Shown piece by piece: positions 1-64,000 of a stretch of DNA of 64,000 bases (position 1 is its first letter; each line of letters opens with the position of its first letter). The stretch is from the NCBI GenBank assembly GCA_035292885.1, contig DATDPG010000189.1, forward strand, positions 2,722 to 66,721, given 5' to 3'. The notes under the pieces were generated by a model. That model was not told the DNA's origin. It made no database searches and was given only the letters and a program-made list of their open reading frames with translations. This stretch comes from Bdellovibrionota bacterium. Its GTDB lineage: Bacteria; Bdellovibrionota_G; JALEGL01; DATDPG01. Both the position numbers and the translations under genes were made by a program.

Positions 1-1
1 G

Positions 2-1846
2 GCCGGGTGGATCGATTCGGTCACCAGCGTTCGGGCCGTTGGAGAGGATTCCAACGTGATAGAAATCGTGGTGGAAACCGACAACCCGGAACTGGCAAGG
101 AATCTGGTCAACGCCCGAGTGGATCGTTACGTGCAATTCAATATCGCGCGCCGCGGAAAGGACCTGGCACAGACCGAGGAGTTCTTAGCCACCCAACTCG
201 AACAAACCCGATCCCAACTGACTCACGAAGCCGATACACTGCGCGGCTTTCGAGAAGAGCGCGGCGGAATCGACCCCGAACTCGAAATGAAAAAAATAAT
301 GACGGTCCGCGAGACATTGGAAACACGGCTCCTCGACCTTCGGACGCGCACGGACAAATTTGAGCAGGCGGAAAAGGCTCTTGCCGCGGGGGTGGATACG
401 ACTCGGCTCGTTGCCATTCTCCTCCAATCCGGCTTCGTGGTTTTGGAAAAACTCGCCTCGGATCTGCGCGAAGCCGACCAGAAGCTGGTTGAACTCGGCC
501 ACAGTCTGACGCCGGAACATCCGGAATACCGAGAAGCGTTAGAGAGGCAAAATGCATTGCTTCAACAAGCTTTCCAGCTTGTGGCTTCCCAGCTCCAATT
601 CCTGCGACGAGAAGAAAAAGTCATTCGCCAACAAATCCAACGGAACCAGGATCAACTGGCGGCCATCCCCAAAATGGAGCTCGACTTCATTTCGCTCAAG
701 AGGGCCTCGGTAGCAAAAGAAAACGCTTTTTCGTTCCTCTCCACCGGGTATGAGGAAACCCGAATTGCCCGCGCGGCCACGATCCCGAGTGTGTCGGTCA
801 TCGATGAAGCCATCATTCCACGAGCACCCTTTTGGCCGCGGCCGATGCAAAATTTCTGGATGAGCCTTTTGGCCGGATTTCTTCTTTCAGCCGCAGTCGC
901 GATGGCGGCCGACTATCTGAAGGATACCATCGAGGAAATGGCCGAAATCGAGAAATTGATCGAACGGCCGATCTTGGGGGTCATTCCCCGGCTTACCGAA
1001 CCGGAACAGCTGGCTACGGCTCGTTTCTCCCTTCGGCGGTTCCTGGATACCAAGAGTACGGGCAGTCCGATTGTTACTCACGCGAATCCCAAAAGCGTTG
1101 ACATGGAAGCGTTTCGGGCTCTTCGGACCAATTTGCATCTGTTTTCCGCCCCAAACCAGACCCAGGTTTTGCTGTTCTCGAGTTCCATGCCGGGCGATGG
1201 AAAAACGACCATCGTTTCAAATTTCGCGTACGTCCTTTCCGATCTCGGAAAGAATGTCTTGATCCTGGATGCGGACTTTCGAAATCCGAATCTCGGGCGC
1301 GTCTATCAAAGAGAAAGCGAACATGGGCTGTCCGATATTGTGAAGGACGAGCAGATCAATTGGAAGCAATGCGTTTGTGAGATTCGAACGCGAGACAATG
1401 CCCATGGGGTCCTCCATTTTATTTCCGCGGGCCGTGAATCCGAAGACCCTTCCCGCCTTCTGCATTCCGCGCGATTCGGCAAGCTGGTGAACGACCTTCG
1501 ACACCGATATGACTACGTGCTTTTCGACTCTCCGCCCATTTCACTGATTCCCGATGCCGTTTTGCTGGCCAAGTTCGTCGATGGAGCGGTGTTGGTCGTG
1601 GCGCCCTCCCGGACAAAGCGGATCGCCTTACGGGCGACGTGGCGGCGTCTGCAAGAAGTGCAAGCTCAAGTCTATGGAGTCGTTCTCAATCTGAGGGAGC
1701 GCAGCACATCGATCTCTTCGTACAATGGAGGCTATGGGTACGGGTACTATGCTCAGTATGGCCGGGCGCGGAAAGAGGTTTCCGTCGTGTCCAAGCACCT
1801 TCGGAAGATCAAGTTCCTCCGATTGATGAAACAAGGCCATGGTTGA
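2..1846 (+). CDS. Polysaccharide co-polymerase / BY-type tyrosine autokinase (Wzz-GumC family), 5'-truncated by the window edge
   Basis: The frame is open from nt 2. Motifs: Walker A 'SSSMPGDGKTT', Walker B-like 'YDYVLFDSPP', and a C-terminal tyrosine cluster 'SYNGGYGYGYYAQYG'. A coiled-coil chain-length-determinant-like region lies upstream. Confidence 0.85.
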   Translation, partial: AGWIDSVTSVRAVGEDSNVIEIVVETDNPELARNLVNARVDRYVQFNIARRGKDLAQTEEFLATQLEQTRSQLTHEADTLRGFREERGGIDPELEMKKIMTVRETLETRLLDLRTRTDKFEQAEKALAAGVDTTRLVAILLQSGFVVLEKLASDLREADQKLVELGHSLTPEHPEYREALERQNALLQQAFQLVASQLQFLRREEKVIRQQIQRNQDQLAAIPKMELDFISLKRASVAKENAFSFLSTGYEETRIARAATIPSVSVIDEAIIPRAPFWPRPMQNFWMSLLAGFLLSAAVAMAADYLKDTIEEMAEIEKLIERPILGVIPRLTEPEQLATARFSLRRFLDTKSTGSPIVTHANPKSVDMEAFRALRTNLHLFSAPNQTQVLLFSSSMPGDGKTTIVSNFAYVLSDLGKNVLILDADFRNPNLGRVYQRESEHGLSDIVKDEQINWKQCVCEIRTRDNAHGVLHFISAGRESEDPSRLLHSARFGKLVNDLRHRYDYVLFDSPPISLIPDAVLLAKFVDGAVLVVAPSRTKRIALRATWRRLQEVQAQVYGVVLNLRERSTSISSYNGGYGYGYYAQYGRARKEVSVVSKHLRKIKFLRLMKQGHG

Positions 1847-2603
1847 TCTCCACTCGCATATTCTTCCCTGTCTCGACGACGGCGCGACTTCAAGGGAGGA
1901 GGGGATCGAACTGATTTCCATGCTGAATCGGCTCGGATTCACCGAGATCTGTGCAACGCCGCACCATATTGAAGGAGGGTGGATGCCGCAACTCTCCCGG
2001 ATCGACTCGGCATTGGACGATTTAAGGACAGAGATCGAGTCCCGTTCCCTTCACGTGCGCCTTCTCCGCGGGGCTGAGTATTACCTGGATGTATCGCTCT
2101 TTGATCGGCTCGCGGCCGCCGAAATAATCCGCCTGGGCGAGTCGAACATGTTCCTCATCGAGTTTCCCCACACCGTGAACGCCGATCTTCTTTGCGCCAG
2201 CTTATTCCGGCTGGCTCAAGAGTGTGCCGCAGCGCAGCTCACCCCGCTTCTGGCTCATCCCGAGCGATACAATGGAAAAGATTTTGTGCGGTGGATCGCC
2301 CAGCTCAGCCAGTACGGTTTTTTATTTCAAATGGATTTATTGTCGCTTTCGCATCGTTCTCCCCGTCACGTGGGAAAACAGGCGGTCCAACTGCTCGAAC
2401 GGCAAGCCTATTACGGCTTCGGAAGCGATGTGCATCGACCTACGCCTTCCCTGGAAGCAGAACTGGAAGGAGCTCTTGATCAGGTTGAAAGACTCGGCGG
2501 CAGGAAGAGCTTTGGTCTGTCTCAACTGGCTGATCCGCGTTCAGACCTTTTCACGCCCGCTTCCAAGGACGAAACCTCCCCTTGGTGGGAGGGGGCGAAG
2601 TAG
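1839..2603 (+). CDS. PHP-family protein-tyrosine phosphatase (CpsB/YwqE-like)
   Basis: N-terminal 'VDLHSHILPCLDDGA' metal-binding motif. It overlaps the kinase gene by 8 nt, which is the classic kinase/phosphatase pairing. Confidence 0.85.
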   Translation: MVDLHSHILPCLDDGATSREEGIELISMLNRLGFTEICATPHHIEGGWMPQLSRIDSALDDLRTEIESRSLHVRLLRGAEYYLDVSLFDRLAAAEIIRLGESNMFLIEFPHTVNADLLCASLFRLAQECAAAQLTPLLAHPERYNGKDFVRWIAQLSQYGFLFQMDLLSLSHRSPRHVGKQAVQLLERQAYYGFGSDVHRPTPSLEAELEGALDQVERLGGRKSFGLSQLADPRSDLFTPASKDETSPWWEGAK

Positions 2604-2631
2604 CGTTCGATCGCGCGACGTACAGCGATTT

Positions 2632-4119
2632 TCACCGAGATTTATTGTCGGATCCGGGTTCGTCGGCCCGGTTGAAGCAGTTGTCCAATACTTTGTCCAA
2701 CCGCTGTGAATCCCCCTGAAGTCGGGATAGGTGGATCAAAATTTCTTCGATCACACCGCGGATGAGGTCGCACCGGTGTTTGGGAATGGGTTTCAACCGT
2801 TTCGTCTCGATTTCCACGCCCGCGACGCAGATGAAACAGAGATCTTGTGCCCAGCAGGAATGGCACTGCATTTCTTCCTTGTTCATTCCCTCGAATTTCG
2901 ATTGAACTTGCTGAAACTTGGGAGCGTGCGAGAAGTCGGCGTTCGAGATATGCCCCATATCGAATTCAGCTCGATCATTCATCATCTGGCAGGGAAAAAC
3001 CTTACCCGTGGACGAGACCGAAAAGAGATCCTTTCCCAAATTGGCGTAACAAAATTGGTTGGACGGTCTCTTCTCCTTCACGAAAAAAAGGCCGAGGACG
3101 TGCGACACTTGGTAGAGAACGATCGGCCGGTCGCTTCCCAGGGTTTCCAGAGAAAAGCGCGCGGCTTCGCGAAAGGCGGGAATAAGAAAGTCGTAGAATT
3201 CTCGTGTGGCGCTAGAGTCCTCAACCTCCCCCGCTGCGGGACCGATGGTGATCGATCGCGAGCCGAATTCGTCGCGGAAAAATTCGAGAAGAGTTTTGGG
3301 GGTGATCCCCATCTCACGATGTTTGGTCGTATAGGTGCTCTCAATGTTCGGGGAGATTCCCATCTCTTTCAGAAGTCTCAGTCCGGAAGCTATTTTTGAG
3401 TAACTCCCTTTTCCGCTGAGTGTAGGCCGAAGGAGGTCGTTGATCGGTTCCGGGCCGTCGATGGAAACTGTGACGCCAAAACGGTATTTGGCCAACATTT
3501 CAACGTTTTGCGGTGTGAGCAACGTGCCGTTTGTGACCAGCGAGAACGCAGGCTCCGACGCGCCCCTCCTCTTCGATTGCTCCAAGGCATACTCACAAAC
3601 CTTGGGGATGAGAGGCGCCTGCAGCATCGGTTCACCGCCGAAAAAGGTGATCGTTCCGATATGGCCGAACGCTTCGTAGAATCGATCCACCGCTTGAAAC
3701 GCCAGGTCCGGGCCCATCATTCCCGGAGGCGAATTGTAGGTTCCCCCATTTGCAAAACAGTATCCGCAACCCAAGTTGCACGCGTTGCTCACGTTGAGAT
3801 AAAGACTGATCGGCTTTTCTCTCGTCATGGTTTTCAGTTTGATTTGATCCAATCGCGACTGAGTGCGTTCCATTACGGAAATAGCTTCAGACACACTTTC
3901 CTCACTCCCCCCGAGTTCAGCCGCAATTTCAACTGTTTCTTTTCCGGTTTGAAGTTGCTTTGCGATTTCACCGAAGTCCTTGCTCAGTCTTATCAACGAG
4001 GATGCTTCGCGGTGATAGAGAAGATATTCCTCCGCATGTTCGATCAAATGAAAATGGGGAAAGCGGGCTTTCAATGAAATAGCTCCTGGCAAACGTGGAG
4101 AACCATCGATTCCGTGCAA
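2632..4119 (-). CDS. Radical SAM / SPASM-domain peptide maturase with an N-terminal PqqD-like (RRE) region
   Basis: 'CNLGCGYC' fits CxxxCxxC. The C-terminal Cys cluster is 'FPCQMMNDRAEFDMG...CHSCWAQDLCFICVAG'. N-terminal residues ~25-90 ('YLLYHREASSLIRLSKDFGEIAKQLQTGKETVEIAAELGGSEESVSEAISVM') look like a winged-helix PqqD/RRE fold. Confidence 0.85.
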   Translation of the reverse strand: MHGIDGSPRLPGAISLKARFPHFHLIEHAEEYLLYHREASSLIRLSKDFGEIAKQLQTGKETVEIAAELGGSEESVSEAISVMERTQSRLDQIKLKTMTREKPISLYLNVSNACNLGCGYCFANGGTYNSPPGMMGPDLAFQAVDRFYEAFGHIGTITFFGGEPMLQAPLIPKVCEYALEQSKRRGASEPAFSLVTNGTLLTPQNVEMLAKYRFGVTVSIDGPEPINDLLRPTLSGKGSYSKIASGLRLLKEMGISPNIESTYTTKHREMGITPKTLLEFFRDEFGSRSITIGPAAGEVEDSSATREFYDFLIPAFREAARFSLETLGSDRPIVLYQVSHVLGLFFVKEKRPSNQFCYANLGKDLFSVSSTGKVFPCQMMNDRAEFDMGHISNADFSHAPKFQQVQSKFEGMNKEEMQCHSCWAQDLCFICVAGVEIETKRLKPIPKHRCDLIRGVIEEILIHLSRLQGDSQRLDKVLDNCFNRADEPGSDNKSR

Positions 4120-4652
4120 TAAAGCTTCTCTTCCACCTCACCCGTGGCCTTGACCGTCACGCGACACGTCTCTTGCGGGATAAATCGGTGCCCGTACTCC
4201 TTAAGTAGTTTGAGATTTCGTTGTGTAACCCGGCTTTCGTACATTCGCCGGTTCATCGTCGGACCGAAATAAACAGGACTCGTCGCCGCCAAAACGAGGC
4301 CCGCCACCAGACTATCGCAAATTCCATGTGCGCACTTGGCGATCGTGTTGGCCGAGGCGGGATAAACCAACGTCACATCGGCCCAATCGGCGAGGTTGAT
4401 ATGGGGAACGGGAAACTCCTCCGTCGTATCCGTGTGATGTACGAACATCTTCCGACCGATGAGCTTTTCGACAACTTCACGTTCAAAGAAGCCAAGCGCC
4501 GCAGGTGTAGCTGCTACGATCACTTCATGCCGGCCGATCTCAGGATGATAAAGAAGATTGGAGACCAAACGCGGCGTGACCTCAGCCTGGACACACCCCG
4601 TGACCGCCAAAACAACATGGGGCAATCGACCTTTCGGCTTCGCCGAATTCAT
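4071..4652 (-). CDS. HFCD-family flavoprotein (EpiD/LanD/CoaC-like cysteine decarboxylase), copy A
   Basis: Motifs: 'VPHINLADWAD', 'YPASANTIAKCAHGICDSL', 'GPTMNRRMY'. I chose the start at M24 of the tracked ORF because ATG 4652-4650 overlaps the upstream TGA (4651-4649) as ATGA. The resulting length matches paralog B. Confidence 0.8.
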   Translation of the reverse strand: MNSAKPKGRLPHVVLAVTGCVQAEVTPRLVSNLLYHPEIGRHEVIVAATPAALGFFEREVVEKLIGRKMFVHHTDTTEEFPVPHINLADWADVTLVYPASANTIAKCAHGICDSLVAGLVLAATSPVYFGPTMNRRMYESRVTQRNLKLLKEYGHRFIPQETCRVTVKATGEVEEKLYCTESMVLHVCQELFH

Positions 4653-6814
4653 GCGGCTTGAACCTCCGCTGTACGCTTGCCGCGCGGGCGCGTCAGCCGA
4701 ACGATGCCGGCCCGGAACCACTTATAGAGATCTGTCCGGAGATCACGTACTTCAATGCCGCCGGCTTTTTCCACCGCGCTGATCAAGAGGGGATTAGGCC
4801 CCGCACGCCTTAAAATCGTTCCCAGGCGTTCCGAAATCGGAATCCATGCAAAGTCGACGGCGTTAAAGAGAACCCACTGACTGGCGGCTGTGCCGGGAAA
4901 CGACAGGATCCGGGAATCCTCGGAAAGCGAAATCTCCCACTCCTTCAAGTTCTCACCGGCGGAGAAAGCCTCACCACCCGGCAATACGATTTCCATCTCC
5001 GAAAGCGGCTGTTCGAGTTTCTTCCCTTCTCCCTTATCTCGATAGCGTGAAACATATAACAAGTGAGCCGCCCAGCAGCACTCGGACGGGAAAAGACCGG
5101 CTAAAACCGGAAGGTTTTGTCCTAGGCGCGCCATAAGTCTTTCCGTTTCCGCCTGCTGCTCCGGCGTCGGTTCTTGAATATTCACCAGCGAGAATTCCAA
5201 AGCATTGTCCAGATCGTGATCCGCGACCTTTTGGACGGAAGCCACATAGGGATTCCCTCCTTCGGCTATAGGAGCGCCGGGATCAAAATTAAAATCATAG
5301 AGGTGAATATAGTCGCCGGCTTTGGCGTATTCCCATACGGTTTCAAGCGTTTCCAGATATTCTTCCGGTTGCTCTCCAGGGAATGAACGAATCGTGTTCA
5401 GGTGGGCGGTTATCGGTGTGCCGCGCAAATCGCCCAAGAATCTCAAAACGCGTTCCCGGTCGTACCCCTTTTTCATGAGCTTTAAAACGCGGCTGTTGGC
5501 CGATTCCATTCCGACATGGAGAAGCGTGACACCGCCTTGGGCCAAGAGTTCGAGCCTCTCCTTCGTGAAATAGTTCTCGACGCGCGAATGCGCGTACCAT
5601 CGCGTGGAAAGCTTCTCCCGCGCGATCCGTTCGGCGATCTCAACGTGCTGTTTCGGTATGAGAAGTTCGTCGACAAAAAAGAGCTTGGTGGCTCGATAAA
5701 GCTTTTCGTACGTTTTGATGTCGTGAATGACCGAATCGGTGGTACGCGCGCGAAATTGGCCGAAATAGTTTTCATGATGATTGCAAAACGAACAGATGTC
5801 GTAATAACAGCCGCGGGTACAGTACATCGGCAGAACCGGCTCCGGCGTCCAGTAGGACTGTAGCCGAAGTCCCGAAAAGTCGGGCGTCGGCAGCTGATTC
5901 AAATCTTCTATTTTTTGGGAGGAGTTATGCCGGATGCTTTCTCCCTGCCGATAATGAAGATTGGGCACCGTTTTCAATTCACCACCGGTTACAACCGCAT
6001 TCAGGAGAGAAAGCAGTGCTTTTTCTCCTTCGAAGGTCACGACGTAATCAAAGATATCGAATGTCTTGGCGTTACTGCAGATCACGTCCCGGAGCGTTGT
6101 GATAAAGCTTCCTCCGATCACGAACGCTTTGGAAACCGCTGCCTCCCGCATCCATCGCGCCAGCAGGAGTGCGGGCAGCAGTTGCTGTGGATTCGCACAG
6201 GAGAAACCGACGAGGTCAAATGGCGAATTCCTCGTTAAGAACGAGAGGTGCGATTGGAAAAACTCGTGAAGAAGCCGGTATGAATTCTCTTGTCCGGCGA
6301 ATTGAATAAGATCGTCCATGGAAAAGCGCATTCGCGTGCGGTCGATCTCGACCGAAAAACCATTTCCACCGAATGTGTGCCGTATCGGATCCGGCTCGGT
6401 TGAATAACATTCCAATGCAAGTCGAACGATCGCCATCGCGCGGTCATACATACGGGTGTCGTAATAGCGTTTCGGGTCGTGAAAGATGTCAATGGCATCC
6501 TGGATCGCAGACCGGAGCTGCGGCAGCATATACAGAGCTTTAGCCTGGAGCGTTTCCGTCCCTCCCACGGCTTCTTTGGAACGAATCTTTTCTTCTTGTT
6601 TCAGCAAAGTCGCAGGTTCGAGTAAAAAGCCCAGGAAACCAAGATTGCTGTCCCAGACATCCACCTCTCCAACGCCTTGGGCTTTAAGATATCCTGTCAG
6701 GCAAGGGATCCCGAGAGTAGGCATGTCGACATAGGATGCAGGAGGGTACACCAGCAGCACTTTGGCGCCGGCAAGATTATGCGGAGAACCGCCCGTCGGG
6801 TGTGGTTTTTTCAT
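4649..6814 (-). CDS. B12-binding-domain (class B) radical SAM enzyme
   Basis: The N-terminus 'KVLLVYPPASYVDMPTLGIPCLTGYLKAQG' is typical of a cobalamin-binding domain. The Cys cluster is 'YCTRGCYYDICSFC'. Size is 721 aa. It is the first gene of the 6814->2632 operon. Confidence 0.75.
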   Translation of the reverse strand: MKKPHPTGGSPHNLAGAKVLLVYPPASYVDMPTLGIPCLTGYLKAQGVGEVDVWDSNLGFLGFLLEPATLLKQEEKIRSKEAVGGTETLQAKALYMLPQLRSAIQDAIDIFHDPKRYYDTRMYDRAMAIVRLALECYSTEPDPIRHTFGGNGFSVEIDRTRMRFSMDDLIQFAGQENSYRLLHEFFQSHLSFLTRNSPFDLVGFSCANPQQLLPALLLARWMREAAVSKAFVIGGSFITTLRDVICSNAKTFDIFDYVVTFEGEKALLSLLNAVVTGGELKTVPNLHYRQGESIRHNSSQKIEDLNQLPTPDFSGLRLQSYWTPEPVLPMYCTRGCYYDICSFCNHHENYFGQFRARTTDSVIHDIKTYEKLYRATKLFFVDELLIPKQHVEIAERIAREKLSTRWYAHSRVENYFTKERLELLAQGGVTLLHVGMESANSRVLKLMKKGYDRERVLRFLGDLRGTPITAHLNTIRSFPGEQPEEYLETLETVWEYAKAGDYIHLYDFNFDPGAPIAEGGNPYVASVQKVADHDLDNALEFSLVNIQEPTPEQQAETERLMARLGQNLPVLAGLFPSECCWAAHLLYVSRYRDKGEGKKLEQPLSEMEIVLPGGEAFSAGENLKEWEISLSEDSRILSFPGTAASQWVLFNAVDFAWIPISERLGTILRRAGPNPLLISAVEKAGGIEVRDLRTDLYKWFRAGIVRLTRPRGKRTAEVQAA

Positions 6815-7005
6815 CTTTCTTTAAGGGAGGCTTGGGTATTTCCTTCGACGATTCTATTTTAAGATATGAATCCCGCCTCAGTCTAATCATGATCTACGTC
6901 ATGATTTGTGCGGGTACTTGACAACCGAGTAAACAGGAATCAACCGCGATTGCGAAAGCCCCGATCGCAAAAGCCGCCGCACTATAAGCCAATAGAATCA
7001 ATAGG

Positions 7006-7722
7006 TTATTTATTTGGATGGATCGACAGATCCCTAATAATCACATGGAGGGGCTGGGTGAGCACAAAAAGAATAGCTCGCGCCACATCTTCCGGCTGCA
7101 GAAGTTGTTTCGCCAGAGCTTCGCGCTCCTCACGATCGGTCCAATATTCATTCCATAAATCCGTCACCACCGTGCCCGGGCGAAGCGTCGAAACTTTGAT
7201 CCCGTAGGGCTTCACTTCCTTTTGAAGCGCGTCCGAAAATCCGACAACGCCATACTTGCTCGCCGTATACAGCGCCATGTTTTCCTGGGGGACGGTTCCT
7301 GCAATCGACGAAATGTTCACAATGTGGCCGCTTCGCTGGCGTTTCATCAGAGGGAGGACTTCTCTGCAGCAAAGTGTCGTGCCCAAAAGGTTGGTGTCCA
7401 AGATCTCACGGATTCTTTCCACCGGAGTTCCATCGAGCGGAGCGCTCGTTAAAATGCCGGCCGAGTTAACGAGAACGTCGATCCTCCCAAACGTCTCGAA
7501 TGTCTGGTGAATGAGTGCCTGAATATCCTTGGGATTGCGGATGTCGGCGGGGAAGATTCTCGCGTTACGTCCGCAAGCCTTTTGCACCTTTTGAAGCTCC
7601 GCCTTCCGGCGGGCCGCAAGACAAAGCTTCATCCCTTCTTTGGCCAGCAGAATAGCTGTGGCGTTTCCAATGCCGCTGCTGGCTCCTGTCACAATGGCTA
7701 CTTTGAGATTTTTCTCAGCCAT
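7006..7722 (-). CDS. Short-chain dehydrogenase/reductase (SDR)
   Basis: 'VAIVTGASSGIGNATA' (TGxxxGxG), 'NSAG', 'YTASKYGV' (YxxxK). Confidence 0.9.
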   Translation of the reverse strand: MAEKNLKVAIVTGASSGIGNATAILLAKEGMKLCLAARRKAELQKVQKACGRNARIFPADIRNPKDIQALIHQTFETFGRIDVLVNSAGILTSAPLDGTPVERIREILDTNLLGTTLCCREVLPLMKRQRSGHIVNISSIAGTVPQENMALYTASKYGVVGFSDALQKEVKPYGIKVSTLRPGTVVTDLWNEYWTDREEREALAKQLLQPEDVARAILFVLTQPLHVIIRDLSIHPNK

Positions 7723-9293
7723 GTTGCAATGCGATCCGGAATCTCGTCCGACATCTCATACGGGACATCGTACTCAAAGCCTGGGAAATCGCGACATGCT
7801 TTTGTAAAAAAATGATTCAGGCCTTTAAAGCGATGAACCTCATACGGCACATGGGACTTGGACAGCGATGCAGCCATCGCCGCACATTCTTCCACCAAGA
7901 TTTCCGCATCTTCTTCGCCGTGCAACAAGAGAACAGGAATCCGAAGGTTTTTGGCTTCCAAGGCTGGTACGTTCGAAATCTGTTCCGACCAGAGCGCGAG
8001 GCTTTTTCCCATCCATGGAACGTTTTTGATTTTGCCGCCGGTTTTCGAATGGAGCGACCGGACATATTGAAAAATCCGGCGTAGGCGAGCGATCTCGCTT
8101 CGAGTTTCGGCGCCAGGTCTTTTCATCCGTCGAGCCTTAAAGAGAGTCTTATTCAAGATGACTCGATCCAGTGAATGCGCCCGTGCGCCGGCCAGGACAA
8201 CTCCTCGTATTTGCCGACTCTTCAGAGCGGCGGAAATCGCCAAGTTGGCGCCCTCACTAAAGCCAACGAGGATCACGGGTTTTCCTTTCATGCGATCCGC
8301 AACACACTCCGTGGCGGCAATGACATCCTCCAGCAGATTGGTCCGGCTTACCTCTTTCCAATTTCCCCCGCTCTTTCCCACGCCCCGTTTGTCGTACCGA
8401 AAGACACCGATCCCATGGCGGATCAGTTTCCGGCTAAGCTCCCGGAAGGGCCTCGCCTGTATGACATTTAGATCCCTCTCCTCAAACCCCGAACCACTGT
8501 CTCGTGTCTCCTGGCCGCTCCCATGAAGCAGGATCGCGGTGGGAAGCTTCGTTCCTCCTTTGGGAACCTCAAGTGTACCCCAAAGACGGGTTCCATCTTT
8601 CGAGCGAAAAGATAGATTCCTCTCCTTTCCTACAGGATCGTCACTCCGGTAACGAAGAGTTCTCTTCGGTTCTTTTATTTTTCTTATGTGCGCAACAAAG
8701 GGAATAGAGTCAGCGAATCGGCGGATGCGCAATTCAAGTTTCGGAAAAGTAATCGTTCGGGGCCCAAGGTCATCCCACTCGACGTGTCCGGACAGATCTT
8801 CGCGGTTCACTCGAATGTCAGCGGTATCGAAATGGGATCTCTTATCTGCCCGCCGCACAGTCAATTGTTCAATCCGATGATCATCCATGTTGTAGGCCAC
8901 GTGCTCGATCCAGGAATGACGTTTCCCCCTTGGACGGAGGGGAAAGAAAGGAAAAACGAGATGGGTACCTAAAAGCGTAAGGTTGTTCCCGTTCTTAAAA
9001 AAGTGACTCCAAGATTCCCCCAATTTGGACCTAAACAATGCCCAGCCTCCTCGATGGGAACGAATCCATATTCGGTCGGTCCATTTTTTTCGGCCGGCTT
9101 TCTGGATTGTTTCGAGCTGTACGTAACGTAAATGCCGCCCCTCATATTCCGCAAGAGCGTACCGTTTGAACCCAGGTGACTTAACCGTGTTCTCAAAGAT
9201 CGTTCTCCGGCGGCTCGAACGGACTCGAACATACGAACGCCCCACAATTCGGCCATCGAGCGTTTCTAGAGAGAACGAAAAACCGCCGAGCAT
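7698..9293 (-). CDS. Alpha/beta-hydrolase (S9/dienelactone-hydrolase-like) with a ~250-aa N-terminal domain of unknown function
   Basis: The C-terminal half has 'LVGFSEGANLA' (GxSxG-like), 'LLLHGEEDAEI' and 'GLNHFF', giving a Ser-Asp-His arrangement. I recognise nothing in the N-terminal half. Confidence 0.6.
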   Translation of the reverse strand: MLGGFSFSLETLDGRIVGRSYVRVRSSRRRTIFENTVKSPGFKRYALAEYEGRHLRYVQLETIQKAGRKKWTDRIWIRSHRGGWALFRSKLGESWSHFFKNGNNLTLLGTHLVFPFFPLRPRGKRHSWIEHVAYNMDDHRIEQLTVRRADKRSHFDTADIRVNREDLSGHVEWDDLGPRTITFPKLELRIRRFADSIPFVAHIRKIKEPKRTLRYRSDDPVGKERNLSFRSKDGTRLWGTLEVPKGGTKLPTAILLHGSGQETRDSGSGFEERDLNVIQARPFRELSRKLIRHGIGVFRYDKRGVGKSGGNWKEVSRTNLLEDVIAATECVADRMKGKPVILVGFSEGANLAISAALKSRQIRGVVLAGARAHSLDRVILNKTLFKARRMKRPGAETRSEIARLRRIFQYVRSLHSKTGGKIKNVPWMGKSLALWSEQISNVPALEAKNLRIPVLLLHGEEDAEILVEECAAMAASLSKSHVPYEVHRFKGLNHFFTKACRDFPGFEYDVPYEMSDEIPDRIATWLRKISK

Positions 9294-9318
9294 GGGAGAG
9301 ATAGTACCTTACCTTGAA

Positions 9319-10515
9319 TCACGTGACTCGAACGGACCGAGAACGAAAATTGCGGTTCAGCAGAGTTTCGAAAAATTCAATCGGTTTCTGTAACGTCACC
9401 CTTCCCATCCGCCGGGACTCTTGAATGTTCGAAACTAGGTAGCTCTCCACATGGCCGTCGATTTGCCGTAAAAAGCCATTTAGACCCCGAAGAAGGGAAA
9501 CGGTAAAAGTACGGGAATGTTTTATTTCCACCGCAATAAGTGGCTGTGATCGATCTTGTCTGGATTCCAAGACAAGATCCACTTCAAACCCCTCCTTGGT
9601 CCGGAAATAATATACCCGTCGCAATTCTGTATGTGCAGCCCATCGGTAAATGGCTGCGACGAAAGACGCCTCCAGCATGATGCCTGGATCTTGTGGGAGC
9701 CCGCCTGCAAGTTCCCAGGCCATCCAAGGTTCTGTGAAATAGATTTTCGGAGTCTTGATAATCCGGTTGGAGCGATTTGAAAAATACGGTTCCAATAAAA
9801 ACACCTGGAAACTGGCTTCCAAAATGGAAATCCACCTCTTCACCGTGTTGGGAGCAACCGACACATCGCGGGCAATATCCGAAAAATTGAGCATCTGACC
9901 GTTCCGCAAGCTCAAAATACGTAAGAAACGGGTAAAATCCCGCAGGTCCCCCACCTCGGCGATTTGGTGCAGATCTCGTTCAATATAGGTTTGGATGTAG
10001 CCCTTCAACCAGCTTTCTCGTTTCTTGGGGAATAGAAAAGGCTCGGGGTACGAGCAAAATTGAAACCATCCGTCTTTGGTAAAACGCTTTTTATGTTTCC
10101 TCCACTCCAGAACGTCGAAAGGAAGCAAAGGCAAGTACACCGCTCGTCCCGCGAGACTCTCTCCGATGCGCGCATGCAACAATAGATTTTGTGAACCAGT
10201 TAGAAAAAAGCGGCCCGGGCGTCGGTCTTTGTCGACGGCGGCTTTAAGATACGGGAAAAGATCCGGCGCGGCTTGAACTTCATCCAGGATGATCGGAGAT
10301 TCCGTATCCAAAATGCTGTTGGGATCCGTGAGTACCGTGGCCTGAATTGCGGGGTCGTCCAAAGAGTAATAGGGAATGTTCGGATACAGATGCTTGAGCA
10401 ACGACGTCTTACCGGACTGCCGGGGCCCCACGACCGCCACGATCGGGTGGCGACGTGCGAGGGTTCGAATTCGCCCTTCGATCGTCCGAGATACCCACAT
10501 ACGACCAATTTGCAT
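9319..10515 (-). CDS. AAA-family ATPase with DUF4143-type C-terminal domain
   Basis: Walker A 'VVGPRQSGKTSLL', 'FFLTGSQN', and overall architecture typical of AAA_14/DUF4143 proteins. Confidence 0.75.
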   Translation of the reverse strand: MQIGRMWVSRTIEGRIRTLARRHPIVAVVGPRQSGKTSLLKHLYPNIPYYSLDDPAIQATVLTDPNSILDTESPIILDEVQAAPDLFPYLKAAVDKDRRPGRFFLTGSQNLLLHARIGESLAGRAVYLPLLPFDVLEWRKHKKRFTKDGWFQFCSYPEPFLFPKKRESWLKGYIQTYIERDLHQIAEVGDLRDFTRFLRILSLRNGQMLNFSDIARDVSVAPNTVKRWISILEASFQVFLLEPYFSNRSNRIIKTPKIYFTEPWMAWELAGGLPQDPGIMLEASFVAAIYRWAAHTELRRVYYFRTKEGFEVDLVLESRQDRSQPLIAVEIKHSRTFTVSLLRGLNGFLRQIDGHVESYLVSNIQESRRMGRVTLQKPIEFFETLLNRNFRSRSVRVT

Positions 10516-10625
10516 TCTTACTGCAAATTAGTCAACATCCATTCTTGTACGGGGAAAATGGGCGGTAGACAGATTTTACGGCCGGACACCGTAGAAGGTA
10601 GTAAGATCGGTTTCAATTTATTACG

Positions 10626-11210
10626 GTGAAGAAATTGCGCCAAAGGAAACGTCATGTCCTGCTTATGGTGACAGGCTGCGTCCAAGCCGAACTTACACCG
10701 AAACTCGTTTCCGACTTGAAATCCTTCCCCGGGATCGGCCGGCCGGAAGTCATTGTCGTAGCCACCCGGCCCGCGCTTAAATTTTTCAACACGGCAAAAA
10801 TTGAACGACTTACGGAGCATAAGGTTTTTGTTGACCACGAGGACGGCACTGTGGAATTTCCGGTCCCGCACATAAATCTTCCCGAATGGGCGGATGCCAT
10901 CTTTGTTTATCCCGCTTCAGCGAACACGATTGCTAAATGTGCCCACGGACTGGCGGACAGCCTCGCTTCCAATATTGTGTTGGCCGCAAAACGCCCCGTA
11001 TTTTTTGGCCCTACGATGAATAAGGCTATGTACGAAAATCCTGTGACTCAACACAATCTAAGACTCCTCAAAAAGGCGGGATATGTTCTTTTGCCTCGAA
11101 AAATGTGCCGAGTCACGGTGAAAGCCACGGGGCAGGTGGAAGAAAGGCTTTTCTGCCCGGAGAGCATGGTGCTGGCCATGTGCTTAAAGCTATTCCGACA
11201 CAGTCCATGA
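10626..11210 (+). CDS. HFCD-family flavoprotein (EpiD/LanD/CoaC-like cysteine decarboxylase), copy B
   Basis: GTG start. Motifs 'VPHINLPEWAD', 'YPASANTIAKCAHGLADSL', 'GPTMNKAMY', 'CRVTVKATGQVEE'. It is collinear with copy A along its whole length. Confidence 0.8.
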   Translation: MKKLRQRKRHVLLMVTGCVQAELTPKLVSDLKSFPGIGRPEVIVVATRPALKFFNTAKIERLTEHKVFVDHEDGTVEFPVPHINLPEWADAIFVYPASANTIAKCAHGLADSLASNIVLAAKRPVFFGPTMNKAMYENPVTQHNLRLLKKAGYVLLPRKMCRVTVKATGQVEERLFCPESMVLAMCLKLFRHSP

Positions 11211-11290
11211 AAAGGCCCTATGCATACAATCCGCAGCGTTGATTGTCACATCTGCTGTTCTTCATCGTAAATATATATAGTAATCATCCG

Positions 11291-13498
11291 ATGCGAATGT
11301 GGTCCTTCCTCGTTTTCGTTTTGTTCTTTCACTCGATAGCTCTTGCAACTGAAGGTGAACTCCATGGCCATGACACAGTCCCTGTGGCCAACGCCGTTAG
11401 GAGTGGCGAAACGATTCAAATAGACGGGAAACTCGATGAAAACTCGTGGAAGGAAGCCCCCGTTTACACCGGGTTCACTCAAATGCTGCCTTTCTTGGGA
11501 CAACCGGCGACGGAACGGACGGAGTTCCGGGTTTTGTATGACGACGTGAATTTGTATTTTGGAATCATTCTTTTTGATCGAGAACCGGACAAGATCGTGA
11601 AACGGGCGATGAGCCACGATTCCGTCCGCACGTTTGACGATGATTTTGTGACCGTTAATATCGACCCTCAGCACGATCATCGCACCGGTTATAGTTTCAC
11701 GGCTAATCCTCGCGGAGCGCAAGTAGATGGTAAGGGAATCAACAATGGGAACCTTTTTATCACCGAATGGGACACGGTCTGGAGTGCAGGAGCACAAATT
11801 CGAGAAGACGGTTGGGTAGCCGAGTTCAAAATTCCGTTTACTTCTTTGGATTATGACGCAGCGGGCAATAAAGAGTTCGGTCTCAATGTCACGCGACAAA
11901 TCGCCCGCAAGTCCGAGCTTTCCGTATGGGCGCCGCTCTATCGCCCTTTCCCGCCACGGGGTACAGACCTGGAGACGGCCGATTTTGGTCATCTAGCCGG
12001 TGTCGAATTCTCGCCAAAGCCGTGGAGACATTTGAGCCTGCTTCCGTATTTTTCCTCCGGTTTTCGTGAGAATCTTACGGACACAGACTCGGTAATACCC
12101 GCCCATACGAGAGACGTCGTTCTGAAACCAGGAATTGATCTGAAATATCCGATTGAACGGACGGCGATTTCTCAACTCACCGTAAATACTGATTTTTCGC
12201 AGGTGGATGTCGATAACCAGCAGATAAACTTAAGTCGGTTCGACCTGTTTTTTCCGGAGAAGAGGCCGTTTTTTTTGGAAGGGAGCCAATTCTTTGAATT
12301 CGGAGTACCCCAATCGGCACAACTTTTCTTCAGCCGGAAAATCGGACTTCAAGACGGCCGGGAAGTCCCTATTCTCGCAGGGGGCCGTTCTTATGGAAAA
12401 ATCAACAGATCGGAGTACGGCTTTCTAAACATCCAGACGGAAGACACATCCCAGGTCCCGGATCGGAATTTTACCGTCGCGCGTTTCAAGCAGGATATTT
12501 TTGCGCGATCGGAGATGGGATTCATGGCGATCCATCAGCAGGACACCACCGGTCCTCTCGGATCGAACACGTCGGGTGGAATCGATGCTACCTTTCGATC
12601 GGTCAACGGCCGTTTGGTAGTGAATAATTGGGCCGCGGCCACCAACTCCGATCCCAACATGCCAGACGAAATAACCGGAAACGGCACATCGGCGTACAAC
12701 GGAACCGTTTGGCGACCGGGGTTATGGGAAGTTCGGCAATCGAATCTGTATGTAAGCGATGAATTTAATCCAGAAGCTGGATTCTTCACACGCGCCGGCA
12801 TATTTGAGCCCGCAGCCTCACTTTACCGGAGCTTTCTTTTCCCGGAATATGGCTTCAGCGAAACTAAGGTCGGTGTCCAAGGAAATTTCTTCACTTCTGA
12901 TGAAATGGATCAGTTTCTTGACTATACGTCGCAAGGAGATATTACGCTGACATCGAACAGCGGCTACACGTACCACATCGTCGGAAAACACTTCTCTGAT
13001 AGAGCCCTCAACCCCTTCGTCCTCAATTCAAAAGTAACAATTCCTGCCGGTCGATATACGGAGTCGAACGTCGGATTCGGTTATTTTACGCCATCGCGAT
13101 ATGCTATCAGTGGATCCGTCGAATACAGTTACGGTGGATTCTACGGCGGGACAATCCACACCTGGATCCCGACTTTCACCGCGAAACCGATCGACGGACT
13201 TTACCTAAAAACGGACGCAAGTATAAGTCGGATCGAAATTCCTTCTTTGAACGCGGACTATTTTTCTTCGGCTCTCAATTTCTCCGGCAGTTACTCATTT
13301 CTTTTCAAGATGTCGATCGATGCCAATGTCGGTTGGAATCAGGATAACTCTCTCCTGGTGTTCCAATACCGATACCGTTGGCATTTCGCCTCTTTAAGTG
13401 ATTTGTTTGTCGTTTACAATGAGGAGCGAGCTTCTTCGAATTTGAACACGAGCTTTCGAGGTCTTATTTTCAAGATCGTGGGGTATTTTTCGATCTAA
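11291..13498 (+). CDS. Secreted CBM9-like / DUF5916-family protein
   Basis: Signal peptide 'MRMWSFLVFVLFFHSIALA'. 'IQIDGKLDENSWKEAP...FTQMLPFLGQPATERTEFRVLYDDVNLYFG...DDFVTVNIDPQHDHRTGYSF' matches the family hallmark as I remember it. The start was moved to M17 of the tracked ORF. Confidence 0.7.
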   Translation: MRMWSFLVFVLFFHSIALATEGELHGHDTVPVANAVRSGETIQIDGKLDENSWKEAPVYTGFTQMLPFLGQPATERTEFRVLYDDVNLYFGIILFDREPDKIVKRAMSHDSVRTFDDDFVTVNIDPQHDHRTGYSFTANPRGAQVDGKGINNGNLFITEWDTVWSAGAQIREDGWVAEFKIPFTSLDYDAAGNKEFGLNVTRQIARKSELSVWAPLYRPFPPRGTDLETADFGHLAGVEFSPKPWRHLSLLPYFSSGFRENLTDTDSVIPAHTRDVVLKPGIDLKYPIERTAISQLTVNTDFSQVDVDNQQINLSRFDLFFPEKRPFFLEGSQFFEFGVPQSAQLFFSRKIGLQDGREVPILAGGRSYGKINRSEYGFLNIQTEDTSQVPDRNFTVARFKQDIFARSEMGFMAIHQQDTTGPLGSNTSGGIDATFRSVNGRLVVNNWAAATNSDPNMPDEITGNGTSAYNGTVWRPGLWEVRQSNLYVSDEFNPEAGFFTRAGIFEPAASLYRSFLFPEYGFSETKVGVQGNFFTSDEMDQFLDYTSQGDITLTSNSGYTYHIVGKHFSDRALNPFVLNSKVTIPAGRYTESNVGFGYFTPSRYAISGSVEYSYGGFYGGTIHTWIPTFTAKPIDGLYLKTDASISRIEIPSLNADYFSSALNFSGSYSFLFKMSIDANVGWNQDNSLLVFQYRYRWHFASLSDLFVVYNEERASSNLNTSFRGLIFKIVGYFSI

Positions 13499-13570
13499 GG
13501 AAACGGATTTGGGGTCGCCAAGATCTTATGGCATAATCACCGGGCATCGAAGTCAAATATTCGCGGTATC

Positions 13571-14677
13571 GTGTCGGGAAGAGGGAACAACAATCTGAAG
13601 CGAGTTCCAATTGAAATAGACAAAGACCTAAAGCGCATTAATCGGCTGTGGGGCACGAATCGACCTATGCTCATCGATATCCCCAAGAGCCTGCCCAGCC
13701 CGGAAAATGCTGTTGAATGGGCGCTTTCCATCTGTCAGGAAGATCGTGCTCTCATCGGCACCGCTATGCGGCGGGTATTTAAGGACGGAAAAGATGACGA
13801 TGATGCGATGATCTATGCCTCTCGGGGAAACGCGAACGCCAAAACTCGCGCGGCCCTGATCAGCGGCGTGCGTAAGAAGCTGGCCGTTCAATTGCAAACG
13901 GACTTTCTTGAGAAAAAGGCGCCGGAGTTCGGGAAATATATCAAGCGGGCATTTCATTCGGCATGGTCCATGGCTTACCCATTCGGGTATGATCCCGGCA
14001 TTTCTCTCTTCGTAACGGGTTCAGACCACGTATATGATGCGCACTGCGATGTGGGAGACGGCATTTTGCTTCAGTTTCACGGCAGAAAAATCGTTAAACT
14101 GTGGGGGCCAACTCAAAAGTTCTACGAGAAGGTTATCTTCGATCACGATTTTCGTGGAAAGCCGGAGCTGTTCGAGAGTCCCATTGCTACATATGAACTA
14201 ATAGCCGGGCAAGGGATTTACTTACCACGAGGAGCCATGCACGAAATATCTGTTCGCGGCGGAGAAATATCCGTATCTGTAGGGATTCGGCCCGAATCGA
14301 TTTATCCAGTGATGACGCTCTGTACGGAATTATGTGAGATGGCAGGAGTCAAAGACGCTTTCTCGGTTGTCCCGGGGTGCAACGATTGGTCCAAGTTTCT
14401 GGCGAAAATGTTCAACCCGACAGATTTTAAGAGGTATCTCGGCAGCCGCACGATGCCCCCCGCTCTTCGCCAAAACCTATTGACAGTTCTCCAGCCAAAA
14501 TCTGAAAAGCTGTCGGAACGACTGGCGCAATTATTGGACAGATGGTGGCAAAAATTTTGCCGGCGACGGAAGCCTTCGCCGACCGGTCCCCTCCCCGCTA
14601 GGCCGATCGACCGCGAGGCAATCCTTAAACAGTGGGAGGACGAGAGATATCGAGCCCGTGAGCAGAAACGAGGTTGA
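13571..14677 (+). CDS. JmjC/cupin-type Fe(II)/2-oxoglutarate-dependent oxygenase-like protein
   Basis: HxD...H triad candidates: 'YDAHCDVGDGILLQFHGRK' and 'GAMHEISV'. Beta-rich cupin-like core. Confidence 0.6.
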   Translation: MSGRGNNNLKRVPIEIDKDLKRINRLWGTNRPMLIDIPKSLPSPENAVEWALSICQEDRALIGTAMRRVFKDGKDDDDAMIYASRGNANAKTRAALISGVRKKLAVQLQTDFLEKKAPEFGKYIKRAFHSAWSMAYPFGYDPGISLFVTGSDHVYDAHCDVGDGILLQFHGRKIVKLWGPTQKFYEKVIFDHDFRGKPELFESPIATYELIAGQGIYLPRGAMHEISVRGGEISVSVGIRPESIYPVMTLCTELCEMAGVKDAFSVVPGCNDWSKFLAKMFNPTDFKRYLGSRTMPPALRQNLLTVLQPKSEKLSERLAQLLDRWWQKFCRRRKPSPTGPLPARPIDREAILKQWEDERYRAREQKRG

Positions 14678-14725
14678 TCAAACACATTTGCTTGGGTTTG
14701 TGGATGAGGCGAAGGAAATGAGCTT

Positions 14726-15502
14726 GTGAATATCCTTCGTCGTCCTAATTTCCCGGAAGCCATACGCACCTTCTTCCATGACCATGAGGAATGGGAGCGA
14801 AGTGGTGAGCTGCTTCGACGGAAATATTGGAAAACACACGATGCGATAGAGGAAAAAAAGCGGAGTTTCGCTTGGATTCAAGGAAAGAGCGGGTTGCCCT
14901 GGCTGGAGTTATCCATCAAATTTCCTTTCGAGGAGATGCTGGAAGAAGCGAGGCGTTTGCGTCATAGATTCGTATCACACAGATCAGGCGGGAGAAGAGG
15001 ATACCTTGACGGAAATCGTGGATGGACGGCGTTAACGATTCATGGCCTGGGTTCCGAGATTACCGGTAATGCCCATAACTATGGCTATGAAGATGACAAG
15101 GCAGCACCTCACAAGTGGACGGAAATCGCCGACATGTGTCCAGTCACCACACGATTTCTCAAAAGAGTGTATCCTTGCGACAAATTTTATCGAGTTCGAT
15201 TCATGGTGATGGCGCCCCAAGGGTTCATATTTCCGCACACCGACCGCGAGAATTCCTACCTGGGCGAAGTCAATTTTGCTCTCAATCATCCAACAGGATG
15301 CTTTCTAAAGATGAAAGGGGCGGGTTTTGTCCCGTTCCGAGCAGGAAAGGCCTTTATTCTCGATGTCTCGAACATCCACGCCGTGGTGAATTTGTCAGAT
15401 GAAGAACGGTACCACATGATCGTTCATGGTGAAACGATCCGAAATGAAAAATGGGGAAGGCTGATCGAGAAGAGCTATCGCGACTTTATGCGACGTAAGT
15501 AA
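14726..15502 (+). CDS. Aspartyl/asparaginyl beta-hydroxylase-family oxygenase-like protein
   Basis: 'GFIFPHTDRE...', 'AFILDVSNIHAVVNLSDEERYHMIVHG' resembles the Asp_Arg_Hydrox pattern (pH.D ... fD.s..H.v.N.s...R). Confidence 0.65.
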   Translation: MNILRRPNFPEAIRTFFHDHEEWERSGELLRRKYWKTHDAIEEKKRSFAWIQGKSGLPWLELSIKFPFEEMLEEARRLRHRFVSHRSGGRRGYLDGNRGWTALTIHGLGSEITGNAHNYGYEDDKAAPHKWTEIADMCPVTTRFLKRVYPCDKFYRVRFMVMAPQGFIFPHTDRENSYLGEVNFALNHPTGCFLKMKGAGFVPFRAGKAFILDVSNIHAVVNLSDEERYHMIVHGETIRNEKWGRLIEKSYRDFMRRK

Positions 15503-15511
15503 GGACCGGTT

Positions 15512-17680
15512 CTAAAATAAGTAGTTCGTCCATATGAAGTAAACGGCTCCCAGCCAAAAAGGTTGAAACAATACGTATATGAGCGGTTTCATTCCAGCGT
15601 CAATTGTGGCGGTCACACGGGTTCCAAGCCGAAGTTCCGAAGTGTCGGGGCATCTTATCTGACCCTTAATCAACACAGTAGACTCGGGTGGGGACATACC
15701 CATAAACGCCCATTCCTTGGATTCGCGTGGTACGTATGTAGGAGAAAGATGAATTAAACGTCCATTGCAGGGTATTCCGGTCACAACCAGCGACACCCGA
15801 AATGGTAATCCCATTCTAAGTTCCGAAGCCTTTTTCTCGGAAATCAACAATTCGATTCCCAACTCTCCAGTAGCCAATAGAACGAGGGGATCCCCCTTAC
15901 GCACGGAATGTCCAGCGACGTCATGAAGCATCGGCGTAATCACAATCCCTCGATCCGGGCTTCGAATCATAAGATCCGATCCCCCTTTTGAAATTCGGAA
16001 GAGCGGCGCACCAACCCCCACATGTGCACCCTCTTCCACGTATACCTCTTCAATCGAACCCCCACCCGTTGATCGCACGAGTGTGGACTGCAGAGGGAGA
16101 ATCGTACCCTCCGCCGGAATTCTATAGGGAATGGGAGCCATAAGGGCTGCGCCTAGCAGGAGCATGCACACGATGGGTTTCCAAGATATTCTAAACCGGT
16201 AGAGAGATCGCAAGAAATGGGCGCGATTTGTCTGTGGTACTCTTCGTAGAAGGTAGCCGATCATTCGCGATATCAAGGCTAGAAGCATGAGCAGATAAAG
16301 AATTTGCGGGAAAAAAATTGAATATGCCCATGCGATAGAGACAAGCCATAAAGTGAGCAGAAGTTCGCACGTTAGAAAGAAGATCGTGGAGAAATAAAAC
16401 AGCCAGAACCAGCGAATCTCCCGCGATGTTGGAACGGATGTTGTTTGGGCTTTGTTCCCCGTAATCGCCTGAAGGATTCTTGAATTGCAGTACCGGAAGC
16501 TTCGCGAATAGAGATTATCGATGTTGAGCAGATCGGACAAAATGAAATAGCCGTCCAGTTTGAACACGGGGATAATGCTGAACAAAATATCAATCCCATT
16601 GGCGAGACAAAAAAGAAGCCCAAGCAATTGGATGTAGGACCCGGAGGGCGCCACACTCCAAACAATCATTCCGCAGCTCCAGAGTACGAGTTGAGATAAA
16701 ACGCCGGCGAGCATGACGAGGATTCTATTTCGTTGTCGGAAGAAGTAGCTGTCTGAAACGTCCGCGAAGAAGGCCGGAAGAAATCCAAGAAAAAGAATCA
16801 CCCCCATACGCCGAACCTTCCCTCCGAACTTGTAACAGGTTAGTGCATGGCCGAATTCGTGGGCGACAACAGAGAAACGATTAACAAAAGTCGCCAACAC
16901 GATGTGGTTGAGCATTTGATATATCGGTTTGTTAAATCCCCTGATCCAGTAATCGCTGTGGACCCAAAACAAAACCTGTGCGACGAAAAACAGTCCGGCC
17001 ATCAAAGTCAGCGTGAAACGGGAAAACAGCAGGTTGATAAGCGGCTTAAAACGGCCGAAAATTTCCTGGGGATCAAACAGATTGAACTGTGTGGTGAGAG
17101 CCGGCAGATGGCGCTGTCCCCCGTCCGCCGTGGAAGTTTGTGTTCGCAAAATGGCCTCTGTGGCGGTGTCTTTAGCCCAAAGGTGATCGCGTTCTAACTC
17201 GTTCCCAAGATTCGATCTTTTGGTGATTTCGATGAGCCCAACGGGATCCGCATTATGGAGTCGACAAAAAAGGTCTGACCAGAAGTTCACTTCGATCGAG
17301 GTGGGATGCTTCATGCCCCAGCGACGACGCAAAAAGCGAGCAAACATGTTTTTGAGAGACGAAGTGATTGCGAGCCGCTGAGACGGTGAAAGCTTGAGAT
17401 GGTGATCTGGTTCCAGGAGTCCTTTTCTATCCATATTTACGAGAAACCCTTCGATGGAATCGGATTCCATTTCGACGCCGTATTTATTCGAAAGAAATTC
17501 GCTTGCCTCAACGGCAGTGGCCGGGCACCGTTGGAAGAATCGGAGAAGCCCATATTGGAAGAAGGACAGTGACCAGTAGGTACCGAGAATCGGGTCTGCG
17601 GCAATGTGACTTAGTTTTCCGCGAGAATATGTGCTTCGGATCGAAATATCCGATCGAACTTTAAAGATCCTATACGACAA
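15512..17680 (-). CDS. Polytopic M50-type (site-2-protease-like) zinc metalloprotease fused to a HlyD-like periplasmic adaptor domain (YydH-like 'peptide zinc metalloprotease')
   Basis: 'VVAHEFGHALT' (HExxH) and 'KLDGYFILSDLLNIDNLY' lie in a multi-TM region. The C-terminus has a barrel-sandwich/lipoyl-like segment 'GGSIEEVYVEEGAHVGVGAPLFRI'. The N-terminal ~95 aa is a soluble PqqD-like region. Confidence 0.75.
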   Translation of the reverse strand: MSYRIFKVRSDISIRSTYSRGKLSHIAADPILGTYWSLSFFQYGLLRFFQRCPATAVEASEFLSNKYGVEMESDSIEGFLVNMDRKGLLEPDHHLKLSPSQRLAITSSLKNMFARFLRRRWGMKHPTSIEVNFWSDLFCRLHNADPVGLIEITKRSNLGNELERDHLWAKDTATEAILRTQTSTADGGQRHLPALTTQFNLFDPQEIFGRFKPLINLLFSRFTLTLMAGLFFVAQVLFWVHSDYWIRGFNKPIYQMLNHIVLATFVNRFSVVAHEFGHALTCYKFGGKVRRMGVILFLGFLPAFFADVSDSYFFRQRNRILVMLAGVLSQLVLWSCGMIVWSVAPSGSYIQLLGLLFCLANGIDILFSIIPVFKLDGYFILSDLLNIDNLYSRSFRYCNSRILQAITGNKAQTTSVPTSREIRWFWLFYFSTIFFLTCELLLTLWLVSIAWAYSIFFPQILYLLMLLALISRMIGYLLRRVPQTNRAHFLRSLYRFRISWKPIVCMLLLGAALMAPIPYRIPAEGTILPLQSTLVRSTGGGSIEEVYVEEGAHVGVGAPLFRISKGGSDLMIRSPDRGIVITPMLHDVAGHSVRKGDPLVLLATGELGIELLISEKKASELRMGLPFRVSLVVTGIPCNGRLIHLSPTYVPRESKEWAFMGMSPPESTVLIKGQIRCPDTSELRLGTRVTATIDAGMKPLIYVLFQPFWLGAVYFIWTNYLF

Positions 17681-18740
17681 GATTCACGCGTATGTAGCGA
17701 GTGATCTGCCGCAGGAGAATCGTCCCTGCCGTTCGCCATCCGATGGCGATATGCCCGATTCCGGTCATCCCCGGTTTAAGTCCGGGATGTGCATTATCGC
17801 AGTCGGCATATACGCGGAAAAATCGTTCTGGCGGTTCAGGTAAGTCCTCCTTCGGAGTTTCCGCCATAGGCGCGATCCTGGTCAGGGTCGCCGTAAAGGT
17901 CTCTTCCGGAATCGCCTGGACCTTGAACTCAATCAAGTCGCCTTCGTGGATGAGGGCAACGTCCTTTTCGCTGACATAGATTCGAATCATCATTTTTCGC
18001 AGGTCGGATACTTCCATGATTAGATTGCCGGGTTCGACCTGCTGCCCGATCAAACGCGAAATATCGGAGGATACGACGACGCCATTTATGGGCGAGCGTA
18101 CGAGCGGATAAGCTTCTTTGGTACGGCCGCCATGTAAACGAACAAGGGGCTGGTCAATAGTGACCGCGTCTCCTTCCTGAACAAAAACCTTGTCGATGGT
18201 GCCTAAGAGAAAGGTACGAACAAAGAATCTACGGGATGGCTCGACGAGCAGGTTGCCACCTACGTGTAACTTCCATGGGAAGACCAACAAGATGACGGTG
18301 GCAAGCGCAAATTTCCCGATTTTCGAATTCACAACACGAACCAGGAGACGCGAATCGGTGGCATGGCTGCGAATCTTTTTAAGCTGCTCAAGCCCTTCGA
18401 CGGCTCTGCCCGGCATGAACGATAAAGTATTCTTGTGTTCGGCTTCATCGAGGCCCAGAGTTGAAAGAGGGTCCTCCAGAAAACCGAGAGTTTCGGATTT
18501 CTGTAGAAAATCGAGCACCTGATCTCGATCGATCTGAAGCCCATGTTCGTCACGTAATTTAATACACACGGTTTCGATATCCCATTCTCCGGATTCAAAT
18601 TGTTCCGCTACCAAGTAACCGGTGGAATCGAGACGTAATGTGGCTCCCGTACGGGAATCATTAAGTTGAAAATGGGAGGGATCAAGTTGCTGGATTTGAA
18701 GATCGGATCGAAGCTTGGGTTGTCGCCTTGCGGTAGTCAT
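17670..18740 (-). CDS. HlyD-family membrane-fusion/adaptor protein with an N-terminal PqqD-like domain
   Basis: It has one TM ('FALATVILLVFPW') and lipoyl-like hairpin motifs 'IDKVFVQEGDAVTIDQPLVRL' and 'VVSSDISRLIGQQVEPGNLIMEV'. It overlaps the downstream M50 gene by 11 nt. Confidence 0.7.
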   Translation of the reverse strand: MTTARRQPKLRSDLQIQQLDPSHFQLNDSRTGATLRLDSTGYLVAEQFESGEWDIETVCIKLRDEHGLQIDRDQVLDFLQKSETLGFLEDPLSTLGLDEAEHKNTLSFMPGRAVEGLEQLKKIRSHATDSRLLVRVVNSKIGKFALATVILLVFPWKLHVGGNLLVEPSRRFFVRTFLLGTIDKVFVQEGDAVTIDQPLVRLHGGRTKEAYPLVRSPINGVVVSSDISRLIGQQVEPGNLIMEVSDLRKMMIRIYVSEKDVALIHEGDLIEFKVQAIPEETFTATLTRIAPMAETPKEDLPEPPERFFRVYADCDNAHPGLKPGMTGIGHIAIGWRTAGTILLRQITRYIRVNLVV

Positions 18741-18799
18741 CTGAAAAAGTCCTTGATTTCTAGAGCGTTAGGTTAACACAGCTGTCGTCTATGGGAAGC

Positions 18800-18868
18800 T
18801 TGACACGACCTTAGTGGTTTTGTTAGCTTATGTATGTAACTTTTGTGATTAATTGTTACTAAAGTTAC
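18800..18868 (+). promoter_or_regulatory. Candidate promoter/operator in the divergent control region upstream of the small peptide ORF
   Basis: Exact TTGACA at 18800-18805, with a weak -10 candidate TAGCTT at 18824-18829. Perfect 8-bp inverted repeat GTAACTTT (18836-18843) / AAAGTTAC (18861-18868) flanking an ATTAAT palindrome. Confidence 0.3.
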
Positions 18869-19011
18869 GTGCCTACTAGATCAATAGTTTGGTAGGTCTT
18901 CGCCGAAACGGCTAACCGGCAGCGAAAGCGCGGGGCGCAAAGGTGGTGACCTAAAGGCTGGCATGTGTGTTGGCCGATGGTTGATTATCTGTCGAAACGA
19001 AGGAGTCTAAA

Positions 19012-19128
19012 ATGAAGAAAGAAACAAAGAAAGTGGAAGTCAAGAAGGTTAAATTGGATCTCGAGATCCTGGAACTTGAGGCCAAGATTGCTCCCAAGCT
19101 TACGCAGTCTTCTGGCGCAGAGTGCTAA
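19012..19128 (+). CDS. Unannotated 38-aa peptide, MKKETKKVEVKKVKLDLEILELEAKIAPKLTQSSGAEC; candidate RiPP precursor with C-terminal Cys
   Basis: ATG at 19012 is preceded by AAGGAG (19000-19005, 6-nt spacer). TAA is at 19126-19128, followed by an intrinsic terminator. The N-terminus is charged, helical and leader-like, and the tail is small-residue-rich ending in the only Cys. Tailoring and export genes surround it. Confidence 0.6.
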   Translation: MKKETKKVEVKKVKLDLEILELEAKIAPKLTQSSGAEC

Positions 19129-19152
19129 TTTAGCCTTCCTAACGGCTTAGAG

Positions 19153-19179
19153 AAAAAGGCCCCCAAGCGGGGCCTTTTT
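19153..19179 (+). terminator. Rho-independent (potentially bidirectional) terminator
   Basis: AAAAA (19153-57), GGCCCC (19158-63), loop CAAGC, GGGGCC (19169-74), TTTTT (19175-79). It starts 25 nt after the peptide stop codon. Confidence 0.8.
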
Positions 19180-19673
19180 CTTGTGGTGCGCCCATCATGG
19201 GCAATTGTCCAGTAATTCCCAGAGAATCCAGTTTGATAAATGTGCGCGTATCGGTTCTAAATCTTCCATCAAGATCTTCAGAGTTGTATTTGAGCGACCG
19301 TTGCAGCAAAGTCCAAACAGTGGGCTAGAGGCCGTAAAAGCGTATAGAGAACAGCAATTCCCGTAAAGTGAAGCGACCCGGACGAGGCTCTTGGAACTGA
19401 TTATCTCGGTATTCTTCAAGCAAACGGTCTAACCCACCATATTTGTTTTCTCAGAAATTCCATCAAATTCACCCGCGATTCGAATAGACTTATTGGTCCC
19501 TCGATCTCTTCCTACCCTAACAACCCTATGAAGATGAAAGACCTTACAAAATAGTAGTGCGGGAGGAGGATTTCCCGACATTCAGAGAAGTAGCGTATAA
19601 AGTTTCGGCTAAGATCAACATCACGGTTTCCAAAATCGTAACCGGTTCCCTTTGTGGATAGGGCTCAAAATAG

Positions 19674-22016
19674 TTGCCATGTAACGTCCTTGGGAGGTAC
19701 TTAACTGAGGTGATTTGGACTCTTCCATGGAAGGATCCATCTTTCTTTCTTGCTGAGGAGTCGGATGTTCAGGGATCTCAGGCTTCTGTCGACCATAATC
19801 TTTTTTTTCGGGATTTCCTTGCCTCCTCAAAAGTTATTCGACAGCAGAAGAAGGATGCTCAAGCCCGAGTTGTCCAACTGAATCGCCTTGAACGATTGCG
19901 TGGAGAGGAGGTGCGCGCATACTCCCACGCAATTCGAGAGATCACTGTCATCAACTCGCTGATCTCGCGATCGAACAGAGCTCCAATCAAGGACCTAGAG
20001 CTTTGGGAGGATTATATTTACCTGCTGACTTCCGACAATACGTCCTGGTATTTCTCGCTCACAAAGGCCTGTTACCGATTTAATTGTCCGCTGACCCAGA
20101 TCTTAAATCCATCCACTTACGGTAGAATCGGAAACCTCTGGAACCTATATCTCGAGTCCTATCTCCATCAAACGACTGAACGATTCGACCGACAAGATCT
20201 TGAGATTCTTTTTTCGGAAGAAGGTCAGTCCCCTTTTCTGATCAGTGCTTTACCATTGCTGGCCGATCCCAATATTAACGTTACGATCCTAGTTTTGGGT
20301 CCAGACCGTTTTGACTCCAAGTTTTTGGAGGCCCTGCGGAAAGTCATTACCACCGGGGCTCCAGGCGCTCGTTTTATGGTAAGTCCCCTCAGAAAACAGG
20401 GGCGTAATACGCGCGCGAAGAAGACCGGTCCCCAACCAGCGCGCCTACTTACCTGGAGGTTTGACCACTCGTTCCTGAAATCAGGAACCCAGCTGCGGGT
20501 GTTTAAAAAACAGCTGATGAATCTGAGTCGTGGCACAATCCGGCCCTTTCTCCAGGTGCATCTTGCGATGGATTCGTTTCCCAGGCAGCAGCAAGCTATC
20601 TTCGCCGTCATGGATACTGTTCTTGAGATCCAAAATAATATCTCCGGATTCGACCTAAGAATACACGTCGGGAGCCTCATAGGCCCCGACGGACGTGAAC
20701 TGAACTGGGAAACACAGCAAATGCGAATCGCTAATGTGGAAGATGTGATCAAGACGCTGCTCTGGGCCGAGTTCGACAATCGGGCGCTGGTTCCGAAACG
20801 AGCTCGCCGCTGTTCCGACGACGTATATGCCTCAGGAGTTTCATTGAGAGCGCGACAGCCGACTGAAGTGGAGAGCTGTTTTCCGTTGGATGAGATTTCC
20901 ACATTGGAGCCGCCATTAAGTCGTCACCATCTACGTTTTGGGCGTGATTTTCAGGATATGATCATCGATGAATTTGAAGCTGAAAAGCGTCCACATAAAT
21001 TTCTCTTCTTCGGCAACGGCCCTTTTGTTGTGGGCTCAACGCCGAGGCATGCGACTGCAAGGAGCATTTTACGGACGTTTCAGCGATGGCGTCCCCTTAA
21101 GTCGTATCTTAAGGTTTTTAGAAATTCCGAAGATCAAAAAAAAATGCTTTCGGTTTTGGACCTCCTCGTACGTAACGAAATCCTTGAGGTCCGCAGACCC
21201 CTTCAGCGCCGCCGTAAGATCTCGGCCCCGTCCAAACATGGCTGTATTCATTTCGTAGGCGTGGGACCCGGCGAAGAGGGTGCCATGAGCATCGGGGCGG
21301 CCGCCGCCTTGGACGGTGCTGAGGAGATTTGGATGCAGGATCTCGGACCTCCTGGATTTGAGCGCGCGTTTTTGCGTCGATGGATTTACAATGCTCCAAA
21401 GGTCGTGAACCTGAGCAGCTTTTATGATATCGCCGAGGCCTCGCGCTCTCTCTTTTATAACATCACCCCTCGGCGAATTTTGCACCTGGCGCAACAGGGA
21501 CGATCTATTACCTTCGCTTTCTCGGGAAACCCCGAGGTGTGGGTGTATCTCACGGAAGTGGTAAAACAGCACACGTTGCATCAGAGGGTGGCCCTGAAGC
21601 TGACTCACTCTATGTCGTTCATAGACATCATGTACGAAGCGACCCCCCTCTCGTTTCCCGACAAAGTTCAAGTGCGCCTTGGAGGCGTGACCGCTCCGGA
21701 TATTTCGCCAAATATGGATTGTATCCTTGGTCAGTTGGGGGATAGAGGAAAGACAGGATTCCACAGCGCCACGAAGCAGCTGGTAGAGGATCTCCAGCGA
21801 TTTTTTCCTGATGACCATCCGATATTTCTGTCCGGAAACCACGCAATTTCCGGGACCCAGAAATCTTTACAAATATCGGTGAAGGAGCTTGCAGCCGTAG
21901 CTCTGAAATTCAATCAATGGAATTTCAGCGCTTTGATCCCTTCACTTAGCCGTGGACGGCTGGTTCAAAAGTTGTTTGCGGAAGGAAACCCCGACAATTC
22001 AATGGTTTTCTTCTGA
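19674..22016 (+). CDS. Large protein of unknown function with a C-terminal tetrapyrrole-methylase-fold (TP_methylase-like) domain
   Basis: C-terminal ~260 aa: 'IHFVGVGPGEEGAMSIGAAAALDGAEEIW', 'GRSITFAFSGNPEVWV', 'THSMSFID'. I recognise nothing in the N-terminal ~520 aa. The start is uncertain (the tracked start is TTG). Confidence 0.5.
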   Translation: MPCNVLGRYLTEVIWTLPWKDPSFFLAEESDVQGSQASVDHNLFFRDFLASSKVIRQQKKDAQARVVQLNRLERLRGEEVRAYSHAIREITVINSLISRSNRAPIKDLELWEDYIYLLTSDNTSWYFSLTKACYRFNCPLTQILNPSTYGRIGNLWNLYLESYLHQTTERFDRQDLEILFSEEGQSPFLISALPLLADPNINVTILVLGPDRFDSKFLEALRKVITTGAPGARFMVSPLRKQGRNTRAKKTGPQPARLLTWRFDHSFLKSGTQLRVFKKQLMNLSRGTIRPFLQVHLAMDSFPRQQQAIFAVMDTVLEIQNNISGFDLRIHVGSLIGPDGRELNWETQQMRIANVEDVIKTLLWAEFDNRALVPKRARRCSDDVYASGVSLRARQPTEVESCFPLDEISTLEPPLSRHHLRFGRDFQDMIIDEFEAEKRPHKFLFFGNGPFVVGSTPRHATARSILRTFQRWRPLKSYLKVFRNSEDQKKMLSVLDLLVRNEILEVRRPLQRRRKISAPSKHGCIHFVGVGPGEEGAMSIGAAAALDGAEEIWMQDLGPPGFERAFLRRWIYNAPKVVNLSSFYDIAEASRSLFYNITPRRILHLAQQGRSITFAFSGNPEVWVYLTEVVKQHTLHQRVALKLTHSMSFIDIMYEATPLSFPDKVQVRLGGVTAPDISPNMDCILGQLGDRGKTGFHSATKQLVEDLQRFFPDDHPIFLSGNHAISGTQKSLQISVKELAAVALKFNQWNFSALIPSLSRGRLVQKLFAEGNPDNSMVFF

Positions 22017-22157
22017 CGGTCGACGTGGTGAAGAAACTAGATATCCACGGGCTTACGCCCGGGGATCTTCTAAGGTGTATTAGAGGAGATTATCTCCAAA
22101 ATCCTGGATAAAATGGATAAATTAGAAGTAGTTGAGTAACCTTACGTTCTATCATCT

Positions 22158-23408
22158 GTGTTGAACCTTCCTTTTCAAGTTTACTTTGCCTTCCCCGACG
22201 GTCTTCTTCGTTATAATTGTCCGGAATGTGGTTTCCAATGTTGCAAGGGCGCTGGTTTCGGTGTCACCGCTAAAGAAATGACCAAACTGGAAGTCTTGTA
22301 CCCTACGCTTAAATATTTTGCTCAACCAGCTACCAGACGAGCCGTAACAGGCGTGCCACTCATCAATCTGAAGCCGAAATGTTTTTTCTTACAAGACTCT
22401 GGTTTTTGTGACATACAAGCCAAACACGGCCGCGATTTCAAACCTATAGTTTGTAAAACATTCCCGGCAAACGCCTATTTCTTTTCGAATGATATTCTTG
22501 TGGTGGACGTTAACTTTCTTTGTCCGCTTAAGATTTCTAGCTCTCCAGAAAATGATGCGGTTTTGTATTATGAGGACATTTTGAAAGATATTATGGTTGC
22601 AGCCGATTACATTAAAGGCGCAGGAACAGTAACAGCTAGGAGGCCCGAACAACCCCCACAAGTGAGAGAACTCACAAAGCAAATCATTCAGCATGAAACT
22701 TGGTCTCGAGACTCTTTTCGTAGGATAGAAACGACGGACTTGTTTGATGTGCTTGCCACCTGGGAATTAACGTCTCTACAAGAGAATGACAGTGAACCTG
22801 AAGTGCCACCGCCACATTTGATCACAGAAAAAAAACAAGAGCTTGAGTTGTTCCGACGGCAAATAGTAATGTTTATCGGCGCTGAAGATTACCTTGCGAC
22901 ACGAAGCACTATCGACGATATGGCATTAATTGTACTGTCTTCGTCGATCCGGATGTCAATCTTGAAACGATTCCCCCACATTGTGTACGAAACGGAATTT
23001 TTGCCATCTATCTCACGAATATTTTGTGCTGCGTCAACCCTTGTTCAACTTGCGTCAATAACGCAAGGCACTCCCTGCTCTCTGCAAGCAGTTTCTACAG
23101 TAACGTCCTCGTTTCTCGCTGCAATTTTCCTGCTTGGACATTTAGATCATGTGCCAACGATTCCAGCCCCAAGAGAGGGAGAAAAGATGACCATTGACGC
23201 AGCACTGTCCTACGAAGGTAACATAAAAAGATTCTTTCAATTCGTATATGAGCAGAACGACGAACTAAATCTAACGTTGAGAGAGATTGTTGAGCAGCAT
23301 GCAAAAGAAGATCGATTTGACTCGTTGATGTTTCTTAAGAGCTTATCCGGGAACGCAATAAGCCGTATGAAGTTTCTACCAAAGGGCCCAACGCATTCGA
23401 TATCGTAA
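22158..23408 (+). CDS. YkgJ/UPF0153-like Cys-cluster (CxxCxxCC) protein with a long extension of unknown function
   Basis: 'YNCPECGFQCCKGAG' matches the CxxCxxCC zinc/iron-chelating motif, and further Cys residues occur at 'KCFFLQDSGFCD' and 'PIVCKTFP'. GTG start. Confidence 0.5.
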   Translation: MLNLPFQVYFAFPDGLLRYNCPECGFQCCKGAGFGVTAKEMTKLEVLYPTLKYFAQPATRRAVTGVPLINLKPKCFFLQDSGFCDIQAKHGRDFKPIVCKTFPANAYFFSNDILVVDVNFLCPLKISSSPENDAVLYYEDILKDIMVAADYIKGAGTVTARRPEQPPQVRELTKQIIQHETWSRDSFRRIETTDLFDVLATWELTSLQENDSEPEVPPPHLITEKKQELELFRRQIVMFIGAEDYLATRSTIDDMALIVLSSSIRMSILKRFPHIVYETEFLPSISRIFCAASTLVQLASITQGTPCSLQAVSTVTSSFLAAIFLLGHLDHVPTIPAPREGEKMTIDAALSYEGNIKRFFQFVYEQNDELNLTLREIVEQHAKEDRFDSLMFLKSLSGNAISRMKFLPKGPTHSIS

Positions 23409-23422
23409 CTTGATGTGTCAGA

Positions 23423-25156
23423 TTACTGCTTAATGAGCTTTGCTTGATCCAAAAACCCAAGAATCTTTTTTGCACTTTCACCTACATTTTCGGTGTCGGT
23501 CCTTACCAGGACTTCGGGGTTATCAGGAGGTTCATAGGGATCTGATACTCCTGTGAAGTTTTTAATCTCGCCTGCGATCGCTTTTTTATATAGGCCCTTT
23601 ACATCCCGATTGATCAACGTATTTAATTCGGCCTTCACAAAAACCTCTACAAAAGGAACGCCGTCTTGCGCCGCAAGTTTTCGCACTTCATTCCGAATCT
23701 CTTTGTAAGGCGAAATCGCAGCCGTTATTGCGATGACACCGTTTCGCGCTAAAAGTCGGGCCACGAATCCAATCCTCCGAATATTGGCGTCGCGATCTTC
23801 TTTGGAAAAGCCAAGCCCCTTGGAAAGATACGTGCGAACCTCATCCCCGTCCAAAATTTCAAGTCGGCGATTGGAGAGTTGTCGTTTAATGACATTCGCA
23901 ATCGTACTTTTTCCTGCACCTGACATTCCCGTGAACCAAAGGATGAAACCCCCTGGTGAATTCGTAGAGATTGTAGGAGCATTTGTGCGATTTTCGGATT
24001 TTGTATCGGCAGCGTAATAATCGCGAAGAACCTTTGCAACTTCAGGGCGTGTAAACTCTTGGGGGAGGTTCCCTCCACTACGCAAGATGTCGCGTACTTT
24101 GGTCCCAGAAAACTCTAATCGTTCAGAATCCCCATGAGGGCAGGTGCGCTCAGAGGCTAGGTTTCCGCATGCCTTGCAATAGAATGTGGGATCAAATTTG
24201 AGAGCAACTACACCCAACTCCGATGGTTCAAAACGATCAAAAATCTCCTGAGCCTCGAGCGGCCCGTAAAACTTTCCGACGCCTGCATGGTCGCGCCCTA
24301 CAATGAAATGGGTGATGCCGTAGTTTTTCCTAACCAGGGCGTGAAAGATGGCTTCGCGAGGTCCCGCGTAGCGCATAGCCGCAGGGAAAGCTGCAAGCAG
24401 CGTACGGTCTTTTGGATAATAATTCTCGATCAGAATTTGATAGGCCTGGAAACGGACCGATGCGGGGATATCATCGCTCTTGGTTTCACCGATAAGAGGA
24501 TGGATCACGAGACCATCGGTAAATTCCAAGGCAAGCTTTGTTAGATGTTCATGCGCGCGGTGGATTGGATTTCGCGTTTGAAAGCCGGCCACACGTTGCC
24601 ATTTTCGCTGAGCGATCTTTTCTCTTAAAGCTTTTGGGGTCAGACGATACTCGGAAAAAGAAAGATTGGAGGGGAGGGGTAGAACCTTTACCTTTCCGCC
24701 AATCAAAAGGGTCGGCCTAGAAAGGAGATAGGCCACTCCTGGATGGCTCGGATCTTCCGTGCGATAGATCGCCTTTGCCTCATGTTTTGGATCTCGCTCA
24801 AAAATCTCTTCGATTTGAAGAACTCCCCAGAGTCGATCTGTACTATCGTAAAGCGCTGCCTTCTTCCCCACAGATAGCTCTTTTCGCTGGATATCATTGA
24901 TAGCTATCGTTATGGGTAGTGGCCAAACCGTCCCGTTTGACAGTCGAAGTCGGTCGAGGACGTTTAAATAGTCAGCAGACCCCATGAACCCTTGCAAAGG
25001 ACTAACAGCTCCTACTGCAATGAGCTCTAAATCTGCCAATTCCCGATTATCGAGTGTGAGCTTTGGAAGTGTCTTAGCTTCTTTTTCAAATTCAGAAAGC
25101 TCCGCCGAAGAGACGAGGCATTCAATTAATTGCCCACCATGAGGTTCGGTTAGCAT
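23423..25156 (-). CDS. sat-cysC: Bifunctional sulfate adenylyltransferase / adenylylsulfate kinase (PAPS synthesis)
   Basis: ATP-sulfurylase motifs 'FQTRNPIHRAHE' and 'VGRDHAGVG'. The C-terminal APS-kinase P-loop is 'WFTGMSGAGKSTIA'. Confidence 0.9.
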   Translation of the reverse strand: MLTEPHGGQLIECLVSSAELSEFEKEAKTLPKLTLDNRELADLELIAVGAVSPLQGFMGSADYLNVLDRLRLSNGTVWPLPITIAINDIQRKELSVGKKAALYDSTDRLWGVLQIEEIFERDPKHEAKAIYRTEDPSHPGVAYLLSRPTLLIGGKVKVLPLPSNLSFSEYRLTPKALREKIAQRKWQRVAGFQTRNPIHRAHEHLTKLALEFTDGLVIHPLIGETKSDDIPASVRFQAYQILIENYYPKDRTLLAAFPAAMRYAGPREAIFHALVRKNYGITHFIVGRDHAGVGKFYGPLEAQEIFDRFEPSELGVVALKFDPTFYCKACGNLASERTCPHGDSERLEFSGTKVRDILRSGGNLPQEFTRPEVAKVLRDYYAADTKSENRTNAPTISTNSPGGFILWFTGMSGAGKSTIANVIKRQLSNRRLEILDGDEVRTYLSKGLGFSKEDRDANIRRIGFVARLLARNGVIAITAAISPYKEIRNEVRKLAAQDGVPFVEVFVKAELNTLINRDVKGLYKKAIAGEIKNFTGVSDPYEPPDNPEVLVRTDTENVGESAKKILGFLDQAKLIKQ

Positions 25157-26016
25157 AGTTTTGCTTGATCAGGTGCTACGGAAAAGACCTCTTTGGCTAC
25201 ACGGTTCCAAATTTCTTGGGGTGCCGCAAAAATCCCACCCGGTTGATGAGGATCCTTTTTACCATAGCGAAATTCTTTTCCATAACAGTCTGTAACGATA
25301 CCGCCTGCGCCACGAAGAAGCGCTTCCGGCGCACATGTATCCCATTCCTTCAAAAATGGTACCGGATGAACGTAAAGATCGGCTTGATCTTGCGCGATCA
25401 TCGCACATTTTAGCCCTACGGAGCCACAAAGGACGATTTCTGCGTTCTTTAGTCTTGTCTTAAGTTGTTCCAGTTTTGGATCCGGGTGAGATCGGGAACA
25501 GACAAACCTGAGACGAGGCGATGGAGATTGAGAAAGGATGAGTGGGTGAGGTGTTTTCTCTTCCGTCGGCTGTTCCACCATCCAGGCGCCTATCCCTATC
25601 CCTCCAAAGTGGAGAATGCCAGGGTCTGGACGATAAACCGCTCCTAGCTGGCACTTTCCATTCAGTGCAAGACCAACCATGACACTGAATTCTCCCGTTT
25701 GACTAATAAAGTCATTCGTTCCATCCAATGGATCCACTAACCAGAGCCGGTCGGAAGCTTTGTCCTCTTCATCTGGCGGGCTCTCTTCACTCACGATCCG
25801 GTCTTTTGGGAAATGTTGGTGCAGCATTTCTAAGATGATTCGGTTTGCGGCAAGATCCGCCTCTGTGACAAAGTCCCCTGGCTTTTTCTCCCGCGTCATT
25901 AACCCTTTTTTACGATAGTATTTGAGCGCTTCCCTTCCTGCCAAAACTGCGGCTTTAGTCGCGATTTTAAATTCCTGAACGAAACTTTTTATCTCTAATG
26001 GAAGAATAGAAATCAT
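25150..26016 (-). CDS. cysQ: 3'(2'),5'-bisphosphate nucleotidase (inositol-monophosphatase family)
   Basis: 'VSEES', 'WLVDPLDGTNDF', 'WDTCAPEALLRGAGG'. It overlaps sat-cysC by 7 nt. Confidence 0.8.
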   Translation of the reverse strand: MISILPLEIKSFVQEFKIATKAAVLAGREALKYYRKKGLMTREKKPGDFVTEADLAANRIILEMLHQHFPKDRIVSEESPPDEEDKASDRLWLVDPLDGTNDFISQTGEFSVMVGLALNGKCQLGAVYRPDPGILHFGGIGIGAWMVEQPTEEKTPHPLILSQSPSPRLRFVCSRSHPDPKLEQLKTRLKNAEIVLCGSVGLKCAMIAQDQADLYVHPVPFLKEWDTCAPEALLRGAGGIVTDCYGKEFRYGKKDPHQPGGIFAAPQEIWNRVAKEVFSVAPDQAKLC

Positions 26017-26052
26017 GTTACATTTTTTTTGTAAGTTCAGTAAACTTTTGAA

Positions 26053-26805
26053 ATGAACCCAATGGCCATCTTTCTTGGGTTTTTTGTAGGAACTCTGGTG
26101 GGTTTCACATCTATTGGTGGCGGAGCTTTGCTTACTCCATGCCTCATTCTTATTTTACACATTTCACCTTCCATCGCGATTGCCACAGATCTCTTTGTCG
26201 GAAGTATTACAAAATTTGTGGGGGCAGGGACCTACGCGATTCGTCGAGAGGTGAACTGGGAAATAGTCGGTCGGCTCGCTTCTGGATCGGTTCCTGGAGC
26301 CATCCTGGGAACTCTTCTGATGAACTATCTCCCAAAAGAGGATCTCGAGCCGTTGCTCAAGCATCTTCTAGGTCTAGTCTTGATCCTGGCGGCAGCATCG
26401 TCATGGGCGAGAAGTAGATATTACAAACGAATTTCAGAACCTAAAGCAATGCCTTCCTTTGTTCGAACTATGATTTTTGGCTTTCTTGTGGGATTTATTG
26501 TGAGCATGACAAGCATTGGAAGCGGATCGGTTCTTCTTCTTATTATGACTCTCTTTTTCCCGATCCATCCCAAGACCATTGTTGGAACCGATCTCATGCA
26601 TGCGGTGGTTCTTTGCTCAGCGGCATCACTCGGCCATTTGTTAAAAGGAAGAGTTGATTTTCATTTGGCAAGATCGATCTTAATTGGAGCCGTGCCTGGA
26701 GTTCTCCTCGGTGCGCAGCTTGTTTTGATTCTTCCAGCAAGGATTATTCGAACTGTTCTAACCGTAGTTTTGATGCTGGTCGGACTTCTAATGTTGTTGC
26801 ATTAG
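26053..26805 (+). CDS. TauE/SafE (TSUP) family sulfite/sulfonate exporter-like membrane protein
   Basis: About 8 predicted TM segments with an internal repeat carrying Gly-rich motifs ('FTSIGGGALL', 'MTSIGSGSVLL'). Size is 250 aa. Confidence 0.7.
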   Translation: MNPMAIFLGFFVGTLVGFTSIGGGALLTPCLILILHISPSIAIATDLFVGSITKFVGAGTYAIRREVNWEIVGRLASGSVPGAILGTLLMNYLPKEDLEPLLKHLLGLVLILAAASSWARSRYYKRISEPKAMPSFVRTMIFGFLVGFIVSMTSIGSGSVLLLIMTLFFPIHPKTIVGTDLMHAVVLCSAASLGHLLKGRVDFHLARSILIGAVPGVLLGAQLVLILPARIIRTVLTVVLMLVGLLMLLH

Positions 26806-26913
26806 AGGCTGGGATGTCTGTAATTAGATTGGCTTTTTATCTATTCTTTCTCTTTCTGATGGTTGCCAAGTAGCGAATAAGATGAATACATTATCATCAC
26901 TTTCTACCGAACT

Positions 26914-26922
26914 TGTTATAAT
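26914..26922 (+). promoter_or_regulatory. Extended -10 promoter candidate upstream of the sulfotransferase gene
   Basis: TGtTATAAT (TG 26914-15, TATAAT 26917-22) lies 46 nt upstream of the GTG start at 26968. The -35 is weak ('tcatca'). Confidence 0.3.
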
Positions 26923-26967
26923 TTGACGTATGCATAACTCATACAATACAGCCTTTTTTAGTCGTTT

Positions 26968-27810
26968 GTGAAAATCTTTGGTATTGGTCTGAGTAAGACA
27001 GGAACTTCTAGTCTTTCGCGTGCACTCGAAATCCTAGGATTCAGTTGCATTCATTTCCCAAGCTCACTACGACAAATTGAGAAATATGACGCCAGCACAG
27101 ATACTCCCGTTGCTCTCAATTTCCGTCAACTTGATCACCGCTTTCCCAATAGTCGCTTCATCTTTACACCGCGCGAGAAAGTCGAATGGCTTTCTTCATG
27201 CGAACAGATGTGGCGACGACGACAGAAGCTCTACGACCAGGATATTTTCATCACCGGAATCCACCGTGCATTATATGGCGGGAAACAATTTGACAGAAAA
27301 AAATGGTCCTCTGCCTATGATAGACACGACATCTTGGTGCGTCAGTATTTCAAGGGACGCCCTAAAGACCTCTTGATCCTTAATATTTTTCGTGTGAAGA
27401 ACCCATGGATTCCACTTTGCAGATTTCTCGGTGTTCCAATTCCTGATGTCTCATTCCCAAGAGTGAATGACAGCCCGTCGATTGACGCAATTATTTTGCG
27501 ATTGCTCAAGTCAACAGGTCATCCGGCGCTTGTTGCTCGTGCTTGCCTTGTTCCACAGGAATACGTTCGACACTTGGCGAGCCAAACTAGAATGCAGCAT
27601 AATCAAGTCGCGTCTGCCGACAAAATCACCCGCGGTTGGGAAGTTTACCTTATGCTAACAAATATAGTGAAAGAGTTCGGATCTAGGAGGATAGCGGCTC
27701 TGAAACTAGGAGTTTCAATAAGAGAATTGAGTCGTTTGCAACGACTTGCGCCATCACCAACACATCAGCCTAAAGAAAGATCCACCACTTCTGTTTCCTC
27801 TAAGCGATAA
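26968..27810 (+). CDS. PAPS-dependent sulfotransferase-family protein
   Basis: The N-terminal 5'-PSB-like loop 'IFGIGLSKTGTSSLSRALEILGF' is typical of the Sulfotransfer_4-type family. It sits next to PAPS-synthesis genes. Confidence 0.65.
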   Translation: MKIFGIGLSKTGTSSLSRALEILGFSCIHFPSSLRQIEKYDASTDTPVALNFRQLDHRFPNSRFIFTPREKVEWLSSCEQMWRRRQKLYDQDIFITGIHRALYGGKQFDRKKWSSAYDRHDILVRQYFKGRPKDLLILNIFRVKNPWIPLCRFLGVPIPDVSFPRVNDSPSIDAIILRLLKSTGHPALVARACLVPQEYVRHLASQTRMQHNQVASADKITRGWEVYLMLTNIVKEFGSRRIAALKLGVSIRELSRLQRLAPSPTHQPKERSTTSVSSKR

Positions 27811-27967
27811 AGAAAAGGTTCGATTTGATGGAGCCACACCCCACCATTGTGATCAGGGGGTAACGCAACGTAAACGGTCAAGAAATGACGACGCAGTTCA
27901 ATCAACACAGCAGAAACCAGCCGTAGGCAGGAATCCTCGTTGGGAAAGGTCGTCGCGCACGAAGTTA

Positions 27968-29659
27968 TCAAGAGAACAGTTCATAAAGCTCTTCTGGTAG
28001 GTTCTCAAGAACTGCCCTTTTAAAACGGATACCCAAGGGTGCTTTTTGGGGATTCACAACTCCAGCTTTTAAGTCAGTATACCAAGGAAAAGCGTCCATT
28101 TTTAGGGCCTTCAGGTGAATGCCCTTTAACTTATGGAGAAACACGGATGCCGAAAACTTGGTTATTAGTTGCTTGTCCTTTGATTCGTATATCCCTTTTT
28201 CTTTTCTAAATCTCTCCATCAATTGATGTAACAACTCAAGATTCTCCTGTATCAATCTTAATGCATCGCGACTAATTAGCATAAACTCAGTATCCAACAT
28301 CCAAAATTTCGATGGATTTATCTTTAGGTCTCTCAAGGTTTGGTCGAGCCATTCTCTTGAGAAAGGAAAAGTGATAACTTTAGCTCCCCAGGCCTTTTGT
28401 ATTCCAGGAATCCACTGCTCATGGGGAATACTAACTATGGAAATTTTCCCCGGCTTTAGCGCCGATAATAAATCAGGTCGTGTTAAGATCACATTGGAAT
28501 TCATCAACACAATCGAACCAATAGGCAATGAATTCGGTAGATTAAGAATGGTGCTGTTTTCAAGAGTTTTTGAATAATGTACGCACTCGTTTGCTTCTTC
28601 ATCTTGTAAGAAAGATAGGTCGAGTCCACGGCATGCTTTTGCTGGAATCACGAAAGTGATGTCTTGGTTTTTAGGAAATGCCTTCTTGATGTAGCGATAT
28701 GTTGCTTTCATGGGAAGTACTTCGCGATCCTCTTCCGAACCGACAATTCTAAAGGTGGTCGACACATCTGAACGACCATGGGAAGTGGTCTTCTTTGTTG
28801 GAGACGATTTTATTAACGCACCAAAAAGTATCTTTCTTATTTCGTTCGCGGTTTTTTCGCTTGTTTGAGGCCTTTCTCCGTAATAAAGTTCGCGCAAAAA
28901 CACCGCGTAATGATGCGACAAAGTATGCATCACTACTCCCCAGTCCTTCACAGCACCAGCCAAATATTCGAAATACCACGGCACTTTCTCTTTTGGCAGC
29001 TGAGCATATGTCAACCCCGGGATGCTTCCAATCAGAAGGCTACCCGCGATCTCGTCTCGCAAATGCCAATTATCGCACGGGTACTGTTCTCTATTCTCCT
29101 CAAACCGGCTGATCATCCTAAAAAGGAAAGGAAGATTTTCGGCCACTTTCAAGTGTGTTTTATTCTGAAAGAGCATGACACCGGTATTAAATACAGGTGT
29201 CACTGGAATATTCATGCTGGAAGCGAAAGCGCAAAATTTTTCAGGATCGATTTGCCGGCGTTGAAGGAAGTTTGCATAGTATTCCAAAGAGTGATTAAAC
29301 GAAGTTCCAACTTCCTTCCGAGCCAGAAAATCTGCTCTAATCGGCAAACTGAAAAGCCGTTGGACATCTGCAGACGCGAAGGTGTCTGCATCAAGAAACA
29401 GGACTTCATCGGCATCCAGTTTTTGAAGACTCGTCCATTTTAAGAAGGTCAGCATATCTTGAGGCACATTTGCACAACTTTCCAAGTGCGCCAGCTTGCC
29501 AAGACTTTTTAACGAACCATCGGGTATTGAAGAACCATAAATAAAAACAACGATAGGAATCGTTGAGTTATATTTTCTGACGGATTCCACGCTACGCTGA
29601 ACCATTCGGATATATATGGGATTATCATTGATTGCGTAATAAAGGAGCGATCTGTTCAT
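27968..29659 (-). CDS. GT8-like nucleotide-diphospho-sugar glycosyltransferase-family protein
   Basis: 'VLFLDADTFASADV' (DxD) and 'NTGVMLFQN'. The second half seems to repeat a similar fold. Confidence 0.5.
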   Translation of the reverse strand: MNRSLLYYAINDNPIYIRMVQRSVESVRKYNSTIPIVVFIYGSSIPDGSLKSLGKLAHLESCANVPQDMLTFLKWTSLQKLDADEVLFLDADTFASADVQRLFSLPIRADFLARKEVGTSFNHSLEYYANFLQRRQIDPEKFCAFASSMNIPVTPVFNTGVMLFQNKTHLKVAENLPFLFRMISRFEENREQYPCDNWHLRDEIAGSLLIGSIPGLTYAQLPKEKVPWYFEYLAGAVKDWGVVMHTLSHHYAVFLRELYYGERPQTSEKTANEIRKILFGALIKSSPTKKTTSHGRSDVSTTFRIVGSEEDREVLPMKATYRYIKKAFPKNQDITFVIPAKACRGLDLSFLQDEEANECVHYSKTLENSTILNLPNSLPIGSIVLMNSNVILTRPDLLSALKPGKISIVSIPHEQWIPGIQKAWGAKVITFPFSREWLDQTLRDLKINPSKFWMLDTEFMLISRDALRLIQENLELLHQLMERFRKEKGIYESKDKQLITKFSASVFLHKLKGIHLKALKMDAFPWYTDLKAGVVNPQKAPLGIRFKRAVLENLPEELYELFS

Positions 29660-29829
29660 GCGTTCTTTTCTAGCCTAACTTTATTAGGATGTGACAATCT
29701 TAGCGATTGATCATAGCCAGGACCATTATCCTAGTGACCTTTCCCCAATAAATCGAGCCACCGTATTTTCTCAAACACTACAATTTCTTCCAAAATGAAC
29801 TTGTCCCAACGGAATTCGGGACACGTTCT

Positions 29830-31149
29830 CTAGCTTACAACAATGTTCGAAACCAATACGTGCGGGCCCCCTCGCCCTGAACGGTGCAAGAACTGATTAC
29901 CAAAAAGACATCCACCGTCAGCGACCCATATTGCGTCTCTTGCCACACCTTGAATCGCTAAAGCTGTGGAGGCGATACTTCCCCTAAGTATGGGGCCGAT
30001 CACCGGCTTCCCAAGTTGTCCGTTCTTAATCTCATAGCCATACTGGCATTGGATTTGAAATATCGTTCCAGTGGTCACAGCTCCAAGCGTACCGACCAGA
30101 TAGAAGCCGTTCCTGACCGCTGCGATCAGCTCATCCGGGGCGGCCGTGCCGGGCATCATTCGAATGTTCATCATTCTCGTTATCGGCCAATACCGGAAAT
30201 CCCGTGCGCGACCTCGTCCATTGGGCTCGGTCTTAAAGGCGAAAGCCGTCTCAAAGGTATGTAGCATATTTTGGACCACGCCTTCGCGCACAAGCGTAAC
30301 TTTGCCGGCAGTTAATCCTTCCTCATCAAACGGAAGATGATCGATAACTGACGTCTCGTCCGGGACATCCTCAATCGCGACCTCCACGGAGGAGATTTTA
30401 TTGCCGTGTACCAGTGACCCCAGGCGTGAATACCGATCGGCCTCGCAGGAATGTCCGAACATTTCGTGAATGAGCACGGCGGTCACCGTCGGATGCAATA
30501 CGACATCGCACGTTACGTCCCGTTCCAAGGTGTCGGCATCTTGTAAAGTGCCACACACTTTTTCTGTGTCCTCCGTTTCGCGCCTTAAATCTTCTTCCTG
30601 CGGATCAAAGACGAAGCGTCGTAGGTGTAGAGAGGTTCTCTTCAGTCGTTGCCGCCGCTCAATCGTAACAACGCGAACAAGTTCCAAGCGTGATTTTCTA
30701 AATCCGAGATTATTTTCGAATTCGATCTGTCTCGCCTCCCAAAAGAAACGGAACGACATGGTTTTGTCCGCCAAAACATGGGCCGCTTCAACAAGGGTCG
30801 TAGGAATTTTAACGGGTTCGAAGTTGTTTTCGAAGAGGCACTCCCTGTTCGCCTCTCGCTCCCACCTCTCTCTAACGAACCGGGCGAAAGCGGCGTCCTT
30901 GGGAATTGTTGTTGACCTGTCCGGTACAATATCAAATCCGGTTCTTCCAGCGACGCGGAAAATGTGCCCGCTCCGCTCTGAGCGAATCGAATTTTCTATT
31001 TTCCCCTCGCGCACATAAAAAGTATGCGAAGAGAGGTTCTCGCGGCGTACGTCGATGTACCCCTCACTCCGGAGCCGTTTTTCCATGAGCCCGTAATTCG
31101 GATCTCTATCTACCATCTCATCTCCGGGACAAAGATGTGGGGGAACCAA
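29830..31149 (-). CDS. tldD: TldD-family zinc metallopeptidase
   Basis: 'LIHEMFGHSCEAD' matches the HExxxH TldD motif. The Gly-rich C-terminal beta region ends in 'GGPHVLVSNIVV'. The start is ambiguous (M1, M12 or M22). Confidence 0.75.
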   Translation of the reverse strand: MVPPHLCPGDEMVDRDPNYGLMEKRLRSEGYIDVRRENLSSHTFYVREGKIENSIRSERSGHIFRVAGRTGFDIVPDRSTTIPKDAAFARFVRERWEREANRECLFENNFEPVKIPTTLVEAAHVLADKTMSFRFFWEARQIEFENNLGFRKSRLELVRVVTIERRQRLKRTSLHLRRFVFDPQEEDLRRETEDTEKVCGTLQDADTLERDVTCDVVLHPTVTAVLIHEMFGHSCEADRYSRLGSLVHGNKISSVEVAIEDVPDETSVIDHLPFDEEGLTAGKVTLVREGVVQNMLHTFETAFAFKTEPNGRGRARDFRYWPITRMMNIRMMPGTAAPDELIAAVRNGFYLVGTLGAVTTGTIFQIQCQYGYEIKNGQLGKPVIGPILRGSIASTALAIQGVARDAIWVADGGCLFGNQFLHRSGRGGPHVLVSNIVVS

Positions 31150-32621
31150 CCAGCTGCCATAAGGTTACCATCTTTCAAGACGATCGCGGATCGATCAATG
31201 AGGCCGAGGAAGCTCCCGGGTCTCGAGGTCGTGCTCTGGGAAGAAACTCGCCTTTTCCCGGACCAATAGGCGGCATGTTTTCCATGTTGGTATATTTCCC
31301 CTATTAAACTCACCGTGCTGGGCATATTACCGGCGCCCGAGAGTTGGCTGAATGGAATCGGAATTTGAGTCAGAAGCAAGACCTGATCGTGGTCGGTAAG
31401 AATGTCGGAAGAACGGGCCTCTCCGGGTCGAAGCATGAGATTGGAGGGATGGCATGACGGCGGACGATCGGAAGAAGGCTCAAAAAACGGGCCGCGGCGA
31501 AAACCGTTTCCCGTGCTTTTTGTAAGATGTTCGTGGGCCGTCGCAAGATCGGAAAAAGGTGTCACGCGATCGGGTCCGTAACAAATGGTCTTGCGGCTAG
31601 TGGGTGTGCCTTCATCGTCAAATGGCGCACTGCGATATCCCCCGTTTAAGTAAGGCTCATCGATGAGTTGGAAGGCATCCGGAAGGACCGAGAACATGCT
31701 TGTGTCCCATTTCAGACCCAAGCGAGCTGCGCCCGCTATGATACAGCAGATTGTTTCTACGACTCGAGGAGACAGCAGAACGGGCAGGGAACCTTGAAGA
31801 TTTTGCAGGAATGAAGCCGGTTTCCCCATCCTAACAAGACGATTTTCTATAGAATCCGCAAGATCCTCAAAATCAACAGGGACATAATTCCAAATGTTGG
31901 AATGTGTGTTCAAGGTGCGATCTTTAAAAAGAACGATCGTGCGCATGAACGTTTTTTCGTAACGACCTTTAACGCCATGGCTATTCACGAGCGCGGTCTT
32001 GGAATGATCTTGTTCAAAATGGAGAATTACGTCCAGGTTAGGCCACTTTTGCCCGAGTTTCCGTTGATATTCTTCTGATCGTCTCAGGAGTTCTGACGAG
32101 CTACGGTATTCGCCTCCATCAAAGTTCGCGCCGATTTGCATAAGATCCCTCTCGGGGCTATTGAGTGAAAACGAACTTATCTCGCTTTCATCGATGGACG
32201 GAGCGATTATCCGTCCCTTTAGCTTATCGCGATCATCGGCGCATATCGAAAATCGATGTAACCTTTGCTTTCGGATGCCGGTGAACATTAAGCTGTGAGT
32301 ACGAACCTCTCGCAGCGGACCCCTGTCTTCACTAGAGCTGGAAACATGAAGTCGCTCTTCAAAAAGAGACAGGACTTCGATTTCATCGAAAGAAGCGGAA
32401 AGCGTCCGAACAAAATGTCCCAATTCTTCCGTCGAAAATTCTTCCATGAAACCGAGTGATCGTAACATGCCGATGAAAAAACTATACTTTACTTGACCTT
32501 CAAAATCGTCGGGTACTATTTGATCTAACTGGGATATGTCGCAACTAAGGCGAGTTTTGGGCTTGCAGCTTCTGTGTAAGTTGCAGCCGATTGCTAGACC
32601 GCACGAAACCACTAAGCGCAT
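31110..32621 (-). CDS. PmbA/TldE-like partner of TldD (TldD/PmbA family, no HExxxH)
   Basis: Its length and position immediately upstream of tldD fit a TldE partner. It also has a C-terminal Gly-rich region. The start is uncertain, and M52 would remove the overlap with the upstream gene. Confidence 0.55.
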   Translation of the reverse strand: MRLVVSCGLAIGCNLHRSCKPKTRLSCDISQLDQIVPDDFEGQVKYSFFIGMLRSLGFMEEFSTEELGHFVRTLSASFDEIEVLSLFEERLHVSSSSEDRGPLREVRTHSLMFTGIRKQRLHRFSICADDRDKLKGRIIAPSIDESEISSFSLNSPERDLMQIGANFDGGEYRSSSELLRRSEEYQRKLGQKWPNLDVILHFEQDHSKTALVNSHGVKGRYEKTFMRTIVLFKDRTLNTHSNIWNYVPVDFEDLADSIENRLVRMGKPASFLQNLQGSLPVLLSPRVVETICCIIAGAARLGLKWDTSMFSVLPDAFQLIDEPYLNGGYRSAPFDDEGTPTSRKTICYGPDRVTPFSDLATAHEHLTKSTGNGFRRGPFFEPSSDRPPSCHPSNLMLRPGEARSSDILTDHDQVLLLTQIPIPFSQLSGAGNMPSTVSLIGEIYQHGKHAAYWSGKRRVSSQSTTSRPGSFLGLIDRSAIVLKDGNLMAAGWFPHIFVPEMRW

Positions 32622-34647
32622 GATCTCTTTCTTTGCCGGTCAGGAGTTCTTCGGCCTTTCGATATGCGTTTCGCGCCTTATCTGACTGCTTCATTTGAGT
32701 ATATGCATCGCCTAGAGCCTCCATCAAGAGCGATCGGGCATCCGGTTTTGTCGCGGCCTTTTCGAGTAACGGGATGGCCCGAGAGACTTGGCCTTGCCGC
32801 AGGTAGACAACGCCGAGATTTCCATGGAGTTCTCCTTGTTCCGGCCATATTTCTAATCCGCGCTTTAGGATCTCCTCGGCCTGTTCCAATCGACCTTCGT
32901 ACACGTATTGTTCACCGAGAAAGGGCACAATATAAGAATAAGAATTTCCCTCGTCTATCTCGCCGAGCTTTTCAAGTAAGGCCCGAGCGCGCTCTCGCTT
33001 CTTGTGCGATATCAAAACCCAGGCCTCGACCATCTTCATTTCTGGACTTGGCCAATCTCGGAGTCCTTCTTGGAGCAATTGCTCCCGTGAAGGGAGGTCC
33101 CGGTATTGGGCTGAGATTCTCACAACCGCGCCGAAATAAAGGTCCTCAAAGTTTGACCTGTCGTCGGTCAAGACAGGTGTGTCTGAGTTATCTTGGAACT
33201 CCAAAGTATTCATTTGAATGCCTCGGAGAGCGTGCCAAAGGCACTTCCGTTCATCCCGTAAATTCACCGAGTACGTCAGTTCGAGGGGCTTGAGCTGTCT
33301 TAGAATGTGGTCGAGGTTCCATGGCACACTGGCCCCGATCAAAATAAAGCTTCCTGGAAAATCGGTAATCACGAACACCTTCGGAAAGACACTTTTTAAA
33401 ACGCGGGCCACCGCCTTTGCGGTTCCGTTGAATGGATAGGCAAGATTCATGGCCACAACGCCGTTTTTTGAAAGATGTTGTTTGATCTCCTGAAAAAATT
33501 CGAGGGTCGATAGGTGGTAAGGCGCGTTGGCCCCGTTATAGGTATCAATCGCGATGAAATCATACTTCTCCGTATTCTTTTGAAGAAACTGGCGAGCGTC
33601 CTCCTCAAAAATGCGCATCTTGGGGTCTGCAACAAAGTTAAAATATTGATGGGCAAAGGCCACAACCTGAGGATCGATTTCAACGAGATCAATTTGCGAG
33701 GGAAATAGCGTGCGCCAGCCTATGGCGAGTGTTCCTCCGCCCAGGCCGAGCATAAGCAGTTTTTGAGGTGGTTCTTCAAGAATGAACGGGAGAAGCGTGA
33801 TCTTGGCGATATAGGAGTTTTCATAGGGATATTTAGCATGGGGATCGAAACGCGATTGGCCCCCACCTTCATTGATTTTCAGATTGATCACCGGCGTTTT
33901 GTCATACCAGCTGCGTTTAGCGTGGCGAACCTGTATGTTACTGTACAGAGACTCCTTTTCTGCGATCAGATCTGGGTCAGGCGTTTTCATTTCAGGTAAG
34001 CCACATAGCGGTAAGAGAAAGATCAGAAGACCATACTGCCGACCTGTCTGTATAAGCCCGACGAGAACGCTAAGAATCAAGAAAACATAATTGAAAGCGA
34101 TCGTATTCTTGACCCCCAGGTGGGGGATGAGAAGAAAAGTAGTAACAAACACGCCCGCCAAACTTCCCACTGTAGAAATGGAATAGATGGTACCCGCCGT
34201 AGCACCCACGTGCCCCTTCGTGACGAGAATCCGAATAATGTAAGGAGAAACCATGCTTAAGGGTACAAGCGGAATTCCGAGCACAATGATCGTGGAAAGA
34301 AGAGATCCTTCAATAATACCGAGTGGCCCAATCGCCACGAGCAGTTTTCGATGAAATACGATCAAGAAAAGCAGCCAGAAGCTTGTCACACCCATAGTCA
34401 AGTACAACACCTTCGAGGTTGGGTACTTGTCCGCAAGCTTTCCACCCCAGAAATATCCAACCGAAAGGGCGAGCATAACAACCCCAAGCAAACTGCCGCT
34501 CACATACACCGAGGTCCCAAAATGAGGAGCCAACAGACGAAAGCCGAGGGTTTCAAGACTCATGATTACGAAACCGCCGACAAAACAAGTTAATTTCAGC
34601 ACAATGTCGCCCATCGCGGTAGTCGTGTGGATATTCACCTGATTCAT
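32545..34647 (-). CDS. Fused polytopic membrane / spermidine-synthase-like aminopropyl- or methyltransferase with C-terminal TPR repeats
   Basis: About 7 TM segments, then 'LLMLGLGGGTLA' (SAM-type GxGxG) and 'DFIAIDTYNG', then a TPR-like C-terminus. The start was set to 'MNQVNIH' (M74 of the tracked ORF). Confidence 0.7.
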   Translation of the reverse strand: MNQVNIHTTTAMGDIVLKLTCFVGGFVIMSLETLGFRLLAPHFGTSVYVSGSLLGVVMLALSVGYFWGGKLADKYPTSKVLYLTMGVTSFWLLFLIVFHRKLLVAIGPLGIIEGSLLSTIIVLGIPLVPLSMVSPYIIRILVTKGHVGATAGTIYSISTVGSLAGVFVTTFLLIPHLGVKNTIAFNYVFLILSVLVGLIQTGRQYGLLIFLLPLCGLPEMKTPDPDLIAEKESLYSNIQVRHAKRSWYDKTPVINLKINEGGGQSRFDPHAKYPYENSYIAKITLLPFILEEPPQKLLMLGLGGGTLAIGWRTLFPSQIDLVEIDPQVVAFAHQYFNFVADPKMRIFEEDARQFLQKNTEKYDFIAIDTYNGANAPYHLSTLEFFQEIKQHLSKNGVVAMNLAYPFNGTAKAVARVLKSVFPKVFVITDFPGSFILIGASVPWNLDHILRQLKPLELTYSVNLRDERKCLWHALRGIQMNTLEFQDNSDTPVLTDDRSNFEDLYFGAVVRISAQYRDLPSREQLLQEGLRDWPSPEMKMVEAWVLISHKKRERARALLEKLGEIDEGNSYSYIVPFLGEQYVYEGRLEQAEEILKRGLEIWPEQGELHGNLGVVYLRQGQVSRAIPLLEKAATKPDARSLLMEALGDAYTQMKQSDKARNAYRKAEELLTGKERDHALSGFVRSSNRLQLTQKLQAQNSP

Positions 34648-34734
34648 AGCAGCTGATCCTACTTTTGTTTTCCTGAAAATCCTAATTCCACGTGGCAAGG
34701 CCGGTGCAATTGCGTTTGCAACCATGGTAATCAG

Positions 34735-36261
34735 ATGAGACAATTGCACGAACGGTCCAAGTTGTTGAGTGGCCAGACCGGGAAACACCCCTTGATTGAC
34801 CGAGATTCTATAAAGATCTCCCGTTTTTCTCTGGCCTCCGAACTGGATGGCGGAAGATCGTTTCATTCAACGCATCGAATTGTTTGGGGGAGAAGTCAAA
34901 TTATCCTCGAGAATGAAATCCGCTGGAACTCAGGGGGGATTCGTCAAAGACACGACAGTCGGACCGTCTTGCGCCGGGACGACCTTCGCTTTCTTTCCCT
35001 TCGGGGGGTCTTTCAGCTCTTCAACGTACCGAACCATGAAATAGCGATACGCCCCGATGAATATGGCCTGGTTTCAGAGCACCGAATCAGGAAGAAGCGT
35101 TGGACGGAGACCTATAGGGGCACCGACCCATCTATCGTTCCTTATATCCCTCACGGATTCGCGGAGGTCGTCTTTCTGGCATCTCGTCTTGATTGGGGAA
35201 AAATGGACCCCCAAATCTTTCCTGTGCTTCCCATCAATGTTTCAAGGGAATTCGGCGCAGATCGGTTCTATTTCGTTTTCAAGGTACTTGAAAACACGTT
35301 TCCCCGAGGCAAGGTGTATCTCGTATGTGTGTATCGGTCCCCTTTTGGCGTGACGCGGGGTTCCCCGAACGCCGTGCTTACCATCGACCGCTCTGCATGG
35401 GTACCTGTGCGTGTTGGCGAGGATCCGAAGCTCGTTGAGTCAGGAATGCTTTCGTTTCCTCGTCGGTGGGATTTGAGGTTGCCTCGGTTTCGCCCGAAAG
35501 ATCGAACGTTCGTTTTGAAACCTGTAATAAGCGTTCAGAAGCCGATTGAGTTGTCACTCTGGACAACGGAAACCAAAAAAAGCAAAAGGAATCTTGTTCT
35601 TCTGTTCGATCTGGTTCGAGTCGTCGACCAGCATGTGTTCGGTACGCATCTCGATCGCAACTTCGTTCGCGGTCGCTTTGAAGACTGTGGTTTCGGAGTT
35701 CTGGAGTTCCGCGAGCTTTTGGGGTACTGCCCGATTTTCGGCACCGAGAAAACAACTGGCGACTTCGACTCCATTCGAAAATCTGTCTTGGCTCTCTGGC
35801 GAAAACTACCTAAGGCGAGGCGGTCGTCGATTGTTTTACTTTGCCTTGAGGAGAACTGTTTCTTGGCTCCCCGGATTCTTGCGGACCAACCGGACCGCCC
35901 GTTTTTAGTTTTAATCAATCCTTTTTGGACTACGCTTGCCAACTGGGCTCGCAACTTTGAAAGCGATCAACGGGTGCGGAACGAATTGAAACTTGAGGAT
36001 CCGGAGGAAACTCTTCCCGTCCTCCTCCGGCAGTACGCGAGACCCGTCCTGGCCATTGGCCGAAATTCGCCGACCACGATTCCTGTGAACGTGACGTTTC
36101 GAAAAAGTGGCTTTCGAGGGCGTTTCTTAAATCATATAGGGATTCCCACTCGCCACGGCCAACCCGGCTTCGAATACATGGCGGAGCCTTGGGCGGAAAG
36201 GCCGATGCGCGAAGTCATCCAGTGGCTTGAAAATCAATTCGATTTATCGGGCTCGAAATAG
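34735..36261 (+). CDS. Hypothetical protein (508-aa ORF, start uncertain)
   Basis: A 1.5-kb open frame with no competing long ORF on the other strand. I recognise no motif. It is convergent with the LanB-like gene and overlaps it by 28 nt. Confidence 0.5.
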   Translation: MRQLHERSKLLSGQTGKHPLIDRDSIKISRFSLASELDGGRSFHSTHRIVWGRSQIILENEIRWNSGGIRQRHDSRTVLRRDDLRFLSLRGVFQLFNVPNHEIAIRPDEYGLVSEHRIRKKRWTETYRGTDPSIVPYIPHGFAEVVFLASRLDWGKMDPQIFPVLPINVSREFGADRFYFVFKVLENTFPRGKVYLVCVYRSPFGVTRGSPNAVLTIDRSAWVPVRVGEDPKLVESGMLSFPRRWDLRLPRFRPKDRTFVLKPVISVQKPIELSLWTTETKKSKRNLVLLFDLVRVVDQHVFGTHLDRNFVRGRFEDCGFGVLEFRELLGYCPIFGTEKTTGDFDSIRKSVLALWRKLPKARRSSIVLLCLEENCFLAPRILADQPDRPFLVLINPFWTTLANWARNFESDQRVRNELKLEDPEETLPVLLRQYARPVLAIGRNSPTTIPVNVTFRKSGFRGRFLNHIGIPTRHGQPGFEYMAEPWAERPMREVIQWLENQFDLSGSK

Positions 36262-38813
36262 ACAAACGGCATTAGTCCGACGGTATAACTGCCTTGTCCG
36301 TCACCGGGAGCTTTCAGCCAGAATTCATCGGGGGAGGGGAGCATCTCGGAAAACCTTAGTTCTTCATTCTCCCTTGCCAGGCCGAACAGCACTTCCACGA
36401 GAAAAAAATTGCGAAAGTCGATCATGATGTTTTTCTTCGGGCCTGACGGGTCCACAAAGACTAGTTCCGGGAGTCCGGCATGAATCTGGGTTCGAATGGC
36501 GTCGACGTAATCGAGAAAAATGTCCTTTTCCTTGCGAGGGGGAAGGGAAAAGGTTGACGAGGGGAGTCTCCAGTTTTCCCGCTGAAGGACTGTTTTGCCT
36601 ATACGCAAGCGCGGAAAATGGCCCGAGAATCTCTCATGGATCAATTTCCGGCTGAAGCGGATCTGATTGGGAAACGAGAAATGAACAGGAACGGTTTGAT
36701 CGCCGATCTTCACGCAAATCGGATGGTCCGAGTGAGGTGCCAGAAGGAAGTCGCGGAGTGAAGTCTTCTCGTTTTCGTCTTTGAAGCTCGGCCCCATCCA
36801 TTCGATGTCTATTCCCCCGCCAATCCATGGCGTGAATTTAGAGTGCTGCCGAAGCCACGGGATGAAATGAGCGAGCCTCGCCACATTCGCTTTGACGAGA
36901 TTTTTCAGAACAGCTTCGGTTTCCTCCATTTGTGCCGCGCGATCGGTCGCAAAATAGTTCAGGACGGTGAGATGCATGCTGTTTCCGAAGATGACCGAAT
37001 CAAACACGATTCGAAAATCGCCGGCCTCTAAGGAGGAGAGATCTTTGGCGGCAAGCTGAAAGATCGGACCGCTCGCATAAACCGGGAGCGGTAGATTCGT
37101 ATTGATCATCACTTCACGAAATGTTCGCCGGTAGGCTTTTATGTCCGGTTGTTCTTCCGAGAGGATGATTTCCCGTTGGGAGGGATCCATGGATGTGAAA
37201 ATCTGTTGGGCCATCTTGGCAAGGTCGGTCAGAGCCGATAGGCAGCCGACCACTTCATCGTCCGCCTTCATTTGATCGGAGAGGGGCTGGTTTGCGGCGG
37301 CCAAAAGCGATTCGGCGAACTCCGAGATCTTCTTTGCGGCCTCGAAGCCGGAGAGGTCCGCCTCAAGATTCTCCTTAATGTGTTTTTCGAATCGGTTGGC
37401 GACGAATACGGCCGGAAGGATTCGAAAAAGCCAAAAAGGGGCGAGGAGTTCAAGTGCCAGGGTATAATGATCCCGTAGTTCCCGCGCCAGGTCTCGGCCG
37501 ATCTGAAGCGGCTGGCAATCCCGTGCGCAATCCTCATAAAAGATGAAGCGGTCGGCGTAATACTCACCCGCGCCTCGTGTCGCGTTTTCGCTTGTAGCCT
37601 CTTGAAACAGATGCCCCGCCGTTTTGAGAATGTTCACTTGTTCGTCGAGATTCGACCTTCCAAAATTCACTCGCAGTTCTTCAAATCGAGTCAACCGTGC
37701 GTTCCACTTCGCAAGCTCGGGGCCTTCGGTACGCGCGGTGCGCAGCAATGCTCGCAGGTACTCGAGTGGGTGGGGATCGCCCGGGGGGATATCCAGGCCA
37801 TCGAGCAAGAATCGCCGGGAGAGCAATTGGATCACTTCCATTTCCACGGCTTCCCGGTCTTTGGAATCGACAGCTGGAGCTTGGATCAGGTCGATCGCAC
37901 CGCGGCTCTCTCCCAAGTGTTGGATCAAGGTAACCATACTCTCGGAGAGGGCGGCTCGCTCCTCCGATGGCAGAAACTCGTCTTTCATTTTGGGCGCGCA
38001 CGAAACCAGTTCATGACCCATGAAAAAAACCGCAGGATGCAGACGGAGCGGGAGGCGGAGTCGAATCTCGTTGGACCGAGCGATGGCATTGGCGAGGGCT
38101 TGTGCGCACCAATGGGCAAAGAACACTTCACGGTCACCCACGCCGTTTTTGGACTCCGCACGGGCGTTCCATTCAAAAACGATGTTTTTGTTCCCTGAAA
38201 AGAACCCACCGAAGGTCGGGCCCATCGATCCGACGGCCGAGTTCTTTGCGCAAAACCGGGAGAGATAACTGACGAGCGTGTTTTCCTTCTTTCGCATTTC
38301 GGAGTCCCGGTTTCGCGACATCCATTGTGAAAAATACCTTCGAATATGTTCCAGAAAAGAAGGATTGAGCTGAAACAGAGCGAGCTGAAATCGCGGTTCG
38401 GAGGCTAACGCCCAAAGAGCCGCTCGTCGTTCCTCGAACTCACGTAAGAACGTGTCGCGCGCGGTTTCAAGGGATACGGCCGCGCGTTGGAAACGTGACT
38501 GCCAGTCCGTGAGCTCCTTCCGCAACGATGGATCCACGGACGGATCTTCCCCGAGGATCGAAATGTGGGGTGAAATGTCCCTCCCGTGGGAAAGGTTGTT
38601 CAGTAACTTCTTCCATTTTTTCGAATGAGGAGGAAAAAAACGAAGAGTTTTCAATCTGTTCGCAATACGTTCGGCCTCGCTTTGAAGGTCCTTTTCCTCG
38701 CCCAGAATTTTCAAGACCGCGTCGTATGTGACGTTGAAACGGAGTCGGAATAGCCATTCCACCGGCATGTTGGTGCCGGAAAGAGAGAGATCGCGAAGAG
38801 TCTTCCAGGGCAT
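36234..38813 (-). CDS. LanB-like lantibiotic-dehydratase N-terminal (glutamylation / PEARL-type) domain protein
   Basis: 'EPRFQLALFQLNPSFLEHI', 'LVSYLSRFCAKNSAVGSMGPTFGGFF' and the C-terminal 'LPELVFVDPSGPKKNIMIDFRNFFLVEVL...EELRFSEMLP' resemble Lant_dehydr_N patterns recalled from memory. No elimination domain is evident. An HMM check is needed. Confidence 0.5.
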   Translation of the reverse strand: MPWKTLRDLSLSGTNMPVEWLFRLRFNVTYDAVLKILGEEKDLQSEAERIANRLKTLRFFPPHSKKWKKLLNNLSHGRDISPHISILGEDPSVDPSLRKELTDWQSRFQRAAVSLETARDTFLREFEERRAALWALASEPRFQLALFQLNPSFLEHIRRYFSQWMSRNRDSEMRKKENTLVSYLSRFCAKNSAVGSMGPTFGGFFSGNKNIVFEWNARAESKNGVGDREVFFAHWCAQALANAIARSNEIRLRLPLRLHPAVFFMGHELVSCAPKMKDEFLPSEERAALSESMVTLIQHLGESRGAIDLIQAPAVDSKDREAVEMEVIQLLSRRFLLDGLDIPPGDPHPLEYLRALLRTARTEGPELAKWNARLTRFEELRVNFGRSNLDEQVNILKTAGHLFQEATSENATRGAGEYYADRFIFYEDCARDCQPLQIGRDLARELRDHYTLALELLAPFWLFRILPAVFVANRFEKHIKENLEADLSGFEAAKKISEFAESLLAAANQPLSDQMKADDEVVGCLSALTDLAKMAQQIFTSMDPSQREIILSEEQPDIKAYRRTFREVMINTNLPLPVYASGPIFQLAAKDLSSLEAGDFRIVFDSVIFGNSMHLTVLNYFATDRAAQMEETEAVLKNLVKANVARLAHFIPWLRQHSKFTPWIGGGIDIEWMGPSFKDENEKTSLRDFLLAPHSDHPICVKIGDQTVPVHFSFPNQIRFSRKLIHERFSGHFPRLRIGKTVLQRENWRLPSSTFSLPPRKEKDIFLDYVDAIRTQIHAGLPELVFVDPSGPKKNIMIDFRNFFLVEVLFGLARENEELRFSEMLPSPDEFWLKAPGDGQGSYTVGLMPFVYFEPDKSN

Positions 38814-38862
38814 GGTCGCGGTGATCGTACGAAGTTTTCATGCTACTAAGGAGTTCATAAGT

Positions 38863-38961
38863 ATGTCTACAGATACGGCCCGGTTCATTTCGCCGCGCGT
38901 CGCGAGCCGATTGCCAAAAAAACTAGGTCTTTTTAGCAAGTTCGCATACCTTTACCACTAG
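38863..38961 (+). CDS. Possible 32-aa small ORF, MSTDTARFISPRVASRLPKKLGLFSKFAYLYH
   Basis: AAGGAG at 38848-38853 lies 9 nt upstream of the ATG. It is divergent from the LanB-like gene and 34 nt upstream of the lipoprotein gene. No terminator or conservation evidence is available. Confidence 0.25.
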   Translation: MSTDTARFISPRVASRLPKKLGLFSKFAYLYH

Positions 38962-38995
38962 CTGATTTTAAAACCCTTCATCGGAGGATTTCCAC

Positions 38996-39877
38996 GTGCG
39001 TAGAATGAGAACAAACGGTTATTTATGGTTGGCGGCCCTGGCGTTGAGCGCCTTCGCGGTCGCTTGTTCTGATGACGACGGCGCTCCGGTCACGATCACG
39101 GGCGTCCTTGCGGATATTGACACGGCCGCGCTTGTCGAAGGTGCGAAAGTCTACCTGATCGATGCCGAAGGAACCCTTGAGACGGAGGCCCCCTCCGCGG
39201 CGGATGGCACGTTTTCTCTCACGGTGCCCAGCGGATCGGCGGGAATCCTCGTCACGGACGACTTCGATTCCGGCGGGACGAGTTATATCCCTTTGATCAA
39301 TTATTTGGCGCCGGAAGGGATCGTGACCTTTGATGCCGATACCGATGTCGGTTTGATCCACGTCTGCCCCGCGGGCACCGGAGGTGATCAGGGCACCGTC
39401 GCCTCGATCAACAATTATCTGGCCGCTGGATCCCCCGCGCTTTTCACGCCGGCCACTATTGCAAGTTCGGCCGGTGTCCTGGGAGCCGTATTCGTGCAGG
39501 CAAACAGCGGAGCGTTCGGCTTAACGGATCAAATATCGGTCGCGTCGAACACCGCGGACTGCCCGGTTGGATACATCAACGGTCCCAATTTTTACGACGA
39601 GAGCCTGGTGCCCCAACCGGAACTCGGTCCCAATATCTTCCAGGACGGAGGTACGGCGACGGACGCCGCGTCGGGAACGTTGTTCTCGGTCTGTGCGGGC
39701 GGCGATTCGGTCGAGATTACCCTGACGGATAACGACGCCGGCCGGGCGCTTGACTTCGGGGGTCCGTATGTTGTTCCGGTCCGGCCCAATTCCGTGAGCC
39801 TCCTCATCTTCGGGTCGGTTGACGGCGTGACCGGGAAAAGCATTCTCGAAGTGTTTTCAGCGGGCGGCCTACTCTAA
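38996..39877 (+). CDS. Secreted lipoprotein of unknown function
   Basis: GTG start after GGAGGA. The signal and lipobox are 'LAALALSAFAVAC|SDDDG'. The mature part is rich in Gly, Thr, Ala and Asp. Confidence 0.6.
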   Translation: MRRMRTNGYLWLAALALSAFAVACSDDDGAPVTITGVLADIDTAALVEGAKVYLIDAEGTLETEAPSAADGTFSLTVPSGSAGILVTDDFDSGGTSYIPLINYLAPEGIVTFDADTDVGLIHVCPAGTGGDQGTVASINNYLAAGSPALFTPATIASSAGVLGAVFVQANSGAFGLTDQISVASNTADCPVGYINGPNFYDESLVPQPELGPNIFQDGGTATDAASGTLFSVCAGGDSVEITLTDNDAGRALDFGGPYVVPVRPNSVSLLIFGSVDGVTGKSILEVFSAGGLL

Positions 39878-39893
39878 GTCGGCGGTCCTGCGG

Positions 39894-40859
39894 GTGAATT
39901 GTGAAACGCGCAAAGGCAGAGGCTCTTGGAGCATCTGCCTTTCGCTTTCCATGCTCGGATGCCTGTTTTTTGCGCCCCGGGCAATCGCCGGCGCATGGAC
40001 CCACGAACCGAACAAGTTCTACGTGGAGGCCTCGATTTCTTACTTTCAGGCGTCGGAGAGCTTTGATCGCGACGGAAATCGGAGAGGCGTCGGCCTTCTT
40101 CCGGACCCGCAGGTTCCATCCTCGATATTCGCCGGTCTGATTCCCAGCACGTACGAGCAGCTCGACGCGAGCCTTTATGCCGAATACGGCCTGCCGGCCG
40201 ATTTTGAAGCGGTACTCTTCTTTCCCTTTTTCCGTTTTTCCCAACAGGACTCCTCCGTCGGCGAATTTGACACGACGGGCATCGGGGATGCGACGGTCGG
40301 TATGAAATATAAGTGGTTTGAGCGTCCTTGGTTGGTCTCGGCCGTAATGGCCGAAGTGGGAATTCCGGTCGGCGACGAGGAGGCGATGGGCCATGTCGCG
40401 GGACAAAATTCCCAGCCGATCCCGCTGGGCGACGGGGAGTGGGATTACGCGATTCGTTTCTTCGCGAGCCGGAGTTTCCATCCCGTTCCGGCGTATGTCT
40501 CGGCGGATTTCGGATATCGCTTTCGCACTTCTTCCGGCGTCGTTGATTTTGGCGACGACCTTCCTTGGTCCCTGGACGGCGGATATACGTTTGAGTTTGG
40601 CGAAGGGTGGTTCTCGGGCATTACGCCCAATCTCGCTTTTCGCGGCGTGATCGCGACGAAGAATACCTCAACCGCGACGTTGTTGAACCTGTCGGTTTCA
40701 GGCAACGCCCCCAATCAAGAATTTGTCGACATTCAGCCGGGCCTCTTTGTTCACGTCTTCAAAGGGCTCGGCTGGAACAACTCGTTCTCGTACACGCTGG
40801 CGGGAGAAAACACGGGCGCGGGCTGGACCGTCCGCTCGGGTCTGACGTACGAAAATTAA
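39894..40859 (+). CDS. Putative outer-membrane beta-barrel transporter-like protein
   Basis: It has a signal peptide and an alternating amphipathic beta-strand pattern with aromatic girdle residues. Its composition resembles the MetA-pathway/'transporter' barrel family. Confidence 0.4.
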   Translation: MNCETRKGRGSWSICLSLSMLGCLFFAPRAIAGAWTHEPNKFYVEASISYFQASESFDRDGNRRGVGLLPDPQVPSSIFAGLIPSTYEQLDASLYAEYGLPADFEAVLFFPFFRFSQQDSSVGEFDTTGIGDATVGMKYKWFERPWLVSAVMAEVGIPVGDEEAMGHVAGQNSQPIPLGDGEWDYAIRFFASRSFHPVPAYVSADFGYRFRTSSGVVDFGDDLPWSLDGGYTFEFGEGWFSGITPNLAFRGVIATKNTSTATLLNLSVSGNAPNQEFVDIQPGLFVHVFKGLGWNNSFSYTLAGENTGAGWTVRSGLTYEN

Positions 40860-40884
40860 ACAACAGGTACAAAGGAGAGAGCCG

Positions 40885-41370
40885 ATGCGCGCAGGAATCT
40901 GGTTGATGGGATTGGCCTTGGTGGGTTCGGTCAGCTGCGCCGGCCGGCGGTGCGACGTCATTTCGAAGGATTATCCGGACGACCGGAAGGCCGTCGCCGC
41001 GCGCGTTCACGATATTTTCGGCGCCGCGCAGAAGAAGGATCTGGCGAAACTCGAATCGTACCACCTGTTCGGGCCGAAGTTCTCCAAGTTCGATGATTGG
41101 GAGCCTCTGGCCCGCCAGGACGCGGAAACGGCAAGGAAGGGCGAAAACGAGGCTTTTTCGGCGATCTCGGATTTCAAGTACGACATCCACGATTTGAAGG
41201 TGGACGTCTTCGGCCCGGTGGCGGTAGCCACGTTCACGATCGACTACAGCATGAAAATGGGCAAAGACTCCGCCGCGGCTAAAGCCCGGGGAACGTTGAT
41301 CTTCGCTCGCGCCGAGGGCGACTGGAAGATCACCCACGAGCACTTTTCGGCGTTCAAAGCGAATCCGTGA
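40885..41370 (+). CDS. NTF2-fold (SnoaL/DUF4440-like) lipoprotein
   Basis: Lipobox 'LVGSVSC'. 'ATFTIDYSMKM...ARGTLIFARAEGDWKITHEHFS' is typical of DUF4440/SnoaL-like proteins. Confidence 0.55.
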   Translation: MRAGIWLMGLALVGSVSCAGRRCDVISKDYPDDRKAVAARVHDIFGAAQKKDLAKLESYHLFGPKFSKFDDWEPLARQDAETARKGENEAFSAISDFKYDIHDLKVDVFGPVAVATFTIDYSMKMGKDSAAAKARGTLIFARAEGDWKITHEHFSAFKANP

Positions 41371-42524
41371 ACCGGTTTCCCGCGCGGGCGATCTCCCTTG
41401 GCGTGGCTGTAGTGTGGCTGACCTGCCTCGGTCACGCCCAAGAGGAACGTGTTTCGGCCGCCGCGTCTCAACCTTCCGCCGACCAACCCTATCCTCGTGT
41501 GAGTTGCGGCGAATGGCCGAAGGATCGTGGAAAGGAAGGGCGCTGCGACATCGAGACGGAAAACACGACCTGGGAACTTGGCTATTTCCGAGAGGGGAAG
41601 GAAAAGAGGAGCCTTAAGAACGTCGTCAAGAATCTGATCGTTGTTTTTCATCCCGACGGCTATTCCCACCGCATCCACGAATGGTGGGACTCCATGGTCG
41701 GACCGGGCAAAGCCTTGGATACGGATCGTTGGGTTATCCTCTCTCTCGCCACGCTGGGCGATGGGAAACCTCAGAAAGGGGCGCCCCTGCTCTTGACGGC
41801 GGATGAGATGCTGTCCTGTCAGACGGGAGTCGTCGATTTTCTTTATCCGAAGTCGAAGGCGATCGTGGGCGGACCCTCACGGGGAGGGCAAATCGCAATC
41901 CACTGGGCGTTGAGGAACCCGGAGCGTATCGAGGGACTTTTTCTCGTCAACGTGCATGGATATTCGCAGATCGAGGAGAAGCCGATATTGAGCTACCTCG
42001 AATCGATCGAAGTCGCGGAGCGTTCGCAGGGCCCCTACGTGAATTGGAGCACCGAAAGGAAAGGCGATTGGTGGAAGCCGGCGTCTCGTCTGTACGTGGG
42101 AATTTCGTACACGGATGAGTACTTCAAACAACCGCGATTCATGGTCGAGGTGGGCAAGAAGCCGGAAGAGTACCGGGACGCCAAAACGTCCTTCGATCTC
42201 ACTGTGACCAGCTGGAACGACTTTTTTCGAGATTTCGTCGATCCGCATTGGTTCTTGGCGCAGGTTTCCACGCTCGATCGGGCGACCGACGCCCTTGGGG
42301 ACGACGATTTTTCGAAGCTGCCCAAGAAGATCCTCCTCGCTTGGAACCCGGACGACAAAACGGTTCTCCAAAAGGACGTAGCGCGGTTTTCCAATTTACT
42401 GAAGAAGCAGGGAAAACGCGTCATCGAGCGCGGGATTGCGGATCCCAGAGGGCATATGGCCTGTTGCTCCGTGGAGATGCCGCAGGACACCCAATCGGCG
42501 ATTCGCGCGTTCCTCAAGGATTAG
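41367..42524 (+). CDS. Alpha/beta-hydrolase-fold protein
   Basis: 'VGGPSRGGQIAIHWAL' (GxSxG) and a C-terminal 'DPRGHMA' His candidate. It overlaps the upstream gene by 4 nt. Confidence 0.5.
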   Translation: MNRFPARAISLGVAVVWLTCLGHAQEERVSAAASQPSADQPYPRVSCGEWPKDRGKEGRCDIETENTTWELGYFREGKEKRSLKNVVKNLIVVFHPDGYSHRIHEWWDSMVGPGKALDTDRWVILSLATLGDGKPQKGAPLLLTADEMLSCQTGVVDFLYPKSKAIVGGPSRGGQIAIHWALRNPERIEGLFLVNVHGYSQIEEKPILSYLESIEVAERSQGPYVNWSTERKGDWWKPASRLYVGISYTDEYFKQPRFMVEVGKKPEEYRDAKTSFDLTVTSWNDFFRDFVDPHWFLAQVSTLDRATDALGDDDFSKLPKKILLAWNPDDKTVLQKDVARFSNLLKKQGKRVIERGIADPRGHMACCSVEMPQDTQSAIRAFLKD

Positions 42525-42598
42525 CCGGTCATCGCCTCACTGCAGAAAGAGCTGAGGTAGGTCAGTGACTTCTCCCTATTGCTGTACGCATCCTATAA

Positions 42599-45031
42599 TT
42601 GATGTTCATGAAACCGAGGTTGGGTGAGCGGATGCAAGTTGGATTTTCCAATGCGATCCCAAGATTCCTGTGGGGCGTTGCATGTGCAACGTTGGCACAG
42701 GGGTGCAGCGATTCTCCGCCGATCGCTAAAGGGGTCTTCGCCGAACTCGGAAAGCCCATGCCGATCTGTAACGCCGAGGAAGCGGCGATCTTCGAACGGG
42801 GAAAGAAGATGGCTCTGCATCGATTCACACCGGAAGAGGGCCTCGGTCCGCAATTCAACGTCGTCGCGTGCGCCGGTTGTCACGAGAAGCCTGCCTTCGG
42901 CGGGGGCGCGGCGCGGTACCGTGATTTTCTTCTGGTCGGCAGTGTGTCGGACACCGGAGCGTTCAGTAAAACGGGCGTCAACGGAATTCAAGATCAGTAC
43001 ACCTTTTCCGCCGAGAGCCGGGTGGTCACGGCCGTCGATACCAACCTAATGGCGACGCGAAAGCCGATTCCCTTCTTCGGCGTCGGTTTGATCGCCGAAA
43101 TTGACGAATCCGAGATTCTTCAGCACAGCGACGAGATCGACGCCGACGGCGACGGAATCAGTGGTCGAGTCAATCATGAGACCGTCGGGGCCGAACTAGT
43201 TGTCGGCCGCTTCGGGCGGAAAGCGCAGACATCGTCGCTCGAAGGCTTCGTCCGAGGACCGCTCTTCAATCATATGGGGATTACGAGCAAACCCTTAACC
43301 GGCGACGAGCGCGACACGCTGCCGATACCCTCCATTTCGGCACTCGATCTTATCTTCAGGCGGGCGTCGCTCTCCGCGCTTCTTATCCGCCCCATGGAAC
43401 GCGCGTGGGATCGCTTTGTACCGAAGGTGTTCGCGCAGGCGATTCCGTCGGCCGGAAACACGGTCGATTCCGACGGAGTACCGGACCCCGAACTCACGCC
43501 GGCGGATCTTTTCGACCTCGCAGGCATGACGATGCTTTTGGCGGCACCAGAGGCGGAACCCCCTACGGAAACAACGCGGGCGGGCGAGGCGCTTTTCACA
43601 CAAGCACAATGCGCGAGTTGCCACGTTCCTTCGCTGAAATCACCGCGGGGTCTCATTCCGCTCTTTAGCGACCTTTTGATTCATGACATGGGAGAAGATT
43701 TGGGGGACGGGATCGTTATGGGCGAAGCTACCGGAACCGAGTTCCGGACGCCGCCTCTTTGGGGTGTGGCGGCGGTATCGCCTTACCTGCACGACGGCCG
43801 AGCCGATACGCTGGATGATGGTATTCGCCTCCATGGAGGCGAAGCGGAGCAGGCGCGCGACCGTTACGTCGCGATGTCGGAAGCCGACCAAGCGAAACTT
43901 ATCGCTTTTCTCGAATCGCTTGGAGGCGCGACACAGCGAAGTGAAGGGCTCCTGCCTCCCGCGGTGGCCGTGCCCGCCGTCGGTGAATTCGGGGGACCGG
44001 CGACAACGCTTTCGGCCGCGAATCAAGAGGCGTTTCTGGAAGGCCGCGCGATCTTTGACCGCGATTTCGGCCTGGTGCAGGGTCTCGGCCGGCCGAATTT
44101 CAACGGCGATTCGTGCCGGGCCTGCCATTTCGATCCTGTGATTGGCGGTTCGGGACCGGCCGATGTGAACGTCATGCGCCAGGGGATCGTGGATGAGGCC
44201 GGTAGCTTCACGACGCCGGCCATGGGAACTATGGCCCACAAACAGAGCACGATCTTCGACAGCCGTCCGCTGGTAGACGAGGCATCCAACATCTTCGAGC
44301 ACCGGCAGACACCGCCTGTTTTTGGTTTAGGCCTGGCCGAGAAGATACCGGAGGCGACGATTCTCGCCAACGCCGATCCCGACGATCTGGACGGAGACGG
44401 CATCAGCGGCAGGGCTCGGATCCTTCCGGACGGTCGGCTGGGGAGGCTAGGCTGGAAGGCCGGTGTGCCGTCCTTGGAAGAATTTTCACGTGACGGCATG
44501 ACGAATGAATTGGGAATCACGGTTCCGGCGAGTGCTACGCTCACCTTTGGCTCCACAACCGATACCGATGACGTGGCGGATCCGGAAGTCTCGAGCGGAA
44601 CCCTCGAGTTTTTGACGTTCTTCATGAGGAACCTCGCGCCGCCGCCTCGCACCCGCGTGGACGAGGCGCTTGAATATGCCGGCGAAGCACTGTTCGGGAC
44701 GGTCGGATGCGCAAAGTGTCACACCCCGTCGATGGTGGCGGAAACAGAGTCCCCGGTGACTGTTTCGCCGTACAGCGACTTTTTACTTCACGACGTAGCA
44801 CCCGTGGAGTTCATCGGAATTGCCGATGGCGACGCGACGATGCGCGAGTTCCGGACACCGCCGCTTTGGGGCATTTCAAAAACGGCTCCGTATATGCACG
44901 ACGGGCGTTCCACCACGATCGAGAAGGCGATTGAGGCCCACCACGGTGAGGCGGAGACGATCACGCAAAACTTTCTTGGCCTCACACAGGCCGATCGTGA
45001 TGCGCTGCTGGCCTTTCTGAATTCGCTCTAG
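42599..45031 (+). CDS. Tandem-fused di-haem oxidoreductase (two DUF1111/DHOR units, four CxxCH) lipoprotein
   Basis: Haem sites CAGCH, CASCH, CRACH, CAKCH. The hallmark 'EFRTPPLWG...PY(L/M)HDGR..T....I..H.GEA' occurs twice. Lipobox 'LAQGC'. Confidence 0.8.
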   Translation: MMFMKPRLGERMQVGFSNAIPRFLWGVACATLAQGCSDSPPIAKGVFAELGKPMPICNAEEAAIFERGKKMALHRFTPEEGLGPQFNVVACAGCHEKPAFGGGAARYRDFLLVGSVSDTGAFSKTGVNGIQDQYTFSAESRVVTAVDTNLMATRKPIPFFGVGLIAEIDESEILQHSDEIDADGDGISGRVNHETVGAELVVGRFGRKAQTSSLEGFVRGPLFNHMGITSKPLTGDERDTLPIPSISALDLIFRRASLSALLIRPMERAWDRFVPKVFAQAIPSAGNTVDSDGVPDPELTPADLFDLAGMTMLLAAPEAEPPTETTRAGEALFTQAQCASCHVPSLKSPRGLIPLFSDLLIHDMGEDLGDGIVMGEATGTEFRTPPLWGVAAVSPYLHDGRADTLDDGIRLHGGEAEQARDRYVAMSEADQAKLIAFLESLGGATQRSEGLLPPAVAVPAVGEFGGPATTLSAANQEAFLEGRAIFDRDFGLVQGLGRPNFNGDSCRACHFDPVIGGSGPADVNVMRQGIVDEAGSFTTPAMGTMAHKQSTIFDSRPLVDEASNIFEHRQTPPVFGLGLAEKIPEATILANADPDDLDGDGISGRARILPDGRLGRLGWKAGVPSLEEFSRDGMTNELGITVPASATLTFGSTTDTDDVADPEVSSGTLEFLTFFMRNLAPPPRTRVDEALEYAGEALFGTVGCAKCHTPSMVAETESPVTVSPYSDFLLHDVAPVEFIGIADGDATMREFRTPPLWGISKTAPYMHDGRSTTIEKAIEAHHGEAETITQNFLGLTQADRDALLAFLNSL

Positions 45032-45099
45032 CAGGGGCCGCACCCCGGGCCAGCCACCCTGAGGGCCCGCGAAAATAATGTAAGGTTTTTTTGCGAGCC

Positions 45100-46437
45100 C
45101 TAAGAATCGCGATCCACGTCGCTCATTGCCAGGAACTCGTGCAAAGGAAGCGCCCTGGCCAGCGGCCTCTTTTTCGAGAAGTCCTTTGTTACCAGGAGCC
45201 CTTTTTTGAACGCCCGTTCCATCACTTGGAAATCCCAGTCCGAGATGGATTGCCGATATTTCACTTCCACAGGGAGTACGATTTTTTCGGTCCTGTTTAG
45301 AACGAGATAATCAATTTCGTTGCCGCCCGAGCTTTTCCAGGTGAACACGTTTCGAGGAGCGGAAAGTCCCTCCCAAATGCGTTTTTCATATCTTCGCAAT
45401 AATTCAGCACCCACGGCCCACTCAGCTTTGGCGGCTTCGGACGCCGCATCCCCCTGTCCAAGCCACGCGGCCAAAAACCCAAGAGCGGGATCCACCCAAA
45501 ACAGCTTTCTATCCTTCTTGGGCGCCACACGATTTCGGGAAGTATCGAACGAGGAAATCGTGGCGAGAAGAAACGCATCGCCCAACGCGTCAATGTATTT
45601 CTTCGCAGTGTCTCGCGAAACGGTCATCGGCTTGCTGAAGCCCTCCATGCTAACGGCGTTCGCCTCAACCTGGGAAAGACGGGAGAACACCTCCAACGCG
45701 ATCGTTCGGTCGAGTTTGCGACGGCCGATTTCATAGAACACCACGTCGTCAAAAACTTGGAAGCCGTTCAGGGAATCCCAAGGACTCTCCGCTTTCACCG
45801 ATTTGATGTACTCATCCACACGGAAAGGGAAACCGCCCACGTCGAGAAACAGCTGAGCCTGCTTCAGTAGAGCCGGACCCAGATCGTTCGCCGCCAACTG
45901 AACCTGAAAATCAGAAAAAGACATCGGCAGCAGCGTGCGATCCGGAAAAAGGACGTTCCCACGGCGACCGGCCATCCGTTCCACCCCGGATTTCAAATCG
46001 AAAGCCGAACTCCCGGTAAGAATGATCGTTGCGGCGGCCAGGGTTCCATCATCGCGAAGCTTCTTGATCACGCGTTGCCAGCCCACTACGGATGTCGCTT
46101 CATCGACGACGATCAACTTCGGTTGATGCCGGGCCTGAAGATCCACCAGATGCTCCTCGACTTGCGAGAGTGTGCGAAACGTATCGAAGCTGGTCCATAC
46201 AATGTCCCTTCCCCGCCAGCCTCGCTTGGTAACCAGCTCTGCGACGAGAAGTTTAAGAGCGACCGTTTTCCCGGCGCGGCGCGGCCCCCGTAACGTGATG
46301 ACCCCTTGACTGGTGCATTCCCCTGGATCAATGGGGCGTGGCACATACTGAAGCCAGGACGATTTCACCTTCTTAAGGTCTGGATCCTGCCAAAGTCCCC
46401 CATAAAACCACCAAGCATTTTCGATAGTTACGCTCAC
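45100..46437 (-). CDS. AAA-family ATPase with DUF4143-type C-terminal domain
   Basis: Walker A 'RGPRRAGKTVAL', Walker B 'KLIVVDEA', 'ILTGSS'. Confidence 0.7.
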   Translation of the reverse strand: MSVTIENAWWFYGGLWQDPDLKKVKSSWLQYVPRPIDPGECTSQGVITLRGPRRAGKTVALKLLVAELVTKRGWRGRDIVWTSFDTFRTLSQVEEHLVDLQARHQPKLIVVDEATSVVGWQRVIKKLRDDGTLAAATIILTGSSAFDLKSGVERMAGRRGNVLFPDRTLLPMSFSDFQVQLAANDLGPALLKQAQLFLDVGGFPFRVDEYIKSVKAESPWDSLNGFQVFDDVVFYEIGRRKLDRTIALEVFSRLSQVEANAVSMEGFSKPMTVSRDTAKKYIDALGDAFLLATISSFDTSRNRVAPKKDRKLFWVDPALGFLAAWLGQGDAASEAAKAEWAVGAELLRRYEKRIWEGLSAPRNVFTWKSSGGNEIDYLVLNRTEKIVLPVEVKYRQSISDWDFQVMERAFKKGLLVTKDFSKKRPLARALPLHEFLAMSDVDRDS

Positions 46438-46549
46438 TTTCCTATTATTACTACGCAGCTAGCGAAAATGCCAGGCATTATTGAAGAGATCGCCCCGGGC
46501 GGAATAAATGACTTAAGCCGTCCGATCGGCTCAGGCTCAAGACGTTGAA

Positions 46550-47296
46550 TTGCCATTGCATAGTGCGATAGGTATACGGCGGCACACCATGAACAGAGGC
46601 CTCGAAGGTTTAATCCGCAAGTGCCTGCAAGAGAGGCAAAAGACATTGACGGAGTTTTCCCGCGAATTGGGGGTGACGCGTGTCACGGTCTACAACCTTT
46701 TCCTGGGGAAATACAGCCGGAAGCTTCTGGAAAGAGTCTCGAAATGCTTATCCATTCCTCTCCATGTTCTTCTTTCGGCGAAAAACGGGACCGCCACTGA
46801 CGATTTCAAGAAACGGCTCGCGTTGGCCTATCATGCGGCGAGTCCCAAGGTACGGTCCATCGTGCGCGCTTTGCTGAACCTCGAACATGAAATCCCGGCA
46901 TCAGATAAGAAACCGGTCGTGATTGTTGTGGACGACCTGCAAGACAACGTGGACCTCCTCCTGCGCTGTTTTCGAAAGGATTTTGAAGTTCTTGAATTCA
47001 CGGATCCCGAAGCGGCCTTTGAGGCGGCCAAACGAACGGATGTCGCCGCGATCGTGACCGATCAGAGAATGCCGAAAATGACGGGAACGCGTTTACTCGC
47101 GAAAATTCAGTCGTTGGGGCGGCCTGTCGCCACCATGATCGTTTCCGCTTATTCCGACAATCAGGCGCTCATGGAGGCGATTAACGAAGCTAAAGTCGAT
47201 GCCTTTATCATGAAACCATTCCGGCCGCAGGCCGTACATGAACGTTTGCATTCCATATTGGCGACGCGGCCGGCACAGGATCCCATCGTCCATTGA
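46550..47296 (+). CDS. XRE-type HTH + receiver-domain response regulator
   Basis: HTH 'TLTEFSRELGVTRVTVYNLFLGK'. The receiver has 'VVIVVDDLQDN', 'AAIVTDQRMPKMTG' and 'DAFIMKPF'. Confidence 0.7.
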   Translation: MPLHSAIGIRRHTMNRGLEGLIRKCLQERQKTLTEFSRELGVTRVTVYNLFLGKYSRKLLERVSKCLSIPLHVLLSAKNGTATDDFKKRLALAYHAASPKVRSIVRALLNLEHEIPASDKKPVVIVVDDLQDNVDLLLRCFRKDFEVLEFTDPEAAFEAAKRTDVAAIVTDQRMPKMTGTRLLAKIQSLGRPVATMIVSAYSDNQALMEAINEAKVDAFIMKPFRPQAVHERLHSILATRPAQDPIVH

Positions 47297-47397
47297 TCGT
47301 ATGTAGGCCACAAAGGTCACTTTCCTGGTCGTCGTCTCAAAAAACCCTTACATGGCGTATAATTTTTTTTTACATCTGATAAAATCAGGCGCTTAGA

Positions 47398-48174
47398 ATG
47401 GGCTCTCAAAAATACAACGCATTGCTTCTCCATCGCGAAAACGAAAGTCTGCCTTTTCGGAAAAAATTAATACGTGTGTTGGATGCCTTGCGGTGCTCGA
47501 CCAAGAGTGTCACCCGGTGGAGCAAAGCCAGGGAAGATTTGGAAGGGAACGTTTCTCGATACCAATTCGTTGTATTGGATCCCGCGGTCAAAGGCTACGA
47601 CAGTCAAACACTGCAAGACATATGGGCGGCGATGGGCCGCCGACAAAGGCCTATGCTGGTCCTTTTGAATCCTGCTTGCGGGCAGGCGGTCCCGGATCCG
47701 AAGGAAGAACCTTCGAATTTAAGCGCCGTGATTCGGGAGGATAATTCGTTGTATGAAATCGCGTTCATCCTTAACCGGATCTTGTTTCGACAGAACATGG
47801 GCCAACGGGAATTCCCGCGGGCGTACACGCAATTTAATGTGGAGTTCGCTCGTTCATCCGAACCTAACGCGAGGACCGGTCAGGCGTTGAATTTAAGCGT
47901 GGGGGGATTTTTTCTTCATACCGAGGTCTTAAACCCGGAACGGACGTTTCTTCATCTAAACCTAATGCTTCCGGATGGCTATAGTCCGATCGAGTGTTCC
48001 GGCAAAGTGGCATACACCCACTTCCCCGATTCTTCTCAGATCGATTTATTTCCTCCGGGGATGGGAATTCAATTCAAGGGGATCAACGACGTGGATCAAA
48101 GTCGAATTGGGAAGTTTGTGTGCGATCGGCTCCTCCGGATCGATCAGAAAGCGTTCGAAGGAAAAGAGATATGA
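47398..48174 (+). CDS. PilZ-domain (c-di-GMP-binding-type) protein
   Basis: C-terminal 'REFPRAYTQFNVEF...GQALNLSVGGFFLHT...GKVAYTHF...GMGIQFKGI'. Confidence 0.55.
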   Translation: MGSQKYNALLLHRENESLPFRKKLIRVLDALRCSTKSVTRWSKAREDLEGNVSRYQFVVLDPAVKGYDSQTLQDIWAAMGRRQRPMLVLLNPACGQAVPDPKEEPSNLSAVIREDNSLYEIAFILNRILFRQNMGQREFPRAYTQFNVEFARSSEPNARTGQALNLSVGGFFLHTEVLNPERTFLHLNLMLPDGYSPIECSGKVAYTHFPDSSQIDLFPPGMGIQFKGINDVDQSRIGKFVCDRLLRIDQKAFEGKEI

Positions 48175-48215
48175 TCGAAAGTTCGGTTTGGCGCGCATCC
48201 GCAAAGTAGCGCGGA

Positions 48216-51200
48216 TCATCTCCCATTTTTTTCTCCTTCCGCCGCCAATGACCGCGTTTGATCGTCTTCAAGATATCGCCGGTGAAGTTTATCATCGGGG
48301 TAATTTTTGGCCGGCGGATACGCCGACATACCGTGAAAAGGGAGCGGCTCGACGGTATTTGGACGGGCGGTTCGGAAATCGCCGTCTTTGATCCACCCCC
48401 CGGTATCGAGAACGTAGTCCCTCACCCAGCCCGGCTGAAGCGCGGGGAGTGCGGCCGAGGGAAAATCGACGGCGACTTCATCTCCGGGTGCAAGAATGAC
48501 GAACCGGTCGTCGGCGTCGTAAAGGAGTTCGGTCACGTCTCCGTACGCTGTGAAGTACCCCGCATGAGAATTTTCGAACGGGGGGACCTGTTGAAGGATT
48601 TCATAACGGTAGAGGTCGGGAAGTTTTCCATCCGGACTGTAGATCCGGGAGAACCCGCGATAATGAAGGTCGGCGCGGAGCGGGAGAAGGTCCGTCTCCT
48701 GTCGAGGGGAGGCGCCATTCGAGTCAATTCCAAAAAAGGCCTGATCCCAGAGGACGGCCAGGTTCGTCGAGATCCGAACGCGTTTGTCCTTATGCTGAAT
48801 CCGTCCCGTCAGATTTACCGGAAGGAACTTGTCCACTCCGGCGGGAAGACCGATATCGTCTTCCACCCGAAGCCAGCGGCCGTCCCGACCGATAACATCC
48901 AACGCCACGGCCTGCGTCGCGATCTCGGGGTTCTGCGCGACGGCGAAGTTAACGCTTGCATCCGGCCAGAGCGTGGTTCCACGCAGGAACAGCCAGAGTC
49001 GAACGGAGTTGGCGGGATCTCCCGGATCGAGGACGATCTCATGGAGCCGGGTGAATCCGGGATACTTCGGATTCACCGGCTTTACATCCTCCGCGTAAAC
49101 CCGATCCGCAGCGATGAGCGCCCGGCGAATGTCGTGACCCGCGCCGTCGAGAGCCGTCTGTGGTGGCGATGGTTGGCTTACGCTGTAGACCGTGAAAGGT
49201 TTGTACGGAGGCTCGGAAAACCGGTCTCCCGGAATGACGCGGGTTTCTTTCGGATGATCGAAAGCATGAAGGCGGAGGCGGTCGAGATACGTGATCTCCG
49301 CCAACTCCTGCGTAATCCGGATCGAGAGAAGGCCGTTTTTCTCGCGAAGCCGTTTCCCGTCGATGAGTACGGCCTCCCGATGGTTGGGTTCGAACGGAAC
49401 TCCGGGAACGAGTTGAATTCCGAGCGGGGTCGTATCGAGAATATCCGTAATAAATCGAAATCCGGAACCGTCAAAGGCGAATAGGAACGGACACGACTCG
49501 GCTAACCCCGGCCGCTCTTCGAACCGGAGCGGCTCCTTTTCTTTGACCTTCACATCGAGAAGATTTTGCGTAATGCCGGTCGGCCAACGAAGTCCGACGA
49601 CATCCAACTTCTTTCGCTTGCCGACGCCAAGATCGATCCAACGCTCAAACGTTTCACGAAGAAGATAAAACGGTCCGTCCTTGATCCAGACTTTCGCACC
49701 GTAACCGTCCATATTGTTCTTGCGGCCGAAGAGACGAAGCCGAATCGAACGGTTCGCGTTCCCCCCGTCGTTGCGCAAATAGATGATTTTTCCTTCGGAT
49801 GCGACGATGACGTCCGTATCGCCATCGTTATCGACATCCGCGGTTGTCCCGTTTCCTTTTCCGGGAGGGATCGTCAACCCTTGAAGGGATGCTTCCTCAG
49901 GCTCGCTCCAGGCTCCGGCGCCGTCATTTCGATACAGCGCGCTCTTCGACCCAAACGCCAGAAGATCCAAGTCGCCGTCGTTGTCCAAATCGGCAAGAAC
50001 GCCAAAATTCGGGGGAGTGGGTTGTGCCGTCCGAGCCGGAAACCGCAAGCCGGCATCCTTTATGAAGCGGCCGTCGCCGACGTTGTTCCAGATTCCGACG
50101 GCATCGGTGCCGAACAGGATAAGATCCGGCGCGCCATCGCCGTTGATATCTCCTACGACCACGAAGTTAGCGCCAGGCATGTCGGAAAGCCCCGACTTCC
50201 GGGCCATCTCGCGAAATGTTCCGTCCCGATTATTGAGAAAAAGCCGGTGATCTCCCTGGCCCGAAGGGAGAAGCACGTCGATGTCGTTGTGGAAATCGGC
50301 GTCCGTGAACAGCAGGTCGACGATCGCCCCTTTTCCCGCGACGATTCTTGAGGTGTGAGTGATGTCCGCAAACGTTTCATTTCCGTTGTTTCGCAGAACC
50401 AGAACGCGCGAGGAGGCGTTTTTCTCCGCGACGCACACAACGAGAATGTCGAGATCTCCTTCATGGTCGAGATCCACGAAACGCGCATGCCGAGGCGCCG
50501 TCCCGGCCGCACATTCCGGAAGCGGCTTCGCCTCCTTAAATGTAAAATCGCCGTTTCCGATCAGAAGCAGAGGCCGTTTTCCCGAACAGAACACGAGGTC
50601 GAGCTTGCCATCGTTGTTGAAGTCGGCGGCATCGGCACAATTCGTGCGGGAAGGATCGATCCCCGGGGGAATTACCGGGCCAGCCAGACGACCGTTGCGA
50701 TTTCGATAAACTTGAGCCCCCGCGATGAGATCGGGGAATGCATCGTCATCAATGTCGGCGAGACGCACGAACGGGGCCCGGATTCCCGCGAGACCGCTTG
50801 CGGCTGTCGCATCCCTGAACACGACGGAGATTTCATCCGAGCGGTTCCCCTTCGCCATGGCCGGTGACGCGATCAATTCCATGTACCGTGATTTTTCAAC
50901 CTCGGACAACGAGGTCCCGGGCCCGAGACCTTTTTCTTTCGTTCGCATGTACTCCTTGAAGGCCCGCTGCGCCCGCAGCGCTTCACGGCGGCCGGTGTAG
51001 TAATTAAATAACTGAAAATGCGCCGGCCCGTGGTCCGGATCGAGGCGGATGGTCTCCTCCCATTGGTGAGCGGCCTCCGCCAGTCGACCGAGTTTCTTGA
51101 ACGCGACACCGAGATTGTAATGCGCGGCGACACAGAGGGGATCGAGGGACAAGAGTCTTTCGAACTCCCTTCCGGCTTCTTTAAACCGGTCAAGACGCGC

Positions 51201-51509
51201 CTGCGTCACACCGGCCAGGTACGCGACGTGGGGAGATTTCGGTTCAAGGCGTCTGGCCTCGTTCAAGTCGGCAAGCGCCGGTTCATGGTTGCGCGCGTAG
51301 AGAAGCGAGATCGCGAGATTAATCCGGTCGTCCAGAGAGGTGGGCGCAAGCCGGACCGCCTCCCGAAAGTGAACCGCGGCACGGGCGTATTCCTCGTTCT
51401 GATATTCGGCGAGTCCGAGATTGCGCGCGGTCGCAAGCGTATGGACATCTCCAAACGCTTGTACCGTCAAAAGGAGGATCATTCCACAGGCAAGAGACAA
51501 CGCCCTCAT
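48216..51509 (-). CDS. TPR + FG-GAP/VCBS repeat + ASPIC/UnbV (CRTAC1-family) protein with a ~450-aa C-terminal extension
   Basis: N-terminal TPRs, repeated 'D.DNDG..D' FG-GAP motifs, and the UnbV-like segment 'NRSIRLRLFGRKNNMDGYGAKVWI...LRWPTG'. Confidence 0.75.
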   Translation of the reverse strand: MRALSLACGMILLLTVQAFGDVHTLATARNLGLAEYQNEEYARAAVHFREAVRLAPTSLDDRINLAISLLYARNHEPALADLNEARRLEPKSPHVAYLAGVTQARLDRFKEAGREFERLLSLDPLCVAAHYNLGVAFKKLGRLAEAAHQWEETIRLDPDHGPAHFQLFNYYTGRREALRAQRAFKEYMRTKEKGLGPGTSLSEVEKSRYMELIASPAMAKGNRSDEISVVFRDATAASGLAGIRAPFVRLADIDDDAFPDLIAGAQVYRNRNGRLAGPVIPPGIDPSRTNCADAADFNNDGKLDLVFCSGKRPLLLIGNGDFTFKEAKPLPECAAGTAPRHARFVDLDHEGDLDILVVCVAEKNASSRVLVLRNNGNETFADITHTSRIVAGKGAIVDLLFTDADFHNDIDVLLPSGQGDHRLFLNNRDGTFREMARKSGLSDMPGANFVVVGDINGDGAPDLILFGTDAVGIWNNVGDGRFIKDAGLRFPARTAQPTPPNFGVLADLDNDGDLDLLAFGSKSALYRNDGAGAWSEPEEASLQGLTIPPGKGNGTTADVDNDGDTDVIVASEGKIIYLRNDGGNANRSIRLRLFGRKNNMDGYGAKVWIKDGPFYLLRETFERWIDLGVGKRKKLDVVGLRWPTGITQNLLDVKVKEKEPLRFEERPGLAESCPFLFAFDGSGFRFITDILDTTPLGIQLVPGVPFEPNHREAVLIDGKRLREKNGLLSIRITQELAEITYLDRLRLHAFDHPKETRVIPGDRFSEPPYKPFTVYSVSQPSPPQTALDGAGHDIRRALIAADRVYAEDVKPVNPKYPGFTRLHEIVLDPGDPANSVRLWLFLRGTTLWPDASVNFAVAQNPEIATQAVALDVIGRDGRWLRVEDDIGLPAGVDKFLPVNLTGRIQHKDKRVRISTNLAVLWDQAFFGIDSNGASPRQETDLLPLRADLHYRGFSRIYSPDGKLPDLYRYEILQQVPPFENSHAGYFTAYGDVTELLYDADDRFVILAPGDEVAVDFPSAALPALQPGWVRDYVLDTGGWIKDGDFRTARPNTVEPLPFHGMSAYPPAKNYPDDKLHRRYLEDDQTRSLAAEGEKNGR

Positions 51510-53212
51510 GGAGCCGTCTCTTTTAGTTCGACCCCTTCCTCAATCAAGATCGTCTGATCGGCTTTCGTAGGGCCGATGCGATCGATCCGGCCGCTCGGCC
51601 AACGAAGTTCAATGGCATCCGCGCCGTCGTTTTCTCCCAGGCCGAAGAGGTTTCGCGGATCGTTCGTGGCGAGATAGCTCGACTGCGCTCGAACCTCCTG
51701 GATTTGTGTGCGGTCGCCCACAGTCACGAAAATCTTCGCGCCGATTCCGTCCCGGTTGCTTTTGCGCCCGGAAACGCGAATCCGCAACCAATGTCCCGAG
51801 TTCTTGGTCGCGTTGTGGTAGAGGGCGGGCCGTTCACCGGCGTCGGCCGCGAGAAGATCCATTTTCCCGTCGTCGTCGACATCCGCGTAAGCCAGGCCCC
51901 GGCCGAGCTTGCGAACGGCGTACACATCGCCGCAATCACGAGTGACATCGGAGAACTGTCCGCCCCCCCGGTTGAGATAAACCTGGCGTTCCTGCTTGGA
52001 CGTCATACTTTGAGAAAACGCGTCGATGTAGTCGACCATGTGCCCGTTGTTGACCAAAATGTCCCGCCATCCGTCGTTGTCGATGTCGAGCGACGCGACG
52101 CCAAACCCCACAAAGCGGTACGAATCCTCGGCGAAATGACTCGCGCGAGCGATATCCCGGAAACGCATGCCCCCCTCGTTGCGAAACAAGGAGTTGAACT
52201 CGAAGATCATATTGGTCATTACAAGGTCGAGGAGGCCGTCGCCGTCGAAATCGTCCACGGCGACCGCCATTCCCGCCGTCGCTTCGCCGTCTTCACTTAC
52301 GGCCACGCCGCTCCGAAACGCATGCTCGCGAAAACGGCCTTTCCCGTCGTTCTCATACAAGAACTTCGGTGTCCGGTCATTCGCAACGAAAATGTCTTGA
52401 TCCCCGTCGTTGTCGAGATCGGAGAACGCCACCCCTAACCCCTTGCCGCCGGGTGAAAGACCCGCGTTCTCCGTAATATTCTCGAACGTTCCGTTCCCGT
52501 TGTTTCGGTAGAGCGTGTCTGTAACCGCGTCGTAGTCGCGCGGGCCGGGGAAGAAACTGAATCCTTCCCGTTTGGACAGCGCCCCGGCATGAACATGTTT
52601 CATCTCGGGGCGGTAATCAATATAGTGCGTAACGTAAAGATCGAGGTGCCCGTCATTATCGATATCGGCCCAGGCGGCCTGCGTGCTGAACGCATTGACG
52701 ACTTCGAGTCCCGCCTTCTCGGTCACGTCGGTGAACGTGCCATTGCCGCTGTTATGAAAAAGAATGTTCCGGCCGTAGGAGGTGACGAAAAAATCCTGAT
52801 GGCCGTCGTTGTCATAGTCGGCCGCGGCCACCCCCATGCCGTACCCCGCGATCTTGAGGCCGGCCTTTTCGGTGACATCGGTGAACGTCCAATTCCCTTC
52901 GTTCCGGTAGAGCCTGCTCTCCCCGCCCCCGCTCTGCGCGAGAAAGATATCCATTTGGCCATCCCCGTCGTAGTCGAAAAAGCCGACTCCAGATCCGACA
53001 GAGTCGACCATGTTTCTCATCCGCGGGCTTCCCCACGTGTGAACAAACCTCAGGCCCGCTTTTTCGGTGGCATCGCTGAAATGACATCGTCCCGCCCATT
53101 GGCTTTCCGGATTCGAACGGCCCGGAATCGTGAGCCGCTCCGAGCAAGCCAGGACGAGGAGAAGCGCCGTCTCCATGAGCATTGTCCTTTTCTTGTATTT
53201 CCAATCTTTCAT
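51506..53212 (-). CDS. CRTAC1-family FG-GAP/VCBS + ASPIC/UnbV protein
   Basis: Multiple 'DYDNDGHQD'-type repeats and 'HWLRIRVSGRKSNRDGIGAKIFV...IELRWPSGR'. ATGA overlap with the downstream gene. Confidence 0.8.
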   Translation of the reverse strand: MKDWKYKKRTMLMETALLLVLACSERLTIPGRSNPESQWAGRCHFSDATEKAGLRFVHTWGSPRMRNMVDSVGSGVGFFDYDGDGQMDIFLAQSGGGESRLYRNEGNWTFTDVTEKAGLKIAGYGMGVAAADYDNDGHQDFFVTSYGRNILFHNSGNGTFTDVTEKAGLEVVNAFSTQAAWADIDNDGHLDLYVTHYIDYRPEMKHVHAGALSKREGFSFFPGPRDYDAVTDTLYRNNGNGTFENITENAGLSPGGKGLGVAFSDLDNDGDQDIFVANDRTPKFLYENDGKGRFREHAFRSGVAVSEDGEATAGMAVAVDDFDGDGLLDLVMTNMIFEFNSLFRNEGGMRFRDIARASHFAEDSYRFVGFGVASLDIDNDGWRDILVNNGHMVDYIDAFSQSMTSKQERQVYLNRGGGQFSDVTRDCGDVYAVRKLGRGLAYADVDDDGKMDLLAADAGERPALYHNATKNSGHWLRIRVSGRKSNRDGIGAKIFVTVGDRTQIQEVRAQSSYLATNDPRNLFGLGENDGADAIELRWPSGRIDRIGPTKADQTILIEEGVELKETAP

Positions 53213-53231
53213 GGCCCTTTTCTTCCCCTCT

Positions 53232-54449
53232 TCATTCGTAATAGTTCAACGTGAAATAGAATTGATCGTCTTTCGGGCCCATCATCACGGGGATTCTGAA
53301 ATCATGAACGTAGTCCAGCCGCAGCGTCGTTGAGTTGCTCAGTGAGTAGGCGGCTTCGGCAACGGAGTAGGTATGATCCTTAGAGGTGGAGCCTAAATCG
53401 GCCCAGATGCTCTTTACTTGAAACTTGAACTCAAGCTGCTGGTAGCCTGGTGGAATGTAATCGACGACGACATGGCCCGCCAGGGTCGTCGTGTCGTCGG
53501 GATGGAAGCTTTTGGGCATGGGTGGGTTGCTATTTCGTCCCACTCCGGCTTGCGCCATGACGATCGTGTGTTCCATATATTTGTAGAAGGTATCAACGTT
53601 TACACGCCATCGTTCAAGAGGCGGCCCGAAAAGCTTCTCGTCAGCCATCAGACGCGGGAGCTTTCCATACAGTCCCGAAAGGCCGTACTGGAAGCGCCAA
53701 TACGTAGGAGCGCCGACTCGCGCGCTGGCTAAATAGGCCGAGGGTCGCTTCGAATCGAACCAGTCGGGGTCATGCAATCCGAGTCCGCCGCCGGTCGTCA
53801 ACGCGACCTCATAGTCGTATTCGCCGAGCGGCGCTTTCCAGCGAACTCCCCAGTCTTTCTTCAGACCGATATCATCGATCTCCGGAGGCATCAGGAACTG
53901 TCCTCCGCGCGGCGACATCACCGGGTTGACGCCGTAAGGGATGTCGAAATGCCCCAGGAGAAGGGACATCCGCGGATGTAATTTCGGTTCGAAACGGATC
54001 CAAAAGTCGTGCAGAATAAGTTTAAGGCTGAGCTTTTTCGTATCGGAATTGAAATCCACGCGCATCGGATGGAACTCCACATCCGACGCCGACGGCTGCT
54101 TCCAGCTGGAGAACGGCGGATCGAAATCGAGTTCAAGATGAGGGTTCAGGTCGATCGTGGCCAGGCGCAAAGGCCACAATCCGGTTCCGGAGGATTCGTG
54201 ATCGAAGATCCGGATGTATTCGATTCCAACGTAGTTGCGCGGAATCCGGTCGGTCGGCTGGAAGTGGGCGAATTTCGTCGCCGAGAGAACTTTTCCTTCG
54301 GCGGTTATTACACCGGAGGCATTGAGATCGAGGTAGAGAAACGATTGATCTTCCGCGAACGCGCGCACGGCGGCAAAACAAATCAAAAAGAATACGATTC
54401 CGGTTTTCAGTTTGTATTCCTCCGTGTGGCCAGAACGAGTCCCGGCCAC
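53232..54449 (-). CDS. Putative outer-membrane porin-like beta-barrel protein
   Basis: Signal peptide 'IVFFLICFAAVRAFA', beta-strand-rich, aromatic-rich C-terminus 'FYFTLNYYE'. No specific motif was recognised. Confidence 0.35.
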   Translation of the reverse strand: MAGTRSGHTEEYKLKTGIVFFLICFAAVRAFAEDQSFLYLDLNASGVITAEGKVLSATKFAHFQPTDRIPRNYVGIEYIRIFDHESSGTGLWPLRLATIDLNPHLELDFDPPFSSWKQPSASDVEFHPMRVDFNSDTKKLSLKLILHDFWIRFEPKLHPRMSLLLGHFDIPYGVNPVMSPRGGQFLMPPEIDDIGLKKDWGVRWKAPLGEYDYEVALTTGGGLGLHDPDWFDSKRPSAYLASARVGAPTYWRFQYGLSGLYGKLPRLMADEKLFGPPLERWRVNVDTFYKYMEHTIVMAQAGVGRNSNPPMPKSFHPDDTTTLAGHVVVDYIPPGYQQLEFKFQVKSIWADLGSTSKDHTYSVAEAAYSLSNSTTLRLDYVHDFRIPVMMGPKDDQFYFTLNYYE

Positions 54450-56446
54450 CGATCGCCCGCAAGAATGCCCGCCTTGGCCACGTAAAGATCCGTTTTCCCG
54501 TCGCCGTCGATGTCCTCAGCCGCGACACCCGTGCTCTTCCACGGGAGTGCATTGTCCAGCGGTGAGGGAAGCCGTGCTCTGAACGATCCCCCTTTTTCAT
54601 TCATCAGGAGAAGATCGGGTTCGAAATGGTCTATTTCCATCCCGCCGCAGGCGAGATAGAGATCGGGATATCCATCCCCGTTGAAGTCGCCTGCCGCGGC
54701 TTCCATAACGTCCGCCCCGATATCCGGCAAAAATTGGTTCGCGTTTACAAACCTTCCGTGTGCAACCTGACGGAAAAGCGCCATGTGAACGGGTGAAGTT
54801 CCCGCGTTTCCCGTGAATCGGGAACGGAGTAGTTCCTCGTTTTTCCCATATGCGGATACGAAAAGATCGATACGGCCGTCCCGGTCGAAATCGAGAAAAG
54901 CGGATGAAAGTCCGGTGGGTGCGTTTTGAAGGCCGGCGGATTCCGTAAGATCGACGAACCCGCGGCCGGTTTTGTACGTAAGGAGGTGTCCATGTTGTTT
55001 CCAAAACGAGACGAACAGTTCGGTAGTTCCGTCGCCGTGCAGATCCGCCGACGCGATCCCGACCACCGGAGCCGTCCACGAAGGAAGTTGGGAGGACGGA
55101 AGCCGCGAAAAACGACGGCCCGTGTTGATCCAAACGGCCAGCGTGGAACCTTGTTCCGGCCGAGTCAGGCCCAGAACCAAGTCGGCGCGCCCGTCGGCAT
55201 TGACATCCACGAGTTTTGCCGTCGCCGTGGCGCGTGCGCCGGCGATTCCCCACACTTGGGTTCCATCTTCAAATTCACCGTTACGTGAAAGAAGGAGCCG
55301 GTCGGCGGCTGTACCGTTCCATCCGGCTCCCACCACGTATAAATCCGCGTGTCCGTCACCGTCCACATCCCCGGGAACGATGGCGAACGCGGGACGAACG
55401 GGATCGCCTCCCCTCGGCGACAGCGGTTTGGGATGTGACCATTCGCCCCCGCCTTTATTCGTATAGACAGAGGCCGGGGATCCTCCGATCACAAGATCGA
55501 TTTTTGAGTCACCGTGTACATCCACCCAAGTTCCACGCGATCCGGCGGCGGAAATCTTTCGGACGGAAAAGAGTTGAGCCGCCGGCGGAAGAAACGGGCC
55601 TTTCAAGAACATCCAATCGGAAACGACGTCCGGATTTCCCGGCGGCCGGCCGAGGCGATTTAAGGCGAAAAGATCTCGAATGGTCCGTGAATCGAGAAGA
55701 TCGAATTCTTTTCCCGTCGACAGTGTGTCCCCCTCGCTTAACACATTCCGAATCGGTTTTTCTCCACGGCATCGGGTGAGCGCTTTCGCGAAGGAACGCC
55801 GGGCCGAATTGACATCGCCCCGGGCAAGCGAGAGCAGTCCAAGCAGGTGACTGGCCTCGAAGCCGTTCGGATTCCGCTTCTCCGCGATGGCGGCGGCGGC
55901 TTGGGCGTCTTCCCACTCCCCTCGTTGAATATGGAGACGGGCCAGGCGTACAAAGGGTCCGGAATCCTCGGGGTTGTAACGAAATCCGGTCTCGAAATCG
56001 GAGAGGGCACGCTCAAGATCCAGGGGGGCGCCGGGTTCCGGTGTCGACCGAAGAACGCCCAGTTGAAAAAAGACGCGAGCGTTGCGCGTGTCCGTTTCAC
56101 GAATCCGGTCCAAGGCGGAAAGGGCGAGATCGTATTTCCCTTCTCCGGAATAAAGTTCTGCGAGGGCAAAAAAAGCGTTTTCATGTTGAGGGTCGAGCGA
56201 GACAACCTTTTCAAAGAGATCGATCGCTCGTTCGGATTCGCCTGCCTGCTGTGCCTTCTGTGCCTCGCGATAGAACGCCCAAAGCTTCTGGATTCTTGAT
56301 TTCTCCGTTTCCGACAAGGAGGATTTTTCGGGAATACGGAGCGCCTCAGGAGGTCGATTGAAGAGCTTCACCGCTATCGTAAGCGCGGCGACGCCAACGC
56401 CTCCGGCCAAAAGAAGTTTCATTCCGGCGGTCTTGGAGACGGTCAT
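54407..56446 (-). CDS. TPR + FG-GAP/VCBS repeat protein
   Basis: N-terminal TM segment, TPR-like repeats, then 'GDVDGDGHADL', 'VDVNADGRADL', 'DFDRDGRIDL', 'EDIDGDGKTDL'. Confidence 0.7.
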   Translation of the reverse strand: MTVSKTAGMKLLLAGGVGVAALTIAVKLFNRPPEALRIPEKSSLSETEKSRIQKLWAFYREAQKAQQAGESERAIDLFEKVVSLDPQHENAFFALAELYSGEGKYDLALSALDRIRETDTRNARVFFQLGVLRSTPEPGAPLDLERALSDFETGFRYNPEDSGPFVRLARLHIQRGEWEDAQAAAAIAEKRNPNGFEASHLLGLLSLARGDVNSARRSFAKALTRCRGEKPIRNVLSEGDTLSTGKEFDLLDSRTIRDLFALNRLGRPPGNPDVVSDWMFLKGPFLPPAAQLFSVRKISAAGSRGTWVDVHGDSKIDLVIGGSPASVYTNKGGGEWSHPKPLSPRGGDPVRPAFAIVPGDVDGDGHADLYVVGAGWNGTAADRLLLSRNGEFEDGTQVWGIAGARATATAKLVDVNADGRADLVLGLTRPEQGSTLAVWINTGRRFSRLPSSQLPSWTAPVVGIASADLHGDGTTELFVSFWKQHGHLLTYKTGRGFVDLTESAGLQNAPTGLSSAFLDFDRDGRIDLFVSAYGKNEELLRSRFTGNAGTSPVHMALFRQVAHGRFVNANQFLPDIGADVMEAAAGDFNGDGYPDLYLACGGMEIDHFEPDLLLMNEKGGSFRARLPSPLDNALPWKSTGVAAEDIDGDGKTDLYVAKAGILAGDRWPGLVLATRRNTN

Positions 56447-58236
56447 TTCGCGCTACCTTTGAGTTCCGTTCGTCCGTATTCCACGACCGTCATACGATCG
56501 ATGGGAACCTGGCTCCACTTCTGTGTTGGCCCATGAGGCCAGGTGACCTCCAGCGATTCGATCGTTGTCGTGGAACCGAGACCGAAATGGAGGTCGGGGC
56601 TGTGTTGGCTCAAATACGACGGGCTGGTTCCCGCTTCGCGCAATGCCGTTCGCCCGTTTGCAGAAAGCCGGACCCTCGCGCCGGTTCCCGTCGGATTCCC
56701 TTTCGGCCCATGCAGGCGAACGGTCAGCCAATGGTTTTGAGTTTTCGTCTCGTTGTGAAGGAGCATCGCCGGTCCGTGGTTGCGTGTAACCAGGAGATCC
56801 AGCAAGCCGTCGTTGTCGTAATCGGCCACGGCGAGCCCCCGGCCGACGTTCGGCTCCGTAAAAGCGGGTCCCGCGATGTCGCCGATATCAAAAAACCCCT
56901 CCGCCCCTTTCTTCCAGAAGAGAAAATTCTTTTGCGGAACAAGCTGGGTCGGGTCGGCCGAATCCTGCAGCGTGCTTCCGTTGACCACCGCGACGTCCAG
57001 TTCGCCGTTGTTGTCCATGTCGAAAAACTCCGCTCCCCATCCCACGAACGGAAGGGCGACCGCGCCAAGGCCGACCATGTCGGCGATATCGGTGAAATGG
57101 AGCTCCTTCCCCCCGTTCTCCAAGAGCAGATTCCGGTAGAGGCTGTTTTCCTGCCCAAGCCAATGAGAAATAAAAACGTCCAGATCCCCGTCAAAATCGA
57201 CATCCCCGATCGCGAGCCCCATCGATCCGCGATATTCGGCGATCCATGCCTGCGCGCCTCGATTGACAAACTTTCTTCCCCGTTCGTTGAGAAAGAGGGC
57301 GCTCGCGGAGATATCGTTGGCGATATAGATATCGGGCCAGCCGTTGTTATCGAGGTCGGCGGAAGAGGCGGAGAGCGAGCGCCCCGTCGGATTATCGACG
57401 CCAAGCTTACGGGCGATTTCCGTGAACGTTCCGTCGTGATTGTTCCGGAAGAAGAGATTGCGCGCCGGTTTGTACGATGAAGGATTGATCGTGAACGGCA
57501 GCGAGTATCCCCACTGCGACGACCCCCGCTTATAATCGTTCGGGTCGAAGACGAACTCGACGTAGTTGGTGACATAGATGTCCAGCCATCCATCGCCGTC
57601 AAAATCGTTCCAGATCGCGGTAGCGCCGAAGCCGCCCCCCTTCACCCCCGTACGGGCGGTCACGTCGGTAAAACGGCCGTTTCCGTCATTGTGGAAGAGA
57701 ACATTTCCCCCGACATTTGTGACGTATAGGTCGGGATATCCGTCGGCATCGTAATCACCCCATGCCACGCCCATTCCAAACGCTCGAAGATCGACGCCCG
57801 CCTTCTGAGCCATATCGGTGAACGTTCCATCGCCGTTGTTGTGGTAAAGCGCATTGGCGGGCATATCCGGCGTGACATGAAAATCGGGAGACCACGGCCC
57901 GGCGTGGTTCACAATGTAGAGGTCCAAATTGCCGTCATTGTCGTAGTCCCCCCATGCCGCGCCTGAACCCATATCTTCCGGAAGCATGGAGGTGCGCTTT
58001 CCATTCGAATGGACAAAGCCGATCCCGGCTCTCCTTGCGACGTCCGTGAAGCGGACATCGGGGACGCCGGGCGGAAGATCCCTTTTAAGTTTGTCACTTA
58101 CGCCTTCCACAGGTTGATCGGGCACCAGCGGCTTGCCCCTGCGAAGCCGCAGATTTGCACTCACAAAAAGAGCGCTTCCCAGAATGATTACGCCCACAAT
58201 CATCCAGGCGTTACGCAGACGTTTCTTCCGGCTCAT
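56443..58236 (-). CDS. CRTAC1-family FG-GAP/VCBS + ASPIC/UnbV protein
   Basis: 'GDYDNDGNLDL', 'GDYDADGYPDL' and similar repeats, plus 'HWLTVRLHGPKGNPTGTGARVRL...LEVTWPHG'. 4-nt overlaps on both sides. Confidence 0.8.
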   Translation of the reverse strand: MSRKKRLRNAWMIVGVIILGSALFVSANLRLRRGKPLVPDQPVEGVSDKLKRDLPPGVPDVRFTDVARRAGIGFVHSNGKRTSMLPEDMGSGAAWGDYDNDGNLDLYIVNHAGPWSPDFHVTPDMPANALYHNNGDGTFTDMAQKAGVDLRAFGMGVAWGDYDADGYPDLYVTNVGGNVLFHNDGNGRFTDVTARTGVKGGGFGATAIWNDFDGDGWLDIYVTNYVEFVFDPNDYKRGSSQWGYSLPFTINPSSYKPARNLFFRNNHDGTFTEIARKLGVDNPTGRSLSASSADLDNNGWPDIYIANDISASALFLNERGRKFVNRGAQAWIAEYRGSMGLAIGDVDFDGDLDVFISHWLGQENSLYRNLLLENGGKELHFTDIADMVGLGAVALPFVGWGAEFFDMDNNGELDVAVVNGSTLQDSADPTQLVPQKNFLFWKKGAEGFFDIGDIAGPAFTEPNVGRGLAVADYDNDGLLDLLVTRNHGPAMLLHNETKTQNHWLTVRLHGPKGNPTGTGARVRLSANGRTALREAGTSPSYLSQHSPDLHFGLGSTTTIESLEVTWPHGPTQKWSQVPIDRMTVVEYGRTELKGSAK

Positions 58237-60335
58237 TTCCTGGCTGAAGTTGCCGCCAAGAGGACCGGAATGCTTTGCTCCACTTGGCTCATGTCCGTGA
58301 CCGGCGCCGTCACCTTCGCTTCGGGACCCAACGCGTAATTCAAAAGGAATTGATCCACCTTGCGGTAACGCACTTTCGCCGAAATCCGGAGTTGGCCGGC
58401 CGTAGCCGGCACAACCATTTTGTGGGTCTCATCAGAGGGAGAGTGCCGGGATGCGCCTTTCAAGCGCGGCATGTCGGGACAGAGAAAACGGTACTCCGCC
58501 GCATCCGTGAACCCGGGAAAGAGGGATCGCCGGAAACGGGCGCCGATCATTTCCCAAAGATTGTGGCGGTCGATCAGATTTCCGAACTTGTCGATCCCTT
58601 CCGCCTTGAACAAGAAGACCTCTTTGGGAAGAAAATGGTTCGCGTCGAGCCGGCCGGACTCGTAGATCACGCGGCCGGAATCGTCGATGACTTCCGTTTC
58701 GACCCAGGCCTGGATAATGTCCAGCGGCCCGGTGGGGAAGTCATGGCCGACCTTGTTCGAATGGACCACCACCTTATAGACGAACTCCGATCCGGTGTGA
58801 GCGACTTCGGGGGCCTCAATCTTCAAATCGACCGCGGCGCCGTTGGCCCATTTCTTTTCGATTTCGTGAATCGGGACTTTCCCTTGGAGCCAGCTCTCGA
58901 TGAGAGCCGCGTGTTTCTCCCAACCGGGAAGCTTGAGCATTCCGGGAACGAACTGGTTCGCACCGAGGAAACGATGTGACCGGTGCTTGCCGTCACTCGG
59001 GCTCCGATTGTAATCCGCGGAATCCCCGCTCGCCGGATCTCCGGAATGCTCGGCCAGAGGCATGTGGCATTCGCGGCAAGTAATCACGTCGTTTCCGGTG
59101 CGCCCGGTGCTCCAGTGGCTGGCTTTCCAGTTATCGTACTGGTTCTGCAGTTGAACCCAGCCGACCTTGTTGATCTCCTGGTCGATGAACTGTTTGTGGC
59201 AGGCGGCGCAATACTCCGGAGTTTTATAAAATGGGCGGGAATAACTGCCGATATGGTGATCCGGGTAGGCTCGGATAAGGAAATTCGCGAGGAAACGGTT
59301 CGTTTTTCCTTCCTTCAACTCAAAAGCGTATCGCTTCTGTTCGGCGATGACGTAATCGGCGTTCCCTTTCACGTCGGTCTTCTCAATCGAATGGCAGACC
59401 AAGCACGAGACCCCTTCGTTCGCTCCGTAGGAAGTCAAGTCTTTTTCGTAAATGTTCTTGCTTCCTGAAAAGAGAGCGACGGGATCGTGGCATCCCGCGC
59501 AATAGCGGGTCGATTCCGCCCCTTCGTTTTTCGCCATCACTTTCTGAATGATCTGGAACAGAGGGTCCATCGAGGAGTAACGATGGGCGCTCGGAATCCA
59601 CTCTTTGACGACCTCGACATGGCAGCCTGAATCCCCGCAACTCTCCGAATCCGCCAGCGTGCGGGGATGGATCGCGCCGCCGGTAGCCGTGCGTGACAGA
59701 GACGGCGCGAACGGCCGATCCTTCCCGTATCGATAGCTATAGTCCGCGGGAAAATTGAAATGGGTGTCCACCGGCCGGTAAAGCGCAAACGCCCCGAGCC
59801 ACGCCACCAGCATAGCGGCCAGTGCGCCGCCGGTCTTTACAAAAAATACCCTCTGGGCCCCGCGCATTTGAGGGCCCGATTCCATCTCCTCCGTCCGAAG
59901 GTGAGCCACAAGCACGGTCATTACGTGCGTGATGACGAGGGCGAGTGAAGCGAAGCAGGATACGATATGCGTAAGTCTCCACGGATAACCGATCCGCGTC
60001 CCCCACGTGGCTTCCACGGTCAGAACAATTCCTGAAACGCCGCACACGGTGATCGCCACCCAAGTCACGTAGCCGATCAACTTGAAATGCGAGAGGCGCT
60101 GCGAGCGAACCCCCCGCCAATGCGTCCACTGATATACCGCATAAGGCACAAGCCACAGGATGCCAACCACGGTATGAAGCAGCACCGCGAACTGGTTGGA
60201 AAGAGAAAACGGCCCGAAGTAAATCAGGAGACCGGTCAGTGATTCGAACGCGAACAGGCCGGTGACGAAGGAAACAAGAGCTTTTTTCCATTCGGCGGCC
60301 GCGCTTCTCGTTTCGTTTCTGGATGATTTGTCCAT
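58233..60335 (-). CDS. Membrane-anchored multihaem cytochrome c
   Basis: About 5 N-terminal TM helices. Haem sites CAGCH, CLVCH, CAACH, CRECH, plus CGDSGCH (CX4CH). Confidence 0.8.
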   Translation of the reverse strand: MDKSSRNETRSAAAEWKKALVSFVTGLFAFESLTGLLIYFGPFSLSNQFAVLLHTVVGILWLVPYAVYQWTHWRGVRSQRLSHFKLIGYVTWVAITVCGVSGIVLTVEATWGTRIGYPWRLTHIVSCFASLALVITHVMTVLVAHLRTEEMESGPQMRGAQRVFFVKTGGALAAMLVAWLGAFALYRPVDTHFNFPADYSYRYGKDRPFAPSLSRTATGGAIHPRTLADSESCGDSGCHVEVVKEWIPSAHRYSSMDPLFQIIQKVMAKNEGAESTRYCAGCHDPVALFSGSKNIYEKDLTSYGANEGVSCLVCHSIEKTDVKGNADYVIAEQKRYAFELKEGKTNRFLANFLIRAYPDHHIGSYSRPFYKTPEYCAACHKQFIDQEINKVGWVQLQNQYDNWKASHWSTGRTGNDVITCRECHMPLAEHSGDPASGDSADYNRSPSDGKHRSHRFLGANQFVPGMLKLPGWEKHAALIESWLQGKVPIHEIEKKWANGAAVDLKIEAPEVAHTGSEFVYKVVVHSNKVGHDFPTGPLDIIQAWVETEVIDDSGRVIYESGRLDANHFLPKEVFLFKAEGIDKFGNLIDRHNLWEMIGARFRRSLFPGFTDAAEYRFLCPDMPRLKGASRHSPSDETHKMVVPATAGQLRISAKVRYRKVDQFLLNYALGPEAKVTAPVTDMSQVEQSIPVLLAATSARK

Positions 60336-60448
60336 TTCACAAGGTTTTGGGCGTGAGATTTATCCAGCAACGATCTTCCCGATAACCGGGAGCGCCATGA
60401 TTTAGATCATTATTGGAACCGGTATGAGGCCGGCGGAAGCGACAAGAC

Positions 60449-60943
60449 TCAATGAAACCGCATTCCGAGGGCGATGAGCCAGTCGAACGTAACCGGTGTG
60501 CCGGGGGTTCCCGCCGGCGTGATGAATATGTTGGCATCCGTGCTGAATTCGAATCGATCTCCCAACGGAAATTTCACCCCCGTGCTAAAACGCAGATCCA
60601 ACGCGTTCTCGGTTTTATACACGCCGTAACCCGCTCCAAATATTCCGTAGAGCGCCGCGGGGCCGATGTAGAGATAGTCGTACCGAACGGCGGGAATCAA
60701 TTGAAACCGAAACTCGTCGCTGATTCCGAACGACGCCATCATGTTAAATCCCAGGTTGTAACCGAAGTCGTAGTCGAACTCGGCGCCGATCCGACCCTGG
60801 TTTTCCCAGTCTTGAAGATTGAAGGAGGGTCCCGCTTTCACCCGAAGGCTGTAATCGCCGGGACCGGCGAACGCCGGCACGAACGCAACCAGCGTGGAAA
60901 CAAAGAAAAGGACGAGCCCGAACGCTCGACGAATCTCCCTCAT
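60449..60943 (-). CDS. Small outer-membrane beta-barrel protein (OmpA-beta/OmpW-like fold)
   Basis: The start was set to 'MREIRRAFGLVLFFVSTLVAFVPAFA' (signal peptide). It has alternating beta-strand periodicity and a C-terminal 'ALGMRFH'. Confidence 0.45.
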   Translation of the reverse strand: MREIRRAFGLVLFFVSTLVAFVPAFAGPGDYSLRVKAGPSFNLQDWENQGRIGAEFDYDFGYNLGFNMMASFGISDEFRFQLIPAVRYDYLYIGPAALYGIFGAGYGVYKTENALDLRFSTGVKFPLGDRFEFSTDANIFITPAGTPGTPVTFDWLIALGMRFH

Positions 60944-61160
60944 AAAGACCATCCTACTCAAATGATACGATGCGGCAACCCCAAAAAGCGTTTTCGGTGA
61001 GATTCCGCCTTTTTTCGTGATAAGAGCTTCCAGCGTCGCCACCAACGTTTCTTTCCTTTCCGATCTCGTTTGAAATAAACTAATTCTATCGTGATCCGGA
61101 CTACCGCCAAGAGAGGGAGACGAGGTTCGCCTGAGGGAGTGCCAGGCATTTCAACGTTCG

Positions 61161-62933
61161 ATGGGTAAAGAACGCCGCAAGTTATCCAGAATCAGCCGAC
61201 GGGCCCGAATTCACTTTAAGACCGAGAAGATTTCGGGCCAAGGCACCGTCGTGAATCTTTCCGAGTCCGGCCTGTTTATTCGAACGAGCCGCCTGGTACC
61301 CGTCGGCAGTCAGATCATGATTCCCGTGCGACTCGCCGACAACCGCGTCGTGGACCTCGAAGGCCACGTCGCATGGAGTTATGAGCTGGCCGAAGGGGGG
61401 GACTTTTTTGGAGAGAGCGCCGGGATGGGCATCGAACTCTCGGCCGCGCCGGAAGAATACCTTCGATTCATCGCAAAGATGCGAACTCAGCTTGAGGTCG
61501 CTCCTCGCGGCGTGGAAGAGCGGTTTGAAATATTTCACCGCGTCCGCTTCCAAAGCGGCCAGGAATTTCTCATGGAGTACACCCAAAACCTGAGCCGCGG
61601 GGGAATGTATTTGGCGACCAAGCAACCCCTCGAACCCGGGAGCGAAATTCGGGCTCAGCTTGAAATCCCCGGAATCCAGGAATCTCTCCACGTCGTCGGA
61701 AAGGTGGCGTACCGTTTGGATCCGAAAAAAGCGAAGGAAGTGGGACGAACCGCCGGCTATGGAATTCAGTTCATCAACCTGGATTCGGAAACCAAGGCGA
61801 AACTCCATCACTACATTCATCGATTGGAAATCCACCGGGCGCACCCCGAACGGCGGCAGGTCGGTACGTTGCCGAGACAGGGAATGCTGACGGAATACCT
61901 TGTGCCTGAAATCTTGTTGAGCCTTTTGGAACAACAAGCCACCGGCACGCTTCTTTTGAAAAGAGCCGACATACATAAATTGGTCTACATGAGAAACGGG
62001 CATCCTTTTTTTGTGGAGTCCTCCCTCCCCTCGGAACGCCTGGGACCGTTCTTGGTGAAGAAGGGGAAGATCGCGCCGGCCGACCTGGCTCAATCGCTGG
62101 AGGAATTGGCCGAGAGCGACATCCACCATGGAGAAATCATGGTGGCCGGCGGTATGCTCGATGCTCCGGTTCTGGCGGCGATTCTCGTGGAACACCAGGA
62201 GGAAAAACTTCTCGGCACGTTTCCATGGTTCGAGGGAACTTTCGAATTCACGCCCGGCACAGACTGGCCCAGGGGCATCCTGATGGTTCCGCTGAACACG
62301 TACCAGATCGTTTTTTCGGGAATCGCGCAATGGTATGACGCGACGCTTATCAGCTCCTGGATGGGTCTTGATAATTCGAGCGCGCTCCGCCGCGTAAAAA
62401 TGCCCCCTCCCGATGCCGTCGTTCCGCCCCATATTTTTCGGATTCTTCATGTGGTTTCGACTCCCCAATCGATAGGAAAGCTCACGGCAAGTCTCCAGAT
62501 GTCCCGAGAGAAAGTGATTTCGGCCGCCTATTCCCTGATCATCGCCGGCTGGGCCGTTCTTGACTTCACGGCGCAACCGGATGTCAGTCAACCCGAGTTT
62601 CGCGCAGCTCCGAAGCCGCCGACACCCGCCAATCAAGAAGTTCTCGAACTTCTGAGAAAATGGGTGGCGGAGGATTTCGAGCGGCTGCGACGCCTGGATT
62701 TTTACGAACTGCTCGGCCTGGACGAAAACGCGGCCGACACGGCATTGACAACGGCGTACGAAAAGTGCTCCTCCCGTTATTCCTCCTCGGAAGCGAAGCA
62801 AATTCAGGACGAGGAGATTAAGACAAAGATCGTTCAGATTCGTTCCTGGTTCAAGTTGGCCTACGACACGTTGAAAGACCCGAACCTACGTGAATACGCC
62901 AAAGGCCGCCGCTTAGGCCGCGCGGCTCCATAA
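61161..62933 (+). CDS. Multidomain PilZ-PilZ-DUF4388 protein with a degenerate J-domain-like C-terminus
   Basis: Two PilZ-like segments ('RRARIHFKTEKISGQGTVVNLSESGLFI', 'FHRVRFQSG...TQNLSRGGMYL'). The DUF4388-like region is 'GTLLLKRADIHKLVYMRNGHPFF'. 'DFYELLGLDENA' is present but there is no HPD motif. Confidence 0.6.
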   Translation: MGKERRKLSRISRRARIHFKTEKISGQGTVVNLSESGLFIRTSRLVPVGSQIMIPVRLADNRVVDLEGHVAWSYELAEGGDFFGESAGMGIELSAAPEEYLRFIAKMRTQLEVAPRGVEERFEIFHRVRFQSGQEFLMEYTQNLSRGGMYLATKQPLEPGSEIRAQLEIPGIQESLHVVGKVAYRLDPKKAKEVGRTAGYGIQFINLDSETKAKLHHYIHRLEIHRAHPERRQVGTLPRQGMLTEYLVPEILLSLLEQQATGTLLLKRADIHKLVYMRNGHPFFVESSLPSERLGPFLVKKGKIAPADLAQSLEELAESDIHHGEIMVAGGMLDAPVLAAILVEHQEEKLLGTFPWFEGTFEFTPGTDWPRGILMVPLNTYQIVFSGIAQWYDATLISSWMGLDNSSALRRVKMPPPDAVVPPHIFRILHVVSTPQSIGKLTASLQMSREKVISAAYSLIIAGWAVLDFTAQPDVSQPEFRAAPKPPTPANQEVLELLRKWVAEDFERLRRLDFYELLGLDENAADTALTTAYEKCSSRYSSSEAKQIQDEEIKTKIVQIRSWFKLAYDTLKDPNLREYAKGRRLGRAAP

Positions 62934-63030
62934 CATCGCGTCCCGTCCCGGTGGGTTGAGCCGTCCGATGCGAGGGAAGCGAACCGCGGAGTCTGCCTCG
63001 TCACGAAGACAAAGAGGGGGGAAGGTAAGT

Positions 63031-63999
63031 TTACACGGGACCTTTTGAGGGTGCGTCAACCGGGACGCCGGCTTCCGTTCGACCGAAGCTCAAGACGTGT
63101 GTCGGACAAACGTCGACGCACGCGTTGCAGGCCACGCACTGAGGGTCGCGCATCGGCAAGCCTTGACTTGCAAAGCTCATGACGTCGATTCCCTGGTGGC
63201 AGATGGCCGTACAGTCACCGCAACTGATGCACTTTTCCTTCTTGGCGAAGATCCGGAAGCGGGAGAAACGGGCGTAGATGTTCATGAGCGCGGCGAGCGG
63301 GCAGGCGAAGCGGCACCACATGCGCCCGCTGAACCAAAAGTAGAGACCGACGCCCAAGATTCCGGAAAGGAGAAGATCGACGAACCAGCTGTAGTGGAAG
63401 AACGGAATCTTTAAGAGAAAGAGCCAGTGGAGCCTCTCGAACGCCGAGCCCGGCCAGATCCATCCGCCGACCCGAAGCACGAAGAGAATCATCGCCGCCG
63501 CCAGAATCAGTTGGCCCAGGAAGTTCAGGCGGTTCCAGAAAGGACCGTGCGGCATCTTCGATCGATGGGCGTCTCCCAGCGTCTCGGCGAGAGCGCCGCA
63601 GGAACAGATCCATCCGCAGTACGAGCCCTTTCCCCAGAACCGGATCATCCAGGGAATCAGAACGAAGGTTTGGAGGAAGGAGACGGAGAGCCAGCCCCAC
63701 ATCGGCTTTTCCGTGAAGACGTTCCAGATGAAGAGAGGCCACGCGAGAATGAACCCGTAAGCGCGCCAGTAGGCTCGGTCATATCCCGCAGCGTCATTCG
63801 CCTCGAAAAAAAGGTCGGCGACGCGTCCGCCGAACGTTCCGTGGGTGAACCAGCCGTTGTGGCCGGCCCACGGCAGAAGAATTTCCGGCAGGATAAAGAG
63901 GGCCAGAGCTTGAACGGCGATTAACGTCCAGGTTTGCGCGCGGACGTATGGCGTTCGCGTACGGCGCATCCGCCGCAGGCCGAAAATCAGGATCACCAA
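63031..63999 (-). CDS. NapH/MauN-like polytopic 4Fe-4S ferredoxin-type protein, probably 5'-truncated by the window edge
   Basis: 'CGWICSCGA', 'CRFACP', 'CISCGDCTAICHQG', 'CVACNACVDVCP'. The frame is open to the last in-frame codon of the window, and the tracked start is TTG. Confidence 0.7.
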   Translation of the reverse strand: MVILIFGLRRMRRTRTPYVRAQTWTLIAVQALALFILPEILLPWAGHNGWFTHGTFGGRVADLFFEANDAAGYDRAYWRAYGFILAWPLFIWNVFTEKPMWGWLSVSFLQTFVLIPWMIRFWGKGSYCGWICSCGALAETLGDAHRSKMPHGPFWNRLNFLGQLILAAAMILFVLRVGGWIWPGSAFERLHWLFLLKIPFFHYSWFVDLLLSGILGVGLYFWFSGRMWCRFACPLAALMNIYARFSRFRIFAKKEKCISCGDCTAICHQGIDVMSFASQGLPMRDPQCVACNACVDVCPTHVLSFGRTEAGVPVDAPSKGPV

Positions 64000-64000
64000 T

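Follow-up and report, generated by a model that had tools for sequence, protein, structure and literature searches.

A GAEC peptide gene and two separately conserved enzyme sets: a probable RiPP family, not described before, in a Bdellovibrionota bacterium

Do the peptide-modifying enzymes encoded within 21 kb around a small, cysteine-ending reading frame form a single RiPP pathway? The question arose from an initial annotation of the window, a 64,000-nucleotide stretch of contig DATDPG010000189.1, which had listed these enzymes but could not place their combination in a known RiPP class. All the gene types listed were recovered in place by Pfam and NCBIfam searches (Table 1), although the TP-methylase and CxxCxxCC calls were weak. 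No NCBIfam model or paper matching the enzyme combination was found, and no described RiPP class fits, in agreement with that account. The 21 kb is composed of two modules and is not proven to be a single unit. Module 1, referred to as the trio, is a translationally coupled operon encoding a B12-rSAM enzyme, an HFCD flavoprotein and an RRE-rSAM-SPASM enzyme. Module 2 comprises the peptide gene, a PqqD-HlyD gene, a PqqD-M50::HlyD gene, and the JmjC and AspH-like oxygenase genes. Promoter and terminator scans gave chance level only, and operon structure was deduced from gene spacing alone.

Table 1. Features of the 21-kb region (positions in the window).
Feature	Position	Strand	Evidence and remarks
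Trio gene 3, RRE-fused radical SAM/SPASM peptide maturase	2632-4119	-	Radical_SAM 2.7e-21, SPASM 7.8e-5; likely start 4074
Trio gene 2, HFCD flavoprotein A (HFCD_A)	4071-4721	-	Pfam Flavoprotein 6.5e-25; likely start 4652
Trio gene 1, B12-binding radical SAM with C-terminal RRE-like domain	4649-6814	-	Pfam Radical_SAM 1.1e-16
SDR	7006-7722	-	Pfam
Alpha/beta-hydrolase (S9/S33-like)	7698-9293	-	Pfam
DUF4143 ATPase	9319-10515	-	Pfam
HFCD flavoprotein B (HFCD_B)	10626-11210	+	Pfam Flavoprotein 6.4e-25
DUF5916/CBM9 protein	11243-13498	+	Pfam; between HFCD_B and JmjC
JmjC/cupin Fe(II)/2OG oxygenase	13571-14677	+	Pfam JmjC_2, Cupin_8, 1.2e-6 each; H158-x-D160...H224
AspH-like, Asp/Asn-beta-hydroxylase-family Fe(II)/2OG oxygenase	14726-15502	+	Pfam Asp_Arg_Hydrox 2e-15; H171-x-D173
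M50::HlyD (RRE-like domain, M50-type HExxH intramembrane metalloprotease, HlyD)	15512-17680	-	HEFGH at residue 274
HlyD2, HlyD-type periplasmic adaptor with N-terminal PqqD/RRE-like domain	17670-18740	-	Pfam HlyD_D23 9e-16
Putative c-di-GMP-I (GEMM-I) riboswitch aptamer, 5' UTR of precursor gene	18900-18996	+	Rfam RF01051
Precursor ORF MKKETKKVEVKKVKLDLEILELEAKIAPKLTQSSGAEC, 38 residues	19012-19128	+	AAGGAG 7 nt upstream; ends in Cys
Predicted precursor parts: leader MKKETKKVEVKKVKLDLEILELEAKIAP, core KLTQSSGAEC	19012-19128	+	putative leader/core split
Intrinsic terminator, hairpin + T-run	19150-19182	+	-30 kcal/mol, z -3.9
TP_methylase-like, 780 aa	19674-22016	+	weak: 24.7 bits vs cut-off 27.8
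CxxCxxCC/FliB-like, 416 aa	22158-23408	+	weak: 20.6 bits vs 23

The small reading frame, which the initial annotation had taken for a RiPP-like peptide, has two independent metagenome homologues (P0254 and P0255), and the homologous precursors span 38-42 residues. The sequence KKVKLDLEILELEAKIAP is identical in the three peptides, a leader of 18 residues is shared without change, and all end in C-terminal GAEC. Pairwise, the 54 leader-coding nucleotides differ at 8-11 positions, every difference being synonymous. These homologues and the synonymous-only changes indicate more than a chance ORF; together with the ribosome-binding site and the terminator, they uphold the earlier view of the peptide. 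Invariance is confined to the leader and the final four residues. Between them stand 6-13 residues that vary in length and in sequence, and thus no conserved ring-partner residue is evident. None of 200 shuffled sequences folded as stably as the terminator hairpin, whose position after the ORF indicates a monocistronic gene; a similar GC hairpin also follows the peptide gene in locus L090.

A c-di-GMP-I aptamer, absent from the earlier account, lies upstream of the peptide gene. The RF01051 model matched it over its full length with 34.2 bits, 0.8 bit short of the gathering score of 35 (E = 9.7e-5 when 1 kb was searched; over the whole window E = 0.006, the sole match at E <= 0.01). The peptide homologues are preceded by the same aptamer, in L089/L090/L091 at 37.5 bits, which exceeds gathering, and in L092 at 28.4 bits; it is therefore full-length in all three GAEC loci and above gathering in one. 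Seven base pairs carry compensatory changes across the three sequences, and both a GNRA tetraloop hairpin and the conserved ACGCAAAG core are present. Aptamer, SD, ORF and terminator thus form a conserved, monocistronic peptide unit. Since the outer helix of the aptamer extends to the GAAGG of the ribosome-binding site and so overlaps the SD, the c-di-GMP level would gate precursor translation. The candidate ligands of this putative switch are c-di-GMP and 3',3'-cGAMP. The element differs from the c-di-GMP-I riboswitches of RF01051 in its downstream gene, a RiPP-type precursor, and no c-di-GMP-I riboswitch tied to a RiPP was found in the literature searched.

The peptide travels with the PqqD-HlyD adaptor, the PqqD-M50::HlyD protein and the JmjC and AspH-like oxygenases. 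Indeed, module 2 is kept in one independent locus (L089/L090), with rearranged gene order. HlyD2, encoded divergently from the peptide gene, shares 40-43% identity with its positional counterpart there, and M50::HlyD aligns with the L089 gene from residue 1 at 30-32% identity. The AspH-like protein is 51-55% identical to the gene adjoining the peptide in L089/L090/L091. JmjC is 43% identical to an L090 gene, with the JmjC-then-AspH order common to both, and its PDB matches to the protein hydroxylases NO66/MINA are weak. The AlphaFold model of M50::HlyD (pLDDT 79) begins with a beta3-alpha3 domain, continues into a helical membrane core and ends in a beta-rich HlyD part. Its best NCBIfam matches are the daptide MpaP-like HExxH family (NF041824, 1.4e-46) and the epipeptide YydH/LiaK family (NF058609, 2.4e-14), with which it shares the HExxH membrane core; however, it scores 159 against the daptide cut-off of 300. 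Such HExxH proteases are the presumed leader peptidases of these RiPPs, and M50::HlyD is probably both leader peptidase and export component. Unlike them, it carries fused RRE-like and HlyD domains and has a second RRE-HlyD protein as its partner, and no daptide tailoring genes are present. Another, related M50::HlyD locus also includes an outer-membrane OEP partner. We consider it very likely that module 2 and the peptide form a genuine RiPP-like system.

The trio forms a translationally coupled operon that is conserved independently, and both of its radical SAM enzymes bear RRE-type peptide-binding domains. The HFCD_A gene overlaps both neighbours at its start and stop codons, and the trio recurs in five other contigs at 45-62% identity, always without the other window genes (45-48% for B12-rSAM and 62% for HFCD_A with L001 and L005). 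Among 5.8 billion clustered proteins the SPASM enzyme, with its CxxxCxxC motif and seven SPASM cysteines, has no more than five close homologues, which share 46-50% identity with it and belong without exception to the same trio. The RRE fusion claimed for it was borne out by its AlphaFold model (pLDDT 90.9), which has an N-terminal beta-beta-beta-alpha-alpha-alpha domain and, as best PDB match, the RRE-containing thioether synthase CteB (5WHY; TM 0.77/0.87 over 457 columns). Sequence and model comparisons suggest up to four RRE-type domains in the window. The C-terminal domain of B12-rSAM aligned with the SPASM RRE (hhalign 91%, E 1e-6), and the N-terminal 110 residues of HlyD2 with PqqD (E 0.007) and with the M50 N-terminal domain (hhalign 91%).

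Comparison with characterized systems places each trio enzyme close to, but outside, known families. CteB, PapB and the SCIFF enzyme ScfB, maturases of sacti- and ranthipeptides, share with the trio SPASM the N-terminal RRE, the CxxxCxxC core and a seven-cysteine SPASM domain, and a core cysteine is common to CteB/PapB substrates and the GAEC peptide. PapB is the best NCBIfam match, but at 155 against a cut-off of 340, and all equivalog cut-offs are missed by far. Unlike those systems, the window substrate has a single cysteine, at its extreme C-terminus, and the trio SPASM is always coupled translationally to HFCD and B12-rSAM, a pairing absent from the papers searched. B12-rSAM has the B12-binding then radical SAM architecture of the proteusin/bottromycin C-methyltransferases (TIGR03975, its best NCBIfam match at 6e-42; 144 against a cut-off of 282). 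It differs in having its own C-terminal RRE-like domain, and methylation is a putative function. Concerning the HFCD proteins, HFCD_B is a paralogue of HFCD_A (62% identity), and PDB relatives of the latter include PPC decarboxylases and the LanD enzymes EpiD, MrsD and CypD. As in AviCys pathways (EpiD/MrsD, CypD of linaridins, TvaF of thioamitides, MicD of lipolanthines), HFCD genes accompany a Cys-ending precursor; the catalytic His, PASANT and PxMNxxM motifs are kept and the CoaC-type clamp Cys (CGD motif) is missing, for which reason an enethiol product is expected. HFCD peptidyl-Cys decarboxylases require a free C-terminal Cys, and such chemistry suits the GAEC peptide, whose family has this residue invariant. 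In contrast to AviCys pathways, the partner enzymes are radical SAM proteins, and no Ser/Thr dehydratase (LanB, LanM, LanKC, kinase/lyase) was found in the cluster or any related locus. The CypD model scored 18-36 bits with the window HFCDs, against a cut-off of 215.

Several listed genes are without support as members. The SDR and alpha/beta-hydrolase genes immediately precede the trio and share its strand, but occur in none of the related loci, and their membership is unproven. The terminator and 545 bp lie between the peptide gene and the TP_methylase-like and CxxCxxCC genes, which were not found in L089/L090; with all Pfam and NCBIfam matches sub-threshold, their membership is likewise unproven. 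The borosin-type N-methylation suggested for the TP-methylase fold finds no backing, the protein having zero PDB matches. DUF4143 and DUF5916 had been regarded as possible passengers, and nothing supports either as a member. The window encodes another DUF4143 ATPase as well, which points to such genes being scattered passengers; the DUF5916/CBM9 gene, whose product has an N-terminus (MRMWSFLVFVLFFHSIALA) resembling a signal peptide, is missing from related loci. A single LanB_N-like gene, unnoticed earlier, lies as an orphan 13 kb past the right border (23408) and 17 kb from the peptide.

The neighbourhood comparison proposed in the initial annotation gave a divided answer: each module is conserved elsewhere, but the composite was found in no locus outside this organism, the two meeting in this window alone. 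In the five other trio contigs no nearby module-2 gene, GAEC peptide or riboswitch was found, and the full +/-10 kb around the L001 trio contained neither a GAEC-type ORF nor any module-2 gene or riboswitch. Conversely, neither an HFCD nor an rSAM gene occurs in the roughly 12 kb of the L089/L090 composite, although that contig stops 4.3 kb beyond the peptide. With six loci found for the trio and three GAEC loci among 1.84 billion cluster representatives, each module is very rare, and chance placement within 9 kb is therefore unlikely.

A sister family provides a further link. Its 'CSGGxGSGCxC' peptides (L008, L099, L101) directly adjoin the SPASM enzymes P0007, P0010 and P0011, and their leader (LDLEVVEF..LEEsIAP) is homologous, through the pattern LDLE-V/I-x-E...LE-x-x-IAP, to that of the window, which has no NCBIfam match. 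Beyond their own clade these enzymes match the trio SPASMs best, at 31-33% identity and about 220 bits, and the trio SPASMs in turn match them best; the trio SPASM clade is thus the reciprocal nearest neighbour of a clade always beside homologous-leader peptides. When both families are aligned together, the Cys that ends GAEC stands opposite the first core Cys on the sister side. However, a PqqD-M50 peptidase is always present in sister loci, so the shared leader could track the protease and not the SPASM enzyme. The sister family, which itself appears undescribed (about 16 clusters among 1.84 billion representatives), resembles the window in its SPASM enzyme, its M50-type HExxH peptidase with PqqD-like N-terminus and, often, a B12-rSAM; MacB is sometimes present as well. 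It differs by a longer leader and three core Cys, and by the lack of HFCD, JmjC, AspH, the HlyD pair and the riboswitch.

These elements can be assembled into a tentative chemistry, rather unlikely to be correct as a whole. The invariant leader would dock onto the RRE domains, and HFCD_A and/or HFCD_B would act like LanD on the free C-terminal Cys38, decarboxylating it oxidatively to an amino-enethiol. The SPASM enzyme would then link the enethiol sulfur to a core carbon in a sacti/ranthi-type thioether; as a dehydratase is absent nearby, an AviCys-like ring would arise by radical chemistry. B12-rSAM would C-methylate, and JmjC and AspH would introduce hydroxyl groups into the core, with Glu37 and the core Lys as candidate sites. 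Finally, the M50 domain would cut the leader off near IAP and the two HlyD proteins would pass the product outward.

The main alternative, to which we assign a distinctly lower probability than to a joint pathway, is that the modules are unrelated neighbours. Module 2 would then yield a hydroxylated, leader-cleaved and exported peptide, whereas the trio, perhaps with HFCD_B, would modify another peptide or protein encoded elsewhere. The separate occurrence of the trio in five contigs and of the second GAEC locus agrees with this, as do the unrelated-looking SDR, hydrolase, DUF4143 and DUF5916 genes standing between the modules. Yet two extremely rare modules are only 9 kb apart here, and no other candidate precursor was found near the trio in the window. 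Moreover, HFCD_B opens the plus-strand run HFCD_B-DUF5916-JmjC-AspH (gaps of 33, 73 and 49 bp), a same-strand spacing that suggests that JmjC and AspH belong to one operon with it. An HFCD peptidyl-Cys decarboxylase requires just such a C-terminal Cys as this family keeps invariant, and the SPASM clade nearest that of the trio adjoins homologous-leader peptides.

Less probable still is a disposable scaffold, following PQQ/mycofactocin/pearlin logic, from whose invariant C-terminal Glu-Cys (or Ala-Glu-Cys) a small molecule would be made. HFCD would decarboxylate the Cys, SPASM cross-link Glu to the Cys-derived unit and B12-rSAM methylate, with release by the M50 domain or by the S9/S33-like hydrolase adjoining the trio. 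The variable middle of the peptide is consistent with this, and RRE-bearing SPASM enzymes do yield products from C-terminal residues, as in PqqE (Glu-Tyr) and MftC (Val-Tyr with decarboxylation). The SDR and peptidase-like hydrolase upstream of the trio would also fit, but they are not kept with it in other loci. Furthermore, the M50 protease and two HlyD adaptors, with an OEP in the related locus, suggest bacteriocin-like peptide export, and the Cys-rich sister cores resemble classical cross-linked peptides. A housekeeping reading, with CoaC-type HFCDs, rSAMs maturing a cofactor or enzyme and a chance ORF, is highly improbable and already contradicted. CoaBC is the best NCBIfam match of both HFCDs and human PPC decarboxylase the best PDB match. 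However, CoaBC scores of 116-119 (cut-off 219.7) and CoaC scores of 91-94 (cut-off 261.4) led to rejection of the HFCDs as CoaC, and the PPCDC alignment ends before the clamp motif. The rSAM equivalog scores are also far under cut-off, and the profile search that had been proposed thus assigned neither the rSAM nor the HFCD genes to a housekeeping family. The two HFCD paralogues, one within a three-gene rSAM operon, the RRE-like domains on both rSAM enzymes, and an ORF with homologues under purifying selection, SD, terminator and conserved riboswitch also speak against it.

Altogether, action of the trio on the GAEC peptide is moderately likely, the tie between the modules being inferred from the evidence above. 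The best explanation of the whole, which we favour by a small measure, is an undescribed RiPP-type pathway that centres on the GAEC peptide of 38 residues and combines two modules found apart elsewhere. Judged from sequence, this peptide and its two separately conserved enzyme sets probably represent a RiPP family not described before.

We rate the region between 2632 and 23408 as a probable RiPP pathway that brings together a new combination of enzymes and a new form of regulation. When each protein was scanned with Pfam and NCBIfam, the enzyme types listed in the initial annotation were all found where it had placed them. In the ORF map, which covered the first 27 kb of the window, the precursor gene is a small ORF with AAGGAG located 7 nt upstream and a GC-rich hairpin plus T-run downstream (-30 kcal/mol, z -3.9). 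A consensus scan for promoters and terminators over 2-22 kb gave counts at chance level and missed this obvious terminator. Two independent relatives of the peptide were recovered by profile search: P0254 from a JGI metagenome, whose real start is probably MKKNERKQAPKKVKLDLEILELEAKIAPKVGQNGFKLEGAEC, and P0255 (MEKKASKKVKLDLEILELEAKIAPSSDGQAGGGFKPTGAEC) from Logan runs SRR12313478-80. All three peptides share an identical 18-residue leader segment, KKVKLDLEILELEAKIAP, and a C-terminal GAEC, separated by 6-13 residues that differ among them; the candidate RRE-docking stretch of the leader is LDLEILELEAKIAP. The 54 nt of leader-coding DNA differ at 8-11 positions between any two loci and all differences are synonymous, indicating strong purifying selection on the peptide. 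Finally, when 1.84 billion cluster representatives were searched exhaustively by HMMER using a joint profile, only 16 clusters reached E <= 0.001, and the window peptide was the sole GAEC-type member among them. Thus, the GAEC family is rare.

Coordinates of the peptide genes, the predicted riboswitch and other features of the window and related loci.
Feature	Position	Strand	Remark
Precursor peptide, small ORF	19012-19128	+	product MKKETKKVEVKKVKLDLEILELEAKIAPKLTQSSGAEC
Predicted c-di-GMP-I aptamer (Rfam RF01051)	window 18900-18996; L090 2886-2985; L092 368-463	+ (window)	directly 5' of peptide gene
Sister peptides, 51-63 residues	L008 3179-3633; L099 10001-10192; L101 4241-4429 and 7402-7590		beside rSAM/SPASM and PqqD-M50 peptidase
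HFCD_A	4071-4721	-	within trio
HFCD_B	10626-11210	+	paralogue of HFCD_A
AAA_14/DUF4143 ATPases	9319-10515; 45100-46437	- (both)	two in 64 kb
PAPS-supply/sulfation block	23423-29659		GC 0.43-0.45
PmbA/TldD-type metallopeptidase pair	29830-32621	-	
Orphan Lant_dehydr_N protein (PF04738, 3e-21), 859 aa	36234-38813	-	glutamylation domain only
PilZ genes	L005 4159-5745; L007 2260-4449; L089 117-554; window 47398-48174		c-di-GMP receptor
FG-GAP/ASPIC(UnbV)/TPR repeat protein array	48216-58236	-	large proteins
ABC_ATPase/MRB1590-type gene	window 61161-62933; L007 4473-6161	+ (window)	366 bits between the two (tblastx)

Alignment of the three peptide loci revealed about 110 nt of conserved non-coding DNA upstream of the start codon, a feature absent from the initial annotation. 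The Rfam c-di-GMP-I model RF01051 matched over its full length at all three loci, with 34.2 bits in the window, 37.5 at the P0255 locus (L089/90/91) and 28.4 at the third GAEC locus, L092, relative to a gathering score of 35. The window match (E 9.7e-5 locally) was the only one at E <= 0.01 across the 64 kb. Folding of the three sequences with RNAalifold gave a two-hairpin GEMM structure with seven compensatory pairs, in which the 5' flank and the GAAGG of the ribosome-binding site together form an outer helix. This fold suggests that the predicted aptamer may exert translational control of the precursor and, since the terminator lies directly 3' of the ORF, the riboswitch would govern the peptide gene alone. 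The position that tells c-di-GMP (G) from cGAMP (A) is a G at all three loci, which serves as a lead only. In the literature searched, no link between this riboswitch class and a RiPP precursor came up. PilZ genes adjoin the B12-rSAM/HFCD/SPASM trio in L005 and L007 as well as the second GAEC locus, and one more is present in the window. The PilZ proteins are mutually dissimilar, so PilZ was rejected as a conserved trio neighbour; at best, these genes echo the theme of the riboswitch.

The peptide recurs with processing, export and oxygenase genes. The P0255 locus spans two overlapping contigs (L089 and L090). Genes for an M50 protein of 855 aa and a HlyD protein of 472 aa diverge there from the peptide gene, and next come an AspH-like gene, a JmjC gene, one more 2OG oxygenase gene (the third), a gene for a class-I methyltransferase, and a truncated ORF. 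By tblastn, identity to the window proteins is 40-43% for HlyD2, 51-55% for AspH, 43% for JmjC and 30-32%, from residue 1, for M50::HlyD. The JmjC and AspH genes of the window are located beyond the M50/HlyD genes, and this difference in gene order indicates that the association is not simple synteny. Unrelated signalling genes to the left of M50 in L089 mark the border of the module there. No homologue of the HFCD, rSAM, TP_methylase-like or CxxCxxCC proteins was found in L089/L090, where the contig ends 4.3 kb beyond the peptide.

M50::HlyD and HlyD2 are both predicted to start with a PqqD/RRE-like domain. Indeed, the N-terminus of HlyD2 matches PqqD (E 0.007), the N-termini of the two proteins match each other (hhalign 91%), and in the model of M50::HlyD a beta3-alpha3 domain at the N-terminus precedes a helical membrane core containing HEFGH and a HlyD part at the C-terminus. 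An OEP outer-membrane partner is encoded at a more distant M50::HlyD locus, which fits an export role. A word-index search with M50::HlyD yielded no relative above 31% identity and overlooked the true orthologue in L089, so family sizes from this search are lower bounds. For AspH, a metagenome scan yielded, besides the species of the window itself, only three contigs of low GC (L094-L096, 33-39% GC), with relatives at 38-49% identity and no other cluster gene or peptide. The AspH family therefore also occurs outside this system, in unrelated contexts. Searches with the AspH-like protein gave zero matches in the plasmid collection and none by sequence in the PDB.

The B12-rSAM, HFCD_A and rSAM/SPASM genes form a second module. 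From the called gene lengths, their start and stop codons overlap in the window, consistent with a single, translationally coupled operon. The RRE fusion that the initial annotation proposed for the rSAM/SPASM enzyme was borne out by an AlphaFold model (pLDDT 90.9), with an N-terminal domain of three strands and three helices. Among PDB structures, the model is most similar to CteB, a thioether synthase that bears an RRE (457 of 480 columns, TM 0.77/0.87), and the match spans the RRE, core and SPASM domains. The protein carries CxxxCxxC and seven conserved SPASM cysteines; it is an RRE-fused rSAM with a full SPASM domain (two auxiliary clusters) of the sacti-/ranthipeptide type. The last ~100 residues of the B12-rSAM match the N-terminal RRE of the SPASM enzyme (hhalign 91%, E 1e-6), and RRE-type domains on both enzymes argue for a peptide substrate.

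A database of 5.8 billion clusters contained five close relatives of the rSAM/SPASM protein (46-50% identity); the next match was at 33%. A B12-rSAM gene lies beside it in all five contigs (45-48% identity, 35% for the truncated L007 fragment), and an HFCD gene in four (62% identity where DNA was available), L007 being cut just upstream. The flanks differ wholly from contig to contig (MFS, PilZ, cNMP-binding, cytochromes), and none of the window's other genes is present. No credible precursor adjoins the trio in the window (6815-7005), L001, L005 or L007. Scanning the genome collection with a generic CxxxCxxC pattern, taken from the SPASM alignment, gave at least 80 SPASM maturases of ordinary type, chiefly clostridial, and neither the trio nor the leader accompanied any of the matches listed. 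Separately, an ABC_ATPase/MRB1590-type gene of the window has a strong homologue on L007, which hints that trio carriers may be phylogenetically related organisms.

The initial annotation had raised the possibility that the HFCD genes are housekeeping CoaBC; this did not hold. Both paralogues (62% identical) scored far below the cut-offs for CoaBC (TIGR00521, 116-119 bits vs 219.7) and CoaC (TIGR02113, 91-94 vs 261.4). The clamp Cys of CoaC is the residue that enables enethiol reduction, and it is absent from LanD enzymes. No CGD-type clamp motif was found in the C-termini of HFCD_A, HFCD_B or their orthologues; the one nearby Cys is unconserved in orthologues. Thus, assignment as CoaC/CoaBC was rejected. 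Alignments to human PPC decarboxylase, EpiD, MrsD and CypD, which stop ahead of the substrate clamp, show that the catalytic His, PASANT and PxMNxxM are kept.

Parts of the region resemble ranthipeptide/sactipeptide maturases, LanD, RiPP B12-rSAM methyltransferases, daptide/epipeptide HExxH proteases and GEMM-I riboswitches, but every curated protein model was missed widely, all 68 NCBIfam matches being below cut-off. Among sacti-/ranthipeptide maturases, PapB came closest (155 bits vs 340). The B12-rSAM enzyme scored 143.9 bits against the 281.85 of the proteusin-type C-methyltransferase model TIGR03975. The M50 protein reached 159 bits against 300 for the daptide HExxH protease; daptide precursors end in Thr whereas this one ends in Cys, and the cluster genes showed neither an aminotransferase nor an oxidative decarboxylase of daptide type. 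Borosins have a TP_methylase-fold enzyme associated with or fused to the substrate; here the corresponding gene lies behind the peptide terminator, is absent from L089/L090 and matches Pfam weakly (24.7 bits vs 27.8, residues 525-623 only). Two features of LanD-type AviCys formation are present, namely an HFCD protein with catalytic His, PASANT/PxMNxxM and no CoaC-type Cys, and a precursor ending in Cys. However, AviCys pathways are defined by a Ser/Thr dehydratase supplying Dha/Dhb, and none was found in 2632-23408 or any related locus. The orphan Lant_dehydr_N protein was rejected as the missing dehydratase, as it is unconserved in related loci and unrelated genes intervene. The protein lacks an elimination domain, matches nothing in NCBIfam and has no obvious precursor nearby; it could be a split LanB or PEARL-like enzyme. 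Literature searches, which also covered JmjC RiPPs, turned up no account of this system: neither HFCD paired with rSAM/SPASM, nor this leader, nor RiPP precursors under riboswitch control.

Six genes had no counterpart in any related locus: those for the SDR, alpha/beta-hydrolase, DUF4143 ATPase, DUF5916/CBM9, TP_methylase-like and CxxCxxCC/FliB-like proteins. The TP_methylase-like protein gave zero PDB matches by sequence, and the CxxCxxCC protein was sub-threshold in Pfam (20.6 bits vs 23). That DUF4143-type genes are passengers, as initially guessed, is supported by the second such ATPase in the window. DUF5916 carries a signal peptide and lies within the run from HFCD_B to AspH; it may act in export at the outer membrane. 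The left border of the region is firm, with convergent capsule genes CpsB and Wzz (capsule genes 56-2603). On the right, the region ends at the peptide terminator or else at 23408, where the CxxCxxCC gene stops, with convergent sulfate-activation genes beyond. The block there (fused ATP-sulfurylase/APS kinase, CysQ-like phosphatase, TauE, Sulfotransfer_4, GT8 glycosyltransferase) more likely serves a sulfated polysaccharide than the peptide. Also in the window are a PmbA/TldD-type pair, of a kind that processes some RiPPs, e.g. microcin B17, and a repeat-protein array unrelated to the peptide island.

The single composite cluster initially proposed was not seen to recur: as far as their DNA extends, trio contigs and L089/L090 each hold one module without the other. 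The chief caveat is that only a single organism supports a functional union of both modules. In the window, the modules, each of them very rare, are separated by 9 kb. HFCD_B, DUF5916, JmjC and AspH follow one another on the plus strand with gaps of 33, 73 and 49 bp, which places an HFCD gene inside an apparent operon of JmjC and AspH, the genes that travel with the peptide. Peptidyl-Cys decarboxylases require a free C-terminal Cys, and the Cys is invariant in the GAEC family, matching this need.

A further connection is provided by a sister family of Cys-rich peptides, which also appears to be undescribed, with leader ..LELEVVEFTDLEQLEESIAP.. (...LDLEVVEF(T/S)DLEQLEE(S/A)IAP...) and core GGxCSGGxGSGCxCxVP. 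This leader type was found in only ~16 clusters of the 1.84 billion representatives. The peptides are encoded directly beside SPASM enzymes (P0007, P0010, P0011) and a PqqD-M50 peptidase, often or sometimes with B12-rSAM and MacB; no RF01051-type element was found at these or at trio-only loci. Sister and trio SPASM enzymes are reciprocal best out-of-clade matches (31-33% identity, ~220 bits), their RREs match (hhalign 98%), and the GAEC Cys aligns to the first Cys of the sister cores.

On balance, we favor an action of the trio on the GAEC peptide, by a modest degree. That the two modules are unrelated neighbors is unlikely in our judgment, and several observations speak for it. L001 covers the full +/-10 kb around its trio and contains no peptide, the second GAEC locus has no trio in the available DNA, and the M50 peptidase is always present at sister loci, so that the leader homology could track the protease. 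The proximity, the HFCD_B run and the sister SPASM enzymes point the other way. That housekeeping genes or an artefact account for the region is very improbable, being contradicted by the results.

In the best-supported reading, in which the modules cooperate, as many as four domains of RRE type would bind the c-di-GMP-gated precursor at its invariant leader. The HFCD would turn Cys38 into an amino-enethiol, the SPASM enzyme would form a thioether to a core carbon, the B12-rSAM would methylate, and JmjC and AspH would hydroxylate, as extrapolated solely from family chemistry. The M50 domain would then cut near IAP, and the HlyD pair would export the product. The most far-reaching version of this scheme, a riboswitch-gated RiPP whose C-terminal Cys is oxidatively decarboxylated by HFCD and captured by rSAM/SPASM into an AviCys-like ring or a new Glu-Cys small molecule or cofactor, is put forward tentatively and as less likely than not. 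The variable middle and invariant GAEC are in keeping with the peptide being a scaffold for a Glu-Cys-derived small molecule, in the manner of PQQ or mycofactocin, which we regard as distinctly improbable.

If the modules cooperate, a LanD-type decarboxylase would be partnered with radical SAM enzymes in place of a dehydratase, predicting undescribed sulfur chemistry at the peptide C-terminus. Should the reading that combines riboswitch, HFCD and SPASM be true, the region would, whether the product is a dehydratase-independent ring or a Glu-Cys molecule, define a new class of RiPP that reaches aminovinyl-thioether chemistry by a new route, and would contain the first RiPP precursor controlled by a c-di-GMP riboswitch. 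The invariant leader, GAEC tag, Cys-rich sister family and rare three-gene marker operon, which the curated NCBIfam models searched do not recognize, provide handles for genome mining. Independently of the link between modules, the c-di-GMP-I riboswitch predicted before the precursor gene at three loci would tie the production of a secreted modified peptide to c-di-GMP, which as a second messenger controls the change between motile and sessile lifestyles.

Follow-up and report, generated by a model that had tools for sequence, protein, structure and literature searches.

The three overlapping enzyme genes on the minus strand of this 64,000-nucleotide stretch (the window) raise a question about their substrate: what do the enzymes modify, and where is it encoded? 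The operon has the following features.

4649..6814, minus strand: cobalamin-type (class B-like) radical SAM (rSAM) protein, 721 aa (PF04055, AF2, Foldseek)
4071..4652, minus strand: HFCD flavoprotein (LanD/CoaC-like), 193 aa (PF02441)
2632..4074, minus strand: rSAM/SPASM peptide maturase, 480 aa, or 495 aa if started at 4119 (PF04055, PF13186)
4649..4652, minus strand: ATGA overlap of the B12-rSAM stop and HFCD start (sequence ...GCCGC ATGA ATTCG)
4071..4074, minus strand: probable TTGA overlap of the HFCD stop and rSAM/SPASM start (480-aa gene call P0001)

Layout of the operon

The three genes are real. ORF calls place them in the same direction and overlapping, at 6814-4649, 4721/4652-4071 and 4119-2632, in agreement with the original prediction. 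The predicted ATGA at 4649-4652 is exact in the sequence, and GGAGG precedes this junction upstream of the HFCD start. Homologues with 45-69% identity on other contigs keep the same gene order and overlapping junctions, which supports the predicted coupling: the trio is a single operon with translational coupling. The second overlap had been given as up to 49 nt. This value holds as a maximum, since the rSAM/SPASM ORF has its first TTG at 4119, but the start is most likely TTG 4074, which is favored by the gene called in the database (P0001, 480 aa), the N-termini of homologues and a GGAG box; the actual overlap is therefore probably 4 nt (TTGA, 4074-4071).

The three enzymes

3850..4053, minus strand: RRE-like beta3-alpha3 N-terminal domain of the SPASM enzyme, residues 23-90 in 495-aa numbering (AF2)
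3757..3780, minus strand: canonical CX3CX2C SAM-cluster motif, C114, C118 and C121 (invariant in alignment A1)
2770..3051, minus strand: SPASM region with seven invariant Cys, C357, C377, C419, C422, C428, C431 and C450 (alignment)

The SPASM enzyme matches Radical_SAM (2.7e-21) and SPASM (PF13186, 7.8e-05, 23.3 bits against a cutoff of 21.5). Its top NCBIfam matches, all below cutoff, are the PapB, nif11, QhpD, CcpM and SCIFF maturases; these peptide-maturase families (2e-45 to 9e-35) outrank the anaerobic sulfatase maturase (6e-27). CteB is the best match in sequence (3.9e-42) and in fold (Foldseek TM 0.70/0.82), and these comparisons support the assignment as a peptide maturase. In the AF2 model, the N-terminal domain (pLDDT 88-93) contains strands 23-28, 31-36 and 41-45 and helices 47-57, 62-68 and 73-90. 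Profile search found no direct PF05402 (PqqD) match to this domain; hhalign pairs it with the N-terminus of a PqqD-annotated homologue (P0105, probability 69%, E 4e-5). The predicted fold, the CteB match and this alignment argue for the RRE-like N-terminus proposed originally.

The enzyme shares the N-terminal RRE, CX3CX2C core and seven-Cys SPASM architecture of the CteB/SCIFF- and PapB-type thioether (sacti-/ranthipeptide) synthases. However, it is only 20-21% identical to CteB and falls below the PapB (155 against 340) and SCIFF (120 against 425) cutoffs, and, unlike in those systems, an adjacent Cys-rich precursor is absent and the partners are a B12-type rSAM and an HFCD. QhpD, the quinohemoprotein amine dehydrogenase maturase, forms thioethers in a protein subunit. 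Its model matches residues 23-429, N-terminal domain included (1.7e-39), although it scores 136 where the cutoff is 453; the window and the related loci contain no qhp genes.

5915..6763, minus strand: N-terminal Rossmann-type (B12-binding-like) domain of the B12-type enzyme, residues 18-300 (AF2 secondary structure)
5783..5821, minus strand: Cys motif CTRGCYYDICSFC, residues 332-344 (string present in the sequence)
5783-5809, minus strand: functional part of this motif, C336-x4-C341-x2-C344 (alignment)
4691..4936, minus strand: C-terminal RRE-like domain, residues 627-708 (AF2, hhalign)

The 721-aa protein matches Radical_SAM PF04055 (1.1e-16, 61.9 bits). The B12-binding match (PF02310) spans residues 197-270 and is weak, its 20.2 bits lying below the threshold of 32.1. 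The top NCBIfam match is TIGR03975, a RiPP rSAM C-methyltransferase (6e-42, score 144 against a cutoff of 282). With the AF2 model (pLDDT 85), the ten best-ranked Foldseek rows are without exception cobalamin-type rSAMs: TsrM, CysS, OxsB and MgmA. As in the class B enzymes (TIGR03975, CysS, TokK, TsrM, OxsB, MgmA and PbsB), a Rossmann-type domain precedes the rSAM barrel. The operon enzyme differs from them in its CX4CX2C spacing, a predicted helical insertion of ~140 residues (56-195) interrupting the Rossmann domain, and its C-terminal RRE-like domain. Known chemistry of B12-type rSAMs includes the ring contraction by OxsB. C-C cross-linking in RiPPs is performed by the B12-rSAM PbsB (PMC12257519).

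A CX3CX4CX2C cluster had been read from this protein. The string CTRGCYYDICSFC is indeed present, but its first Cys, C332, is variable among homologues (S, A, G or C), whereas C336, C341 and C344 are invariant in the 13 homologues aligned. Judged from this alignment, the SAM-cluster motif is CX4CX2C, a family trait, and not a four-Cys cluster. The C-terminal domain, which was absent from the original account, is modeled as four strands followed by helices 662-671, 678-685 and 689-701. Its hhalign match to the SPASM N-terminal domain profile has a probability of 79% (E 1.6e-5, 66 columns in register), and in a natural fusion (P0127) the corresponding domain directly precedes the SPASM-enzyme core. 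In these models and alignments, both rSAM enzymes carry an RRE-like docking domain of the PqqD type, N-terminal in the SPASM enzyme and C-terminal in the B12-type enzyme.

The HFCD matches Flavoprotein PF02441 (4.5e-25, 88.6 bits) and carries His84 (nt 4401-4403), PASANT at residue 98 and PTMNRRMY at residue 131. Its sequence retains the HFCD catalytic His as well as the motifs for flavin and substrate. The fold, His84, PASANT and PxMNxxM are common to LanD-type decarboxylases (EpiD, MrsD, CypD, TvaF) and CoaC, and its PDB relatives include PPC decarboxylases, EpiD, MrsD and CypD. Unlike in LanD-type contexts, lanthipeptide, linaridin and thioamitide machinery is absent from the operon; the CypD model scores 18 against a cutoff of 215, and the clamp region resembles neither the LanD-type group nor CoaC.

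A rare conserved unit

The family is very rare, with about 10 relatives among 5.8 billion proteins. The two rSAM genes are adjacent in nine of ten loci and fused in the other (L088, P0127). Overlaps and gene neighborhood are conserved in L001, L003/L004, L086 and the P0004 contig, and the rSAM pair occurs without HFCD in L002, L087 and L089. HFCD is present in five loci; because half of the loci lack it, decarboxylation of Cys is no core activity of the family.

No conserved small ORF or precursor was found in cis near any of the related loci. In the window, the region directly upstream of the operon (6815-7005) contains no plausible ORF, bearing out the original reading. The enzyme trio is thus a rare conserved unit that also occurs elsewhere without an adjacent precursor, a point that the original account did not make. 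Since a cis precursor is missing in every family member, the enzymes must act in trans. Trans-acting RiPP enzymes with dispersed precursors are known from ProcM and the prochlorosins, whose precursors form a recognizable Nif11/NHLP family. The operon resembles ProcM systems in that the enzymes are encoded apart from substrate genes, but differs in that no precursor family was found.

The candidate substrate and rival readings

19012..19128, plus strand: candidate precursor peptide MKKETKKVEVKKVKLDLEILELEAKIAPKLTQSSGAEC, 38 aa, with a C-terminal Cys (intergenic ATG ORF)
10626..11210, plus strand: second HFCD paralogue (HFCD2), 63% identical to the operon HFCD (sequence comparison)

The 38-aa peptide is the sole visible candidate substrate in the window, and a reasonable one. 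Its ORF at 19012 has the look of a genuine, well-formed gene: GAAGGAG stands 7 nt upstream, a 14-bp hairpin with a T-run follows at 19150-19182 (dG -28 kcal/mol, z -3.5), and the ORF is among the called genes of the database. No other intergenic ATG ORF in the 64-kb window ends in Cys. The gene adjoins a RiPP-type intramembrane metalloprotease (NF041824, 1.4e-46) and HlyD proteins, and the tailoring neighbors of this region are JmjC/cupin and Asp/Asn hydroxylases and methylase-like proteins. HFCD2 sits between the operon and 19012. This duplicate is genome-specific, and HFCDs from other loci resemble the operon copy (HFCD1) more closely than HFCD2; HFCD2 is possibly linked to the module, outside the conserved unit.

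The original prediction placed the substrate in trans at 19012. The lack of a cis precursor agrees with action in trans, but the link to 19012 is not established, and we consider it doubtful that this peptide is the operon's substrate. If it were, the RRE would recognize it in trans, Cys38 would be decarboxylated, cross-links and methyl groups would be added, and the adjacent M50-type protease and HlyD would cut and export the product. Such a role would suit this peptide: no other gene in the 64 kb is precursor-like, a C-terminal Cys is in keeping with an HFCD, both HFCD paralogues lie within 15 kb of it, its neighbors supply protease and export proteins while a radical SAM enzyme is absent there, and trans action is needed anyway. 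However, the peptide lies 12 kb from the operon on the opposite strand, past SDR, hydrolase and ATPase genes, unrelated and in other orientations. It has no detectable homologues among 1.84 billion representative proteins, homologues of its cluster are absent within 10 kb of all related loci, and no upstream motif common to the operon and 19012 was found. A single Cys would also need to serve both HFCD and a thioether synthase. HFCD2 alone could explain the C-terminal Cys, and the peptide has docking, protease and tailoring neighbors of its own.

Some weight, short of even odds, goes to two independent systems, in which 19012 would be matured only by HFCD2, the JmjC/cupin and Asp/Asn hydroxylases, the methylase-like proteins and the protease and HlyD proteins, and the operon would modify a peptide or cellular-protein tail encoded outside the window. 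Protein tails have precedents in QhpD acting on QhpC and in the methylases of methyl-coenzyme M reductase. The QhpD model match across the N-terminal domain, MgmA among the structures closest to the B12-type enzyme, and a weak PqqD-like (RRE-like) domain on the HlyD of the 19012 locus itself are consistent with separate systems, as are the other loci, which carry the module without such a cluster, often amid housekeeping or syntenic genes (OmpA, PilZ). Against this, the other substrate is not visible, no Cys-ending neighbor proteins were found in the related loci, and this reading gives no reason why this genome alone has a copy of the operon's HFCD next to the 19012 region. A small-molecule or cofactor pathway is improbable. 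The HFCD would decarboxylate a cysteinyl or pantothenoylcysteine-like thiol, and the rSAMs would tailor a non-peptide or carrier-bound substrate. The best family scores of the HFCD are indeed CoaBC/CoaC (1.4e-33 and 6.9e-26), the solved B12-type relatives CysS and TokK use pantetheinylated or small substrates, a precursor gene is found nowhere, and in the P0004 contig the module comes after a beta-eliminating lyase and another rSAM. However, each rSAM bears an RRE-like domain, the SPASM enzyme has only peptide maturases as its nearest relatives, and the CoaC and CoaBC scores are all far below cutoff. Moreover, the operon HFCD lacks ACGD, the CoaC clamp motif with its catalytic Cys described in the Dfp literature, and alignment A5 shows no conserved counterpart.

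We favor, at a probability of roughly 0.6, a self-contained tailoring module for a ribosomal peptide or protein tail encoded elsewhere in the genome. In this module, the substrate leader would dock onto the RRE domains, and HFCD would oxidatively decarboxylate a C-terminal cysteine to an enethiol. The SPASM enzyme would install a cross-link, most likely a thioether; its seven conserved Cys suggest three Cys ligands on auxiliary cluster I, probably with an open site like that of CteB. The B12-type enzyme, with its CX4CX2C SAM cluster, may then methylate or cross-link an unactivated carbon. This chemistry is extrapolated, as no characterized-family NCBIfam model reaches its cutoff. Against this reading, the flanks of the related loci are varied, mostly housekeeping (OmpA, PilZ, MFS, RNase PH, NAD synthase) and partly syntenic, a setting closer to that of a cellular function inherited vertically than to a typical natural-product cluster.

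Gene layout and junctions of the operon

The operon consists of three genes:

6814-4649, minus strand: B12-type radical SAM ORF, 721 aa; Pfam Radical_SAM and a sub-threshold B12-binding match
4652-4071, minus strand: HFCD ORF, 193 aa from ATG; Pfam Flavoprotein
4119-2632, minus strand: rSAM/SPASM ORF, 495 aa from the first TTG; Pfam Radical_SAM, Fer4_12 and SPASM

The original prediction described these genes as translationally coupled. The junction between the B12-type radical SAM gene and the HFCD gene is indeed ATGA at 4652-4649, with GGAGG upstream. The HFCD and SPASM genes also overlap, but the proposed 49 nt is an upper bound only. We favor TTG 4074 as the SPASM start, which gives a TTGA junction of 4 nt, because of a 480-aa database gene call, the N-termini of homologues, and a GGAG box. 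Related loci also show overlapping gene junctions, so translational coupling is a conserved trait. A scan for promoters and terminators found nothing above chance. Rfam and tRNA scans returned zero matches, so no cobalamin riboswitch was found.

Enzymes and predicted docking domains

The SPASM enzyme matches PF13186 with 23.3 bits (cutoff 21.5). Seven cysteines, C357, C377, C419, C422, C428, C431, and C450 (numbering of the 495-aa form), are invariant and correspond to the motif for two auxiliary clusters. Its top-scoring curated families are peptide maturases without exception (PapB 2e-45, nif11 2e-43, QhpD 2e-39, CcpM 5e-38, and SCIFF 9e-35), with the sulfatase maturase at 6e-27, in agreement with the original prediction of a ribosomal peptide as substrate. 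The enzyme falls below every equivalog cutoff, including those of PapB ranthipeptide (155 vs 340), SCIFF (120 vs 425), nif11 (149 vs 519), QhpD (136 vs 453), and CcpM (131 vs 500). A profile built from the six closest sequences found CteB in the PDB at 3.9e-42. CteB, which itself bears an RRE, was also the first Foldseek match of the AF2 model (pLDDT 82, pTM 0.85), aligning over ~460 columns with TM 0.70/0.82, before TigE, anSME, ChlB, SkfB, and SuiB. Two other assignments were considered and rejected. For an anaerobic sulfatase-maturing enzyme, TIGR03942 scores 94.6 bits vs 349, and an RRE-like N-terminal domain is present, unlike in that class. In TigE-type cyclopropyl synthases, a Gly-Tyr-Trp motif provides auxiliary cluster I with a Tyr ligand (PMC10878394). 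GYW is absent from the SPASM enzyme, and TigE is only its fourth structural match.

In the AF2 model, the N-terminus of the SPASM enzyme contains strands at residues 23-28, 31-36, and 41-45, then helices at 47-57, 62-68, and 73-90, with pLDDT 88-93. This predicted beta3-alpha3 order is that of a PqqD-type RRE. The PqqD-like RRE originally proposed here therefore stands as a predicted fold, from the AF2 model and the CteB match, but not as a sequence match: PF05402 (PqqD) finds none in the N-terminus even at E up to 10. Compared with P0105, a homologue annotated with PqqD, the domain shows similarity at the profile level only (probability 69%). A second such domain is predicted at residues 627-708 of the B12-type enzyme, where strands are followed by three helices in an RRE-like topology. 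In hhalign, this C-terminal domain aligns in register with the SPASM N-terminal profile (probability 79%, E 1.6e-5). As both domains are RRE-like, the two radical SAM enzymes each come with a predicted docking domain of their own. We also observed a 1018-aa protein (P0127, locus L088, 137-3193) in which the B12-type and SPASM enzymes are naturally fused, with a single RRE-like domain between the catalytic parts. Its neighbors are the housekeeping genes for RNase PH, NAD synthase, and RecO.

The 721-aa B12-type enzyme belongs to the Radical SAM superfamily (PF04055, 61.9 bits, cutoff 29.5), whose canonical cluster motif is CX3CX2C. The four-cysteine pattern of the original prediction has to be revised. 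In an alignment of 13 homologues, C336, C341, and C344 are invariant and position 332 varies among S, A, G, and C, so the SAM-cluster motif is CX4CX2C, a family trait. The B12-binding match is weak (PF02310, 20.2 bits, under the cutoff of 32.1), and homologues P0128-P0132 do carry this annotation. The AF2 model (pLDDT 85, pTM 0.87) contains a Rossmann-type domain from residue 18. The weak Pfam match is explained by a conserved and confidently modeled helical insertion (residues 56-195, ~140 residues), which interrupts this domain after its second strand (window 5915-6763). Structural matches of the model are led by the cobalamin-dependent radical SAM enzymes TsrM, CysS, OxsB, MgmA, and TokK. 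These models suggest that the 721-aa protein is a class-B-like radical SAM enzyme, with cobalamin binding as a prediction only. It scores 143.9 bits against the RiPP C-methyltransferase model TIGR03975 (cutoff 281.85), and it differs in its CX4CX2C motif from P0140, a relative resembling TIGR03975 members, which has CX7CX2C. Since B12-type radical SAM enzymes of RiPP pathways can catalyze cross-linking as well as methylation (PMC12257519), the family does not fix the chemistry of this enzyme.

The HFCD protein matches PF02441 with 88.6 bits (cutoff 22.7) and keeps the catalytic His84, PASANT at residue 98, and PTMNRRMY at residue 131, the last with Tyr instead of the Trp of the family motif PxMNxxMW. 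Its scores to CoaC/CoaBC are comparable with those to LanD-type structures, and all curated models are under cutoff. The phosphopantothenoylcysteine decarboxylase assignment (91 vs 261 and 116.5 vs 220) was rejected. Alignments to these decarboxylases by phmmer end before the clamp region, and three orthologues have Ala in place of Cys163, the sole Cys on the first strand of the clamp. The CoaC clamp motif, which holds the catalytic Cys, is placed here according to the Dfp literature. Because the clamp region is unaligned and Cys163 is not conserved, we do not file the protein as CoaC. No Ser/Thr dehydratase of the kind that works with LanD in AviCys pathways (lanthipeptide, linaridin, and thioamitide) was found in the operon or related loci. 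A gene 30 kb from the operon encodes a protein whose N-domain is LanB-like, with no evidence of linkage.

Related loci and the candidate precursor at 19012

The family is very rare, with the SPASM enzyme having five close relatives and the B12-type enzyme about nine among 5.8 billion proteins. The two radical SAM genes are adjacent in the window, in loci L001, L002, L003/L004, L086, L087, and L089, and on the contig of homologue P0004, and they are fused in L088; L085 is the sole locus with the B12-type gene alone. An HFCD gene is found in five loci, which form the closest subgroup, once in permuted order. On the P0004 contig, the order is HFCD, B12-type, and SPASM, and the genes before them encode a beta-eliminating lyase of the tryptophanase/tyrosine phenol-lyase family and a further radical SAM protein of 397 aa. 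A scan of genome contigs yielded, among the matches listed, distant SPASM enzymes only (<=32%), and a metagenome scan with the B12-type profile found a different, unpartnered subfamily (<=34%).

The flanks of the module are varied and frequently housekeeping. In L002, the gene immediately after the SPASM gene encodes a PilZ/PatA_N protein, which has a 43%-identical homologue in the window, 55 kb off, and an OmpA-family gene is syntenic in L001 and L002:

Window 61161-62933, plus strand; L002 2260-4449: PilZ/PatA_N
L001 5354-6814; L002 6228-7682: OmpA family

These two genes thus place the module in a rearranged but related chromosomal neighborhood, and their synteny suggests vertical inheritance. 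They were the only conserved accessory genes of 80-1500 aa around the related loci. An all-against-all BLAST of small ORFs (18-130 aa) from nine related loci found conservation only in antisense frames of conserved genes, and no neighboring protein at these loci had a C-terminal Cys. With no conserved small ORF beside the module, a substrate encoded in trans appears to be common to the family as a whole.

The original prediction proposed a peptide encoded at 19012 as this substrate. This gene and others noted in the window are:

10626-11210, plus strand: HFCD2, stand-alone, 63% identical to the operon HFCD
15512-18740, minus strand: RiPP-type intramembrane metalloprotease-HlyD fusion and second HlyD, overlapping; daptide HExxH model 1.4e-46
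19012-19128, plus strand: 38-aa candidate precursor with C-terminal Cys
19674-23408, plus strand: 780-aa protein with C-terminal tetrapyrrole-methylase/YabN-like domain, and 416-aa FliB-like (CxxCxxCC) lysine-methylase relative
23423-27810: complete sulfation cassette (ATP sulfurylase/APS kinase fusion, CysQ-like phosphatase, TauE exporter, sulfotransferase)
29830-32621, minus strand: TldD/PmbA-type metallopeptidase gene pair
36234-38813, minus strand: 859-aa protein with N-terminal lantibiotic-dehydratase domain only (PF04738, 3.2e-21), small-LanB or PEARL-like
38863-38961, plus strand: 32-aa ORF with AAGGAG box, in the divergent intergenic region beside the 859-aa gene

The peptide gene has a strong RBS upstream and a stable hairpin with a T-run downstream. 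Within the window, no other intergenic ORF ends in Cys, and no other gene is convincingly precursor-like. A HMMER search with the peptide found only itself. Its RiPP-style neighbors include JmjC/cupin and Asp/Asn hydroxylases, and the 545 nt from the peptide terminator to the 780-aa gene (19129-19673) are non-coding. The gene features, these neighbors, and HFCD2 make a link to the operon plausible, although we consider it doubtful on balance. Against it, the two are 12 kb apart, other loci lack the SDR, hydrolase, and ATPase genes that lie between them, and the 19012 locus is self-sufficient. When 16 window proteins were compared with 169 loci by tblastn, no homologue of the 19012 cluster was found near any family member, and no upstream motif common to the operon, HFCD2, and 19012 intergenic regions scored above shuffles. 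The HFCDs of other loci are nearer to the operon copy than to HFCD2, which is thus a lineage-specific duplicate.

HFCD2 heads a plus-strand gene run (DUF5916/CBM9 protein, JmjC/cupin, and Asp/Asn beta-hydroxylase) pointing toward 19012. The second HlyD has a weak N-terminal PqqD match (E 0.009). Relatives of the protease-HlyD fusion belong to a widespread M50/HlyD family (<=31% identity, annotated 'putative peptide zinc metalloprotease'), with no HFCD or radical SAM gene beside them in the two contexts examined (L170 and L171). The methylase-like 780-aa and 416-aa genes lie just downstream of the Lys-rich peptide; a 781-aa protein near L089, considered as a relative of the former, is unrelated. 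The sulfation cassette directly follows the 19012 cluster and may act on a peptide or on a polysaccharide. TldD/PmbA proteins remove RiPP leaders in some cases. The 859-aa protein and 32-aa ORF may mark a further site of peptide modification; alternatively, this locus could supply Ser dehydration to the 19012 peptide, in which Ser33 and Ser34 lie 4-5 residues before Cys38.

Proposed chemistry and implications

By analogy, the module appears to act as an RRE-guided set of radical-SAM tailoring enzymes for a RiPP, in which a CteB-like cross-linker is combined with a class-B-like radical SAM enzyme and a LanD-like decarboxylase. As it fails all curated equivalog tests, we place it outside every named family. 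In the literature searched, no described system combines an HFCD, a SPASM enzyme, and a B12-type radical SAM enzyme. One speculative reading, to which we give a probability of roughly one in ten, is that, through radical chemistry and without a Ser/Thr dehydratase, the trio closes an aminovinyl-thioether macrocycle at the C-terminus of a peptide encoded in trans, such as that at 19012. The HFCD would convert the terminal Cys to an enethiolate. In the CteB-like enzyme, auxiliary cluster I would bind this enethiolate at its open site, and the enethiolate would be joined to an unactivated carbon in a residue further upstream. A methyl group or another cross-link would come from the CX4CX2C cobalamin-type enzyme, and the RRE domain of each radical SAM enzyme would guide it to the trans-encoded leader.

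Among the main sources of new peptide chemistry are the radical SAM maturases of RiPPs. The module is a sharply defined target, with a tiny family (about ten in 5.8 billion), dual docking domains, a natural fusion, and no adjoining precursor in any member. It also exposes a weakness of genome mining by gene cluster, which needs a precursor in cis. Should the HFCD and the thioether-type enzyme both act on one terminal cysteine, they would form a cross-link of a new type.
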